DNA of 64,000 bases, from positions 1 through 64,000 of the forward strand of contig NW_027590882.1 of assembly GCF_964213995.1 (NCBI RefSeq), written 5' to 3'. How positions within the stretch are numbered: the first letter of the stretch is position 1; every line of letters starts with the position of its first letter. The notes under the pieces were generated by a model. The model saw only the letters and a list, made by a program, of their open reading frames with translations. It was not told the origin of the DNA and ran no database searches. The DNA is from Mustelus asterias. Its lineage: Eukaryota. This document shows, in pieces, positions 1-64,000 of the stretch. The translations under genes and the position numbers were made by a program.

Positions 1-404
1 GCTTGCTTTCAGTCTCTGGTGTACTGGGACACCCAGGTCCCTTTGTATATCAACATTTCCCAATCTATCACCATTTAAATAATCCTCTGCCATTCTGCTT
101 CTCTGTCCGAAGTAGTTAAATTCACGTTTGTCCACGTTATACAGCATCTGCCACACATTTACCCATTCACTCAATTTGCTGAAGTCACTGTGAAACATTT
201 TAACATCCTTCTCACTACTCACATTCCCAACAAGTTTCATGGCATCAGCAAACTTGGAAATATTATTTTTGGTTCCCTCATCCAAATCATTGGTGTACAT
301 CTTGTGTGTGTCTCAATGTCAGCTCGGAAACATGTACAGCACAATCCCATCCTGTTTCTGTCTTTCTATGGCTCTGTATCTGTATATATCTCTCTGAAAT
401 TAGA

Positions 405-742
405 ATAAACAAAATTACAGCACAGGAACAGGCCCTTCGGCCCTCCAAGCCTGCACCAACCATGTGTGAACTAAAAACCCCCTCCCCTTCCAGGGACCAT
501 ATCCCTCTATTCCCATCCTATTCTTGTATTTCTCCAGACGCCCCTTAAAACTCATTATTGTATCTGCTTCCACTCCCTCTCCCAGCAGCGAGTTCCAGGC
601 ACCCACCACCCTCTGTGTAAAAAAACTTGCCTTGTACATCTCCTTTAAACCTTGCCCCTCGCACCTTAAACCCGTGCCCCCTAGTAATTGACTCTTCCAC
701 CCCGGGAAAAAGCTCCTGACTATCCACTCTGTCCATGCCTTT
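405..742 (-). mobile_element. CR1/HER1-like LINE 3' fragment
   Basis: TRGHxFKVRG..FFTQRVVGAWNSL motif. Close paralog at 58890-59270. Confidence 0.85.
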
Positions 743-3482
743 AGAAATGTCCATCCCCCAAGTTGCTGTGAGGACATTCAGAGTCAGTGTGTGACTTGGG
801 TCAAAGATAGACCAGCGAGGTCTCTCCCTTAATGACATTGAGTGACTCTTTAGCTTTTTATGATGAGCAGAAACCTTTCATCTCTCTTGTGTCTAATTCA
901 TTCCAATTCTGTCCCTGACATTAATCAGTTGTGACTTTCTGAAGGAGCTGGAATGTTCTCTCTGGCGACAGCGAATCCATTGAGAGGAGGATCAGGTGTG
1001 ACCTTTCTCTCCTGGAATCCATGTTTCCTGTTTGTGTCTTGTAGATTGTGTGTGGAGAGAGCAGAGGGAAAAGGCTGAGTGGATTTGTAATGAACAGGGG
1101 TTTGCTTTCATTCACAAACTGGAGCTGAAGCCAACGTGTGCAGATGTGAAGAATGGAGATCAGAAAAGGACCATGGGTAGATTTGGAGACTATTCTGCCC
1201 ATCCAGATGTGCTGTCTTTTTGGAAGAGAAATCTAGTTAATCTCTATTTACAGAGGGAGAAGGGATTCCTCCTCCATTATATATCTGTTTAGTTTTAGGC
1301 TGTCTGTGTGAGTGTTAGTGTGTGCATATTTTTCTCAATCTGCCTGTCTCTCAGTCCCCCTGGTCCCAGAATCTGTTTCTCTCTCCACAGATGCTGCCTG
1401 ACCTGTTTGGTATGTCCTTATTTTCTGTTTCAGTATCTGAGGAGTTGCGTATGGTGCTGAACATTGTGCAATCATCAGCGAACATCCCCACTTCAGACCT
1501 TGTGATGGAGGGAAGGTCAGTGATGGAGCAGCTGAAGATGGTTGGGGCCTCGGACACTCACCCTGAGGAACTCCTGCAGGGACGTCCCGGGACTGAGAGG
1601 ATCGGCTTTGAGATAATCGGCACATTGGGGGAAAGGTTGAAAACCAGAGGATGCTGAATTCAGGTAAATGGCGACAGCGGCAACATGAGGAAATGTTTCT
1701 AACGTAGTGAGTGTCCAGTATCTGGAATGTACTGTCTGAGGGTGAGGTGGAAGCGGATTCCATCAAGGACTTCCAGGGGAAGTTGAATGGGAAGCTGAAG
1801 GGGAAATATTTACAGGGTGACGGGGAAAGGGTGGAGGAGTGGGAATAGTGACATTGCTCTTGCAGAGTGTCGCACTGGCTTGATGGGGCTGAATGGCCTC
1901 CTGTGCTGTCACCGTTCTATGATTCAGATGCAAGTTATCTTCTCAGTGTCTATTAGACCCCACTCTTTCCTCCATGATCAGTTACAGCATTTTAAGTTCA
2001 GATCCCAGAATGTTTTATTTGGGGATTTGAGGAGTGATTTGTTTTCCAGCCTGGCCGAGAATTTGATGCTGTAACTGAAGCCACAATTGAATGATTCTGA
2101 GGTCAGATTGTGATCCACTGAGACACAGCTGGCTCCAAGCTTCCCTGAAAAATGTCGCTGTTGTGTTCCCGGCCAGATGATTTCTCCGTCTTGTGTCGGC
2201 CGGCTGTGCCACAAGGATCTGGACTTTGTTCCCAGATGTTCCCAATGTTTATCAATGATTTGGATGTGGAGACCTAATGTAATATTTCCAAGTTTGCGGA
2301 TGACACAGAGCTTGGTGGGAATGTGAGTTGTGAGGAAAATGCAAAGTGGCTTCAAGAGGATTTGGACAGACATTGTCTCTCAGTGCCTCTCTCAATCTGG
2401 CTCTCTCTTTCTCTCACTCTCCCTAACCCTGTCATCTGTTGTTCTCTGCATCTCTCGCTCTCTCTCTCTCTGGGAATCTGTAAAAACATATCCACTAACA
2501 TGCACACAGACAGAAACATACATACACACACACACACATGCGACTGTGAGAATTGTCACAGATCAATCCCAATATCAGTGAGTAATCTCCAATGCAATAG
2601 TTTGTGACCAGGTTGTGCAACATGCATTGAAATGTGGCAATATGGAAGTTGGTTCACTCAGTTGGCTGGACAGCTGGTTTGAGATGCACAAAGTCTCCAA
2701 CACGTCATGAAAGCCCAACCCTTTCGACCTTTCCCCTGGCCTGAGGTGTGGTAAATCACCGCCAGTGAGTTCTCCCCCTCAAAGGGGAGAGCAGCAGATC
2801 GTCATCTGGGCCTTTACCCTTTACCTTTCCCTTTACCGATGTTCAACTTTATTTCCTTTCCTCAATTTCTGCTCATCTCCAAGAGACTCGAGCGAAATTC
2901 ACCCAATCTTTCAACACCAATATTACACACACAATACTGGAGCAATTGGACATTTCACACAACACCCAATAGCTGGTAACAAGACCAAACAAAAACTGTT
3001 CCAAACAAGAGTGGTGGCACCAGCTGACCACACAAATATATAACTTTAAAGGAATATTCGTCTATCCATCCAGCTGACTCTCTTTCTCTGTCTATCTAAC
3101 AGAGAGATTTTTCAGTGCAGTAACAACTGAAACAGGGTAGAATGTAGGAATAAGAAAGACAGGAACTTGTGTAAAATAAAACTGAGACACAGGTGAGTTG
3201 AGTAATGAATGAAACAAGGCCGAACACAGCAGTATCTCCGATGATGCTGAATGTAAGAGAAAAAGATCAAATCTATTCCTGGGGAAGTGCAGCAACAGCT
3301 TAGAAATTGTCGGGTGTGGTGTAGATAGAGGCATGGCTGCGTGCGTTAATAACTGTGACTTCACTGAGTGCATTGGAAACAGTGACATAGTTGAGTGAAG
3401 CAATAACTAAGTAAAGACCAATTGTAGTATATACAGAGGGATAGCCCCATGCATTAAGAAGAGAAACTGTATCTAGTTTATA

Positions 3483-3770
3483 GGGGTGGCACAGTGGTTA
3501 GCACTGCAGCCTCTCAGCGCCAGGGACCCGGGTTCGATTCCCGACTTGCGTCACTGTCTGTGTGGAGTCTGCATGTTCTCCCCGTGTCTGGGTTTCCTCC
3601 GAGTGCTCCGGTTTCCTCCCACAGTCTGAAAGACATGCTGTTCGGTGGATTGGCCATGCTAAATTCTCCCTCAGTGAAGCCGAACAGCGCCGGAGTGTGG
3701 CGACTAGGGGATTTTCACAACAACTTGATTGCAGTGTTAATGTAAGCCTACTTGTGACACTGTATAAAGT
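3483..3770 (+). mobile_element. tRNA-derived shark SINE (HE1-like)
   Basis: GGTGGCACAGTGGTTAGCACTGC (A box), GGGTTCGATTCCC (B box) and core TCTCCCCGTGTCTG..GGGTTTCCTCC..GTGCTCCGGTTTCCTCCCACAGT. Confidence 0.88.
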
Positions 3771-4529
3771 GTTATATACACAGATACAGTGCTGAGGTAA
3801 AGAGAAATGGAGACATGCTCCACATTCATTACCCAGACATGGTCTCGTTTATTTTTTATAAAGAGTGACATGGTTAAATGCAGTGATAATTTAAGCAGGT
3901 TCCCTCCCTAACAGCACTGTGGGTGTACCTACACCACATAGACAGCAGCGGGTTCAAGACGGCAGCTCACCACCACCTTCTCCAGGGCAACTAGGAATGG
4001 GCAATAAATGCTGACCTAGCCAGTGACACCCACATCACAAGAATCAATAAATATTCATCTAACCCAGCACATTGTCCAATGAAATATCAATCCATACATG
4101 GTATTAATACAGTGAGAACTCAAAAAGGGTTGATTGTAGTGTCCACAGCAGCATGGTGTAATGTAGTATTCACTGAGACAACTGAGCGTATAAACAGCGA
4201 CTGGGTTGAGTGCAGTGATAACTGGGAAAGGAGCGAATGTCCGGGATTCTCCGGCTGTTCACTCGTGGGGAATTCTCTGCTCTCGTTCCCCTGCCTCTGG
4301 TTTCCTGCTAGCGTGAGGTGACTTCAATGGGAAATCCCATTGACAGCGACAGGACCAAAAACTCCCTCTGCTAGTGAACGGTGTGTCACCTCTCACTGCC
4401 CAGAAAGCTGCTGAGGGGAGACTGGAGGATCCCAGAAACTATGTTAAAAACAGCCATATTGGCAACAGCAGGAAAATATTACATCCCAAACTCAGTAATA
4501 TTCACAATGATATTCTCCAATCAGCTGAA

Positions 4530-4705
4530 GGGCAGAATTTACTGATACAAGACCCAGATTGTAATAACTGAGAGAGGTTTCGGGCAGAGTTTACTGATAC
4601 AAGGCCCAGATTGTAATAACTGAGAGAGGTTTCGGGCAGAGTTTACTGATACAAGGCCCATATTGTAATAACTGAGAGAGGTTTCGGGCAGAGTTTACTG
4701 ATACA
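4530..4705. repeat. 52-bp tandem repeat, about 3.4 copies
   Basis: GGGCAGA recurs at 4530, 4582, 4634 and 4686 with near-identical intervening sequence. Confidence 0.9.
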
Positions 4706-5062
4706 TGATCCGGCAGGATTTACTGTTTGATAATCCAGCTGTTTGGCCCCGTTATGAGCACACCTTCCATGGCCATCAAGTCCGGAAGTCGGCCTTGAAC
4801 CCTTGAAGAATGAGAGGCGACCCCATTGAAACAGACTTAAAATTCTTACAGGGTGTGACAGGGTGGATGTAGATTGGATGTTTCCCCTGGCTGGTGAGAC
4901 TAGAACCAGGGGACACAATCTCAGAATCAGGGGCAGACCATTGAAGACTGAGATGAGGAGGAATTTCTTCACTCAGAGGGTGGTGAATCTTTGGAATTTT
5001 CTATTCCAGGGGGATGTGGAAGCCCAATCATTCAGCATGTTCAAGAGGCAAATCGATTGTGT

Positions 5063-5191
5063 NNNNNNNNNNNNNNNNNNNNNNNNNNNNNNNNNNNNNN
5101 NNNNNNNNNNNNNNNNNNNNNNNNNNNNNNNNNNNNNNNNNNNNNNNNNNNNNNNNNNNNNNNNNNNNNNNNNNNNNNNNNNNNNNNNNNN
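5063..5191. other. Assembly gap (N run)
   Basis: 129 N. Confidence 1.
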
Positions 5192-5254
5192 TGTGTTTAT
5201 TACTGTGTGCGTCTGAGTGTTACTGGGTGAGAATATCTGTTTCTGTGTGTTTTC

Positions 5255-5566
5255 ATAGAATCCTAGACTCCTACAGTGCAGAAGGAGGCCATTTGGCCCA
5301 TTGAGTCTGCAGCGACCACAATCCCACTCAGGCCCTATCCCCATTACCCCATGCATTTACCCGAGCTAGTCTCCCTGACGCGGAGGGACAATTAAGCACG
5401 GCCAATGCACCCGAACCAGAACGTCTTTCAGACTGTGGGAGGAAGCCGGAGCACCCGGAGTAAACCCACGCAGACACGGGGAGAACGTGCAAACTCCGCA
5501 CACACAGTGACCCAAGGCGGGAACCGAACCCGAGTCCCTGGCACTGAGAGGCAGCAGTGCTAACTG
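5255..5566 (-). mobile_element. HE1-like SINE
   Basis: Reverse complement of the same head and core, with a LINE-derived tail. Confidence 0.85.
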
Positions 5567-8500
5567 TGTGTTTGGTGTGTGTGTGTTTATTGTGTTTGTG
5601 TGTGTGTTTTGTGTGTGTTTGTTGTGTGTGTGCGTGTTTTATGTGTGTTTTTGTGTGTGTGCGTGTTTTGTGTGTGTTGGTGTGTGTGCGTTTTGTGTGT
5701 GTTGGTGTGTGCGTGTTTTGTGTGCGTACGTGCACCATGATCTGTTTGAATGCTGGCGCAGGATCGATGGGCCAAATGGCCTACACCTGCTCCTATTTTC
5801 CTTTGAGATTTAAATACATTGACACACATGCACGCTGACACACACACACAGAAAGATATACACAGTGTTGATGTATTTATTGACCACTTAATGTGACTGA
5901 ATGCTACACATCCCAGTTTACCAAAGACACACAATATTCAGCAGCATTGTAAACAGCGCAGCTGGAAACATCAAATTGGGGATTTGGTTTGAAAAAGGGT
6001 CAAAGCCTCTCTTGCTAAAGGCTGTTTGTCTATATTGTGCTGACAGTGATACACTGCCATCCTCTGCTGCCTGCTGGACATTGCTCCAGCCGCAGAGAGA
6101 GTGAAGTAGATCAGAAACTCACTGGGAGAGAATGCAGCTTCACACAGTATCCATCCAAAATGACAGGAGCATCAGCACACACACAAGCTCCGTGTGGAGA
6201 CTGAGAGGGGCTCAGTGTGGAACACAAACCTTCACACTAAACCTGGAAGGACATTGATAAAGAGTTTAAAACAAAACTTCAGCAAATGTTTTGAAACATT
6301 TTGGTCCGTGGAAAAGAGCAGTGTGTAAAAAGCTGAAGATGTTTCCATTTCACATCTTCCTGCTTTGGGGAAATGGGAGTTATCTTTGCATTTACAAGGA
6401 TATGGGGAGGGAGGTGTTTGAATGGACATTCAGCTTTTTGGGTGATTAAAGTGTTAACTTTGTTTCCAGAAGCTGTTTACAGTGATTGTCCCGAGAGATT
6501 GTATTGTTTCAGTGATGTCGACGTCTCCAATACTTCAGACAGAGGAAGGAAACAATTTACAAAAGGAAAGATTGGGGGAATCACTACATTGAAGGTGTGA
6601 GGCCTCATCACTCTCTGTCTGGTTTTGTTCTGAAATCTTTACATTTTTAAACATTGAAACCTCTTGCCCTTGTTGGGAATATCAGTGCGGTTTGAGAAAA
6701 GCAAACACTGATCCCACACTAAACACCTCCCCCCCAACACAGGACTGAGCAGAGAGTGTGAAATGTGACTGGTGTCAGAGTGGATTGTCAAACAGAAGGG
6801 ATTTGAAAAATCTCTAAATGATTCATTGATTAAAAACTCTAACATTAATGTCCCGCATCATAAACATCTGCTTCATTATTGTATCTTTCTTTTACAGATC
6901 AAGTGATGGGTTGAATTTTGGATGGTGTAGATTTCCCTCAGCTGATTATTAAGCTTTCTGATTGACACAAATACAATATCTGCTGTCGGTGACTCCAACA
7001 GTGAAATTCTCTCAGTTTATCATTCTGAATCTGTCACTGAGACAATTGTGGGCGGTAGTTCAGTTTTCAGTGTGAAATGTAGAAGGCAACTTTTGTTGTA
7101 ATGTAATTGTAGTTAATAGTTTTCCTGTAGTTTAAATCTCAGGTATAAATTAATAACTTTTCTCTTTCCTTATTCACAATTGTTCATTTCCCGTGATGTT
7201 GAGCTCTGGTTTTCTCTTTCTGGTGTCTGGTACAGCTGTACAGATATTGGGCAGCTCAGAGCGCGGGGGGGTCTGATCTCATTGTGAAGCTCAAAGGTCA
7301 GATTCACTTTTGTTAACTTTAAAATCAATTTTCCTGTCAAATATTCTCTGAATTTTTAAATAAATATTGAATGGAAAATTAAATCTGACTTTGCCAAACT
7401 CTCTTTCTGTATTTCTCTGTTAGTGTGTTTATGTGTGCGTCTCTCTGTGTCTCTATCTCTCTGTGTATCTGTGTGTCTCTCTGTCTCTGTACTTCTCTGG
7501 ATCTGTGTCTCTCTCTCTGCCTCTGTGTGTATATCTCTCTATGTATCTGTGTGTGTCTCTCTGTCTCTGCATTTCTCTGTATCTGTCTCTATCTCTGTGT
7601 TTCTCTGTCTCTGTGTGTCTCGATGCTAAGGGCCTAGTATTTCAGGCTCTGACCTGAACCTACAATCTCTCTGACTCTGAGCGAAGATGACTACATTGAA
7701 GGTGTGAGGCCTCATCACTTTCTGTCTGGTTTAGTTTTGTAATGTTTACATGTTTAAACACTGAAACCTCTTGCCCTTGTTGGGAATATCACTGCGGTTT
7801 GAGAAAAGCAAACACTGATCCCGCACTAAACACCCCCCAACACAGGACTGAGCAGAGTGTGTGAAATGTGACTGGTGCGAATGTGGATTGTCTTTTAAAA
7901 GTGGGTAAGAAACACTTCATTTTCAAATCTTTACCCTGCTTCTGTAGCGTCTCGGATTCCACCGAATCTGCACATCTTTGGACTGTGGAAGGAAACCCAT
8001 GCAGACACAGGGAGAATGTGCAAACTCAACTCCCAACCGAGAATTGAACCCGGGTTCCTGGTGCTGTGAGGCAGCAGTGCTAAACACGGTCCACCATGTA
8101 GCCCTATCCCATGTATTGGGACACGGTGAAAAGTATTGTTTCTTGCACGCTACACAGACAAAACATACCGTTCATAGAGTTCATTCGGGAGAAGGAGAGG
8201 AGAGGGTGCAGAATACAGTGTTGCAGTTACCGATAGGGTATAGAGAAAGATCAGCTTAATATATGGTAGGTCCACTCAAAAATTAACATTCTGACCAAAC
8301 ACTAAAGCTTTCCACAAAACAAGGCTCACAAATTCAACACCAGTTTCCTTTGTCCGCTCTCCCATCATGCTGTGCGCGGAGTCTCTGATCGATGCTAAGG
8401 GCCTAGTATTTGAGGCTCTGAGCTGAACCCACAATCTGTCTGATTCTGAGGGAAGATTACTGCCACTCAGATACAGCTGGCTGCAATATCCCCTTGAAAT

Positions 8501-8635
8501 ATATCTGTTGTGTACAGAGCCACATGTTTTTTTTCCCTGTGTCTGCTGTCCTTAAAGAACTATTGAATAATCTAAACATCCGCATTTATTATCACAGAAC
8601 AAGGCCAACATGGGGGAATCGAGTATCAGGTTTAA

Positions 8636-8932
8636 AAGTTTGTTTATTAGTGTCACAAGTAGGGTTACATTAACACTGCAATGAAGTTACTGTGGAAAAT
8701 CCGTAGTCGCCATGCTCTGGCGCCTGTTTGGGCAACTTGGGGAGAATTTAGCATGGCTGATACACCTAACCAGCGCGTCTTTCGAACTGTGAGAGGAAAC
8801 CGCAGCACCCGGTGGAAACCCATGCAGACACGGGGAGAATGTACAAACTCCACACAGACAGTGACCCAAGCCAGGAATCAAACCCGGGTCCCTGGCGCTG
8901 TGAGGCAGCAGTGTTAACCACTGTGCCGCCCC
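8636..8932 (-). mobile_element. HE1-like SINE
   Basis: Reverse complement of the 3483-3770 type. Confidence 0.85.
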
Positions 8933-9046
8933 TCATTGAAACATTGTGCAGTTGTGGAATGCACAGGATAGGAGGGATGTGATAGCACTGGAAAAGGTGC
9001 AGAGGAGATTCACCAGGATGTTGCCTGGCCTGGAGAGTTTTAGTGC

Positions 9047-9340
9047 ATAGAATCATAGAATCCCTACAGTCCAGAATGAGGCCATTCGACCCATCAAATC
9101 TGCACGGACTCTTACCCAGGCTTACCCCGTAACCCCACGTGTTTTCCCGCTAATCCCCCTAACCTATACATCGTGGGACCCTAAGGGCAATTTTGCATGG
9201 ACAATGCACCCGGAGGAAACCCACGCAGACACGGGGAGAATGTGCAAACTCCACACAGACAGTAAACCGAGGCCGGAATTCAACCTGGGTCCCTGGCGCT
9301 GTGAGGCAGCAGTGCTAACCACTGTGCTACCGTGCCGCCA
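9047..9340 (-). mobile_element. HE1-like SINE
   Basis: Head GGCGGCACGGTAGCACAGTGGTTAGC on the minus strand, with TCTATGA tail. Confidence 0.85.
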
Positions 9341-10904
9341 CTCGAACTGAAGAGAGATTTTATAGACTGAGGGTGTGATCTTACCACCTGTTGACGCCAC
9401 ACTCTCGCTCAGCGAGGTCGGAGAATTTGGTGACCAGCCAAATCTCCTTTCACTGCAGTGGGATGGGAAAATCCTGCCGGCCTGAACGGTGATAAGATTC
9501 CACCCTGGGGTTGTTTTCCGTGGAGCAGAGGAGGCTGAGGGGGAACATGATGGAGATGGATAAGATTATGAGGGACATCGATAGAGTAGACGGGAAGAAA
9601 GCTTCCCCTTGGTGGTGGGGTCAATGACCAGGGGGTATAGATTTAGGGTAAGTGGCAGGAGGTTTACAGGGGATGTGAGGAAAACCTTTTTCACCCAGAG
9701 AGTGGTGGGAGTCTGGAACTCTCTGCCTGAAAGGGTGGTGGAGGCAGAGACCCTCAGAACGTTTAAGAAGTGCTTAGCTATGCATTTGCAATGCCAAGGC
9801 TTACCAGGCCGTGAGCCAAGTTGGGTGATTTGTCTTTGACCGGCACAGATGCAATGGGCCGAAGGGCCTTTTCTGTTCTCTAGACCTCCATTGCTAAAAC
9901 ACAACCTCACTGACCCAGCTTCTGGTCATCCATCCAAATCTCTCCCTCCACAGCTCGGGGACAAATCCTGCCGCGCAATCTTCCTTTGAAGTGGCTTTGG
10001 ACATTTCATTCTCCGTGAGGACTTGTCCAGACAGTGATTGCTGTTGTTGTGTTTGTCTCAGTGTCAGCTCAGAAACATGGACAACATGTTAGAAATGGCC
10101 GTCTCCCAGTGAGTGTGAGGACAGGGCAGGCTTTAAGCGAGGCCTGGGCCGCTCCCTGAAGGACACAGGGCCACCATTGTGCTTTTTGCTGACAAACAGA
10201 AAGCTTTCACCCCTCTCTCTCTCTCTCTCTCGTGTCTCATCTGACTCACATTCTGCCCCTTCCATGCACTCTGTGCTGCTTTCTGGAGGTGGCTGCCAGC
10301 TTTATCCGCCACAGAGCATCTGCCAACAAGAACATCAGATGAAACTTTCCACTCCCCAAGTCCCTCTTTCCTCTCTGCTCCTCGCTGTCTTTCCGGAGGA
10401 ATTGGGATGGGAAGCTGATGGGAAAAGATTTGCAGGGCTCCAGGGACAAAGTGGAGCAGTGGGACTGGCTCGATTGCTCTAGCAGAGAGTCGACACCAGC
10501 TGAATGGGCTGAATGGCCTCCTTCATTCTGTGGCTATTCTATGGTTGACACACAATAGATAGTCAAAATCTTTTCCCAAAGGTAGGGGAGTCTAAAACTC
10601 GAGGGCATGGGTTTAAGGTGAGAGGGGAGAGATACAAAAGTGTGCAGAGGGGCCATCTTTTCACACAGAGAGTGATGAGCGTCTGGAACAAGCTGCCAGA
10701 GGTAGTAGTAGAGATGGACACAATTTTATCTTTTAAAAAGCATTTAGACTGTTACATGGGTAAGATAGATGTAGAGGGATATGGGCCAAATGTGGGGAAT
10801 TGGGACCAGCTTAGGGGTTAAAAGAAAAAGGGCAGCATGACAAGTTGGGCCAAAGGGCCTGTTTCCATGCTGTAAACATCTATGACACTATGACAACTTG
10901 TCAT

Positions 10905-11555
10905 TTGGGTCTCAACTTCAAGTTTCTAGGTGTCCAGATCACCAACAACTTGTCCTGGTCCCCCCATGCCGACACTATAATTGAGAAAGCCCACCAACAC
11001 GTCTACTTTCTCAGGAGGCTACGGAAATTTGGCATGTCAGCTACGACTCTCACCAACTTCTACAGATGCACCATAGGAAGCATCCTTTCTGTATCACGGC
11101 TTGGTATGGTTTCTGCTCTGTCCAAGACTGCAAGAAATGACAAAAGGTCGTGAATGTAGCCCCGTCCATCACGCAGACTAGCCTCCCATTCATTGACTCT
11201 GTCTACACTTCCCGCGGCCTTAGAAAAGCAGCCAGCATAATTAAGGACCTCATGCACACATTCTCTCTTCCACCTTCTTCCGTCAGGAAAAAGATACAAA
11301 GTCTGAGATCACGTACCAACCGACTCAAGAACTTCCCTGCTGCCCTCAGACTTTTGAATGGACCTGCTACATATTAGATTTATCTCTCTCTACACCCTAC
11401 CTATGACTGCAACACTACATTCTGCACCCTCTCTTTTACTTCTCCCCGATGTACTCTATGAACGGTATGTTTTGTCTGTACAGCATACAAGAAACAATAC
11501 TTTTCACTGTATCCCAATACACGCGACAGTAATAAATCAAATCAAATCAAAATCC
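10905..11555 (+). mobile_element. Rex1/Babar-like LINE 3' fragment
   Basis: FKFLGVQITNNLSWS..FLRRLRKFG..FYRCTI.SIL, with (AAATC)n tail. Confidence 0.75.
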
Positions 11556-11769
11556 TCCCAATTCTTTCCTCCACGATAGGTCGCAGCATTTAAAGAACAC
11601 GCCCAGGGCCCAGTGCTGAGTCTGAGGGTATGTGACTACAGTAAGGTGAGTGATACAGGAGGGTCTCACTGTCTGAGGGAGGTGAGTCTTAGCCGGGGGT
11701 GCGTGAGTGACCCAGGTTAATCTGACACTCCAGGGACAGTTGGAATGGAGCTTTCCCCCGTGCTGTCCC

Positions 11770-11975
11770 CTCCCCGTGTCTGCGTGGGTTTCCTCCGGGT
11801 GCTCCGGTTTCCTCCCACAGTCTGAAAGATGTGCTGGTTAGGGTGCATTGGCCGTGCTAAATTCTCCCTCAGTGTAACCCGAACAGGCGCCGGAGTGTGG
11901 GGACTAGGGGATTCTCACAGTTACTTCATTGTAGTGTTAATGTAAGCCTACTTCTGACACTAATAAATAAACTGA
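11770..11975 (+). mobile_element. HE1-like SINE, 5'-truncated
   Basis: Core and tail as in 3580-3770. Confidence 0.8.
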
Positions 11976-12159
11976 AACTGAAGGTCAAGGTGCTGCTGTG
12001 ACAATGCACTCTTGTTTAAACACTCTGCAATGCTGAGACTGGGAGAAGTGACCAACAGGGGGCAGCATTGCAGCTTCTGTCCCCCTATTGAAACTGGGAT
12101 TGTTGCTCCATCTGCTGCACAATCCCAACCCCATCCACTGGGGGCAACCTGGACAATGG

Positions 12160-12500
12160 CTGCAGACAGACCTCACTGCGCACGCGCAGCAATGACACGC
12201 ACCGACGGCGGCCATTTTGCGTTGCCAAGGGAGACGGCCAGCGGCCATATTCCGTTGCCAAGGGAGACGGCGGCGACCATCTTGCGTTGCCAGGGGAGGC
12301 GGCATCAATGCGGCGGCGTCCCGCGCGCTGACCTCTGGGAGCATTCCCGTCCCGCACATGCGCACAGGTCGCCCCGCCCCCTGGACAGACCCCCCTGCTG
12401 TCCCGCCAACGAGCATGGGCCGGAGTGGGCAAGAGGTGACACTGGGAGGAGCAGCCCCCGGGAGCGTCACAGCGACGCCTGGTGGCCAGGAAGGGCAATA
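12160..12500 (-). promoter_or_regulatory. CpG-island promoter / first exon, probably of a minus-strand gene
   Basis: CpG-rich, with NRF1-like TGCGCACGCGCA 12177-88 and three 32-33-bp units each holding YY1-like GCGGCCATTTT and RFX-like GTTGCCAAGGGAGAC. Minus-strand donor CA|GTGAGG at 12176. Confidence 0.55.
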
Positions 12501-13085
12501 GCAGCAGCACAGTCTCTGCCCAAAGGCTTCCCCAGTTCAGCTGCTCAGAGACACTGGGAATGTCTTCAAGTGGAAACTTCAGCTTCTCACATTCACCCCC
12601 TGTGTTCAGTCATTGTTTCCTAGACAACCTCTGTAGTGACATCACTAACAACTTGTTCACATTGAAGGCCATGGCAATCTGGACCATTCGGCTTCAAAGC
12701 CATTGAGCTTTGAAATTTCAATTGAAATGTTGGAGATGAGAGTTTATCGATGCAAGTCATGTTGCATGTGGAACGCTCATGATGCCACAATTAGAGCGGT
12801 GCAGACATCTCACAGGGTTGTGTGACTGGAGGAGATGTCAGAGACGGGGTGGTTAAATATAGAGGGACAGGGTCTGAAGCTAAGTTTTGGGTAAAAGATG
12901 GCAGTAATGTTGTGACATTAATTTAGCTTCAGATAGTTGCTGGGGAGGGGGATAGAGAGGTTGGGGAGTGATGTTTGTATTGGGGCAATCTCTCTCTCTC
13001 TCTCATCATGTATATATATGAATCCATCTCTCACTCTCTATCTCTCTTTACCCATTGTGTCCAGAGTCTTGTGAAGGCGCAGACC

Positions 13086-14194
13086 GGCGGAGAGGGGGGC
13101 TGTGGACGCCGGGGTGACCAGAATCGGGGACGTGCTCGATGAGAGAGGGGCGGGCTGGATGAGTCCCCGCGTGCTGGCTGAGCGCGCGGGGATGTCCGTC
13201 TGGCGCGCGACCAACGCCATCCTAGACCTTAGGACGGTCGTGCTCGGCCCCGAAACTGCACGCAAACTTGAGAGCGCAGGCGTGCGGTGGGATCCCGCCC
13301 GAGCGTTCCCCTGTTCGGGCGGAATTCCACATTGGCCCAAAGCCTCAGCCCCCTCCCCTGGGTGAGGTGCCCCACAGCCTGAGCCGCCTCGCGGAAATGC
13401 CCTCCGTGCCTTTTTCTACCGCGCGGAGGCGTTTCCTGTGCGTGCTGCTGCTGCACACCTTCCACTACTGCCTCCTCGCCTGTCGCCCGGATACACCTTG
13501 GCGGGCCTTGTTGCCGCCGGGCGGCGGAGGTCCCCGCTGGAGGTCCCTCAACGGAGGGATCTCCCCCAATTACGTCGGGGACCTGGGGTGGAGGGTGATG
13601 CATGCAGCAGTTCCGCACAACCGTAGGATTCACTGGTTCATGGGCTCCGAAGACTGCCCTTTCTGTGGCCTTGTGGAGTCCGTGGACCATGTCTATGTTG
13701 AGTGTCTTAGGCTGCACTCCCTTTATGTTTTCCTGAAGAACCTTTTATTGATGTTTCGTTTGCACTTCAGTCCCACGCTCCTGATCTACGGACACCCGGT
13801 GCGGAGAGGGGAGGGTCGGGATGGCGACCTCCTCGTGAACCTGCTCCTGGGCCTGGCGAAACGCGCCATTTACCGGTCCAGGCAGCGGGCGATCGAGGGG
13901 GCCGTCCATCCTGACTGTCTTCCCCTCTACCGCGGCTACGTTCGCGGCCAGGTGTCCCTGGAGAGGGAGCATGCGGTGTCCACGGGCGAGGTTGACGCTT
14001 TCCGCGCCCGCTGGGCACCGCAGGGGCTGGGGTGCATTATTGACCCTAATAACCACATTTTAATTTGATGTTTTTAAGTTTCCTTTGCATTTTGATTTCT
14101 GTTCGGGCTGTTCCCCCTCCTTTTTGGGGAGCTGCCCCTTTTACTTTGTCCTGATTTAATTTGAGTTTGTTTACTTGGTTTGACCTAAAAAGAG
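13086..14194 (+). mobile_element. Tx1-clade non-LTR retrotransposon, 5'-truncated copy A
   Basis: Near-identical to 20163-21270. ORF2 C-terminus with CPFC..ESVDHVYVEC zinc motif. Ends CTAAAAAGAG. Confidence 0.93.
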
Positions 14195-14444
14195 GTCTCT
14201 CTGAGTGTAGATTGAGCTTCAGACGGCCTGAGACGTGCCTCCTCTCGGACAACACCCAGTTTTGTTTCCGGGGTGAGGTGGATTCGTGTTCGCCCGTGTA
14301 GCGGAGGGCCCCGGGTCGGAACCGGGCGGAAACTTTGGGAGGGAGGTGAGCTGCTGCCTGTTGCCTGGCCTGCCTGTCGCCTGACCTGCCTGCCTGTCGC
14401 CTGGCCTGCCTGCCTGTTGCCTGGCCTGCCGCCTGGCCTGCCTG

Positions 14445-14735
14445 CCTGCCGCCTGGCCTGCTTACCTGCCTGCCGTCTGGCCTGCTTACCTGCCTGCCTG
14501 CCGTCTGGCCTGCTTACCTGCCTGCCTGCCGTCTGGCCTGCTTACCTGCCTGCCTGCCGTCTGGCCTGCTTACCTGCCTGCCTGCCGTCTGACCTGCTTA
14601 CCTGCCTGCCTGCCGTCTGGCCTGCTTACCTGCCTGCCGTCTGGCCTGCTTCCCTACCTGCCTGCCTGCCGTCTGGACTGCCTGCCTGCCTGCCGTCTGG
14701 GCTGTCTGCCGTCTGGACTGCCTGCTTGCCTGCCA
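14445..14735 (+). repeat. 28-bp minisatellite in Tx1 5'UTR (copy B, about 7 core units)
   Basis: Unit GCCGTCTGGCCTGCTTACCTGCCTGCCT. Confidence 0.9.
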
Positions 14736-15126
14736 TCCGGCCTCTGGGGGGTGCGCTCTCCCCGGGGGGGGGGGGGGAGGAAGAGAGGACAGGGAGTGAC
14801 TGGAGGAGAGGGGGGGGGCGAAGGCGTTTGGACTGTCTCTTTTCCATCTGCAGTGGGGGGGGGTGAAGACCTTTCCTATTTCCCCTACCCACTACTGCTG
14901 CCCCGGGACCGGCACCCCCTCCCCTTTTCCCTCCTGACTGGGGCACCGGCCTTGTGCCTCATCTCCCTCCCGCTCCTCCAACCTCCTCTCTCCCTCTCTC
15001 GCTCCGGGGAGAGAGCACCTACACCCTTCCCCGCCTACCCCACCCTGCCTTATCTTCCCCATCCCACATACGCCCTGCCGTGCATCTGGGCAGTCTCGGG
15101 GTGGGTGTAGCACTTCCCCTGATACC

Positions 15127-17225
15127 ATGGCGACATCACCAGCGTCGCCGGTGGCAGGGCCTTCTCGGCCCACCTATGCGGGCGTGGCGGCTGCCAGAGC
15201 CCCCGCCGCTCCCAAGGCCCTGCCGCCATTCTCTTTAATCACGCGGCAGCTCGGGGTGAAGTGCTACGCCCACCCCGACATGTCTATCGAGGCCTGCGTT
15301 AAGGCAATGGCTGGGGTTGTCGGCCCCTCAGCCATTGTCGCGGCCTCAAAGATGTACGGCCGGGCCGTATTCTTCCTGAAGGCCGAGCGGGCGGTTCGCC
15401 TCGCCCTGGAAAAGGGGCTCACGGTGGGCGGGACGTTCCTGGCGGTGGACCCATTGGAGGCCACCGCCCACAAGATAGTAATATCGAACGTCCCGCCCTT
15501 CCTACCGAGTGAGCTCCTCCTCCCCCACCTCCATCTACTGGGGGAGGTCAGGTCCGGGGTGCAGCCGATCCCGCTCGGCCTTCGGGACCCCTCCCTCCGC
15601 CATATTTACTCCTTCCGGCGCCAGGTTTTTGTCCGCCTGGCCCGGGAGGAGGAACTGGAGGGAGGTTTCAATGTCCCCCACGAGGGGACCACGTACCGGG
15701 TCTTTTGGTCCGCGGACGGTGTGCGGTGCCATGCCTGTAAGGAGGCGGGGCACGTGCGGAAAAACTGCCCCGTCTCCAAGGCCGCCGACCACCAACCCAA
15801 GGTGGCCGCAGCTGGCACCGCAGCCCCCTCTCCCCCCAAGCGAGTACCATCTGCCCCCCCGCGAGGGGAGGCCACGCCGGCAGCAGCTGCCACCTCAGCT
15901 GCCGGCGGGGGGGGAGCGGAGCCCCCGCGCGGCCAAAAGGCCCAGAAGGGACCTACAAAAAAGAAGGGGGGTACCGGAACCCCGGCCCCCAGGGAAAACA
16001 CCCCAACCACCCCGGCAGCCGGCTCGGGGACCGCCTCAGTCTCCACCTGCGCCCCCCCCCCCACCACCACCACCATCTGCCGGGCCCGTGGGCTCTCCGG
16101 GGCCTAGTGCTGGGTCCGGCACCCGGGATCATGGGCCCGAGCATGGGGGGGTAAGCGACCCCGAGCCGGCAAAACTGGCGACGCCGCCACCTCGGGGGGA
16201 AGTGACGGGAGAGCAGGGGGGGCGCGGCAAGGCGAAGAGGGGCGGAGGGCGAGGGGCCTCGCCTGCCCGAGGGCAGGTTAACAAAAAGAGGCGGGGCCCC
16301 TCGGGCACCGTAGAGTTCGAGGTCTGCGTGCCCCTCCCCCCTTGTGAGTCATCTCCTGCCGTGCCCCCACCTGTCTTTGTGCCTTGTCCCCAGAAAAAAG
16401 GGGGCAAGGCACCCTGCAAATCCAAGCATGTGTTGCCTCAGTCCCCCGGCGAGGAGTCTCCGGGGCCGGGTGGCAGCGGGGCCCCCACGGTTCCGTTCCA
16501 CCCGGCCGGTTACAACCCGGAGTTCTTCTTCAGTCTGTCGGGGGACTGGGGCGACACTCCAATGTTCATGTCCTCGTGCGGCGGTGGCGAAGAGACGATC
16601 CACTCGTCCTCTCCGTCCCGACCTTGGACGCTGGACATCCCCAACCTCAGTCCGAAGGATACACCGGACCTGGGGGGTGTCCAAGCGTCTGGGGCGGGGG
16701 GGGGCGGCTGGGCCGCCGTCGCACGGGGGCCCGCAATCCGGGAAAGGTGAGCCCGGGGGGAACCCCTCCTCCACCGATCCTGGGGGTGGGATCGGGGAGG
16801 GGCTAGGGCTAGTTGGTGGCTCCGTGCCGCCCGCCGTACGTCCTGCGGCGGGGGACTCGGAGTCGAGGGGCGACCGCCCTGAGGAGGTCAGCGGCTCGGT
16901 GGGGGGCACGGGGACACTTTCAGAGTCTGCCCAGAGCGAGGCGGGGGACTCCCTCGTGCCCCCCACCGAGTCGTCCCTCATCCCCTCCAAGGACCTCAGG
17001 GTCTTTATCCGTAGCCATTCCGGTCGCTCCGACATAATCCGGCTAGCCCTCGGCCGCTGGCCGGACCTGGCGCAGCTCGTCCGGTCCGTGAAGGCATGCT
17101 CGCATGCCTCCGCGGGCCTGGAGAAAATAGAGCGGCGCTGGGTACTGCGGTTCCTCCACAGGCTCGAAAAGGTGGGGGGTGGACTGGTGAGAATTGCGCC
17201 AGCGCCCCCCCACACACCTAGTTAA
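15127..17225 (+). pseudogene. Tx1 ORF1 of copy B (CCHC knuckle), two homopolymer frameshifts
   Basis: MATSPASP...CHACKEAGHVRKNC. Shifts lie in the poly-C near 16055 and the poly-G near 16700 relative to copy C. Confidence 0.85.
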
Positions 17226-17253
17226 GTGGTGACGGTGGCACAAAGCTGCTGAC

Positions 17254-20200
17254 ATGAAGGTGACCATAGCCAGCCTCAACATCAACGGCAGCAGTGGGCC
17301 ACACCGCAGGTTCCAGAACTTCTCGGTCCTCCGTGACGGGAAGTATGCGGTGTGTTTCCTGCAGGAAACCCACACCGTTCCGGGAGACGAAGCCCAATGG
17401 CTCCTGGAGTGGCGAGGGGGGGTCTACATGAGCCACCTCACGCTCGCTTCTTGCGGGGTGGCTATCTTGTTGGCCCCGCATTATAAGCCGGAGATCTTGG
17501 GGGTCAAGGAGCCGGTGCCAGGCCGGTTGCTGCACTTGACGGTCCGTGAGGGGGGCGTGGTCATTCACTTGCTGAATGTCTACGCCCCGACCGCTGGACC
17601 GCAGCAAACGACTTTCTACGAGAAAGTGTCCGCTCACATCGACACCATCGCGGGGGGTGAATGCATTATCCTCGGGGGAGATTTCAACTGCCTCCTCGAG
17701 GCACGGGACCGCACCGGCCCCTGGCTGCGCACTCCGGCGGTGGTGAAGTTGCGGGACCTGATCGGGTCCCACGACTTGGTGGACGTCTGGAGACATCTCC
17801 ATCCTGGCTCCAGCGCCTTCACTTTCGTGAGGCCTGGAGTCGGAGCGTCCAGGCTCGACCGCCTTTACATTTCGAAGGCGCACGTGTCCGGCGTGTCCTC
17901 GGTCTCCATGCGGCCGGTGTCGAGCACGGACCACAGCCTGGTGTGGGCGGACTTTGCGCCGTCTCGCATCCGGCGGGGGTCCGCGTACTGGCACTTTAAC
18001 AACACGCTGCTGGAGGACGAGCGCTTCCTGGACTCGTTCCGTCGATTCTGGGCCGGCTGGAGAAGGAAGCGGGGAGGCTTCCCCTCCTTGAGGCTCTGGT
18101 GGGATGTGGGCAAGACTCACGTCCGTACCTTCTGTCAGGGGTACGCGAGGGGGTCGACAAAGAGGCGGAAATCCAGGCTCGAGGAGTTGGAGAAGGAGGT
18201 GCTCGACCTGGAGGCACGTCTCAGTCGGCCTGACGCGGACCCGGCCCTGCGTTCGGAGTACAGGGAGAAGAAGGACGCGCTGCGGGACCTGCAGCTTGCC
18301 AGGTCTCGCGGCGCGTACGTGAGGTCGCGGCTCCAGTTCCAGGTGGACCTGGACCGCGGCTCCCCCTTCTTCTACTCGCTGGAAAGAGGGCGGGCTAACC
18401 GTCAGCAGCTCCTTACGCTGCTGGCCGACGACGGTTCCCCCGTCTCGGATCCGGAGGGCATCCGGGCCATTGCCCGGGAGTATTACACCTCGCTCTTCTC
18501 TCCGGATCCGTCCAGCGAGGATGCCCGCAGACTTCTGTGGGAGGACCTGCCGCAGGTCAGCCCGGAGGGCGTCGGCAGGCTCGAGGCCCCTACCACCATG
18601 GCCGAGCTGACCGGCGCCCGAAATGGCCTCAGCCGGGGCAAGGCCCCTGGGAAGGACGGGCTGACAGTAGAGTTCTTCAGGGCGTTCTGGGACGTCCTGG
18701 GGAGCGACTACACGGGGGTCCTGGGGGAGAGCGTCGCTACCGGGGAGATGCCCCTTTCGTGGCGCAGGGCCGTCATTGCCCTGCTGCCCAAGAAGGGGGA
18801 TCTCCACCTGCTCAAGAACTGGCGCCCGGTCTCCCTCCTCAGCACGGATTATAAAATCTTTGCCAGGGCTATGGCTTCACGCCTTGGATCCGTGCTGGAC
18901 CACTTGATCCACCCTGACCAGTCCTACACGGTCCCGGGCCGTTGCATACATGACAATCTCCACCTGGTCCGGGACCTAATCCATCACACCCAGAGGGCTG
19001 GTCTGTCGGGCGCCTTCTTGTCATTAGATCAGGAGAAGGCGTTCGACAGGGTGGAGCACGAGTATTTACTCGGGACTCTGCGGGCATTCGGGTTCGGGAC
19101 GCATTTTGTCGCCCGGATCCGATTACTGTACTCTGCCGCAGAGTGTCTGATTAAGGTTAACGGGTCCCTGACGGCGCCCCTTCGCTTCGGGAGAGGAGTA
19201 CGGCAGGGCTGCCCCTTGTCCGGCCAACTGTATTCCGTATGCGTGGAGCCATTCCTGCGCCTCTTGCGGAGGAGGTTGTCAGGTTTGGTCCTGCGCGGAC
19301 CGGACGTAGGGGTGGTCCTGTCAGCTTACGCCGACGACGTGCTCCTCATGTTCACGGACCCGGCTGACCTGCGGAGGATGCGAGAATGCCAGGCGGTGTA
19401 CTCCGCCGCGTCCTCCGCCAGGATCAACTGGGCCAAGTGCTCCGGACTCCTTGTCGGTCCTTGGGAGACGGACCCCCTCCCGGAGGAGCTCAGGCCTTTC
19501 ACCTGGAGCAGGACCGACCTCCTCTACTTGGGGGCCCATCTCTGCCCAGCCGAGGAATCCTGGCCGGCGAACTGGCGGGAGCTGGAGGCCAAAGTCTCCG
19601 CCCGCCTGGGTCGCTGGACAGGACTGCTCCGAGTGCTGTCCTACGGGGCGCGAGCTCGCGTCATAAACCAGCTGGTCGCCTCCATGCTGTGGTACCGGCT
19701 GGTCCCTTTGACCCCTCCCCCTGGCTTTGTCACCGATATCCAGAGAACCCTCGTGCGGTTCTTCTGGGGCAATCGACTGCACTGGGTCCCTGCTGCGGTC
19801 CTGTATCTCCCGCTTGAGGAGGGCGGACAAGGTCTGGTGTGCCTCCGCACTCAGATAGCGACCTTCCGCCTCCAGGCCCTGCAGAGGTACCTTTACGTTG
19901 AGCCCCCTCCACAGTGGTGTGCCATGGCGACGTATTTCTTCCGCCAGTGGCACGGCCTCAATTATGACGTGCAGCTCCTGCATATCGAACTGGGGCGTGT
20001 TTCGACCTCCCTGCAGGAGTTGCCCGTCTTTTACCAGGACCTCCTCACTGTCTGGAACAAGGTCGCCTCGCGACGCAGCTCTCCCCCGTCAGGAGTAGCG
20101 GCTCTCGTGCGAGAGCCGCTGCTCAGGAATCCGCTCCTCCAGCCGTATAACTTCAGGTGGCTGGCGGAGAGGGGGGCTGTGGACGCCGGGGTGACCAGAA

Positions 20201-21144
20201 TCGGGGACGTGCTCGATGGCGGAGGAGCGGGCTGGATGAGTCCCCACGTGCTGGCTGAGCGCGCGGGGACGTCCGTCCGGCGCGCGGCCAAAGCCATCCT
20301 AGACCTTCGGACGGTCGTGCTCGGCCCGAAACTGCACGCAAACTTGAGACGGCGCAGGCGTGCGGTGGGATCCCGCCCGAGCGTTCCCCTGTTCGGACGG
20401 AATTCCACATTGGCCCAAAGCCTCAGCCCCCTCCCCTGGGTGAGGTGCCCCACAGCCTGAGCCGCCTCGCGGAAATGTCCTCCGTGCCTTTCTCCCGCGC
20501 GGAGGCGTTTCCTGTGCGGGCTGCTGCTGCACACCCTCCACTACCGCCTCCTCGCCTGTCGCCCGGATACACCTTGGCGGGCCTTGTTGCCGCCGGGCGG
20601 CGGAGGTCCCCACTGGAGGTCCCTCTACGGAGGGATCTCCCCCAATTACGTCGGGGACCTGGGGTGGAGGGTGATGCATGCAGCAGTTCCGCACAACCGT
20701 AGGATTCACTGGTTCACGGGCTCCGAAGACTGCCCTTTCTGTGGCCTTGTGGAGTCCGTGGACCATGTCTATGTTGTGTGTCTTAGGCTGCACTCCCTTT
20801 ATGTTTTCCTGAAGAACCTTTTATTGATGTTTTGTTTGCACTTCAGTCCCACGCTCCTGATCTACGGACACCCGGTGCGGAGAGGGGAGGGTCGGGATGG
20901 CGACCTCCTCGTGAACCTGCTCCTGGGCCTGGCGAAACGCGCCATTTACCGGTCCAGGCAGCGGGCGATCGAGGGGGCCGTCCATCCTGACTGTCTTCCC
21001 CTCTACCGCGGCTACGTTCACGGCCAGGTGTCCCTGGAGAGGGAGCATGCGGTGTCCACGGGCGAGGTTGACGCTTTCCGCGCCCGCTGGGCACCGCAGG
21101 GGTTGGGGTGCATTATTGACCCTAATAATCACATTTTAATTTGA
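17254..21144 (+). CDS. Tx1 ORF2 of copy B: AP endonuclease + reverse transcriptase + C-terminal Cys/His motif
   Basis: SLNING, LQETH, GGDFN, SRLDR, TDH (APE). WRPVSLL, DQEKAFD, GVRQGCPLS, YADD (RT). Open for about 1025 codons, then small indels near 20327 and 20490. Confidence 0.93.
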
Positions 21145-21594
21145 TGTTTTTAAGTTTCCTTTGCATTTTGATTTCTGTTCGGGCTGTTCCCCCTCCTTTT
21201 TGGGGAGCTGCCCCTTTTACTTTGTCCTGATTTAATTTGAGTTTGTTTACTTGGTTTGACCTAAAAAGAGGTCTCTGAGTGAAGATTGAGCTTCAGACGG
21301 CCTGAAACGTGCCTCCTCTGGGGCAGCGCCTGCACTTTGTTTCCGGGGTGGGGTGAGTTCACGTTCGCCCGAGTAGCGGGGGGCCCCGGGTCGGAGCCGG
21401 GCGGAAACTGTGGGTTTGTTTTCTTTTCTTTTTTTGTGAGTACCTTTATTTTTTTTTTCTCGTTTTTGCTCACGGAGACGCCCGGTTTTTGTTTTTGTTT
21501 TGTTGGGTTTGTTTGTTTTTCGTTCCCTGCGGGGAGGAAGGAGGGAGGTGAGCTGCTGCCTGCCTTGCCCGGCCTGCCTGTTGCCTGCCTGCCT

Positions 21595-21995
21595 GCCGTC
21601 TGGCCTGCTTACCTGCCTGCCTGCCGTCTGGCCTGCTTACCTGCCTGCCTGCCGTCTGGCCTGCTTACCTGCCTGCCTGCCGTCTGGCCTGCTTACCTGC
21701 CTGCCTGCCGTCTGGCCTGCTTACCTGCCTGCCTGCCATCTGGCCTGCTTACCTGCCTGCCTGCCGTCTGGCCTGCTTACCTGCCTGCCTGCCGTCTGGC
21801 CTGCTTACCTGCCTGCCTGCCGTCTGGCCTGCTTACCTGCCTGCCTGCCGTCTGGCCTGCTTACCTGCCTGCCTGCCGTCTGGCCTGCTTACCTGCCTGC
21901 CTGCCGTCTGGCCTGCTTACCTACCTGCCTGCCTGCCGTCTGGACTGCCTGCCTGCCTGCTTGCCGTCTAGCCTGCCTGCCGTCTGGACTGCCTG
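21595..21995 (+). repeat. 28-bp minisatellite in Tx1 5'UTR (copy C, about 12 core units)
   Basis: Units start every 28 nt from 21595 to 21903, then degenerate. Confidence 0.92.
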
Positions 21996-22419
21996 ACTGC
22001 CTGCTTGCCTGCCATCCGGCCTCTGGAGGGTGCGCTCTCCCCGGGGGGGGGGGGGAGGAAGAGAGGACAGGGAGTGACTGGAGGAGAGGGGGGGGGCGAA
22101 GGCGTTTGGACTGTCTCTTTTCCATCTGCAGTGGGGGGGGGTGAAGACCTTTCCTATTTCCCCTACCCACTACTGCTGCCCCCGGGACCGGCACCCCCTC
22201 CCCTTTTCCCTCCTGACTGGGGCACCGGCCTTGTGCCTCATCTCCCTCCTGCTCCTCCAACCTCCTCTCTCCCTCTCTCGCTCCGGGGAGAGAGCACCTA
22301 CACCCTTCCCCGCCTACCCCACCCTGCCTTCCCCACCCTGCCTTATCTTCCCCATCCCACATACGCCCTGCCGTGCATCTGGGCAGTCTCGGGGTGGGTG
22401 TAGCACTTCCCCTGATACC

Positions 22420-24516
22420 ATGGCGACATCACCAGCGTCGCCGGTGGCAGGGCCTTCTCGGCCCACCTATGCGGGCGTGGCGGCTGCCAGAGCCCCCGCC
22501 GCTCCCAAGGCCCTGCCGCCATTCTCTTTAATCACGCGGCAGCTCGGGGTGAAGTGCTACGCCCACCCCGACATGTCTATCGAGGCCTGCGTTAAGGCAA
22601 TGGCTGGGGTTGTCGGCCCCTCAGCCATTGTCGCGGCCTCAAAGATGTACGGCCGGGCCGTATTCTTCCTGAAGGCCGAGCGGGCGGTTCGCCTCGCCCT
22701 GGAAAAGGGGCTCACGGTGGGCGGGACGTTCCTGGCGGTGGACCCATTGGAGGCCACCGCCCACAAGATAGTAATATCGAACGTCCCGCCCTTCCTACCG
22801 AGTGAGCTCCTCCTCCCCCACCTCCATCTACTGGGGGAGGTCAGGTCCGGGGTGCAGCCGATCCCGCTCGGCCTTCGGGACCCCTCCCTCCGCCACATAT
22901 ACTCCTTCCGGCGCCAGGTTTTTGTCCGCCTGGCCCGGGAGGAGGAACTGGAGGGAGGGTTCAATGTCCCCCACGAGGGGACCACGTACCGGGTCTTTTG
23001 GTCCGCGGACGGTGTGCGGTGCCATGCCTGTAAGGAGGCGGGGCACGTGAGAAAAAACTGCCCCGTCTCCAAGGCCGCCGACCACCAACCCAAGGCGGCC
23101 GCAGCTGGCACCGCAGCCCCCTCTCCCCCCAAGCGAGTACCATCTGCCCCCCCGCGAGGGGAGGCCACGCCGGTAGCAGCTGCCACCTCAGCTGCCGGCG
23201 GGGGGGGAGCGGAGCCCCCGCGCGGCCAAAAGGCCCAGAAGGGACCTACAAAAAAGAAGGGGGGTACCGGAACCCCGGCCCCCAGGGAAAACACCCCAAC
23301 CACCCCGGCAGCCGGCTCGGGGACCGCCTCAGTCTCCACCTGCGCACCCCCCCCACCACCACCACCATCTGCCGGGCCCGTGGGCTCTCCGGGGCCTAGT
23401 GCTGGGTCCGGCGCCCGGGATCATGGGCCCGAGCATGGGGGGGTAAGCGACCCCGAGCCGGCAAAACTGGCGACGCCGCCACCTCGGGGGGAAGTGACGG
23501 GAGAGCAGGGGGGGCGCGGCAAGGCGAAGAGGGGCGGAGGGCGAGGGGCCTCGCCTGCCCGAGGGCAGGTTAACAAAAAGAGGCGGGGCCCCTCGGGCAC
23601 CGTAGAGTTCGAGGTCTGCGTGCCCCTCCCTCCTTGTGAGTCATCTCCTGCCGTGCCCCCACCTGTCTTTGTGCCTTGTCCCGCGAAAAAAGGGGGCAAG
23701 GCACCCTGTAAATCCAAGCATGTGTTGCCTCAGTCCCCCGGCGAGGAGTCTCCGGGGCCGGGTGGCAGCGGGACCCCCACGGTTCCGTTCCACCCGGCCG
23801 GTTACAACCCGGAGTTCTTCTTCAGTCTGTCGGGGGACTGGGGCGACACTCCAATGTTCACGTCCTCGTGCGGCGGTGGCGAAGAGACGATCCACTCGTC
23901 CTCTCCGTCCCGACCTTGGACGCTGGACATCCCCAACCTCAGTCCGAAAGATACACCGGACCTGGGGGGTGTCCAAGCGTCTGGGGCGGGGGGGGCGGCT
24001 GGGCCGCCGTCGCACGGGGGCCCGCAATCCGGGAAAGGTGAGCCCGGGGGGAACCCCTCCTCCACCGATCCTGGGGGTGGGATCGGGGAGGGGCTAGGGC
24101 TAGTTGGTGGCTCCGTGCCGCCCGCCGTACGTCCTGCGGCGGGGGACTCGGAGTCGAGGGGCGACCGCCCTGAGGAGGTCAGCGGCTCGGTGGAGGGCAC
24201 GGGGACACTTTCAGAGTCTGCCCAGAGCGAGGCGGGGGACTCCCTCGTGCCCCCCACCGAGTCGTCCCTCATCCCCTCCAAGGACCTCAGGGTCTTTATC
24301 CGTAACCATTCCGGTCGCTCCGACATAATCCGGCTAGCCCTCGGCCGCTGGCCGGACCTGGCGCAGCTCGTCCGGTCCGTGAAGGCATGCTCGCATGCCT
24401 CCGCGGGCCTGGAGAAAATAGAGCGGCGCTGGGTACTGCGGTTCCTCCACAGGCTCGAAAAGGTGGAGGGTGGACTGGTGAGAATTGCGCCAGCGCCCCC
24501 CCACACACCTAGTTAA
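22420..24516 (+). CDS. Intact Tx1 ORF1 of copy C (698 aa, CCHC zinc knuckle, long low-complexity linker)
   Basis: ACCATGG start, uninterrupted frame, CHACKEAGHVRKNC motif. Confidence 0.88.
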   Translation: MATSPASPVAGPSRPTYAGVAAARAPAAPKALPPFSLITRQLGVKCYAHPDMSIEACVKAMAGVVGPSAIVAASKMYGRAVFFLKAERAVRLALEKGLTVGGTFLAVDPLEATAHKIVISNVPPFLPSELLLPHLHLLGEVRSGVQPIPLGLRDPSLRHIYSFRRQVFVRLAREEELEGGFNVPHEGTTYRVFWSADGVRCHACKEAGHVRKNCPVSKAADHQPKAAAAGTAAPSPPKRVPSAPPRGEATPVAAATSAAGGGGAEPPRGQKAQKGPTKKKGGTGTPAPRENTPTTPAAGSGTASVSTCAPPPPPPPSAGPVGSPGPSAGSGARDHGPEHGGVSDPEPAKLATPPPRGEVTGEQGGRGKAKRGGGRGASPARGQVNKKRRGPSGTVEFEVCVPLPPCESSPAVPPPVFVPCPAKKGGKAPCKSKHVLPQSPGEESPGPGGSGTPTVPFHPAGYNPEFFFSLSGDWGDTPMFTSSCGGGEETIHSSSPSRPWTLDIPNLSPKDTPDLGGVQASGAGGAAGPPSHGGPQSGKGEPGGNPSSTDPGGGIGEGLGLVGGSVPPAVRPAAGDSESRGDRPEEVSGSVEGTGTLSESAQSEAGDSLVPPTESSLIPSKDLRVFIRNHSGRSDIIRLALGRWPDLAQLVRSVKACSHASAGLEKIERRWVLRFLHRLEKVEGGLVRIAPAPPHTPS

Positions 24517-24544
24517 GTGGTGACGGTGGCACAAAGCTGCTGAC

Positions 24545-27500
24545 ATGAAGGTGACCATAGCCAGCCTCAACATCAACGGCAGCAGTGGGCCACACCGCAG
24601 GTTCCAGAACTTCTCGGTCCTCCGTGACGGGAAGCATGCGGTGTGTTTCCTGCAGGAAACCCACAGCGTTCCGGGAGACGAAGCCCAATGGCTCCTGGAG
24701 TGGCGAGGGGGGGTCTACATGAGCCACCTCACGCTCGCTTCTTGCGGGGTGGCTATCTTGTTGGCCCCGCGTTATAAGCCGGAGATCTTGGGGGTCAAGG
24801 AGCCGGTGCCGGGCCGGTTGCTGCACTTGATGGTCCGTGAGGGGGGCGTGGTCATTCACTTGCTGAATGTCTACGTCCCGACCGCCGGACCACAGCAAAC
24901 GACTTTCTACGAGAAAGTGTCCGCTCACATCGACACCATCGCGGGTGGCGAATGCATTATCCTCGGGGGAGATTTCAACTGCATCCTCGAGGCACGGGAC
25001 CGCACCGGCCCCTGGCTGCGCACTCCGGCGGTGGTGAAATTGCGGGACCTGATCGGGTCCCACGACTTGGTGGACGTCTGGAGACATCTCCATCCTGGCT
25101 CCAGCGCCTTCACTTTCGTGAGGCCTGGAGTCGGAGCGTCCAGGCTCGACCGCCTTTACATTTCGAAGGCGCACGTGTCCGGCGTGTCCTCGGTCTCCAT
25201 GCGGCCGGTGTCGAGCACGGACCACCACCTGGTGTGGGCGGACTTTGCGCCGTCTGGCATCCGGCGGGGGTCCGCGTACTGGCACTTTAACTTCACGCTG
25301 CTGGAGGACGAGCGCTTCCTGGACTCGTTCCGTCGATTCTGGGCCGGCTGGAGAAGGAAGCGGGGAGGCTTCCCCTCCTTGAGGCTCTGGTGGGATGTGG
25401 GCAAGACTCACGTCCGTACCTTCTGTCAGGGGAATGTGAGGGGAGATGCCCCTTTCGTGGCGCAGGGCCGTCATTGCCCTGCTGCCCAAGAAGGGGGATC
25501 TCCACCTGCTCAAGAACTGGCGCCCGGTCTCCCTCCTCAGCACGGATTATAAAATCTTTGCCAGGGCTATGGCTTCACGCCTTGGATCCGTGCTGGACCA
25601 CTTGATCCACCCTGACCAGTCCTACACGGTCCCGGGCCGTTGTATACATGACAATCTCCACCTGGTCCGGGACCTAATCCATCACACCCAGAGGGCTGGT
25701 CTGTCGGGCGCCTTCTTGTCATTAGATCAGGAGAAGGCGTTCGACAGGGTGGAGCACGAGTATTTACTCGGGACTCTGCGGGCATTCGGGTTCGGGACGC
25801 ATTTTGTCGCCCGGATCCGATTACTGTACTCTGCCGCAGAGTGTCTGATTAAGGTTAACGGGTCCCTGACGGCGCCCCTTCGCTTCGGGAGAGGAGTACG
25901 GCAGGGCTGCCCCTTGTCCGGCCAACTGTATTCCGTATGCGTGGAGCCATTCCTGCGCCTCTTGCGGAGGAGGTTGTCAGGTTTGGTCCTGCGCGGACCG
26001 GACGTAGGGGTGGTCCTGTCAGCTTACGCCGACGACGTGCTCCTCATGTTCACGGACCCGGCTGACCTGCGGAGGATGCGAGAATGCCAGGCGGTGTACT
26101 CCGCCGCGTCCTCCGCCAGGATCAACTGGGCCAAGTGCTCCGGACTCCTTGTCGGTCCTTGGGAGATGGACCCCATTCCGGAGGAGCTCAGGCCTTTCAC
26201 CTGGAGCAGGACCAACCTCCTCTACTTGGGGGCCCATCTCTGCCCAGCCGAGGAATCCTGGCCGGCGAACTGGCGGGAGCTGGAGGCCAAAGTCTCTGCC
26301 CGCCTGAGTCGCTGGACAGGACTGCTCCGTGTGCTGTCCTATGGGGCATGAGTTCACGTCATAAACCAGCTGGTCGCCTCCATGCTGTGGTACGGGCTGG
26401 TCCCTTTGACCCCTCCCCTGGCTTTGTCGCCGATATCCAGAGAACCCTCCTGCGGTTCTTCTGGGGCAATCGACTGCACTGGGTCCCTGCTGCGGTTCTG
26501 CATCTCCCGCTTGAGGAGGACAAACAAGGTCTGGTGTGCCTCCACACTCAGATAGCGACCTTCCGCCTCCAGGCCCTGCAGAGGTACCTTTACGTTGAGC
26601 CCCCTCCACAGTGGTGTGCCATGGCGACACATTTCTTCCGCCAGTGGCACGGCCTCAATTATGACGTGCAGCTCCTGCATATCGAACTGGGGCGTGCTTC
26701 GACCACCCTGCAGGAGTTGCTCGTCTTTTACCAGGACCTCCTCACTGTCTGGAACACGGTCGCCTCGTGACGCAGCTCTCCCCCGTCAGGAGTAGCGGCT
26801 CTCGTGCGAGAGCCGCTGCTCAGGAATCCGCTCCTCCAGCCGTATAACTTCAGGTGGCTGGCGGAGAGGAGGGCTGTGGACGCCGGGGTGACCAGAATCG
26901 GGGACGTGCTCGATGGCGGAGGAGCGGGCTGGATGAGTCCCCGCGTGCTGGCTGAGCGCGCGGGGACAACTGTCCGGCACGCGGCCAAAGCCATCCTAGC
27001 CCTTAGGACGGTCGTGCTCGGCCCCGAAACTGCACGCAAACTCGAGGCGGTGCAGGTGTGCGGTGGGATCCTGCCCGAGCGTTCCCCTGTTCAGACGGAA
27101 TTCCACGTTGGACAAAACCTCAAACCCCCTTCCTGGGTGAGGTGCCCCACAGCATGAGCCACCTCGCGGGAATGTCCTCCGTGCCTTTTTCTACCACGCG
27201 GAGGCGTTTCCTGTGCGGGCTGCCGCTGCCACCTCCTCGCCTGTCACCCGGATACACCTTGGCGGGCCTTGTTGCCGCCGGGCGGTGGAGATCCCCGCTG
27301 GAGGTCCCTCTACGGAGGGATCTCCCCCAATTACGTCGGGGACCTGGGGTGGAGGGTGATGCATGCAGCAGTGCCGCACCCCCGTAGGATTCACTGATTC
27401 ACGGGCTCCGAAGACTGCCCTTTCTGTGGCCTTGTGGAGTCCGTGGACCATGTCTATGTTGTGTGTCTTAGGCTGCACTCCCTTTATGTTTTCCTAAAGA

Positions 27501-27829
27501 ACCTTTTGTTGATGTTTAGTCTGCACTTCAGTCCCATGCTCCTGATCCACGGACACCCGGTGCGGAGAGGGGAGGGTCGGGATGGTGACCTCCTTGTGAA
27601 CCTGCTCCTCAGCCTGGCGAAACGCGCCATTTACCGGTCCAGGCAGCGGGCGATCGAGGGGGCCGTCCACCCTGACTGTCTTCCCCTCTACCGCGGCTAC
27701 GTTCGCATCCAGGTCTCCATGGAGAGGGAGCATGCGGTGTCCATGGGCGCGGTTGATGCCTTCCACGCCCGTTGGGCACCGCAGGGGTTGGGGTGCGTTA
27801 TCGACCCTAATAATCACATTTTAATTTGA
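24545..27829 (+). pseudogene. Disrupted Tx1 ORF2 of copy C
   Basis: APE 24545-25430, frameshifting deletion, RT core 25446-26351, further stops and indels downstream. Confidence 0.9.
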
Positions 27830-28329
27830 TCTTTTTAAGTTTCCTTTGTACTTTGATTTCTGTTCGGGCTGTTCCCCCTCCTTTTGGGAGCTGCCCCTTT
27901 TACTTTGTCCTGACTTAATCTGAGTTTGTTTATTTGATTTGGCCTAAAAAGAGGGCAACATCTGGGAGGAAATCAATGTTTCCCCCTTTCCATTTCTTTT
28001 CTCATTCTGGGGGAAATTGGGGACTTGCACCATCTGAAGGGAATGAAGTGAATTCGGTCTGTATATTCCACACATTTTTCCTCCAGTAATGTAGACATTT
28101 ATCTGTCTGGCCGCCTGCATGGAGATTTGCAGGTCTCTGTGTGTCCAGGACAGGAAGCAGTGAGCATGGATCTGTCAATCAGCCTCAATCAGCACCTTCA
28201 GGAGAATTGGGAGGGTGAATATTAGATACAGCAGAGTGAGAATGGAGGGAGAGTGTGTGGGATGGAGATTTACAGCTTTGGGGAATGAGAGAGGAAGGAA
28301 TGTTCCATAGAAATTAGAATGATAATATG

Positions 28330-30110
28330 GCGGTTGGTCCCGCCTCCGTCTTGGATTTAGCTCGACCTTGCTCTCCAGCAGAACCAGTCGTGGTGCCACA
28401 GGCCTGGTTGCTGCTGGTATTTTCCCCTGAGCGGCTCTTTCAACCCCCCCCCCCCACCCCCCGCAACAGTATCCAAAACGGTATACCTGTTTGAGAGGGG
28501 AATCGCCACAGGAGACTCCTGCATTACATACCTGCCTGTCCTGGCAGTCACCCATCTATCTGTCAGGACTTGTGGTTTGACACCTTCTTGAAGCTAGTCT
28601 CTATAGAGTCATCTGGTCATAAAGGTTTACAGCATGGAAACGGGCCCTTCGGCCCAAATTGGCATGCCGTCCCTTTTTTTAAAAGCCCTTCAGCTAATCC
28701 CAATTGCCCGCATTTGGCCCATATCCCTCTCTCCCCATCGTACACATGTAACTATCTAAATGTTTTTTAAAAGATAACTATCACACTCTCCATCACACTT
28801 ACTTCCCCCTGTATACTCCACCGTCATAGAGTCATAGAGGTTTGCAGCATGGAAACAGACCCTTTGACCCAACTTGTCCATGTCGCCCTTTTAATAACCA
28901 CTAAGCTATTCCCAAATGCCTATGTTTGGCCCATATCCCTCCATACTCATTTTACACATGTAACTGTCCAAAATCTTTTTCGAAGACAAAATTGTATCCG
29001 CCTCTACTACTACCTCTGGCAGCTTGTCCCAGGCATTCACCACCCTCTGTGTGGAAGAATTGCCCTTCTGTACCCTCTTGTAGCTCTCCCCTCTCACCTT
29101 AAACTTACGCACTCTAGTTGTAGACTCCCCGACCTTCTGGAAAAGATGTTGACCATCAAACTGACTATGCCCCTCATTATTTTATAGATCTCTATAAGTT
29201 CACCCTTAAGTCTGATACCATCCAAGGAAAAATGTCCCTGTATATCCAGTTTCTACTTATAACTCAAACCATCAAGTCCTAGTAGCATCCTAGTAAATCT
29301 TTTCTGCACTCTTTCTCGTTTAATAATATCCTTTCTATAATAAGTTGACAAGAACTGTACACTGTATTCCAAATGTGGCCTTACCAATGTCTTGTGCAAC
29401 TTGAACAAGACGTCCCAACTCCTGTATTCAATGTTCTGAACAATGAAACCAAGCATGCTGAATGCCTTCTTCACCACTCTGTCCACCCGTGACTCCACTT
29501 TCAAGGAGCTATGAACATGTACCCTCAGATGTCTTTGTTCTGTAACTCTCCGCAACACCCTCCCATTGAATGATTAAGTCCTGTCCTGGTTCGATCGACC
29601 AAAATGGATCACCTTGCATTCATCTGAATAAAACTCCACCTTCCATTCATCAGTCCACTGGCCCAATTGACTATGATCCCGTTGCAATCCTTGATAACCA
29701 TCTTCACTGTCCACTATGCCTCCAATCCTGGTGTCATCTGCAAACTTATCAACCATGCCACCTAAATTCTCATCCAAATCATTAATATACGTGACAAATA
29801 ACAATGGACCCAGCCCTGAGGCACACCACTGGTCACAGGCCTCTTGTTTGAAAAACAACCTTCTACAACCACCCTCTGTCTTCTGTCATCAAGCCAATTT
29901 TGTATCCATTTAGCTACCTCACTCTGGATCCCGTGAGAGTGTTTCCAGCTGCTGCTCCAACCGAATCATGCGGTCTGTGAGGAGCTGCAGCTGGTCACAC
30001 TTCCAGCAGACATAGACTCAGGGACACGAGAAATTTCCCTAATCTCCCACATCTGGCAGGAGGAGCATATCATTGTCGTTACTGCCATCTCTGCACTTGG
30101 ACACTGAAAA
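28330..30110 (-). mobile_element. Nested CR1/HER1-like LINE fragments (RT 3' part, duplicated 3' end, ORF1 pieces)
   Basis: FADDT, LVRPHLEY and TQRVV motifs. ORF1-like CSSCQMWE and PLSNRYTVL pieces. Confidence 0.82.
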
Positions 30111-30289
30111 AAAGAAAAGAATAAGAATCTTACTTGCTTTTGACAAAGAGGGAGATTCACAAACAACACCCAGAGGGGTCGCGGAACGAGATTCTGGGGT
30201 CGGGAGCTCCGAGGCAGCGATAACTGTGGAGCCTCAACTGAATGTTCACAGCTTTCTGTCACCTTTAGATTCTCGAGATTTATTTTAAA

Positions 30290-30426
30290 CAATGGGCGTG
30301 GCCTAAATTGACGACATTCGGGTCTGAAATATTTCAGTTCAGCTGAGATCCAGTGTCCCAGAGCAGTCCAGCTCTGCAGTCTCCAGCTCCCCGTCATTTA
30401 AACCATCAGCTCCGGGCAGCAGAGCG
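30290..30426 (+). promoter_or_regulatory. Putative NAR-TCR V promoter
   Basis: GC box GGGCGTGGC 30294, CRE half-sites TGACG 30309 and CGTCA 30392, palindrome CTGAAATATTTCAG 30324-37, TATA-like TTTAAA 30397. No octamer. Confidence 0.5.
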
Positions 30427-30469
30427 ATGGGAATCCTTCTTGTTTTCAGCCTGTGTGTCTGTTTACCCC
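30427..30469 (+). CDS. Leader exon of NAR-TCR V (MGILLVFSLCVCLP)
   Basis: ATG at 30427, 14 hydrophobic codons, phase-1 donor C|gtgagt at 30470. Splices in frame to acceptor tttccag|GG at 30614. Confidence 0.9.
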
Positions 30470-30613
30470 GTGAGTACTAATCGCACTAACCCACATTGTG
30501 TGGATTGAATATAAAGCTGCCCCAGTCCATCCCAATTACAAACACTGGGGTTTTAGCCTCGTTGTGTGGTTCAGCTCTGATGGTCCAATAAACTCTCTGT
30601 GTTTAATTTCCAG

Positions 30614-30895
30614 GGTCTTTCAGTCAGTCAGTGACACAGAGCCCGGAAGCGGTGACCAGGAAGGAATGTCAGTCTCTCACCATCACCTGCGTTTTACATG
30701 GTTATTACTATTACTTAGAAAATGGACATTTCTTCAAACAAACCCAGACCGGGACGGAGTGGGAGCGGATCTCCAGCGGAGGGAGATTTGTTGTGTCTGT
30801 GAACAAAGCAAAAAAGACATTTTCGCTGGAAATTCGGGATGTGAGAGTTGAAGACACCGCCACCTATTACTGTAAAGCTCAGTACCGGTACGACA
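30614..30895 (+). CDS. NAR-TCR V exon (IgNAR-like N-terminal V domain)
   Basis: SFSQSVTQSPEAVTRKECQSLTITCVLHGYYYYLENGHFFKQTQTGTEWERISSGGRFVVSVNKAKKTFSLEIRDVRVEDTATYYCKAQYRYD. It has the VNAR-like short C'-C'' region (ISxGGRF, SLxIxDxxVED, YYCKA), an extra FR1 Cys (RKEC) and is followed by an RSS. Confidence 0.92.
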
Positions 30896-30933
30896 CACCG
30901 TGATGGGCCTCGGCTTCCAGCGATACAAAAACT
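30896..30933 (+). other. RSS of NAR-TCR V (22-bp spacer, 23-class)
   Basis: Heptamer CACCGTG 30896-30902, 22-nt spacer, nonamer ACAAAAACT 30925-30933. Confidence 0.9.
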
Positions 30934-31296
30934 CTCCCTGCAGATTCTCACGGAATCAAATGAAAAACCGGAGTTCATCGGCCCTGAATACCGCCACCCC
31001 CACCCCCTCCCACCCGCCCCCCGCCAATCCCCACAGTTGCACCTCAGACTCTCGGTGCCGCACTCTCGTTTTTAATGAGACCTGATCACTCCCGTTAACA
31101 ATTTCAGTTTCATAAATATGGAGTGTGAGTGGATGGCGGTGTCATTTCTGGGAGTGTTGTCCGTGAATGGAGAATGGAAATGACTGATTCCAGTTACAAA
31201 CCCACACACCAGATGGGATCCTGGGCTCACAGCCGGAGCTGGCAGCCACATTCCGCGCGGTTTAATTCATGTTCCAACATCCCACCCAGTACACAA

Positions 31297-31365
31297 GGTT
31301 TTGATGCTGAATTGTACCACTGTGTTGATTGGAAAGTCACAGTGGAAGGAAGCTGAGCAAATACC
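31297..31365 (+). other. NAR-TCR D segment (TTGATTGGAAAGT, 31325-31337) flanked by 12/12 RSS
   Basis: GGTTTTGAT-12-CACTGTG | 13-nt core | CACAGTG-12-GCAAATACC. Frames read LIGK, stop and DWK. Confidence 0.92.
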
Positions 31366-31676
31366 TGTGCACAATTACAATATAAATTCTCAGGGCCCAG
31401 ACAGTGAATCATTGGTTTGACGATATTATCGCTGTAATCTGGATTACTTCTATTGTAATCTCCACCACTCACATCTTTCTTTGATTTTTTTTGCTATATA
31501 TGAAGTTAATATTTCCTCCCTGCAGCCATTTACTGAGACCTTGGGCCTCACAAAGTACAATTTGAACCGACAGAGACGGTGAAACGTTGAATATTGTTTA
31601 TTAATTTTAAATCCCCCGAATAATTGGACACTTCCGATTGACTGGTGATGGTTTCTCGGCAGATTGAGATGTCGAT

Positions 31677-31774
31677 GGTTCTTGTACCGGGGAGACTGAG
31701 AGAGGTGCCACTGTGTACTGCATGGGAATATGATTATGTGGATGGATCCGGGACGGTGGTGACTGTCACAGCCG
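31677..31774 (+). other. NAR-TCR J segment with 23-RSS (TAWEYDYVDGSGTVVTVTA)
   Basis: Nonamer GGTTCTTGT 31677-85, 23-nt spacer, heptamer CACTGTG 31709-15. Coding 31716-31774 has the IgNAR-like DGxGTVVTV motif, with phase-1 donor G|gtaagt. Confidence 0.92.
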
Positions 31775-33537
31775 GTAAGTGACTCCAAACCCCGCCGTGT
31801 TACAGACTGTCTCGTTTAATGTTCCCCTTCACTTTATCATTGTGATCTGTCTCGTTTCAATCCAATCGAATCTTCCTATGCAAAATCATCCGTTACAGAT
31901 TTCGAGTTGGGAGCAGGATGTGATTCTGGAGTCGGGTCCAGGTCAGTCCCGGGGAAAGTGTCTGTGTGGCCTGATGGAGTCGGCGGTCAGCGGGGCAGGG
32001 ATAGTGGGCTGAGGCTTGTGGGTGGGGGTGGTGGTGAGGCGCTGGGTGCGGTTCAGTGTTCTGTGAGAGTTGACAGAATCTGGGCGATTGTTTTAAGAGG
32101 CACATCAACATCAAGAACTCTGACACTCCTGGGAGTTTTTTTTTAACAAACTCAAATTGACAACACCCCGGAATCCACTCTGGATGTGATATGTGACTGG
32201 GAGAGGTTTGTCTCTCGCTTACAACCCGGCAGCGGGGTCTCAGAGCTCTCTCCTGGGCAGTAGATTGCAGTCCTAGCCGTGCAATGTCAATAAGGTACCG
32301 GGTGAATGAGATCGATGTCACTGCGGCCAGTCCATTTAACCGCAGTGACTCACTCAATACCTGACCCGGGAGACAAACAGAAAATTAAACAACGGGCTTC
32401 AGGTATAAGGGATCTTGTTGTAGGTCCAAAGGAATTTTGTAATAAAGAAATCAGTGGCTGAAATTAGTGACATTGTGCCTGATATTTCTTTAAATATCCT
32501 CCTTATAAACAATAACTTTTTCTCATTTTCCACCGTTAGTGGTTAATTCTGGAGCACAGGTCTTCAGTAAATTGCTGGGATACTTCCAGAGCCCATAGCC
32601 TTTGCAGTATCCTGTGCCTTCAGCCGGTCCTGAAGTCACGTGGAGTGAATCAAATTGGATGAAAATTGACATCAGTGATGCTGGGGACCTCCGGAGGAGA
32701 TTGAGATGGATCATCCACTCGATATCTCTGGATGAGGATTCTTGCCAAGGCTTCAGCTTTATCTTCACCGGATTGACAAATGAGTTATAGGGATGTCTGG
32801 TGTTGCTGCCGGCATTGCCTCCTGCAGTCTTCATTGAACCAGTGTTAATCCCTCGTTTGCTAATGTCAATGCAGGGGACTTAGCACGATTTAGCACGGCG
32901 ACTGTGCCATACTACACGATGGAGTGAAGCTCAATGTGAAGACAATAAATTGTGTCCACATGGACTGCATGTGGTCACTCCTACTGATACTTCTCTGGTG
33001 ATGCATCTGCGGCAGTAAGGTTGCTGAGGCTGAGGTCAAATATACTTTATTCCCTATTGGTAGTTTCCTCGCTACCTACCGCAGTCCCAGTCTGGCAGTT
33101 ATGTCCAGCTATGTGCTACCGAGCCAGTCGTGGTGATTTATATTGAAGCCCCCTAACCAGGATACGTTATGCATGTTTGACATCCTCAGTGCTTCATCCA
33201 GATGTTGTTCAACATGGAGGAGTGTCGATATGTCAGCAGAGGCACATGGTAATCAGCAGACCGCTTCCTTGCCCATGTCTGACCTGATGTCATGAGACTT
33301 CATGCGGTCCAGAGACGGTATTGTGGACTCCCAGGGCAAGTCGCTCCCGACAATATCATGCCGCCAGCTCTACTGAATCTGTCCTGCCAATGGGACAGGA
33401 CATTCCGGATTTGTGATGGTTGTTTGTGGGCGATTGCTGTAATGTATTTGTAGCCCTGATCAGTGTTAACTGAAATCACACAATGCAGTAAGAGTGGAGG
33501 ATGATGTGGTAATTGTATCAAGGAGAACAGGAACAAT

Positions 33538-33875
33538 AGAAAGAATCATAGAAAGAATCATAGAACCCCTACAGTGCAGAAGGAGGCCATTCGGCCCATC
33601 GAGTCTGCACCGACCACAATCCCACCCAGGCCCTACCCTCACATATTTTTACCCACTAATCCCTCTAACCTATGCATCTATGGGGCAATTTTTAACCTGG
33701 CCAATCAACCTAACCCGCACATCTTTGGACTGTGGGAGGAAACCGGAGCACCCGGAGGAAACCCACGCAGACACGAGGAGAATGTGCAAACTCCACACAG
33801 ACAGTGACCCGAGCATCGAACCCGGGACCCTGGAGATGTGAAGCAGCAGCGCTAACCACTGTGCTACCGTGCCGG
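33538..33875 (-). mobile_element. HE1-like SINE in the NAR-J to supporting-V intron
   Basis: Full head, core and tail on the minus strand. Confidence 0.88.
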
Positions 33876-35972
33876 GAACAATTGTGAAGGGAATATCCAT
33901 TTAGAACAATCGATAGAGAATTAATCGACATGGAGAGAAAGATTGGATTATTATTTCTGGAGAATACTGAAAATACAATAAAACTCAAGGATTGAAAACG
34001 AGATTTGCGGAGATTCGAACTGAACTGGAATACTATGTGAGATTTGATCTCCTTTAGTTTGGAAGGATGTACATACTTCGGAGGGAATTTAACTAATATT
34101 CACTAAACAGAGTCTTGGGATAAAATGATTGTCCTTTGAGAAGTGATTGAAGACCCATTGCCTATTTTCCGTCGACTGATATTAGAGGAGTGAGGAGTGA
34201 TCTCAGTAGAATTTATTATATTCTCAAAGGACTTGAAAGGCAGATTCTGGGTGGTAGTTTTTCCAATCTGGGAAGTCTATAATTTGGGGTCACATTTTCA
34301 GAATGACGGTTCAGCAATTTGGACTGCGGAGAGGAGACATTTCTTCAATCAAAGCCATTGTGGTGAATCTGCGAATTCCAGACCACAGAGAACCGTGGAT
34401 AGTTAGTGTTGAACGCATTCAAAGCAGCGTTTGTTACATATTTGTACACTAAAATGGTCAGGGCAAATGTGGACAACACAGGAATTTGTTGTTGAGGCAG
34501 GAAATAAGCTGCAACATAACTGAGTGATGGAGTAGCTTTGAAATGTGGAACAGGAGTTTCTGTACAATGTACAATTTAGAGAAAACTCTGCCCAGAGAAC
34601 CCGGGAGAGAATCAGTTAATGAGCAGAAAAAAATGAAATTGTGAGAGATCCAAAAGAGGCAGTTCCCAGTGAGTAACAGTAAAACCACTGCGGAAAGTGA
34701 ACAGGATGAACGCAACTGACAACTACGAGACTTTAGGACGCGTTCCCACGACTCAGGAAAACCAAACAGCACAAAGTAAATGAAATGAAAGTGACTGGAT
34801 ATCTCAATGTAAAGAGAAGTGGAGAAAAATGATACCAATAGATAGAAAATAAACAAATAGATTAAAAAGCAAACATTGACTCCCGGGAGGTGTTAAACTA
34901 AAATAAATAAATGACATTTGGCCACCGATGGTCAACATGGTTCGGCCCCATCGGAGCTGATGAATCACAATCACTCTGTTGGATCTTGCTGTGTGCTGTG
35001 ATGTGACGCAGCTGGGTTGTTCTTTGGCAATCATCGCCAGAAAAGGATTGCGTCACTGATAATAAAATGTTCCCTTCGATATCGCTCTCAAAAAGGAAAA
35101 TAGAAACTAAAACCTAACATATATCATAGAATAAATTAGCGTGGAAGGGCGACATTCGGCCCCTCGGGTTGATGCTGCCACTTTATAAATGAAATCCAAT
35201 TCTTCCACGAGCCATGAAATTTCCCCAAAACCTGTTGTTTTCCTGTTCAGGTATGTGATCAGTGCTCATTCATAATTCATTGTTAAACCAGCTCCTACTA
35301 AGCTGACAGTGTATTCATAGATTCACAGAATTAACGGCAGATCCAAACTGATCCATGCCGATCAAAATGTCCGTCGAAGCTCTGCCATTCGCCTGCATTT
35401 GGCCGATATCCCTCTAAACCTTTCCTATCCATGTATCTGTCCAAATGCCTTTTAAATGTTGACAATGTCCCTGCCTCAACCACTTTCTCCGACAGCTCAT
35501 TCCACATACGTATCACCCTCTGTGTAAAAAAAAGTTGCTCTGCAGGTTACTTCTTTCCCTATTCCCTCTTGCTCTCGACTCCCAAACCCTGGAAATAAGA
35601 CTGAGTTCATTAGCCCTATCCGTGCCTGTCATGATCTTATACACTTCTATAAGATCACCCCTCTATCTCCTACGCACCAAAGGAAAAAGTCCAAACTCTC
35701 CCTATAACTCAGTCCCTTGAGTCCTGGCAACATCCTTGTAAATCTCTTCTGCACTCCCTCCAGTTTAATAACATCGTTACAGATCATTAGAACTTGTGCA
35801 AAATAAAATGTCACCTCATTGTACACTGGTTTATAGAGTAAGTCAATATCGTTCCATTAGAATTAAAATAATAATAACTCCGCATAAAACTGAGCTACTC
35901 CTGCGACTGACACAATCTCCGACTAAAAAATGGCAAAACCTAAACAAAACTCTTTTTTTTCTAATCCTGCAG

Positions 35973-36290
35973 ATTTCTCTTCCCTTGTATCCAAGAATCC
36001 GCCTCTCCAAATCTCTGCTGCCGATGACACGGTTACATTAAGCTGTGAATATTCAGGAATCTGTCAGTACACAGTACACTGGTACAGTCAGCCCCCAGGG
36101 CAGACTCTGAAATACTTGCTGCAGAAACACACTTCAGGAGGGGGCAATAAAGAAAACGCTGCCGGGGAGAGAATTTCTGCTTCTATCGATTCTGTCCAGA
36201 AAATCAGCCGGTTAAAGATCTCCAAACTGCAACTAAGCGACTCGGCTGTCTATTACTGTGGACTGAGTCGGCACAGATATACGGTGGAGC
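35973..36290 (+). CDS. TRDV: Leaderless supporting TCR-delta V exon of NAR-TCR
   Basis: Acceptor tcctgcag|AT in phase 1 matches the NAR-J donor. DFSSLVSKNPPLQISAADDTVTLSCEYSGICQYTVHWYSQPPGQTLKYLL...LQLSDSAVYYCGLSRHRYTVE has canonical C, WYxQ and YYC plus an extra CDR1 Cys. No leader exon was recognised upstream. Confidence 0.92.
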
Positions 36291-36329
36291 CACAGTAGCT
36301 GAATCTCCCTTAACGCCCGTACAATAACC
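36291..36329 (+). other. 23-RSS following the supporting V
   Basis: CACAGTA, exactly 23 nt, ACAATAACC. Confidence 0.88.
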
Positions 36330-36511
36330 TCCCAGCCTCACAGGAGTGCACCAACCTCTCTCAATAGCACCCCTCTCAGCCCACTCCCAGCCGCTGACCC
36401 CCATCCCCACCGTGATGTTGACCGAGTTTATCATATTACTGGTCTGACCCAACCCTAATCAAATCAGTCGGACACACGACAGAGAGAAAGGGTGGTGAAC
36501 GGGACCGCAAT

Positions 36512-36599
36512 AGATCTTCTTATTGGATCAAACCCTGTGCAACATATGAAAAGGCTAAGCTCATCTTTGGCAACGGGACCAGGCTGATTGTGGAACCCA
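36512..36599 (+). other. TRDJ: J segment 1 (TYEKAKLIFGNGTRLIVEP), 12-RSS, potentially functional
   Basis: AGATCTTCT-12-CCCTGTG (weak nonamer), FGxG motif, donor A|gtaagt at 36600. Confidence 0.88.
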
Positions 36600-37908
36600 G
36601 TAAGTAACTAATCCTGGATAATGATCTCTCAACATGTTATTTTATCCCCTGTGACTTAATTGAGACATACAATTATTTTAATGATCACTGTTGTTTTATG
36701 GATGAGCAGGGATCTTTGGGAATTGGAAGCGTAGCTTGACTGGGCACTTAGATTTTCCGAAGTATTTCCTTTAAACATTTAACTGGCCTCTATCATGACA
36801 ACACAAGTGCGCTGCCAACAGGGAGATATGTCAATGATCTGGCTGTATGTAGTGCAATTAAGTGACACCTCGATAAATAGCTGGAAGAGACTCACCCAGA
36901 TAGAGTCATAGGGTCATAGAAGGAGACAGCACTGGAAAAAGCCCTTCAGCGTAATGAGTGGCATAGATAGAGAAGACAGGAATATACTTTTCCCGTTACT
37001 TGAGAGAGCAGAGAGCAGCCAGGGACATAGATTTAAGGTAGGGGCAGGAGATTTAGCGGGGATGTGAAGAAAACGTTTTGACCCAAAGGGTGATGGGCGT
37101 CTGGGACTCACTGCCTGAAATGGTGATGGAGGCCGAGACCCTCTCAACATTTAAGAAGTATTTAGATATACATTTGTGATGTCATATCATACACGGCAAT
37201 GGGCCAAGTGCTGGAAAATGGGATTAGAATAGTTATTTGGTTTGTCTTTGACCGGCGGAGACATGATAGGCCCAAGGGCGTTTTCTGTGCAGTGGACTTC
37301 TCTGACTTTATGAATCTTTGCCTCAGACTATGAATAAAGAATATTTCAAATATCACTTCAGTGTGCAAATGAATCCATTATTGTGTATGAATTCTAGTGG
37401 TAGGGAACCTGTCTGAAATGCAAAGTCATGTTTGTGTTACCTATTTCAATGGAACCCAGAATTAGGACTGCAATCATCTATGCAGCCTTCTGGCATCAAA
37501 ATCACAGTTCTGAGTTACACTTATAAAGGTGGGGTGAGTTGGGATTGGGGGGAGGGGGTGGGTTGGGGCTCAATGGTGTAGATTTCCTTTAGTTCCAATT
37601 CTGAACGAAATCCCAAAAGCAGCATTTTTGTATGGATTTGAAAATTCCGTTCGAAAGTGAGCCAGGGAATTCTCTGCACGTGTTACCTCGCTTGGATGTG
37701 TACATTGAGAACTCCCAGCCAGTCACGCTCTGACTTATTTTCCTGGGAAATTAAGAGATGGATGACTTGGAAGATTGTAAAGGTTTCTGACTAACTTTTG
37801 ATCCAAACAAACTGCAGGAAATAGTATTCTGTAGCGAGACCTGCTTAACTGCCCTGAGCAATGACTAAAGCCCTTTTTGAATTTTGGCATGCATGCTCCA
37901 TGTCTTTA

Positions 37909-38000
37909 GGTTCTGACATGGAGAGTAATCGCAGTGTACGCTCGTGCTTCTTACAGACCATTAATATGCGGTGGTGGAACCAAATTGAGCGTGGAGCCAA
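37909..38000 (+). other. TRDJ: J segment 2 (YARASYRPLICGGGTKLSVEP), 12-RSS, Cys replaces Phe of FGxG
   Basis: GGTTCTGAC-12-CGCAGTG, coding 37937-38000, donor A|gtgagt. Confidence 0.85.
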
Positions 38001-38027
38001 GTGAGTAGAATCTATTGGCATCAATTA

Positions 38028-38365
38028 CGGGTGTCACGGTGGCACAGTGGTTAGCACTGCTGCCTCACAGCTCCAGCAATCCAGGTTCGAATCCAGGCTT
38101 GGGTTACTGTCTGTGTGGAGGTTGCACGTTCTCCCCGTGTCTGCGTGGGTTTCCGCCAGATTCTCTGGTTCCTCTCACAGTCCAAAGATGTGCGGGCTAT
38201 GTTTATTGGTCATGCTGAATTGCCCATTAGTGTCAGGGAATGTGTAGGTTAGAGGGATTAGTGGGGTAAATTTGTGGGAATAGGTCCTGGGGTGGGATTG
38301 TTGTCGGTGCAGACTCGATGGGCCGAATGGCCTCCTTCTACACTGTAGGGATTCTATGATCTATG
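38028..38365 (+). mobile_element. HE1-like SINE immediately after J2
   Basis: A/B boxes, core, and TTCTATGATCTATGA tail. Confidence 0.88.
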
Positions 38366-38830
38366 AATTTGAGAAGATTCAGTTTGCACTCAGAAGTTTT
38401 TGGCCTCATTGCAAAAGTGGGGAGAAAATTTGCCATTGTGACAAACGAACCTGATGAATTATACAATGATGAAGGAATGTGTCCTTTTCCACTTGCACAT
38501 AAAGAAGTTCCTCACACAACTAAGTATCTCACACGTACCAACTATTGATACCACAATACTTCAAAGAATAGTGATCCAACTTTTTTTAAAAAAAGAAAAC
38601 AATATTTCCTAATGCCAGACTGATTCCGGGATAGCAGGATTATTAGCTTTGTTTCTCTCTCGACACGTGCTGCCAGACGTACACAGTTTATCCAGAATTG
38701 TCTCTTTCTAATTTGCTATTTAATCGGTCGCACCTGTTTTGAGGGCAGATCGGTCATAAAATTATGCTAAGAGCATGTACTCCCCAGGGTTCTGAAATAG
38801 CTGAAGTCTCTGTGGCCTGCCCCAGTGGAA

Positions 38831-38921
38831 GCTTTCTGCTTGGGCAATAGTCACTGTGTGTATATTGCTGATAATGAAAAACTGATATTCGGCAGCGGCA
38901 CCCGACTGCAGGTTGTGCCAA
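38831..38921 (+). other. TRDJ: J segment 3 (YIADNEKLIFGSGTRLQVVP), 12-RSS, potentially functional
   Basis: GCTTTCTGC-12-CACTGTG, FGSG motif, donor A|gtaagt. Confidence 0.9.
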
Positions 38922-40480
38922 GTAAGTGCGAGTCCACCTTCATTTCCTCCCATTAGATACAGATTTCTGCTGAATGGTGTCGGGTGAAAGGCCGGTAAAG
39001 AGCCAAGGCAGTGCTTGGAATGAAGGAGAAGCCATTGCACCAATCAATTAAGCTATTAGGCACCGAGTATCGAGGTCAGCTCACTGTTCATTAAGCCGTG
39101 TCATCAACACCAGTTGAAACATTAGGCATCAGTGATGTGACATCGAACTGAAATTGGGTTACTAATAGGATAGAAAATGCCCATTTAGCAGGTTGAGTCA
39201 AATGCCCACTGATTTGAGTAATTATCTACATATATTTCATTTTCAAGCTTGTCTTTGTTAAAACTAATAATCTTGCTAAAACTATACAAGGTACGATTTA
39301 GACCACATCTGGAACACTGTCCCCTTACATTAGGAAACCTATACTGGCATTGGAGGCAGTTCAGGGAAGGCCACTACTTTGATCCCAGGTATGGATATGT
39401 TTTTTCGGAGAGTTTGAGTATGTTGGGCCTCTACTTAGTGGAGTTTAGAAGCATGCGATGTGACCTTATTGAGACTTATTGGATTCTCAGGGGACATGAC
39501 AAGGTTAGATGCTGAGACGTTATTACCTCTTGTAGGACCAGAGGTCATAATCCCAAAGTATGAGGTTGCCCATTTATATGATGAAGATTTTCTTCTTTCA
39601 AGCCAGCAGTGAATCTGTGGAATCATTTACCGCAGAGAGCTGTACAGGTTGAATGTTCAGATTTTTAACCCACAGGGCAATCGAGGGTTACGAGGATACA
39701 ACGGGAAAGAGGTATTCAGAATTATCACATCAGCTAATTCATGATCTCATTGAATGACCGATGGGCCAAATGGCATCCTTCTGCCCCGTCGTCCTATGGT
39801 CTCCGGTCTTTGTTAAACTGCTGACACGAATGCATGCTTGAAATAAGGCTTCAAAGTGAAATGTTGGTCAACGATTATCAACAACAGGTTGATGTTTTGA
39901 ACCAGGTGTTATAGTTCAAATTAAAGGGTCACTCCTTTAAAGACAGATATGAGGAGACTTTTTTCTCTCTTAAAGAGTAGTGAGTCTCGTCATCTCTCTT
40001 CTTCAAACATCAAGGGGAACAGGGCCTTTGATTATTTTAAACACAGCTAGATAGATTCTTGATTAACAAGGGATAAACGGTGATCGGGAGTAGGCAGGAA
40101 TGTGGGGGTGAGGTTACAATCAGATCAGTCATGATCTTACTGAATAGCGGTTAGGCTAGAGTGGCCAGTGCCTTACTCCGACTCCCACTTTGCATGTTCG
40201 TATGTGTTGATGTCAAACTTTTTTCCCAGGATTTGTGTCTCCTGGGTGTTCAGGGAGAAGTACCGGTGAAGATGGAAATTGTGAAACACAGTCAATTCAT
40301 TATCCAAATATTGTTCCCTGATATAGTCAAAAAAACAGTGGGAGCTAAGTGTGAGGGAGAGGGAGGGAACGGTTATATTTGGTTCAGGAGAGAAGCTAAT
40401 TAAAAGAAGTGACATGATACAAACTGAATGTGAGCTAGCCCTGTGTTCATATGGCTGGGTCGATATTTTGTTGTAGCTGT

Positions 40481-40538
40481 TACTACCGAACTGAGAAGCT
40501 TGTCTTTGGCAAAGGGACCAAACTCACTGTGGAGCCCA
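40481..40538 (+). other. TRDJ: J segment 4 (YYRTEKLVFGKGTKLTVEP), intact coding and donor but no recognisable RSS
   Basis: FGKG motif and A|gtaagt are present. No heptamer ending in GTG sits directly upstream. Confidence 0.8.
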
Positions 40539-41172
40539 GTAAGTCCTCAACTATCTTCCATCATGATCTGCTTACATTAGGATGACAATCAATATTTACA
40601 GTTCCAAACATATCACCAAGTCGTGTTTTAAAAAAAAATCAGTACACGCTTAAAGGGAGGAGATGCAATATAATGGCCATTCATAACTTGGGGAGGTCTT
40701 GTGGTGCAATGGGCTAGAATCCCTACCTCTGAGCTAGAAACGCCGGGTCCGAGTCCCTACCCTTGGACTTGATGAACAAGAAAGGTGAGAAAGCAACGCT
40801 GCCAAAGATTGGGAGTGAGAGGGAGACTCCTGCTCAGCCACGCTTGATGTGTAGTATGGCTCTCTCAAGCTCTAAACCCTTCGCAAAAGCCGAGCGACGT
40901 GTTGCAGCAATAGCTATCACTGAAGGCAGAAGAATTCTGCCTAAATGCACCACTCGGTGCGGAGAGGCAACTTGGCTTTAAATTTGGCCTTGGATGTGCT
41001 TAGCTTTGTAGAATGTTATCAGATGTATTGTTCATCTCTTGGCGATAGATAATTTTTAAGGTTTACCATTCGCACATCATGGCAGTTGTTGAGGCTCCCA
41101 CTGACATCAGTGAATATGCCAGTGTCCTTGCTGTGTACACTGGATGGAATCTGAATGAGCTGATGCACTGGT

Positions 41173-41266
41173 AGCTTTCTGCTGGTAACTAGTCACGGTG
41201 CTCATTACTATGACGGTACTTATAAACTCGTCTTTGGCTACGGGAAACAACTGAATGTTGTGCCAA
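41173..41266 (+). pseudogene. TRDJ: J pseudogene 5 (HYYDGTYKLVFGYGKQLNVVP), splice donor lost
   Basis: Heptamer CACGGTG 41194-41200 with GCTTTCTGC-like nonamer. Donor reads ataagt. Confidence 0.82.
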
Positions 41267-41389
41267 ATAAGTGCCAGGTGATTTCTCTTTACCCTTCGAT
41301 GGATATTTCTGCAGAATCCATGTCTGGCGAATGGTGACAAAGAGGGAAAGTAACGCTTAAAATTAAAAACAAGCTGTTAGATGGATTTA

Positions 41390-42500
41390 TGTATCATTAG
41401 ATAATTAATTAGAACGATAGAGATCCAGAGGATATAATCAGCAAATTCGTAGATGATACACAAATTGGTGGTGTGGTAAATAGCGAGGAGGAAAGCCTTA
41501 CATTACAGGTCGATATTGAAGGACTGGTCAAATGGGCAGAGCAGTGGAAAATTGAAATTTAACTCTAAAAAGTGTAAGCTGATGTATTTTGGGAGGACTA
41601 ACAGGGCCAGGGAATATACAGAAGTTAATTGAAACTGCATGGAAGGAAAGTTAAACTGCTAGCTATGTCTTGTACTTTTTGAAATAGAGTACAGCAAATA
41701 AAGCAAAAGGGTTAAATGGGGATGGATTTCAGGGAGAGGAATAGTTCTATTTTTGCTTTGGAGATCACCTGGCATTACAATTTGAATCCCAATCGATGGT
41801 CAAATCACCAGGTCAAGCAGGTCAAAAACAACCTCTTGCAATACTGTCAGCACGGGAGTTACGGATTTGTGTAGCATCTTCCATGATTGGCCAGAACATT
41901 GATTACAGGAGTTGGGACGTTTTGTTGAAGTTGTACAAGACATTGGTAAGGTCACATTTGGAATACTGTGTACAATTCTGGTCACCCGATTATAGAAAGT
42001 ATATTATTAAACTAGAAAGAGTGCAGAAAAGATTTACTAGGATGCGACCGGGACTTGATGGTTTGAGGCTGGATAGACTGGGACTTTTTTATCTGGAGTG
42101 TAGAAGATTGAGGTGTGATCTTTAGCGGTTAATAAAATAATGAGGGGTATAGATCAGCTCGATAGTCAGTTTCTTTCCCCAAAGGTAGGGACGTCTAAAA
42201 CTAGAGGGCATAGGTTTATGGTGAGAGGGGCGAGATACAAATGTGTCCAGAGCGGCAATTATGTCACGCAGAGGGTGGTGAATGTCTGGAACAAGCTGCC
42301 AGAGGTAGTAGTAGAGGCGGGTACAATTTTGTCTTTTAGAAAGCATTTAGACAGTTATATTGGTAAGATGGGTACAGAGGAATATGGGCCAAATGCAGGC
42401 AATTGGGATTAGCTTAGGGGTTTAAAAAAAGGCTTCATAGACAAGTTAGGCCGAAGGGCCTGTTTCCATGCTGTAAACCTCTATGAATCTCTGACTCTAT
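41390..42500 (+). mobile_element. CR1/HER1-like LINE fragments
   Basis: LYKTLVRSHLEYCVQFWSP, TRGHRF, and CTCTATGA tail. Confidence 0.82.
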
Positions 42501-42507
42501 GATTGTA

Positions 42508-42567
42508 TCATCCCCACATCTGAAAGGCCGATCCTTGGTACTTGAACAAAACTCACTGTGGAACCTC
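42508..42567 (+). pseudogene. TRDJ: J pseudogene 6 (PTSERPILGT*TKLTVEP)
   Basis: In-frame TGA in the GxG motif, poor donor, and the RSS position is occupied by a LINE 3' tail (ctctatga repeats). Confidence 0.65.
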
Positions 42568-42847
42568 GCATGCATCCTCACAAAGTGCAATGGTCTCACC
42601 CAGCATTTACAGAAAATCTGAACCATATTTGCTGAGATTGTAAAGTGGATAGAAATATATGACATATGGAGCTAACAGGCAAGGAGTGGGAATTAAATGT
42701 AAATTGGTGGATGGGGCGAACATATTTATTTCAGGATATAACCTGCCCTGACTATTGAAGTCAGCAGAATCTGAAATTGAACTCAAAACTCAAACTCAGG
42801 ATAAATAAAATATAAATGAATCTTATATTTCTGCTCAGGTGTTTGTA

Positions 42848-42934
42848 CTTTTTGCCGCATTATGTACACATGTACTAGCACCAGAACTTTGAATCTTATC
42901 TTTGGCAGAGGAAACAAATTCACTGCGCAATCCA
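42848..42934 (+). pseudogene. TRDJ: J pseudogene 7 (STRTLNLIFGRGNKFTAQS)
   Basis: FGRG motif, degenerate RSS, donor ataagt. Paralog of J8. Confidence 0.75.
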
Positions 42935-43450
42935 ATAAGTGGTTTTAAATTTTCAGTTTGGACCTGGTTAGAGTATGAGTAACTGAAGTTACCTCGTTTT
43001 TTTGTTGCGTCGGAAATGGGCATTGCTGGCTAGGCCAGCACTTACATAGCCTGTCCCTCAATGTGGAAGGCAGTGGTGAGCTGCCTTCTTGAACCTGCTG
43101 CACTCGTCCATGTGTTGTGTGTATCATTCCATTCCTGCCTACAAAACATTTCCATTCTGTACAGAGATTGTGGGGAGTGTGGTGGCCAATGGCTACTTGA
43201 AGTTAGCAAGTGCATTAAGTTTCTGACCATTCTTTCCCTCAAAGTTCCTTTTTGCACGATGCAAGTAAATAATTTATTGACCTATTACGTTCAAATGGGT
43301 GGGAAGTGAGGGGGGAGACATTTATATTTTTCGCTGGATATAACCTGCCCTGGCTATTGAAGTCAGCAAAATCTGAAATTGAATTCAAACTCAAACTTAG
43401 GAGACATATAATATAAATAAATCATTCTTCTGCTCATGTGGTTGGGTTTA

Positions 43451-43538
43451 GTTTTTTGTCCCATTGTGTACAGATGTGCTGGCACCAGAACTTTGTAACT
43501 TGTCTTTGGCAGAGGCAACAAATTCACTTTGCGACCCA
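43451..43538 (+). pseudogene. TRDJ: J pseudogene 8 (GTRTL*LVFGRGNKFTLRP)
   Basis: GTTTTTTGT-12-AGATGTG, in-frame TAA, donor ataaga. Confidence 0.78.
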
Positions 43539-43711
43539 ATAAGACATTTGAAAACGTCAGTTTGGATCTGGTTGGAACATAAGTAATTGACCTTTCCTTA
43601 AAGGTTCTCAAGGGCTCACCCTCTTGTGAACTTTGTATATTCCCCTGCCTCCGAATTAATGAGTATGCTTCATCATTACTAAAGGACATCTGCAACTTCA
43701 CTCCAATGGAA

Positions 43712-43789
43712 GGTCTATGTCTGTGCCCTTTATACTATACATTATGACTATACTGTGAAGCTGCGGCACCCAGTTGACAGTTGTGCCAA
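43712..43789 (+). pseudogene. TRDJ: J pseudogene 9 (FG region deleted; ...GTQLTVVP)
   Basis: GGTCTATGT-12-TACTATA degenerate RSS. The 3' half and A|gtgagt donor match J10, with an internal deletion or frameshift. Confidence 0.72.
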
Positions 43790-43934
43790 GTGAGTACGAT
43801 TGGAAGTTACTCTCATTCTGTTTCATGTCGATTATCTTTTCGCTATATTGTGTCTGACAAATAGCAACCAGGGCAACGATACAACGTATTACATGAAATA
43901 CAAGTGAAGGCATTCTGTCCGTAAAATGAACTTC

Positions 43935-46880
43935 AGAAAGATAGAACATGGAACATTACATCGCAGTACAGGCCCTTCGGCCTTCGATGTTGCGCCGACC
44001 AGTGAAACCAATCTAAAGCCCATCTATCCTCCACTATTCCAAAATCATCCATATGTTTATCCAATGACCATTTAAATGCCCTTAATGTTGGCGAGTCCAC
44101 TACTGCTGCAGGCAGAGCATTCCATGCCCTCACTAATCTCTGAGTGAAGAACCTACCTCTGACATCTGTCCTAAATCTATCACCCCTCAATTTAAAGCTA
44201 TGTGCCCTCGTGCTAGCTATCACCATCCGAGGAAAAAGGCTCTCACTATCCACCCTATCTAATCCTCTGATCATTTTGTATGCCTCTATTAAGTCACCTC
44301 TTAACCTTCTTCTCTCTAACGAATACAACCTCAAGTCCCTCAGCCTTTCCTCATAAGACCTTCCTACCATACCAGGCAACATCCTAGTAAATCTCCTCTG
44401 CACCCTTTCCAATGCTTCCACATCCCTCCTACAATGCGGCGACCAGAACTGTACGCAATACTCCAAGTGCGGACGCACCAGAGTTTTGTACAGCTGCAAC
44501 ATGACCTCCTGGCTACGAAACTCAATCCCTCTATCAATAAAAGCGAACACTCTGTACACCTCCTTAACAACCCTATCAACCTGGGTGCCAACTTTCAGGG
44601 ATCTATGCACATGGACACCGAGATTTCTCTGCTCATCCACACTACCAAGTATTTACCATTAGCCCAGTACTCTGTATTCCTGTTACTCCTTCCAAAGTGA
44701 ATCACCTCACACTTTTCCGCATTGACCTCCATTTGCCACCTCTCAGCCCAGCACTGCAGCTTATCTATGTCCCTCTGTAACCTGCAACAACCTTCTGCAC
44801 TGTCCACAACTCCACTGACTTTAGTGTCATCCGCAAATTTACTAACCCATCCTTCTTCGCCCTCATCCAGGTCATTTATAAAAATGACAAACAGCAGTGG
44901 CCCCAAAACAGATCCTTGCGGTACACCACTAGTAACTGAACTCCAGGATAAACATTTCCCATCAACGACCACCCTCTGTCTTCTTACAACTCGCCAATTC
45001 CTGATCCAAACTGCTAAATCACCCTCAATCCCATGCCTCCGTATCTTCTGCAATAGCTTACCGTGGGGAAACTTATCAAACGCTTTACTGAAATCCATAT
45101 ACACCACATCAATTGCTTAACCCTCATCCACCTCTTTGGTCACCTTCTCAAAGAACTCAGCAAGGTTTGTGAGGCACGACCTACCCTTCATAAAACCGTG
45201 TTGACTATCCCTAATCAAATTATTCCTTTCTAGATTATTATAAATCCTATCTCTTATAATCCTTTCCAAAACTTTGCCCACAACAGAAGTAAGGCTCACT
45301 GGTCTATAATTACCAGGGTTGCCTCTACTCCCCTTCTTGTTGTGGTGTATATGGATTTCAGCAAAGCGTTTGATAAGGTTCCCCGTAGTAAGCTTTTGCA
45401 GAAAATACGGACACATGGGATTGAGGGTGATTGAGTGGTTTGGATCAGGAATTGGCTAGCTGTAAGAAAACAGAGGGTGGTGGTTGATGGGAAATATTCA
45501 TCCTGGAGTTCAGTTACTAGTGGTGTACCGCAAGGATCTGTTTTGGGGCCACTGCTGTTTGTCATTTTTATTAATGACTTGGATGAGGGCGTGGAAGGAT
45601 GGATTAGTAAATTTGCGGATGACACTAAAGTCGGTGGAGTTGTAGACAGTGCGGAGGGAAGTGACAGGTGACAGAGGGATATAGATAAGCTGCAGAGCTG
45701 GGCTGAGAGGTGGCAAATGGAGTTTAATGCGGAAAGGTGTGAGGTGATTCACTTTGGAAGGAGTAACAGGAATACAGAGTACTGGGCTAATGGTAAGATA
45801 CTTGGTAGTGTGGATGAACAGAGGGATCTGGGTGTCCATGTGCATAGATCCCTGAAAGTTGGCACCCAGGTTGATAGGGTTGTTAAGAAGGCGTATGGTG
45901 TGTTAGCTTTTATTGGTGGAGGGATTGAGTTTCTGAGCCAGGAGCTCATGCTGCAACTGTACAAAACTCTGGTGCGGCCGCATTTGGAGTATTGCGTACA
46001 GTTCTGGTCGCCATATTATAGGAAAGATGTGGAAGTGTTGGAAAGGGTGCAGAGGAGATTTACCAGGATGTTGCCTGGTATGGTGGGAAAATCGTATGAG
46101 GAAAGGCTGAGGGGCTTGAGGTTGTTTTCGTTAGAGAGAAGAAGGTTAAGAGGTGACTTAATAGAGGCATGCAAGATGATCAGAGGATTAGATAGGGTGG
46201 ATAGTGAGAGCCTTTTTCTTCGGATGGTGTTGGCTAGCACGAGGGGACATAGCTTTAAATTGAGGGGTGAGAGATATAGGACAGATGTTAGAGGTAGGTT
46301 CTTTACTCAGAGAGTAGTAAGGGCGTGGAATGCCCTGCCTGCAGCAGTGGTGGACTCGTCAACGTTGAGAGCGTTCAAGTGGATAAACATATGGATGATA
46401 TTGGAATAGTGTAGATTAGAGGGGCTTTAGATTGGTACCACTGGTCGGCGCAACATCGAGGGCCGAAGGGCCTGTACTGCACTGTAATGTTCTATGTTCT
46501 ATATTCTTGAACAAGGGGACAACATTTGCTATCCTCCAGTCTTCTGACACTATTCCTGTAGTCAATGACGACATAAAGGTCAAAGCCAAAGGCTCTGCAA
46601 TCTCCTCCCTAGCCTCCCAGAGAATCCTGGGATAAATCCTATCCGGCCCAGGGGACTTATCTATTTTCACACTGCCCAGAATTGCTAACGCCTCCTCCTT
46701 ATTAACCTCAATCCCGTCTAGTCCAATAGCCTGTATCTCAGTATTCTCCTCGACAACATTGTCTTTTTCCTGCGTGAATACTGACGAAAAATATTCATTT
46801 AGCGCCTCTCCTATCTCTTCAGGCTCCACGCACAACTTCCCATTACTGTCCTTGACTGGCCCTAATCTTACCCTTGTCAT
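43935..46880. mobile_element. Minus-strand CR1 LINE (43935-45339 + 46503-46880) with an antiparallel same-family copy nested at 45340-46502
   Basis: Host frame ..WRIANVVPLFK|KGSRGNPGNYRPVSLTS is split by the insert. TTCTTG is present at both junctions. Confidence 0.88.
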
Positions 46881-47249
46881 TCCCTAGTCATTACCCTCGA
46901 TAGATGGATAGCGAGCTCAGATCTCAATGCTTAGTTAGACATGCCGCAGGTGGCAGACCAATCTCTGGGCCTCAGCAATGTGACAGACATGGATGTGCGA
47001 CTCACTGGGTGACCTTGCATCCTGGTGAAGTTATGTAACTGGAGGGAAGCGATGTCCTGCTCGTATTACCGCAAAATTATTAACTCCGAAACTCAGCGAA
47101 TATGTGAGGGACCTGGGTTCGAATCCCGTCATGGCAGATAGTGGAATTTGAATTCAATAATCTGGAATTAAGAATCTACTGGTGACCAGGAAAACCATTG
47201 TCGATTGTCGGAAAAACCCATCTGGTTCATTAATTTCCTCTCGGGAAGG

Positions 47250-48530
47250 AAACATAGGAACATTGAAAATGGGAGCAGGAAGGGGCGTTTGGCCTTTCAA
47301 GCATGATCTGCCATTTATTATGATCATGGTTGATCATCCACTCAATAGCCTAATCCTGCTTTCTCCCCATTAACCTTTGATCCCATTCGCTTCAAGTGCT
47401 ATATCCAGCCGCTTCTTGAATACATTCAATCTTTTGGCAACAACTACTTCCTGTGGTAATAAATTTCACAGGCTCACCACTCTTTGGGTTAAGAAATGTC
47501 TCCTCACCTCCGTCCTAAATGGTCTACCCGGAATCCTCAGACCCCTGGTTCTGGACTCCCGCACCATCGGGAATATCCTCTCTTCATCTACTATGCCTTG
47601 TCCTGTTCGAATTTTATAAGTCTCTATGAGATCCATTGTCATCCCTTTAAGTAAGTCTCCCTAATCTATGAAGGCCAAATCACGCCTCATATCTTCATAG
47701 TCTCCTTGATTAAGATTCAGCACAGTAGTCTCCGAGTCAACTACTTCACTCTCCACCTTGATAAAAAATTCTCTCATGTTTTGTTCACTCATCCCCAAGG
47801 GGTCTTGCACAGCTCGATTGGCAATTATTACCTTCTCACGACACAGTACCCAGTCTAAGGTGACCTGCTCCCTCGTTGGTTCCTTCACATATTGGTCAGG
47901 GAAACTATCCCGTATCCGGTCCAGGAAATCCTTCTCTACAGCATTGTGGCTAATTTGATTTACTCAATCAACGTGCGGATTAAAATCACCCTTGATCACA
48001 TGTATTTCTAATTTCGTGTTTAATGCCATTTCCAACATCACCACTGCAGTTTCGCGGTCTGTATATGACACCCACTGATGTTTTCTGCCCCTTGGTATCT
48101 CTCAACTCTACCCATATAGACTCCACATTATCAGAGCTAATATCGGTTCTCACCAGTTTGTTAATTTCCTCTTTAACCAGCAGTGCCGCTCCACCACCTT
48201 TTCCTTTATGCCTGTCCTTCCTAAATACTGAATACCCTGGGACATTCAGTTCCCATTCTTGGGAACCCTGCAGCCGTGTCTCCATAATTCCAATTATAGC
48301 ATGCCCATTTATATCTATCTGCAAGATTAGTTCATCCACTCTATTGCCAATGCTCCGCGCATTAAGGCACAGAGCCTTTCAGCTTGTCTTTTTAACATTA
48401 ATTGTCTCGTTTTTGAATTTTGTCCTTGGTTTCTCTGTATATCATTTTTCGTATTCCCTTTTCCACCTCTTGATTTTATCCTTGTTCCCTCCTTCTCTGA
48501 CTCCTTACATAATTTCCCAACCACCTGGCA
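47250..48530 (-). mobile_element. CR1-like LINE fragments incl. endonuclease region
   Basis: IIGIxETxL, FRKDR..GGG.ALLVKE, GVIYRP motifs. Confidence 0.78.
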
Positions 48531-49488
48531 TATTAGTTTCATTGGGTGACCTTGCAGTATTGTGAGGTGGTGAAACTGGGGGTAGACGATAGCCTAGTGG
48601 CGTTATCGCTAGATTATTAATCCAGGAAATCAACTAGTGTTCTGGGGACCCTGCATTCAAATCCCTCCACGGCAGATGGTGGAATTTGAATTCAATAATC
48701 TGGAATTAAGAATCTACTGTTGACGATGCAAACCACTGTTGGAAAAACCCATCTCGTTGAGTAATGTCCTTTAGAGAAAGAAATCTGCCATTCTTATTAG
48801 ATCTGGCCAACATGTGCAATTTGATTGACACTCAAGGGCAATTGGGAATCGATAATAAACTCTGGCCAGCCAAAGGTGCCCATGTCCCACGAATGGACAA
48901 AAAATATCTCTCTTTTGGAAAATGAGCTCGAGTAACTGTTGATTCAAGTAAACATAAACGCATCTTTCAGACTCAACATGTCTGTTTACCTCTTCGAAAT
49001 ATAACAGTATTATGACAATAAGAACAGATAATGCTGGGAAAAACCACAGCAGATCAGGCAGCATCTGTAAGGAGAGAAAGCTTAGCTAACAAATTAAAGA
49101 CTATCCGTTGAATTGTATTTCTTTTCTGCCAGGTTTTGAGGCGTCACTGGCAAAGCCATGTTGCAAATTTCTGTTAAGCCAATTCAGAGATTGGCAGTGC
49201 AGGCAGAACCTTGTTCCTATGTTACCTAACAAAGTTTCAGAGGCAAAATATACTTCTTGCAGGGGGAGGACGTGGGTGGCTATATTTGACCAGTGGCTGC
49301 CTTGGCTCAGAAATTCTTCACGTTGATAGAATCTTAGAGAATCCAAGGAGGCTATTCGGCCCATTTAGCCTGTGATGGTGGGGAGGGGGAAGATATGCAA
49401 TATCTGTCTCCTGCAGCGAATCAGTGACTGTTCCAGCTTTGTCTTTGCCGTGAACTGCCTGAAATCTGAAACAGTTATCTCAATAGAA

Positions 49489-49566
49489 GGTTTCTGTCTG
49501 AGCAATTGTTACTGTGCTACGAAAAGCTAACGTTCGGCAACGGCACCCAGGTGACAGTTGTACCAA
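49489..49566 (+). other. TRDJ: J segment 10 (YEKLTFGNGTQVTVVP), 12-RSS, potentially functional
   Basis: GGTTTCTGT-12-TACTGTG, FGNG motif, donor A|gtgagt. Confidence 0.92.
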
Positions 49567-50326
49567 GTGAGTGTGAAGTCAGTGTGTTTCTATTCTTTCA
49601 CTCCACATCTCCTCTGTGATCTAGTTTTCTGTTGTAAGTAGTCTAGTCGAGTTGGGCAGAGTGCCAATATAATATGTGGCATGCAGGCGAAGAGATTGCA
49701 CAGTTTTGAGTCAGTTTTGATCTAGCTCAGCCTACCCAGTCATTAGAGGTACATGGGACAGGAGTTGGGACTGCACGCCTCAGTAATATGGTATTGAACT
49801 GAGAAGCAGATTTGTGTACTGTGGACGGGATAGGAAGATTCCACCCAGAGAGTTGATCAAAAAGAAAGAGGGGAGACGAATAAGCACCATTGTTCTGTTT
49901 AAACCTTTGTAATTGTGAATTACACAGGCTTTTCATTTTGTTGTTGAAAAATAAATTCTCCTCATATCAGTCCCATATTCTTTGATTATGAACCCCGGTT
50001 CTGGACCCTGCCGCCATCCTGCATTTATCGTGTCGAATCCTGCATTATGGGTTTTAATGAGATCTTCTCCTCCTGCCTCCCTTCTTCTGAACCCCAGACA
50101 ATAAAATCCTAACCTACTCAATCTCCCCTCATATGTCAGTCCCGCAACTCCAGAATCTGTCCGGTGAACCTTCGCTGCACTCCCTCTTTAGCCAGAACAT
50201 CCTTCCTCGGATATTATTTTGCATTTATTTCTGGACGTAATAATGAACCAGCTGTGGAAGCAAATCGAATCTCAAAAACCTTAGCATGAAAAACAATCCT
50301 TACATTGCTATTCATGTGGGTTATGT

Positions 50327-50414
50327 CGATTTTGTACCATCTGGAATCACTGTGCAAACCCTGCAACCAGAAAGCTTACCTTTGGCAGTGGAACCGAACT
50401 CACTGTAGAACCCA
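50327..50414 (+). other. TRDJ: J segment 11 (NPATRKLTFGSGTELTVEP), 12-RSS, potentially functional
   Basis: CGATTTTGT-12-CACTGTG, FGSG motif, donor A|gtaagt. Confidence 0.92.
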
Positions 50415-51054
50415 GTAAGTGAAACTATTCTCTGCATTTTGTGTCTGGTTATAGTTTAAGAAAGTAATGTCCGATTCTAATGCACCTGTAAAGAATCTTT
50501 ATCCTGTAATAGCAGCTCTTGAGTTGATTGGGAGGGGCAGGAGGCGAGAAGTGGGTAGGGGGGAGTGAAAAATTAAAATGTCCTCTGACAACTCTGTGTT
50601 AGAAGTTACAAACAGCAGATTATGAGACTCCAACAACGATGGAGGAGACCATTAAGCCCATCGCTCTTGCTTCAGGGACAGTAGAATCATCGTCATTGAG
50701 TTTTACAGAACAGGAAGAGGCCCTGCGGCCCATTGTGCCTGCTCCAGCCATTATAACCCTATCTATTCCAATCGCATTTTTCAGCCTTGTATGCTACGGC
50801 ATAAATAATCTTTGGACTTGCATGCCAAGGTCCCTCTGGTTCTCTGCACGTTCTCGCGTCCTGCAGTTCATTGTGTATTCCCTTGCCTTGTTACCCCTCG
50901 CAAAATGCATCACCTCTCACTTTTCAGGTTTAAATTCCGTTTGGCACTGCTCTACCTGTCTGACCAGCTCGCCCATATCGTCCTGTAATCTTTGCAAGTC
51001 AGTGACACTTAACCTCATACGAAAAACATGTGTCCATCCTTGGCTTGACTTTCA

Positions 51055-51140
51055 GTGAAATTTGCATACAACGCTCCTGAAATAATGCAAATTAAATGTC
51101 TTTCTTCTCTCCTCTGTGAGGTAAATATGATTCAGCTGCT
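51055..51140. promoter_or_regulatory. Candidate J-C intronic enhancer (paired octamers + E-box)
   Basis: ATTTGCAT 51060-67, ATGCAAAT 51085-92 and CAGCTG 51133-38, about 650 bp after the last intact J. Confidence 0.35.
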
Positions 51141-52126
51141 GCAATGCGAAGTTTCTGCCTTGGAAATTATTCCTGCATATTTACTAATCACTACAGTGAG
51201 ACACCCACACTCAGCAGTGAAATATGTGACCAGTAAGGATAAGCTTACTTAATCTCATTATCTGCTGTGTGATAGACAGGGAGCCAGCATCATGTGGGAA
51301 GGCAATTGGGGACATTGCACTGGTATAATGAATTTGCGCAGCGGAATATCCAGCTCAGCTCGTCCAAAAATTGCAATGTCCAGTCTTTGTCGCTCCAGTC
51401 CTTAGTAATGTCATATTGGACTAAAAAAATCACAATTTTAGTTTTACTTCTTGGATGTGGGCATTAAATCAAATCAAATCAAATCAAATCCGAATTGCCC
51501 TCTGGGCAATTTCAGATTCCACGACATTGCTTCTTGGATCCAAACCACTGGACGACATATTTCCTTCTCCAAAGGACATTGTTGATCTAAATGGGCATTT
51601 AAAACCCATGGCAGAAGTCCTGTTTTCATTCGCAAACTTGGCAATAGTAAATTCACTTCCCTCCTCCAAGTCATTATGTATATTGTAAATAATTGTGGCC
51701 CGAGCATTGATCGCTGAGGCACTCCACTTGTAACAGATTGTCATCCTGAAAATGCTCCTCTTATCCCAACTCTCTGTATCCTATCGATTGGCCAATCCTC
51801 TATCCATGCGAATATATTACCCCAAAAAGCATGAACTCTGAATTAGCCCTTTGTCCGAGATCTTATTCAAAGCTTTTTCCTGCAAAGATAAGATGCCAAC
51901 CATTGAACGGCAATGCTTTTTTACGGCAATCGTCGATAGTTCCCGTAGTTTTTACTTGAGGCTACACTTAGATCAATTTATTTGAAACTACTCCGAGTGC
52001 TGGGGTGGGAATTGAACCCATTTCTTCAGAGAAATTAGCCCGGGGCTAATCGAATGTCATTGCCATTTCGCTTCAACCATCCCATAATGTTGCATGAAGA
52101 ATGTTTAGTGATAGTTTCAATCAAAA

Positions 52127-52215
52127 GCTTGTTACAGAGTCAGATATCACTGTGATTAATTTCGTCTTGTGAGCTTTATGAAAGAATTAATATTCAGCGC
52201 TCCCACCCAGCACTT
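52127..52215 (+). pseudogene. Possible J relic (KELIFSAPTQ)
   Basis: Perfect CACTGTG at 52148-54 with a weak nonamer 12 nt upstream and an LIF.. motif downstream. No donor. Confidence 0.3.
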
Positions 52216-54490
52216 TGCTTCATGGACATATATAATATCGAGAAAGGTAGAAAATAGGAGCACGAGTAGGCCATTCGACACTTAGACCCTGCTCTGCCAT
52301 TCGACACGACCGTGGCTGACCCTGTAACTCAACACCATACGAGCCCTCTCCTCATAATTCGTGACACCTTTAGTGTATAGAAATATATATCCTTTAAAAA
52401 TAGATTCACTGATTTCGCATCCACAAACTTCTGTGGTAGAGAATTATAGTTTTACCAGCCTCTGAGTCAAGAAAACTTTTCCTCATCTCAGAGTTAAATG
52501 TCCAACCCTGAACACTGAAACTTTGCTCCCTTTTTCTGGACCCCACCCCGCCAAAGGAAACAACATCCCTGCATCCAGTCTGCTCATCCCTGCTAGAATT
52601 CTGTATATTTCAATGACATCGCCTCTCATGTTCTAAACTCCAAGTGAATACAGATGCAGTCGCCTCTCCTAAAACGACAATCCTGCCATCCTAAGAATCA
52701 GTCTGGTGTACCTTTTCTGCACTCTTTCTATTGCAAGTGTATTTTTTCTTCGAAAGATCAAAACTGCACACAATATTAGATTTCGTCAAAAAAGGATTGG
52801 ATTTAGGAAATGTCTTAATGGAGGAAAGTGAGGTATTAAGTTGAAAAATGTTTCCTGATTTCGCTCCTGAAAGTCTTAAACATTAAACATCGTCTAAAAT
52901 CCAATTTGCTTGAATCTTGGACTCCCCAACCAGTAGTAAATGTTCCTGTTTATCAACCCTCTCCGTTTAGAAATGATTAAGTCACTCCTTAACTAAATTC
53001 CAGCGTTTTAGAGTTAAACATCATCTACACTGTTAATCGCGTACTCTAAACATACATACAACTGACAGAGTAAAATTTCTTCTCCTCCTGCTCTGTTCAA
53101 GGAATTTTGAAATGCTGATTTTTAATTTTATGAAAACCAGAACAAAAATGTTGCCGGTTCTGATTGCGGACTCTTCTTTATTTCAGTCCTGATCTCAGAT
53201 CTTCACATTCAAACATGAATATTAAGCTCCGAATATATTTTTCGGTCTCTCAGTGTTTATGTATTCTGTCTTCTTCACCTGTCTAAAGAATTTGAATAAA
53301 GACATTCGTTGATCAATGCTTAGTCTTAGCATATGGACAATTATAAACAACATGGTTCATTGAGTTTTAATTCTAAGGTGCGTTAACTTACATTTCCCTA
53401 CACTGAAAACATCCATTAGTTTTATCCATTCACAAAATATTAATATTTCTTTGCAATTTGATGCTTCCAGCTACGCTGCTTACAATGCTGTTTATTGTGT
53501 CATTTGCATATTCAGCATTCTATCACATTTCATCACATTGTCTTAATAAACACGACTACACTGCATATCATTCTGTATAGATATATATGTGCGTGCGTAT
53601 TTGTGCGTGCGTGCGTGTGCGCGTGCGTGTGTGTGTGTGTGTTTATGTGTGAGTGTGTTTGTACGTCTGTATGTCCATACCTGTCTGTGTGAGTGTCTGC
53701 GGCGTGTGTATGTATTCAAATCTCGAATCAACATAGGAGCAGGTATAGGCCATTTGGCCCATCAATACTGATCGAACATTCAAACTGATCATGGCACATT
53801 CACACACGTTCACAGACGTGCACACACGCACCCACCCATACAAAAGCACACACAGAAACACTCACACAGATGCACACAAACACACACAAAGCTACACGCA
53901 CACTCACATTAATATTTTGTGACACAGAAACGTAGCATTTGCCTTCCTCATTGTTTGCTGTACCTGAATGCTAGCTTTCAGTGAACAGGTCTCTCTGGAA
54001 GTCAACTCTTTTCAACCTTGCACCATGTGGGACATATTCTGTATTTCTGTTTTTTATCCCCCCAACCAGAGTGGATAACTTCATACTTAGTTACTTTTTA
54101 TTCCATCTGCCATGTCTTTGCGCATTCACTCAGCCTGTCCAAATGTCCTTGAAGCCCCCATTAAATCCTCCTCTCCATTATGTCTGTGCCATCAGCAAGG
54201 TTTTACCTATTTTATTTGGTCCCCACATCAAGTTTCTGGGTGTGTTCCAGTCACTGTGTTTGTTTCTGGGCATGGCTGTCTCTCAATACCTCCGTCTGAT
54301 TGTCTCTCGATCTGTGCGTGTGTGTGTTTGTATGTGTGTGTGTGGGTGTGTGTACGCCTGTGTGCCTGTACGTCCATGCTTGCCTGTGTGTGTCTGCGGC
54401 GTGCAAAAGTATTTCAGTCTCAAAGGAACATAAGAGCAGGAGTAGGCCATTTGGCCCAAAAATAATGCTCCAACTTTCAAACAGATCATG

Positions 54491-54531
<41 letters not shown>

Positions 54532-55004
54532 CTCTCGCGCTCCTATTTGATTCCACAAATATGTAGCATTTGCCTTCCACATGTCTTGCTGTGCCTACAT
54601 GCTAATTTTTACTGACCCATGAACAAGGACATCCAGCTCTCTCTGGCAACAACCCTGTCCAATCTCGCACTGTTTAGGAAATACTCTGCCTTTCTGATGT
54701 CTTTTCTTTCTGCCAGAATGGATAACTTCACACATATTCAGTTTTATTCCATCTGCCATGTTCTTGCCCATTGACTCAGCCTGTCCCAATTCCCTTCAAG
54801 TCCTCCTTGTATCCTCCTCACCATTAGTTGTGCTCATCAGCAAGATTGGAAATATTTTATTTGGTCCCCAAATCCAGCCTCTCTGTGTTTGTGTGTGGTG
54901 CTGGGTGTGTGTGTCTCTCAATGTCTCAGTGTGTGTCTGTGTGTGTGTGGGGGGGGGGGGGGGGCGGGGTATGCATGCTTCCAGATGCATGTGTGTGTCA
55001 TAGC

Positions 55005-57412
55005 GTCATGGAATCATAGAGGTTTACAACTTGGAAACAGGCCCTTTGGCCCAACTTTTTCATGGCGCCTTTTTCATAAACCCTAAGCTAGCCCCAATTG
55101 CCTGCATTTGGCCCAAATCCCTCTAAACCCATCGTACCCATGTAACTGTCCAAATGCTTTTTAAAAGACAAAATTGTACCTGCCTCTACTACTACCTCTG
55201 GCAGCTTGTTCCGGACACTCACCACCCTCTGTGTGAAAGAAATGCCCCTGTGGACACTTTTGTATCTCTCCCTCTCACCTTAAACCTATGCCCTCTAGTT
55301 GCAGACTCCCCTACCTTTGACTATCTGACTGATCTATGCCCCTCATTATTTTATAGACCTCTATGAGATCACCTCTCAGCCCCCTCAGAGAAAAAAGTCC
55401 CAGTCTATCCAGCCTCTCTTTATAACTCAAACCATCAAGTCCCAGTAGCATCCTGGAAAATCTTTTCTGCACTCTTTCTAGTTTAATCATATCATTTCTA
55501 TAATAGGGTGATCAGAACTGTACACAGTATTCAAAGTGTGGCCTCAACAATGTCTTGTACAACTTCAACAAGACGTCCCAACTCCGATATCCATTGAAAC
55601 CAAGCATGCTGAATGCCGTCTTCACCAATCTGTCCACCTGTGACGCCACTTTCAAGGAGCTATGAACGTGCACCCCTAGATCTCTAAGTTCTGTATGTCT
55701 CCCCAACGCCCTACCATTAACTGAGTGAGTCCTGCCCTGGTTCAATCTACCAAAATGCCTCACCTCGCATTTGTCTAAATTAAACTCTGTCTGCCACTCG
55801 TCAGCCCACTGGCCCAATTGATCAAGATCCCATTGCAAACCGAACTAACCTTCCACACTGTCCACTATGCCACAAAACTTGGTGTCACCTGCAAACTTAC
55901 CAACCATGCCTCCTATATTTTCATCCAAATCATTAATATAGATGACAAATAACATTGGACCCAACACTGATCCCTGAGGCACTCCGCTGGTCACAGGCCT
56001 CCAGTTTGAAAAACAACGTCTACAACCACCCTCTGGCTTCTGTGATCAAGCCAATTTTGTATCCATTTGGCTTCCTCACGCTGGATCCTGTGAGATTTAA
56101 CCTTACAATCAACCTACCATGAGGAAACTTGTCAAAGGCCTTGCCAACTTCCATGTAGACAACATCAACTGCCTTCTTGGCTATCCCTTCAAAAACTCAA
56201 ACTCACAAGGCCATGCTGACTGTCCCGAATCAGTCCTTGCATTTCTAAATGCCTGTAGATCCTGTCTCTCAAAATACGTTCCAACAACTTACCCACCACA
56301 GATGTGAGACTCACTGGCCTGTAGTTCCCAGGCTTTTCCCTGCAGCCCTTTTTAAACAAAGGCACAACATTTGCCACCCTCCAATCTTCAGGCACCTCAC
56401 CTATGACTAACAATGATTTAAATATCTCTGCTCGGGAACCCGCAAATTCCTCCCTCGCCTCCCACAATATCCTGGGATACACTTCATTAGTTCCCGGGGA
56501 TTTATCTACCTCAATGCGCTTTAAGACTTCCAGCACCTCTTTCTCTGTTATATGTACACTCCTTAAGACATCACTATTTATTTCCCCAAGTTCCCTAACA
56601 ACCATGCTTTTCTCAACAGTAAAGGCTGATGAGAAATATTCATTTAGGATCTCACCTGATAAATGTGAGGTGATTCATTTTGGTAGGACTAATTTAAATG
56701 TGGATTACGGGGTCAAAGGTACGGTTCTGAAGACTGTGGAGGAACAGAGAGATCTTGGGGTCCATATCCACAGATCTCTAAAGGTTGCCACTCAAGTGGA
56801 TAGAGCTGTGAAGAAGGCCTATAGTGTGTGGAGTTTAAGAGCCGTGGGGTTATGCTGCAACTGTACAGGACCTTGGTGAGACCACGTTTGTGCAGTTCTG
56901 GTCACCTCACTATAAGAAGGATGTGGAAGCGCTGGAAAGAGTGCAGAGGAGATTTATCAGGATGCTGCCTGGTTTGGAGGGTAGGTCTTATGAGGAAAGG
57001 TTGAGGGAGCTAGGGCTGTTCTCTCTGGAGCGGAGGAGGCTGAGGGGAGACTTAATAGAGGTTTATAAAATGATGAAGGGGATAGATAGAGTGAACGTTC
57101 AAAGACTATTTCCTCGGGTGGATGGAGCTATTACAAGGGGGCATAACTATAGGGTTCGTGGTGGGAGATATAGGAAGGATATCAGAGGTAGGTTCTTTAC
57201 GCAGAGAGTAGTTGGGGTGTGGAATGGACTGCCTGCAGTGATAGTGGAGTCAGACACTTTAGGAACATTTAAGCGGTTATTGGATAGGCAGATGGAGCAC
57301 ACCAGGATGATAGGGAGTGGGATAGCTTGATCTTGGTTTCAGATAAAGCTCGGCACAACATCGTGGGCCGAAGGGCCTGTGCTGTGCTGTACTGTTCTAT
57401 GTTTCTATGTTC
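55005..57412. mobile_element. Two CR1/HER1-like LINE fragments back to back (minus 55005-56655, plus 56656-57412)
   Basis: RT C-terminal motifs on both strands, each with its own 3' tail. Confidence 0.82.
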
Positions 57413-57552
57413 ACCCGTGTGTGTGTGTATGTATATGTGTGCGCGCGTGTGTGTGTGTATGTGTGTGTGTGTTTGTGTGCATATGTGTCTATGCATGTCC
57501 GTCTATCTGCTTATATGCCTGGGCATGTGTGCGTTTGCATGTGAGTGTGTGA

Positions 57553-57586
<34 letters not shown>

Positions 57587-57786
57587 AAGAGGCGTCACTC
57601 CTCAGCCTTCTCTGTGCCAAGCGAAAAAGCCCTAATTATCCAGTCTCAGCATTCGGTAAATTCATGGAGAAACTCACATAGGGTTAAGAGATAGAAAAAA
57701 TGCGGGTCTAATCGAATGGCTCAGCAGGTTGGAGGAGGTCACTCTGTTGGATTCTGATTATTTCCCTTTATTTATTAAACTTTCAG

Positions 57787-58098
57787 AGGCGAAAGGCCCG
57801 GTAGAACCAAAATTGAGCGTCTTTTACCCGCCAGTGCCACGGGGACCCACCGGCATCGACACAGCTGCAGTATGCTTGGCCTCGGACTTCTCGCCCAACG
57901 CAATCAAGCTCTCCCTGTACACGGGATCGGGCCAGGAGGTCAATGTGACAAGACCCAGTGTCCTATTGGAGAGCGGGAATTACAGGAGCTCGGGTTTTCT
58001 CTCTTTCACCCAATCCGAGGAATCGCCAAACATCACGTGCAAGGCATTTCACGATAATCGAAATTACTCAGTAAACATCCCGCCCACAGTTGAAATTG
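57787..58098 (+). CDS. TRDC: TCR delta constant region, Ig-C1 exon
   Basis: tttcag|AG phase 1, G|gtaagt. KAKGPVEPKLSVFYPP...AAVCLASDFSP...NVTRPSVLLESGNYRSSGFLSF...NITCKAFH contains both Ig Cys. It resembles shark C-delta more than C-alpha (recalled, not aligned), and its position after a NAR-TCR cassette fits delta. Confidence 0.88.
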
Positions 58099-59539
58099 GT
58101 AAGTTTATTTTATTTTCGTTCACGTGATGTGGGTGTCGTTGGCTTGGCCAACATTTATTGCCCGTCCTAAATTGCCCTTCAGCAGAGGACATTTAAGAGT
58201 CACTTGCCGGCCAGACCATGTAAGGACGGCAGATTTCGTTCGCTAAAGGAAGTTAGTGAACCAGTGAGTTTTAACGATAATCGACAATGGTTTCAGGGTC
58301 ATCATGAAACTTTTAATTCCAATTTTTAAAAAAATGTTCAAATTTCGCAGCTGCCATCCCCAGGTCAGCATTCTGGGTCGTTGGATTACCAGTCCAGTGA
58401 CAATGCCACTGCGCCACTGCCTCCTCTGAGAATGTTTTATGACAGGAAGAACTTGCACTAAATATTATCCATCCTCTTAACGACCGAAGGACTCTCGGTG
58501 TCATCGTCACTCAAAGTGTAGTCTTTTTGAAAGGTTAGCTGACTAATGATTGACTGTCAATTATCCTAGTCTGGGGACTTCACTGCAGGAGTTCCTCAGT
58601 GTCTCAGGCCTAACCAGCTTCAGTTGCTTCATCAATCACCTTCAATCCATTGTAAGGTCAGAAGTTGGGATGTTCGCTGATGACTGAATAATTTTCAGCA
58701 CCATTCATGACACCTCAGATCTTGAAGTAGTGCATTACAAATGCACCAATAGCTGGACAATACCTAGGCTTTGACTGACAAGCTGCAAGTAACATTTGCG
58801 CCACACATGTTCCAGGCAATGACCAACTCCAACAGGAAAGAAGCTAACAACCGGCTCTTGACATGTAATGGCATTACCATGACTGAAACAATGAACAAAG
58901 AACAAAGAAAATTACAGCACAGGAACAGGCCCTTCGGCCCTCCAAGCCTGCACCGACTATGCTGCCCGACTTAACTAAAACCCCTTTCCCTTCCGGGGAC
59001 CATATCGCTCTATTCCCATCTTATTCATGTATTTGTCCAGGTGTCCCTTAAAACTCACGATCGTATCTCCTTCCACTACCTCACCCGGCAGCGAGTTCCA
59101 GGCACGCACCACCTTCTGTGTAAAAACTCTGCCTTGTACGTCTCCTGTAAACCTCGCCCCTCGCACCTTAAACCTATGCCCCCGAGTAATTGACTCTTCC
59201 ACCCTGGGAAAAAGCTTCTAACTATCCACTCTGTCCATGCCTCTCATAATCCTGTAGACTTCTATCAGGTCAACCCCCACTATCAACATCCTGAGGGTTA
59301 ACGTTGCTCAGAAACTGAACTGGACTATCCATATAAGTGCTGTGGCTGCAAGAGAATGTCGGAGATTGGGAATCCTGTGGTGAGTAACGTATCTCCTCAT
59401 CCCCCAAATTCTCTGCCCCATCCACAAGACATAATCATGACTGTGGTAGTGTATTCGCCACTTGCCTCGATGAATGCAGCTCCAAGAACACTCAGACATT
59501 TGACACGACCCAGGACAAAGCAGCTCCGCTTGATTAACA

Positions 59540-59905
59540 GTGTGTTTATGAGTGTCACAAGTCGGCTTACATTAAAACTGCAATGAATTTATTGTGACAA
59601 TCCCATAGTCGCCACACTCTGTGCCTGTTCGGGTACACTGAGGGAGAATTTAGCATGGCCAATGCATCTAATCAGCACGTCTTTCGGACTGTGGGAGGAA
59701 ACCGGAGCGCCCGGATCAAACCCACGCTGACACGAGGAAAACGTGCAGACTCTGCACAGACAGTCACCCAAGCTGGGAATCGAACACAGGTCCCTGACAC
59801 TGTGGGCGGGGGGGAGTGGCGGGGGGGGGGGCGGAGGGGAGTGGCGGGGCGTTGGGGGGGGGGGGGTGGCGGTGCAGCAGTACTAACCACTGTGCCACTG
59901 TGCGG
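59540..59905 (-). mobile_element. HE1-like SINE interrupted by a G-rich tract
   Basis: Head is split at about 59803-59875 by G runs. Confidence 0.8.
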
Positions 59906-60822
59906 CTCAAGCATTAAGTACTCTATTCACAAACATCCACTTCTTCCACCACCGAAGCACAATGGCAGCAGTGTGTGCCATCCACAAGATACACAGCAGT
60001 AACTCTCCAAGTCTCCTTCCGCTGAATCTTCCAAACTCACGACCGTTATCATCTCGGAGGACAAGGGCAGCAGATACCTGGGAACACCATCATCTGGACG
60101 TTACCCTCCATGTCACTCAGCATCCTGACTTGGAAATGTTTCGGCAGTTCCTTCACTGTCGCAGAGTCAAAATGGTGGAACTTCTTCCCTAACAGCACTG
60201 TGTGTGTACGTACCCCTGACAGACTGCAGAGGTTCAAGCAGGAGACTCACAACCATCTTCTGAAGGGGGCAATTAGGGATTGGCAATAAATGCTGACCTG
60301 CCAGTGATGTCCACATTCCGTAAATGAATAAAAATAATAAGAGCTAACTATTATAATTCAGGGCAGTGTGCAGGACCCGTAACTGCTGGTACATCACCGA
60401 ATTTAGGAACGTATTAAATACTAACGAGGGTACTGGAGAATCCCGTTCCTCTGGAGAAATGCCCTGATATCATTTAATCCACTGCAGAGCTGAAATCAGG
60501 CCTCGGTTTCACGACGTTTTCGGAAGACAGTGAAATACTGCACTGATGGAACGGCTCTGGATCCTGGGTTTTAATCCCTGATGGGGAATCTACCCTGCAC
60601 TCTTTGAACTCAGAATTGGGACGAACTAAATGGCAGAGCTACCAATGTTTCTCCGTTGTGAATAATCAAGTGAACAAGTCCAATCGTGCTGTTTGATTCT
60701 TACTTTCTTCGTGGCTTTTGGTTATGACAACAACATTATTCAAAGTGATATTGAGAACAAACATGGTTACAGTAATGTCACTTGCTCACTTAATAAGTCA
60801 AATGTCATTTTTGCCCTTCCAG

Positions 60823-60885
60823 ATAAACCTAAATGCCCTACAGGTCGAAGTGATTCCTTGACAGAATCAAGTGACACGGAAAACG
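60823..60885 (+). CDS. TRDC: TCR delta constant region, connecting-peptide exon (DKPKCPTGRSDSLTESSDTEN)
   Basis: cttccag|AT ... G|gtatgt, 63 nt, phase 1-1, contains the interchain Cys. Confidence 0.85.
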
Positions 60886-61327
60886 GTATGTGCTTTATTC
60901 AACATTTATCAAAGTAAAATACTTGCAAATAGACGGATTGATAAGTGGACAAATAGGCACGGATACAGACCCGGAGATTGAATGATAAACATATAGTGAG
61001 ATGGGGAAAAAGATAGATTGTCACACAGAGTGAGGGAGAGAGATATATCAATCGAGCGGGATAGCGAGAGAGGAGGAGAGGCGGGGAGAGAGAGAGAAAC
61101 TCAGAGTGAAAGAGAGATGAAGATAGATAGACAGGCAAGCAGACGGTCGGACGGACGGACTGACAGAGATGGACAGACGGACGGACGGACAGGGATGGAC
61201 AGACGGACGAAAGTCAAGCTGTTAGATAATGGAAAAAATATCACATTAGAGGTATACAGTTGTTTTTCAATACCAAATCATATATCCATTAAACCAGATC
61301 TATCATTTGTTTCTCTTATTTTGGCAG

Positions 61328-61437
61328 ATCGACTGAGGATGAACTTTTTGTCTTTGACGGTGATGGGGCTAAGAATTTTGTTTTTCAAGAGCATTGTCTT
61401 CAATGTCATGATGACGGCCAGGGTGTGGCTATTTTGA
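61328..61437 (+). CDS. TRDC: TCR delta constant region, TM/cytoplasmic exon (DRLRMNFLSLTVMGLRILFFKSIVFNVMMTARVWLF*)
   Basis: ggcag|AT phase 1. Alpha/delta-type TM with Arg and Lys, TGA 61435-37, then G|gtaagg donor. Confidence 0.93.
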
Positions 61438-61639
61438 GGTAAGGTCGGTCACCTGAATGCGTGCCAAGAAAGACAAACTGTGATGAACAATGACCATTGA
61501 CGGGATCTCGCGAGGCCACTGTTAAGGCAGACGCTGAAACTAACCCGTGGAGTGAGCATTAACTTGGATGCATTTAGACAAACGAACTCTTACTCCAGTG
61601 CCCCATCCTCATCGCTTTTCATCCCTCCCTTGCCACCGC

Positions 61640-61731
61640 ACCACCGCCCCCCCCCCCGCCCCCGCCGCCCCCCCCCCCCGCCCCCGCCCCCGCCCCCGCC
61701 GCCCCCCCCCCGCCCCCGCCCGCCAACCCCC
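61640..61731 (-). repeat. C-run tract (G-quadruplex-prone on minus strand) in the last TRDC intron
   Basis: About 90 nt of (C)n-G repeats. Confidence 0.8.
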
Positions 61732-62034
61732 GTTCCCAATCGCAGCCTTGACTTCTTAAACCTCTCCAGATTTTTGTTTAATTATGGGTGTCACTGACTA
61801 GCCTAACCTTTTCCGCCCATCCCTTGGTCTTGAGCTGCGTGGCTCTTTCGGAGAGTCGGTGCAGACTCTATGGGCCAAATCGCATCCTTCTGCACTGTCG
61901 GGGTTCTTGTGCAATTGCAGTGGCTTCTGAGAATATTATTGGAGAATGTTAATGGAGACCCTAAAGATACAAGGTGTTCTTTGCTTGCTGACTCTTTGAT
62001 GTGCTACTACTGTTGCTCCTTCCATTCCAAACAG

Positions 62035-62069
62035 AACTGCATTGGACGATGAAATGGATTCAGGTGTGA
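62035..62069 (+). other. TRDC: Start of probable terminal (3'UTR) exon of TRDC
   Basis: Pyrimidine tract and acag| acceptor downstream of the donor at 61439. The 3' end is undetermined; the first AATAAA I noticed is at 63112. Confidence 0.5.
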
Positions 62070-63343
62070 ACTCATTGACTGGGGTATCAAAATCCAGAGG
62101 CTTCCTGATCAGAAGTTCCGCTTCAAGCAATTCAATCTCGCTTGTTTTAAATGGCGACTTAACTTTAAAAGATCCTCTTTTCGGTCACTTTTTTCCACTG
62201 TTATTTTGATTTGAAATTCGTGGTTCTGCGAAAATTCTACTGCTTATGCTACATAAACATTTCAATTATGCATTTCAGCAACAGCGTGGAGCTAGCATTG
62301 ACATGGTGTCTGCCTGCATTAGTGTCGGAGACATTTTTGAAAACAGCATTTTCAATTTTAGGACGTATAGAACTTCGATTTTTATATTCTTTGCTTAGAA
62401 TAGTAGAATCCTATTCCGGAGAAAGCAGCCACTCAGCCCACAGTGACAATGGCAGCCCTTTACAGGGCAATCTAGGTAATGGCACCTCACATGTTCCTTT
62501 TGGTTGTTTTACTCTGGTAGTTATTTTAAACATTGTATTTTAATGCATGCAATTTAAGAGCGTAAGATACGTTAAATCAGCAAGGGTCTGATCGGATTTT
62601 CATCAAACTTTTAGATTGTTGCCAAGGTGATATTCTCTCTCCCGTACTTAATCTTGGACTCCAGATTTTCCTCCCAGTGCCACGGAGGCACCAATCCCCA
62701 GCCTGTGCATCTGGGCCCTTAGAGATAATCGAGCCACCACTTGCCGCCGTGCAGAGCTTTATCATGACACGGCATTTCACAAGTAAGATGAACAAGAGTT
62801 TTTGAACATCTCGCCATGAGCTTAGCCTAAAATCAGGTTATTGCTCTCAAGTTATTTTACAGATGGGACATTCGTACACATTTAAGACCATCCGGTTAGT
62901 CAGGGGAAGCGAGAGTTATGGGGCTAAGGTGGTAAAGTGGAGTTGAGGATAATATCAAACCAACCATGATTTCATTGAAAGGCGAAGCAGCTCCTGTGGG
63001 CCGAATGGTCTACTTCTACTCCTCCGTCTTATGCTCTTCTGGTTCGTTAATCACACCTTTGTGCATATCTGTCACCTTGTTATTTTTTCATATGCATCGC
63101 TTATAATATTGAATAAATTTGCAGTCTTTAATGAAGGGTGTCTTCTGCTTCTTTGTTAACGCGATGGCAAGACATGCATTTGGTTTGGTTGACAGAGAGC
63201 TCTTGTAGTCGCGCAGCACAAATGGAGGCCACTGAGCCCATCATGAGGATACCAGCTCCCCATGGCAGATCCCGCCAATTGGAGCCAATTTATTTTTTAA
63301 AGTCTCTCATAGCAGGAAGGGCTTGGCTCTTAGTGAGCAATTA

Positions 63344-64000
63344 ATGGAGGGGTCACCTGTGGTTGTCCCCCTCCAAAACAAGTATATTGCTTTGGATAGT
63401 GTGGAGGAGGATGACTCTCCAGGGGTAAGCCACAGTGACCAGGTCACTGGCACAGAATCAGGTTCTGTGGCCCGGAAAGGAAAGAGAGGAATTCGGAGAG
63501 CAATAGTGGTGGGGGATGCGTCGGTTCGAGGCACGGATAGGCGATTCTGTGGGTGCGAACGGGACTCCAGGATGGTAGTCTGCCTACCTGGTGTTGGGGT
63601 ACTGGATGTCTCCGAGCGGATAGGAGGCATATTAAAAGGGGAAGATAAAGAAACGGATGTCGTTGTACACATTGGTGCAAATGACGTAGATAGGAAGAGC
63701 AGGGGGATCGTACGAGAGCAATTCAGGGAGTTGGGAAATAGGCGAAAAGGTAGGGCCTCCAGGGTAGCAATAGCTGGGCTGCTCCCAATGTCTCGTGCCA
63801 GTGAGGCTAGGAATAGGGAGTTAATACAATTGAACGCTTGGCTAAAGGACTGGTCCAGGAGGGAGGGCTTCATTTTCCTGGATCATTGGGAAGTTTTCAA
63901 GAGAGGATGGCACCTGTACAAGAAGGATGGGTCACAACTAAATTGGAAGGGCACGAATATCCTGGCTGGGAGTTTTGCTCGTGCAGTTCGGGTGGGTTTA
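63344..64000 (+). mobile_element. CR1 LINE ORF1 (SGNH/esterase-like), open to the window end
   Basis: MEGSPVVVPLQNKYIAL...AIVVGDASVRGTDRRFC..MVVCLPG..VVVHIGAND..NAWLKDW..FLDHW..LYKKDGSQLNWKG. No stop before 64000, so it is absent from the ORF track. Confidence 0.85.

What the first reader, a model, noticed from the sequence alone, without database searches (positions are those of the whole stretch)
30427..62069. Self-contained NAR-TCR mini-locus with its own J array and C-delta (TCR-mu-like cluster organisation)
Seen: a single ordered + strand unit of L-V(NAR)-D-J(NAR), leaderless supporting V, about 11 J and C. I recognised no other V, D or J segment in the preceding 30 kb and no D-delta anywhere before the J array. 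Established: NAR-TCR is a doubly rearranging shark TCR-delta, usually described as NAR VDJ + supporting V cassettes that join to the shared D-delta/J-delta/C-delta. Inference: this may be a separate, dedicated NAR-TCR locus with a second C-delta. That would parallel marsupial/monotreme TCR-mu clusters and the second VH-delta locus of galliform birds.
Basis: partly seen in the sequence, partly recalled or inferred. Interest (0 to 1): 0.85.

Follow-up and report, generated by a model that had tools for sequence, protein, structure and literature searches.

The report
Shark NAR-TCR delta gene minicluster
A 31-kb stretch of a smooth-hound-type shark genome holds a complete two-V-domain (NAR-TCR) T-cell-receptor delta unit with its own joining segments and its own constant gene, apparently one of several such units, whereas shark T-cell-receptor genes are described as a single shared array.

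Summary
On the + strand, in order, lie:
- NAR leader, V, D and J with Ig-type signals (23 / 12-12 / 23);
- a leaderless supporting V-delta with a 23-RSS;
- 11 J-like segments: 3 fully canonical, 3 borderline, 5 disabled;
- an intact three-exon C gene.

No other V, C or D-delta was found in the 64 kb.

The C is delta-type. It carries the published trdc exon-1 signature CLXXXFXP, and its best functionally named hit is skate "T cell receptor delta constant".

Public Mustelus asterias gene models show 10 C-delta-bearing models on 9 scaffolds, with 8 distinct sequences among the 10 models over the exon-1 residues they cover. All 6 models that contain a supporting V run on into a C, against 2 of 18 in nine other elasmobranchs. 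One model has C exon 1 identical to the window.

So this is most likely one member of a lineage-specific family of NAR-TCR/J/C-delta miniclusters.

Not shown:
- expression;
- direct, D-less V-J joining;
- dedication of the J array and C to the NAR cassette;
- separation from the alpha/delta locus;
- that none of the copies are haplotigs.

The scan's first readers noted similar units on other pieces of this genome (s1-893487, s1-892779).

The parts
30427..30469 (+). NAR-TCR leader exon (ATG, 14 codons plus 1 nt, donor GT at 30470)
   Evidence: Sequence; boundary. Reads MGILLVFSLCVCLP, as in the M. asterias models P0003 and P0032.
30614..30895 (+). NAR-type V exon with a 23-type RSS directly 3' (heptamer at 30896, nonamer ACAAAAACT)
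   Evidence: Pfam V-set E 4.3e-9. RSS. Has the a-b loop Cys (KECQS) and FF in place of the WY of WYRK (translation; criteria from passages of PMC1845163).
31325..31337 (+). NAR D segment (13 nt) flanked by 12-RSS on both sides
   Evidence: 5' heptamer 7/7 and nonamer 7/9; 3' heptamer 7/7 and nonamer 7/9.
31716..31774 (+). NAR J segment (..DGSGTVVTVTA) with a 5' 23-RSS and a 3' donor GT, phase 1
   Evidence: heptamer 7/7, nonamer 8/9, spacer 23.
35973..36290 (+). Leaderless supporting V-delta, entered by an AG acceptor in phase 1, with a CDR1 Cys (SGICQY). Its tail is YYCGLSRHRYTVEP.
   Evidence: V-set E 6e-14. It is 97.9% identical to the supporting V of models P0037 and P0038.
36291..36329 (+). 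23-RSS of the supporting V (CACAGTA, 23 nt, ACAATAACC)
   Evidence: heptamer 6/7, nonamer 8/9.
36540..36599 (+). J1 (..KLIFGNGTRLIVEP, GT donor). Lies 249 bp after the supporting V. RSS is weak (CCCTGTG, nonamer 5/9).
37937..38000 (+). J2, a variant (CGGGTKLSVEP, GT donor, heptamer CGCAGTG)
38859..38921 (+). J3, canonical (KLIFGSGTRLQVVP, CACTGTG heptamer, 12 spacer, GT donor)
40485..40538 (+). J4 (KLVFGKGTKLTVEP, GT donor), with a degenerate heptamer
   Evidence: heptamer read by eye.
41201..43789 (+). Five disabled J-like segments. J5 41201-41266 has an AT donor. J6 is about 42516-42565 and has a stop codon. J7 42874-42935 and J8 43479-43539 have lost the donor G. J9 43757-43789 has lost the FG motif.
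   Evidence: nhmmer E 1.3e-10 to 0.018; translations; boundaries.
49517..49566 (+). J10, canonical (YEKLTFGNGTQVTVVP). The same J peptide is used in model P0038.
   Evidence: P0038 sequence; tblastn.
50355..50414 (+). J11, canonical (RKLTFGSGTELTVEP)
57787..58098 (+). C-delta exon 1 (C1-set Ig domain, contains CLASDFSP)
   Evidence: It is 100% identical over 103 aa to M. asterias P0038. The trdc signature comes from a passage of PMC10322711.
60823..60885 (+). C-delta exon 2 (connecting peptide KPKCPTGRSDSLTESSDTEN, with the interchain Cys)
   Evidence: identical in P0038 and P0002.
61328..61438 (+). C-delta exon 3 (transmembrane LSLTVMGLRILFFKSIVFNVMMTARVWLF, stop 61435-61437, then a GT donor)
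   Evidence: PDB matches to TCR alpha and TCR delta transmembrane segments.

Best explanation
This is one unit of a multi-copy, lineage-specific family of NAR-TCR delta miniclusters in a Mustelus-type shark. Each unit carries a NAR L-V-D-J cassette, a leaderless supporting V-delta, its own J-delta array and its own C-delta.

Inferred working:
1. RAG joins NAR V(23) to D(12/12) to J(23).
2. Separately, RAG joins the supporting V(23) directly to one of the usable J(12) segments 0.25-14 kb downstream. No D is involved, and the 12/23 rule allows this.
3. Transcription starts at the NAR leader.
4. Splicing runs leader > NAR VDJ > supporting VJ > C exons 1-3. The phase is 1 at the NAR J > supporting V and J > C exon 1 junctions.
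5. The product is a three-domain delta chain with the hinge Cys for pairing with gamma, and the TM Arg and Lys for CD3 assembly.

Shown here: the anatomy, the signal types, the open frames, the splice phases, the delta identity of C, and the existence of many C-delta-bearing gene models in M. asterias.

Inferred: rearrangement, expression, D-less joining, and that the copies are true paralogues.
For: Anatomy and 12/23 logic:
-.
- No D-delta and no other V or C in 64 kb.

Delta identity of C:
- CLASDFSP fits the trdc signature CLXXXFXP and not the trac signature CLXTD (passage of PMC10322711; translation).
- Of the 29 hits of the exhaustive representative search, I looked up names for 10. None is named delta except the skate 'T cell receptor delta constant'; the rest carry automatic or uninformative names.

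Multi-copy evidence:
- The exon-1 search gave 2 M. asterias models.
- The search with the C region of P0003 gave 8 more. These 10 models lie on 9 scaffolds, two of them on one 20.4-Mb scaffold.
- They show 8 distinct sequences over the exon-1 residues they cover. Identity among the 8 full-length exon 1 sequences is 81.6-100%; the two truncated models (63-64 residues) are each unique.
- All 6 of 6 M. asterias models with a supporting V also hold C exon 1 and the TM exon. In nine other elasmobranch species this is 2 of 18.
- P0035, from another contig, chains J-like exons in the same order as the window's J2, J4, J8 and J10, then a C that is 95% identical.
- Contigs of 4 runs of the same or a very close organism carry the paralogue-type variants of exon 1 (57846 C>G, Pro>Ala; 57907 A>T, Lys>Met) beside introns that match the window exactly.
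- Unchecked scan notes report like units on other pieces of this genome.
Against: - No RNA evidence at all. Nothing shows that this copy rearranges or is expressed.
- Eight of the nine scaffolds are 0.03-1.8 Mb, and some could be unpurged haplotigs. Two pairs of C are 99-100% identical. [quoted passage not shown]
- The 5' half of the window's exon 1 was not seen exactly in three of the four runs laid.
- 61339 A (Met) is private to the window.
- Reviews and a 2025 genome study call cartilaginous-fish TCR loci translocon (PMC6795676; PMC12227049 section 6).
- Only 3 of 11 J are fully canonical.
- The C-domain tree leaves the Mustelus copies in an open fork.
Confidence: 0.6

Rival explanations
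1. This is the ordinary 3' end of a single alpha/delta translocon. The NAR cassette is simply the last V unit before the one shared J-delta/C-delta, and the other 'copies' are assembly or annotation artefacts (haplotigs, collapsed or duplicated scaffolds).
For: Published descriptions call shark TCR loci translocon. Most other C-bearing scaffolds are small. Two pairs of C are 99-100% identical. Three unnamed cDNA-like entries (P0018, P0049, P0050) with different NAR V share one C start, as expected where a single C exists.
Against: There are 8 distinct sequences among the 10 models, with exon-1 identity down to 81.6%, far beyond two alleles. Two different C models lie on the same 20.4-Mb scaffold. 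No D-delta lies in the 36 kb before the J array. An unchecked note puts V segments, not J-alpha, about 19-29 kb past the window's end. Paralogue-type exon-1 variants are present in read contigs.
Confidence: 0.12
2. The cluster is real, but its J array and C are not dedicated to the NAR cassette. Conventional V-delta, VH-type V or inverted V segments lying beyond the window also rearrange to these J, as in any small translocon.
For: The J carry ordinary 12-RSS that any 23-RSS V could use. Unchecked notes report V segments in mixed orientation downstream, and VH-D-J-delta-C-delta units elsewhere. The basking-shark model P0008 chains a NAR cassette, a J, further V domains, a J and a C.
Against: No other V lies within 30 kb upstream or 2.6 kb downstream. 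All six M. asterias models with a supporting V lead into a C. None of the ten C-bearing models contains a recognisable conventional V. P0034 carries an unclassified N-terminal part.
Confidence: 0.3
3. This is a silent, decaying duplicate. The unit is a recent segmental copy that is no longer used.
For: Five of 11 J are disabled and three more are doubtful. LINE debris fills 43.9-48.3 kb inside the J array and much of the C introns. The TM exon carries a private Met. No RNA holder was found.
Against: Every coding element needed is intact. Both V frames are open. The NAR D, the NAR J and J3, J10 and J11 have canonical RSS; the two V-segment RSS keep a 6/7 heptamer and 8/9 nonamer. The splice sites and phases fit, and all three C exons are open. 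C exons 1-2 are identical in protein to a RefSeq model.
Confidence: 0.2

Closest known systems
NAR-TCR (doubly rearranging TCR delta) of nurse shark and elephant shark (Criscitiello et al. 2006, recalled, paper not held; passages of PMC1845163 and PMC5931798 read)
   Same: Both have a NAR-type V with a leader, an a-b loop Cys and no Trp in WYRK. Both have their own D and J, and splice from the NAR J into a leaderless supporting V-delta with a CDR1 Cys. Both end in a delta C.
   Different: There the cassette is described as part of 'the TcR delta locus' (PMC5931798), in a translocon (PMC6795676). Here the cassette is followed within 250 bp by its own J array and within 21 kb by its own C, no D-delta is present, and the species holds many C-delta copies.
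TCR-mu clusters of marsupials and monotremes (PMC7615758, PMC3457774, passages read)
   Same: Both give a three-domain chain with an unpaired N-terminal V and a supporting V. Both have tandem or multiple clusters, each with its own C. In platypus the supporting V also rearranges without D.
   Different: They are not homologous. The N-terminal V here is NAR-type, not VH-type, and the C is plain delta with only lineage-specific divergence, not a distinct isotype. Unlinked status is not shown. The supporting V is not fully germline-joined as it is in marsupials.
Second TCR-delta locus (VH-delta) of galliform birds (Parra et al. 2012, seen only as a citation; PMC5278385 abstract for duck TCR-delta2)
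   Same: An extra C-delta serves an antibody-related V outside the main arrangement.
   Different: The bird locus is a single extra locus with a VH-type V and a two-domain chain. Here there are many copies and a three-domain chain.
Shark Ig miniclusters (V-D-D-J-C), as summarised in PMC12227049 section 6
   Same: Short self-contained V..J..C units are repeated many times in the genome, with segments a few hundred bp apart (supporting V to J1 is 249 bp).
   Different: This unit spans 31 kb, holds an 11-member J array and two rearranging V units, and encodes a TCR chain.

Membership tests
NAR-TCR | N-terminal NAR-type V with its own leader, a Cys in the a-b loop, and no Trp in the WYRK motif | tested here: met
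   Leader MGILLVFSLCVCLP. KECQS lies before the TITC Cys. HFFKQ stands in place of WYRK. Criteria from passages of PMC1845163.
NAR-TCR | The NAR V has its own D and J and rearranges separately | tested here: met
   The germline segments and their RSS are present: V 23-RSS, D with 12-RSS on both sides, J 23-RSS. Rearrangement itself was not observed.
NAR-TCR | A leaderless supporting V-delta with a CDR1 Cys, entered by splicing from the NAR J | tested here: met
   Donor GT at 31775 and acceptor AG at 35971-2, both in phase 1. CDR1 reads SGICQY. The in-frame upstream ATG gives a non-hydrophobic MAKPKQNSFFSNPA.
NAR-TCR | Expressed as a three-domain chain on a delta C | not testable with these tools
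   No RNA run holding the stretch was on record. Gene models P0003, P0032, P0036, P0037 and P0038 chain NAR V, supporting V and C but are automatic predictions.
TCR delta constant gene (trdc) | Exon-1 signature CLXXXFXP, as opposed to the trac signature CLXTD followed by F or XF | tested here: met
   CLASDFSP. Signature from the methods passage of PMC10322711. The same pattern is in the skate protein named T cell receptor delta constant.
TCR delta constant gene (trdc) | Closer to named delta than to alpha constants | tested here: inconclusive
   Of the 29 representative hits, names were looked up for 10. The only functionally named TCR hit among them is skate delta (E 2.4e-7). No shark alpha C was available for comparison. 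The TM exon scores 30.9 bits to a PDB alpha and 29.0 bits to a PDB delta. Exon 1 against PDB gives only generic C1-set hits.
Canonical TRA/TRD translocon | [quoted passage not shown] | tested here: inconclusive
   No J-like hit lies after exon 3 in the remaining 2.6 kb. No D-delta lies in the 57 kb before C. What lies further out could not be read. An unchecked note reports V segments 19-29 kb downstream.
Cluster-type (TCR-mu-like) organisation | Each unit holds its own V(D)J segments and its own C | tested here: met
   This window.
Cluster-type (TCR-mu-like) organisation | Several such units per haploid genome | tested here: inconclusive
   Ten C-bearing M. asterias models on 9 scaffolds, with 8 distinct sequences over the exon-1 residues they cover. 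Haplotigs are not excluded, and no DNA of the other copies was seen (closed).
Cluster-type (TCR-mu-like) organisation | A locus separate from TRA/TRD, and a distinct C isotype | tested here: not met
   The isotype part is not met: the C copies are 81.6-100% alike and delta-type. Separation of the locus was not testable.

The most novel reading that the evidence does not exclude
In the smooth-hound lineage the TCR delta genes, or at least the NAR-TCR part, have left the translocon layout. They exist instead as many self-contained miniclusters (NAR V-D-J, a D-less supporting V, a private J array and a private C-delta). This would be an independent re-invention of the TCR-mu cluster design, and the first cluster-type TCR locus in a cartilaginous fish. 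Different NAR-TCR specificities would be hard-wired to different C-delta variants.
Probability: 0.45. Interest if true: 0.8.

Novelty: new variant of a known kind. Interest (0 to 1): 0.62.

Why it matters
Reviews state that TCR genes of cartilaginous fish are translocon, in contrast to their clustered Ig genes (PMC6795676). A 2025 genome study says the same for four elasmobranchs (PMC12227049).

A family of NAR-TCR units, each with its own J array and C-delta, would have three consequences:
- It would show that TCR delta can adopt the Ig-like cluster layout within sharks.
- It would give a second, independent case beside TCR-mu of a three-domain TCR organised in clusters with a D-less supporting V.
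- It would make testable whether the supporting domain is structural only, and whether C-delta variants differ in pairing or signalling.

It also warns annotators that counting one TRDC per shark genome can be wrong.

Tried and rejected
1. C-alpha instead of C-delta: rejected on the CLXXXFXP signature and the skate delta hit. The PDB searches could not decide: exon 1 gave generic C1-set hits and the TM exon gave near-equal alpha and delta scores.

2. A hidden D-delta: strict and relaxed RSS scans found none.

3. Further V or C in the window: none. The upstream 13-28 kb is LINE sequence.

4. RNA support: the look-up of sequencing runs listed no RNA holder. Read laying gave contigs only. It could show paralogue-type variants but no copy number, splice or joint.

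Collinearity rests on gene models alone.

6. An old, NAR-dedicated C lineage: not supported. The tree leaves the Mustelus copies in an open fork with short branches, and the two Heptranchias C pair with each other at 99/96. I left out 3 partial rows of 22 (P0001, P0002, P0018).

7. Gene models as evidence of rearranged transcripts: rejected. Their V-to-C or V-to-J junctions use the GT inside the AGT codon after YYC(A/G)L, so they look like predicted splices, not coding joints (read).

8. Prior publication: searches found no paper describing several C-delta genes or NAR-TCR clusters in a shark. The key papers (PMC1458790, PMC3222143, PMC7909615, PMC7039070) are not held. Figure 1 and table S1 of PMC12227049 could not be seen and may already show more than one TCR delta box.

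Full report
**What is in the window: the NAR cassette and supporting V**

From 30427 to 61438 on the + strand there is one ordered unit (sequence; boundaries).
- A leader exon (30427-30469) splices into a NAR-type V exon (30614-30895).
- The V is followed by a 23-type RSS.
- A 13-nt D (31325-31337) has 12-RSS on both sides.
- A J (31716-31774) has a 23-RSS, and its GT donor leaves one base over.
- 4.2 kb further on, an AG acceptor opens a leaderless V exon (35973-36290). It takes up that phase and ends in a 23-RSS.
- Pfam calls both V exons V-set and C exon 1 C1-set.

The NAR V has the a-b loop Cys and lacks the Trp of WYRK. The supporting V has the CDR1 Cys. These are the features listed for NAR-TcR genes in passages of PMC1845163.

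**The J array**

A motif scan found five J with FGxGT and a GT donor. A profile built from those five found 11 hits at E <= 0.018. All are on the + strand between 36.5 and 50.4 kb, and nothing else in 64 kb scored below E 1.7. The five seeds match by construction. Read one by one:
- J3, J10 and J11 are canonical in RSS, motif and donor.
- J1, J2 and J4 are open but have a weak heptamer, or CGGGT in place of FGxGT.
- J5 to J9 are disabled.
- LINE fragments fill 43.9-48.3 kb between J9 and J10.

**The C gene**

- Exon 1 (57787-58098) is an open C1-set domain.
- Exon 2 (60823-60885) is a short connecting peptide with a Cys.
- Exon 3 (61328-61438) holds the transmembrane segment with Arg and Lys four residues apart. 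It is followed by a stop and a further GT donor.

C exon 1 contains CLASDFSP. This fits the trdc exon-1 signature CLXXXFXP and not the trac signature CLXTD, both taken from the methods of PMC10322711 (passage).

In an exhaustive search of 1.84 billion representatives, 29 proteins matched at E <= 0.001. I looked up names for 10 of them. The only functionally named TCR hit among those is skate 'T cell receptor delta constant'; the others carry automatic or uninformative names. PDB comparisons could not separate alpha from delta.

**What is absent**

- tblastn of both V domains and all C exons found no other V or C in the window.
- A relaxed search for short segments flanked by two RSS found only the NAR D. 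Two weak pairs are at the level of shuffled sequence.
- The upstream 13-28 kb is LINE sequence with one intact 1068-aa ORF.
- An N gap lies at 5063-5191.
- The supporting V faces J1 across 249 bp. By the 12/23 rule it can join any of the J directly.

**Is this the only C-delta?**

No, at least not in Mustelus asterias, the source of every close protein hit.
- The exon-1 search returned two M. asterias models.
- A search with the C part of model P0003 returned eight more.
- These ten models lie on nine scaffolds, and two are on one 20.4-Mb scaffold.
- Over the exon-1 residues they cover they show 8 distinct sequences. Identity among the eight full-length exon 1 sequences is 81.6-100%. The two truncated models (P0001, P0002) cover only 63-64 of 103 residues and match no other model.
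- P0038 has exon 1 and the exon-2 peptide (read) identical to the window, and it uses the window's J10 peptide. Its NAR V is only 83% identical, and it holds an exon that the window lacks. The window is therefore either another copy or another haplotype or individual.

A search with the NAR V plus supporting V part of P0038 gave 26 proteins. Among genome-derived models that contain a supporting V:
- all 6 of 6 from M. asterias also contain C exon 1 and the TM exon;
- 2 of 18 from nine other elasmobranch species do (Cetorhinus P0008, Heptranchias P0040); the rest read through the RSS and stop.

P0035, from a 34-kb contig, chains J-like exons in the order of the window's J2, J4, J8 and J10, and then a C that is 95% identical. 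That is what a block duplication would give.

Heptranchias has two different C on one 1.7-Mb contig.

**Reads**

No RNA run holding the stretch was on record.

Contigs of four runs of one coded organism were laid on 57500-61500:
- The introns and exons 2-3 are matched by contigs with 0-2 differences.
- Over exon 1 the laid contigs carry variants that recreate the P0035-P0037 type of C (57846 C>G gives Ala; 57907 A>T gives Met).
- The window's own letter survives as a minority in X1 and X2 and as the only form in X4 at 57907.
- 61339 is G (Val) in all four runs and in all ten models, against A (Met) in the window.

This fits several near-identical C copies. The tool warns that contig depth is not copy number.

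**Age of the copies**

A maximum-likelihood tree of exon 1 was built from 19 of 22 rows; the three partial rows were left out. It puts the skate delta sequences apart (100/99) and leaves the Mustelus copies on very short branches in an open fork. It pairs the two Heptranchias C at 99/96. The copies are lineage-specific duplicates or homogenised genes, not an old separate isotype.

**Literature**

- PMC6795676 (passage) states that TCR segments of cartilaginous fish are in translocon arrangement.
[quoted passage not shown] Its Fig. 1 and table S1 were not visible to me.
- PMC5931798 (passage) says the delta locus encodes NAR-TcR.
- PMC3457774 and PMC7615758 (passages) describe TCR-mu clusters, the D-less supporting V of platypus, and TCR-mu as the only TCR known with germline-joined V.
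- Eight searches found no paper describing several C-delta genes or NAR-TCR clusters in a shark.
- The original NAR-TcR paper and the nurse-shark locus paper are not held. What I say of them is recalled.

**Verdict**

It is too narrow in speaking of a second C-delta, and unproven in 'separate' and 'dedicated'.

The best reading (0.6) is one member of a family of NAR-TCR/J/C-delta miniclusters in a Mustelus-type shark. The main open risks are haplotig inflation, lack of any transcript evidence, and possible prior description in material I could not read.

Noticed in passing
window 36251-36599: The supporting V runs 11 codons past its Cys (CGLSRHRYTVEP) before the heptamer. Read-through models of other sharks end after about 7 (ALSRHTA, ALSRRTA, ALSRLTA). 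The tail here is therefore about 4 codons (12 nt) longer, with a heptamer-like CACAGAT 19 nt before the real one. An old V-D fusion is possible but not shown. J1 starts only 249 bp further on.
   Followed up: partly
window 36540-36599, compared with proteins P0008, P0032, P0037, P0050: A J of the type LIFGNGTRLIVEP follows the supporting V in two other M. asterias models and in a basking-shark model. A close variant (LLFGNGTRLIVRP) appears in an unnamed cDNA-like entry. A J next to the supporting V may be an old part of the cassette.
   Followed up: partly
window 61339: A (Met, DRLRMNF) in the window, against G (Val) in all four laid runs and in all ten M. asterias models. It is a private allele or an assembly error in the TM exon.
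   Followed up: partly
window 13000-28000: GC-rich (0.59-0.68) repeated LINE copies, with duplicated peptides about 7 kb apart and one intact 1068-aa endonuclease/RT ORF at 17254-20460. A scan note calls it a Tx1 trimer.
   Followed up: no
window 43900-48350: Inverted and direct LINE reverse-transcriptase fragments split the J array between J9 and J10 (ORFs).
   Followed up: no
window 5063-5191: A run of 129 N lies 25 kb upstream of the NAR leader, so linkage to anything further upstream crosses a gap or masked stretch.
   Followed up: no
proteins P0006 and P0040 (Heptranchias perlo, one 1.7-Mb contig): Two different delta-type C regions lie on one contig, one of them chained to a NAR J and supporting V. 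More than one C-delta may not be limited to Mustelus.
   Followed up: partly
window 61600-61730: A long C-rich low-complexity run (CCCCGCCCC repeats) lies just after the TM exon, and (GACG/GACA)n repeats lie at 61130-61210 in the intron before it.
   Followed up: no

Follow-up and report, generated by a model that had tools for sequence, protein, structure and literature searches.

A probably inherited V-D2 joint in a NAR-TCR-like delta cluster of Mustelus asterias

Results

The window, that is, the whole stretch of 64,000 nucleotides analysed (G000:C850:1-64000, G000 being the assembly and C850 the contig), contains a whole receptor unit: a leader with a NAR-type V, D and J, then a supporting V with several Js downstream, and finally exons for a C1-set domain and a transmembrane segment (Table 1). 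The NAR-type V has an extra FR1 cysteine in the a-b loop, no canonical tryptophan and a V-D-J of its own, and the translated exon of the supporting V-delta has a CDR1 cysteine. An FR1 cysteine without the canonical tryptophan in the NAR V, and a CDR1 cysteine in the supporting V, are the marks of NAR-TCR given in the relevant section of PMC1845163.

Beyond J1, Js with good 12-RSSs are found at 38858, 49516 and 50354, and J-like stretches with a poor RSS or none are found near 40499, 41227, 42895 and 43499, the last of which contains a stop. A PDB search with the C domain matched only Ig chains. The pair of charged residues in the membrane span is a pattern that we take to be delta-type, and on the strength of this pattern and of the D segments the constant region is a candidate delta-type region. 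The stretch 14300-27900, which precedes the NAR leader, holds a LINE-like element in two copies whose ORFs are long (a 1075 aa frame from 17233), an arrangement that differs from that on C154.

Table 1. Features of the window and related units in the assembly
Feature	Position	Strand	Evidence
Leader exon of NAR-type V	30427..30469	+	ATG to GT donor, open frame
NAR-type V exon (30614-30895) with its 22-bp-spacer RSS, unrearranged	30614..30933	+	open frame, V-set Pfam
NAR D flanked by two 12-RSSs, unrearranged	31325..31337	+	sequence
NAR J, 23-RSS upstream, unrearranged	31716..31774	+	sequence
Supporting V-delta exon, V-derived part, 3' end less 3 nt	35973..36275	+	identity to unjoined V on C154
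D2-derived 15 nt, 5' end less 3 nt, in frame with V	36276..36290	+	equal to D2 of C71, C173, C973
3' 23-RSS of D2, now that of the V-D unit	36291..36329	+	0/39 mismatches to germline D2 RSS
J1: weak 12-RSS (36512-36539), coding part (36540-36599)	36512..36599	+	sequence
Further J segments	38831..50430	+	sequence
Constant C1-set exon, C-delta type (candidate)	57787..58098	+	Pfam C1-set; 19 copies in G000
Transmembrane/cytoplasmic exon, Arg and Lys in membrane span	61328..61437	+	sequence
Joined D2-J1 units	window; C401; C138; C71:11.02 Mb; C119, C96, C436 (one common joint)		
Delta-type (candidate) C exon copies, part 1	C71 (7.14, 11.04, 12.27 Mb), C850, C181, C154, C90, C110, C3311, C138		
Delta-type (candidate) C exon copies, part 2	C115, C123, C401, C111, C173, C106, C436, C119, C96		

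The YYC cysteine of the supporting V lies at 36257-36259. As an earlier note on this DNA had described, it is followed by a 31-nt tail (36260-36290, GLSRHRYTVE) and then by a 23-RSS, which starts at 36291 and has 2 mismatches to the consensus. The RSS of J1 starts at 36512, which is 182 bp beyond the end of the 23-RSS of the tail, and no RSS-flanked D was found between the two in the window; the spacing of about 180 bp and the missing D given by the note thus stand, but the 12-RSS that it assigned to J1 is weak, with 5 mismatches.

When the tail is compared with unjoined copies, it is seen to consist of 16 nt of the 19-nt end of the supporting V and 15 nt of the 18-nt D2, with 3 nt trimmed from V, 3 nt from D2 and 0 nt added. 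The same comparison reveals neither N bases nor microhomology at 36275/36276. The V part of the exon has 100% aa identity to the unjoined V on C154 over residues 1-100, and the D2-derived part, the RSS and the DNA up to J1 are identical to the germline D2 on C71, C173 and C973, where D2 is flanked by a 5' 12-RSS and a 3' 23-RSS. In a comparison of RSSs, which the earlier note had proposed, the 39-nt RSS of the tail matched the 3' RSS of germline D2 at 39 of 39 positions and differed from the V RSS at 19 of 39; therefore, on the letters alone, the match to D2 is not a chance effect. The tail is not a long V end; it is a clean coding joint of V to D2, and the 23-RSS behind it is that of D2.

The joint has the features of a RAG coding joint (a 12/23 pair, both signals gone, coding ends trimmed), and the absence of any added nucleotide agrees with the little or no N addition of germline-joined receptor genes. 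The window lacks both D1 and the 19-29 kb of DNA by which V and D2 are separated in unjoined clusters, while its NAR V-D-J and its D2-J are still unjoined. The frame is open through D2, and a stop follows at 36296-36298, within the RSS.

These results alter several details of the earlier account. The CACAGA at 36272, described as heptamer-like and as sitting where a normal V would end, neither marks such an end nor is a leftover heptamer: in unjoined copies of the V, 19 nt follow the cysteine, and the hexamer arises from the joint, being the coding CACA of the V plus the first two D2 bases kept; the reading as a relic was dropped. The note described a D-like 10-mer; the D-derived part is 15 nt long. 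The note had expected 2-4 codons after the cysteine, and these supporting Vs give 6 codons plus 1 nt in 25 of the 30 best V matches.

Among these best 30 matches, the 25 end 19 nt after the cysteine with a V-type 23-RSS and the other five are joined. Unjoined clusters have the order V, D1, D2, J1 with 12/23 signals, and 8 exact D1 cassettes were found. In the seven unjoined clusters measured, on other contigs, V and D2 are 18.7-28.9 kb apart (19-29 kb in round figures), with D1 between them. The assembly contains 19 C exons, with 81-100% aa identity, and 19 D2-J1 units; most C exons have their own D2-J array, and three lie on one 20-Mb scaffold. V cassettes and D-J-C units are combined in mosaic fashion across the clusters, and a join within a cluster is therefore indistinguishable from one between clusters.

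Some further arrangements were observed. Unjoined supporting Vs (L002, L007, L009 and others) are followed by 2-5 tandem 23-RSSs with a 61-bp period. Segments that resemble supporting Vs (L020-L026 and L029) form inverted pairs facing each other at 0.6-1 kb, often with a stop in the second. At C973:93718, a D1-D2-J1-J2 unit breaks off into a short C-rich tandem repeat, and no V was found within the 26 kb upstream of the unit.

Seven of the 19 D2-J1 units are joined on the 5' side, and none is D2-J joined. Seven distinct joints were read, and no non-templated base is needed in six of them (the window, C401, C138, C71:11.02 Mb, the C122 inversion and the C173 NAR D-J); the seventh, the C119-type joint, has at most 2 unexplained bases. 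The C401 joint (L033, C401:858) connects a pseudo-V to D2 with one P base and no N; lying 857 bp from the contig start, it could be somatic. The C138 joint (L036/L139, C138:217701-218500) connects an IgH-type D to the TCR-delta D2 with a 1-nt overlap and no N. This D stands with an IgH-type V, so the assembly contains an Ig-TCR trans-join, and no unjoined copy of its D-J-C unit closer than about 97% was found. At C71:11.02 Mb (L053, C71:11023760) a conventional V is joined to D2, also with a 1-nt overlap and no N. On C122 (L111-L112, C122:393147-398929) a supporting V is joined to a NAR D by inversion, and an intact, perfect head-to-head signal joint is found 5.8 kb away. On C173 (L159, about 95070) a NAR D-J joint has 3 nt trimmed off each end, without N.

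The C119-type joint is an open-frame V-D2 joint common to L010, L014 and L019 (C119:553681, C96:1455106, C436:213728). These are complete paralogous NAR-TCR clusters, 98.1-98.6% alike over the 2 kb around the joint and different in J content and flanks, which form a clade of their own with no unjoined member in the tree. Because a diploid cannot carry three alleles of one locus, this joint predates a duplication and is inherited, and no other joint makes so strong a case for inheritance in a TCR. On the tree as a whole, the joined state requires 4 changes, a number that is not lower than in label shuffles (56/500); hence the tree shows only scattered origins of the joined state.

Four sequencing runs (X1-X4) with the same organism label, from two samples of one study, were used as contigs. 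In X3, from sample S1, a 575-nt contig covers 36025-36599 with 0 differences and bridges both the joint and the unjoined D2-J1 interval. Spliced loose ends suggest that X3 is RNA. A J1-to-C splice, with a paralogous copy of C, and a NAR-J-to-V splice, from a paralog with 5 differences to the window, are also present in X3. In X1, also from S1 and with Tn5 adapter ends, a 57-nt contig covers the joint, reaching 30 letters beyond it on one side and 27 on the other, which falls short of the 31-letter bridging rule; other X1 contigs end exactly at the joint. The depth of the 57-nt contig is 5.2 and that of a C850- and C154-specific contig 3.8; the figure is weighed lightly, contig depth being no share of cells. 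S1, which may be the assembled animal, is the only sample in which the joint was seen. In S2 (X2, X4), the contigs listed continue past the V into its unjoined RSS or pass from the 5' RSS of D2 into D2 itself; none of those listed bridges the joint, and contigs cannot show absence. In the intron 31560-33500, run contigs are mosaics of paralog alleles and match none of the six assembly copies compared.

Discussion

V and D pieces are normally brought together only in immune cells. For the window copy, an inherited joint of germline origin is nevertheless the reading that we favour, with a probability of roughly three in four. Five observations count for it: no unjoined twin of the cluster was found among the best 40 candidates scored per search; seven of the 19 units are joined 5' and none D2-J; N bases are unneeded in most distinct joints, as in germline-joined shark light chains; one joint is identical in three paralogs; and the window joint is bridged in a public run (X3). 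The same N contrast is reported for germline-joined light chains in a section of Lee et al. (PMC2193156). Germline status is far better supported for the C119, C96 and C436 joint, which is found at more than one locus, than for the window joint, which is found in one assembly copy and one sample. Being single-copy and having no mutations nearby, the window joint is datable only as 'very recent'. The first option of the earlier note, a pre-joined V-D using the 3' 23-RSS of D, thus holds for the sequence, and its germline state is likely.

The joint may, less probably, be somatic, stemming from a lymphocyte clone that had expanded or from a mosaic restricted to lymphoid cells, and caught in the assembly and in S1, a reading that we consider unlikely without dismissing it. 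It would account for the single copy and for the identity of V and D2-J1 near the joint to unjoined copies, and spliced TCR reads indicate that lymphocytes are present in S1. The two flanks are also closest to different clusters, as an inter-cluster somatic join would give: the left is 99.4% identical to C154 over 10.8 kb, beyond which structure and repeat content differ, and the right is 99.8% identical to C71 over 27.7 kb and 99.4% over 38 kb, followed by different V genes and a different gene set. Moreover, partial Ig joins are frequent in shark thymocytes, as stated in a section of PMC2435157, so partial joins by themselves are no sign of germline origin. Against a somatic origin, N bases are absent at the window joint and at five others, the NAR V-D-J of the window is untouched, and neither flank has an exact unjoined parent (none was found among the best 40 candidates scored per search; purging of a haplotype could explain why the twin is missing). 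The presence of the joint in the assembly and in further libraries would be unlikely if it were polyclonal, and the complex does contain inherited V-D2 joins, as the joint of the three paralogs shows.

An assembly chimera of two clusters might be suspected in so highly duplicated a region, where the best matches of the flanks lie on different contigs. It is very improbable: the break point lies 3 nt within either coding end, both signals are gone, there is no shared sequence at the break by which an assembler could be misled, and the bridging X3 contig from an independent library largely refutes it. The other option of the earlier note, a D-less V with an evolved long and fixed CDR3 that joins J directly as in TCR-alpha, drew on the lack of a D in the V-to-J1 interval of the window. 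It is refuted, and we give it hardly any credence, because tail and RSS are those of D2 letter for letter and the sister Vs have the 19-nt end, a V-type RSS and D1 and D2 downstream, as is normal for a cluster.

If the joint is of germline origin, the RAG cuts would have been made next to the 23-RSS of V and the 5' 12-RSS of D2, in a germ cell or a very early embryo, with TdT presumably absent, and the joining would have deleted D1 and the DNA between V and D2. The fused V-D2 keeps a 23-RSS facing the 12-RSS Js, and a single D2-to-J join, skipping D1, would complete the supporting domain, so that a T cell is predicted to need one join for this domain instead of up to three. The predicted CDR3 has a fixed start, GLSRH-RY(TVE), with variation confined to the J side, and the antigen-binding NAR domain would remain fully diversifiable. 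Before D2-J joining, a transcript through the RSS would meet the stop and be sterile.

The evidence favours a neutral by-product of leaky germline RAG rather than a selected joint, because the joints also involve a pseudogene, an IgH D and an inversion that is non-productive. Both supporting-V joints (the window and the C119 type) are open in frame, so selection may still have played a part. A broader reading is that TCR-delta expanded to many Ig-like miniclusters that RAG rearranges in the germline, and that V-D joins of the supporting domain are being retained because its role is structural, as a partial, still segregating parallel to V-mu-j. It takes in at least two independent, open-frame inherited V-D joins, and we regard it as tentative and somewhat doubtful. 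Inherited V-D joins in shark TCR-delta, if true, would mean that germline RAG activity reaches TCR loci, beyond Ig, in recent, datable events whose unjoined relatives are still present. The frequency of RAG germline editing would then become testable, and so would a convergence of two-V TCRs towards supporting domains of low diversity.

NAR-TCR is reportedly the doubly rearranging TCR-delta of cartilaginous fish (Criscitiello, 2006). The window resembles it, as described in part of PMC1845163, in its L-V-D-J NAR cassette and its supporting V-delta with a CDR1 cysteine followed by D, J and a candidate C-delta, and differs in that the supporting V is pre-joined to D2. Shark TCR has been described as a translocon in sections of PMC12227049 and PMC6795676, the former dealing with elasmobranch TCR-alpha/delta. 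In contrast, the organisation found here is cluster-like, with the cassette in one of about 19 D-J-C units, some of whose C copies may be haplotypes.

Germline-joined shark Ig includes the NS4 light chains (in part of PMC2193156) and partly joined VD-J IgH clusters (in part of PMC6795676). The present joints resemble the former, within the same section of PMC2193156, in being RAG-type, trimmed or bearing P bases but poor in N, in arising by several independent events, and in that joined genes nest among split relatives; unlike them, they lie in a TCR locus, and the window joint is known from one sample. Marsupial TCR-mu and its platypus counterpart, in sections of PMC7615758 and PMC3457774, are likewise two-V TCRs in tandem clusters, with a low-diversity supporting V and a diverse N-terminal V. 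There, V-mu-j is a fixed, fully joined exon whose origin is ascribed to retrotransposition, and platypus V-mu-2 has lost its D segments, whereas here the joining is limited to V and D, affects a minority of clusters and came about in place through a deletion, and D2-J recombination is still required. In a non-exhaustive search of the literature, including parts of PMC5931798, PMC13433984 and PMC10787021, no germline-joined shark TCR was found. Germline-joined receptor genes are thus known for shark Ig and marsupial TCR-mu, and the case in shark TCR-delta is apparently new.
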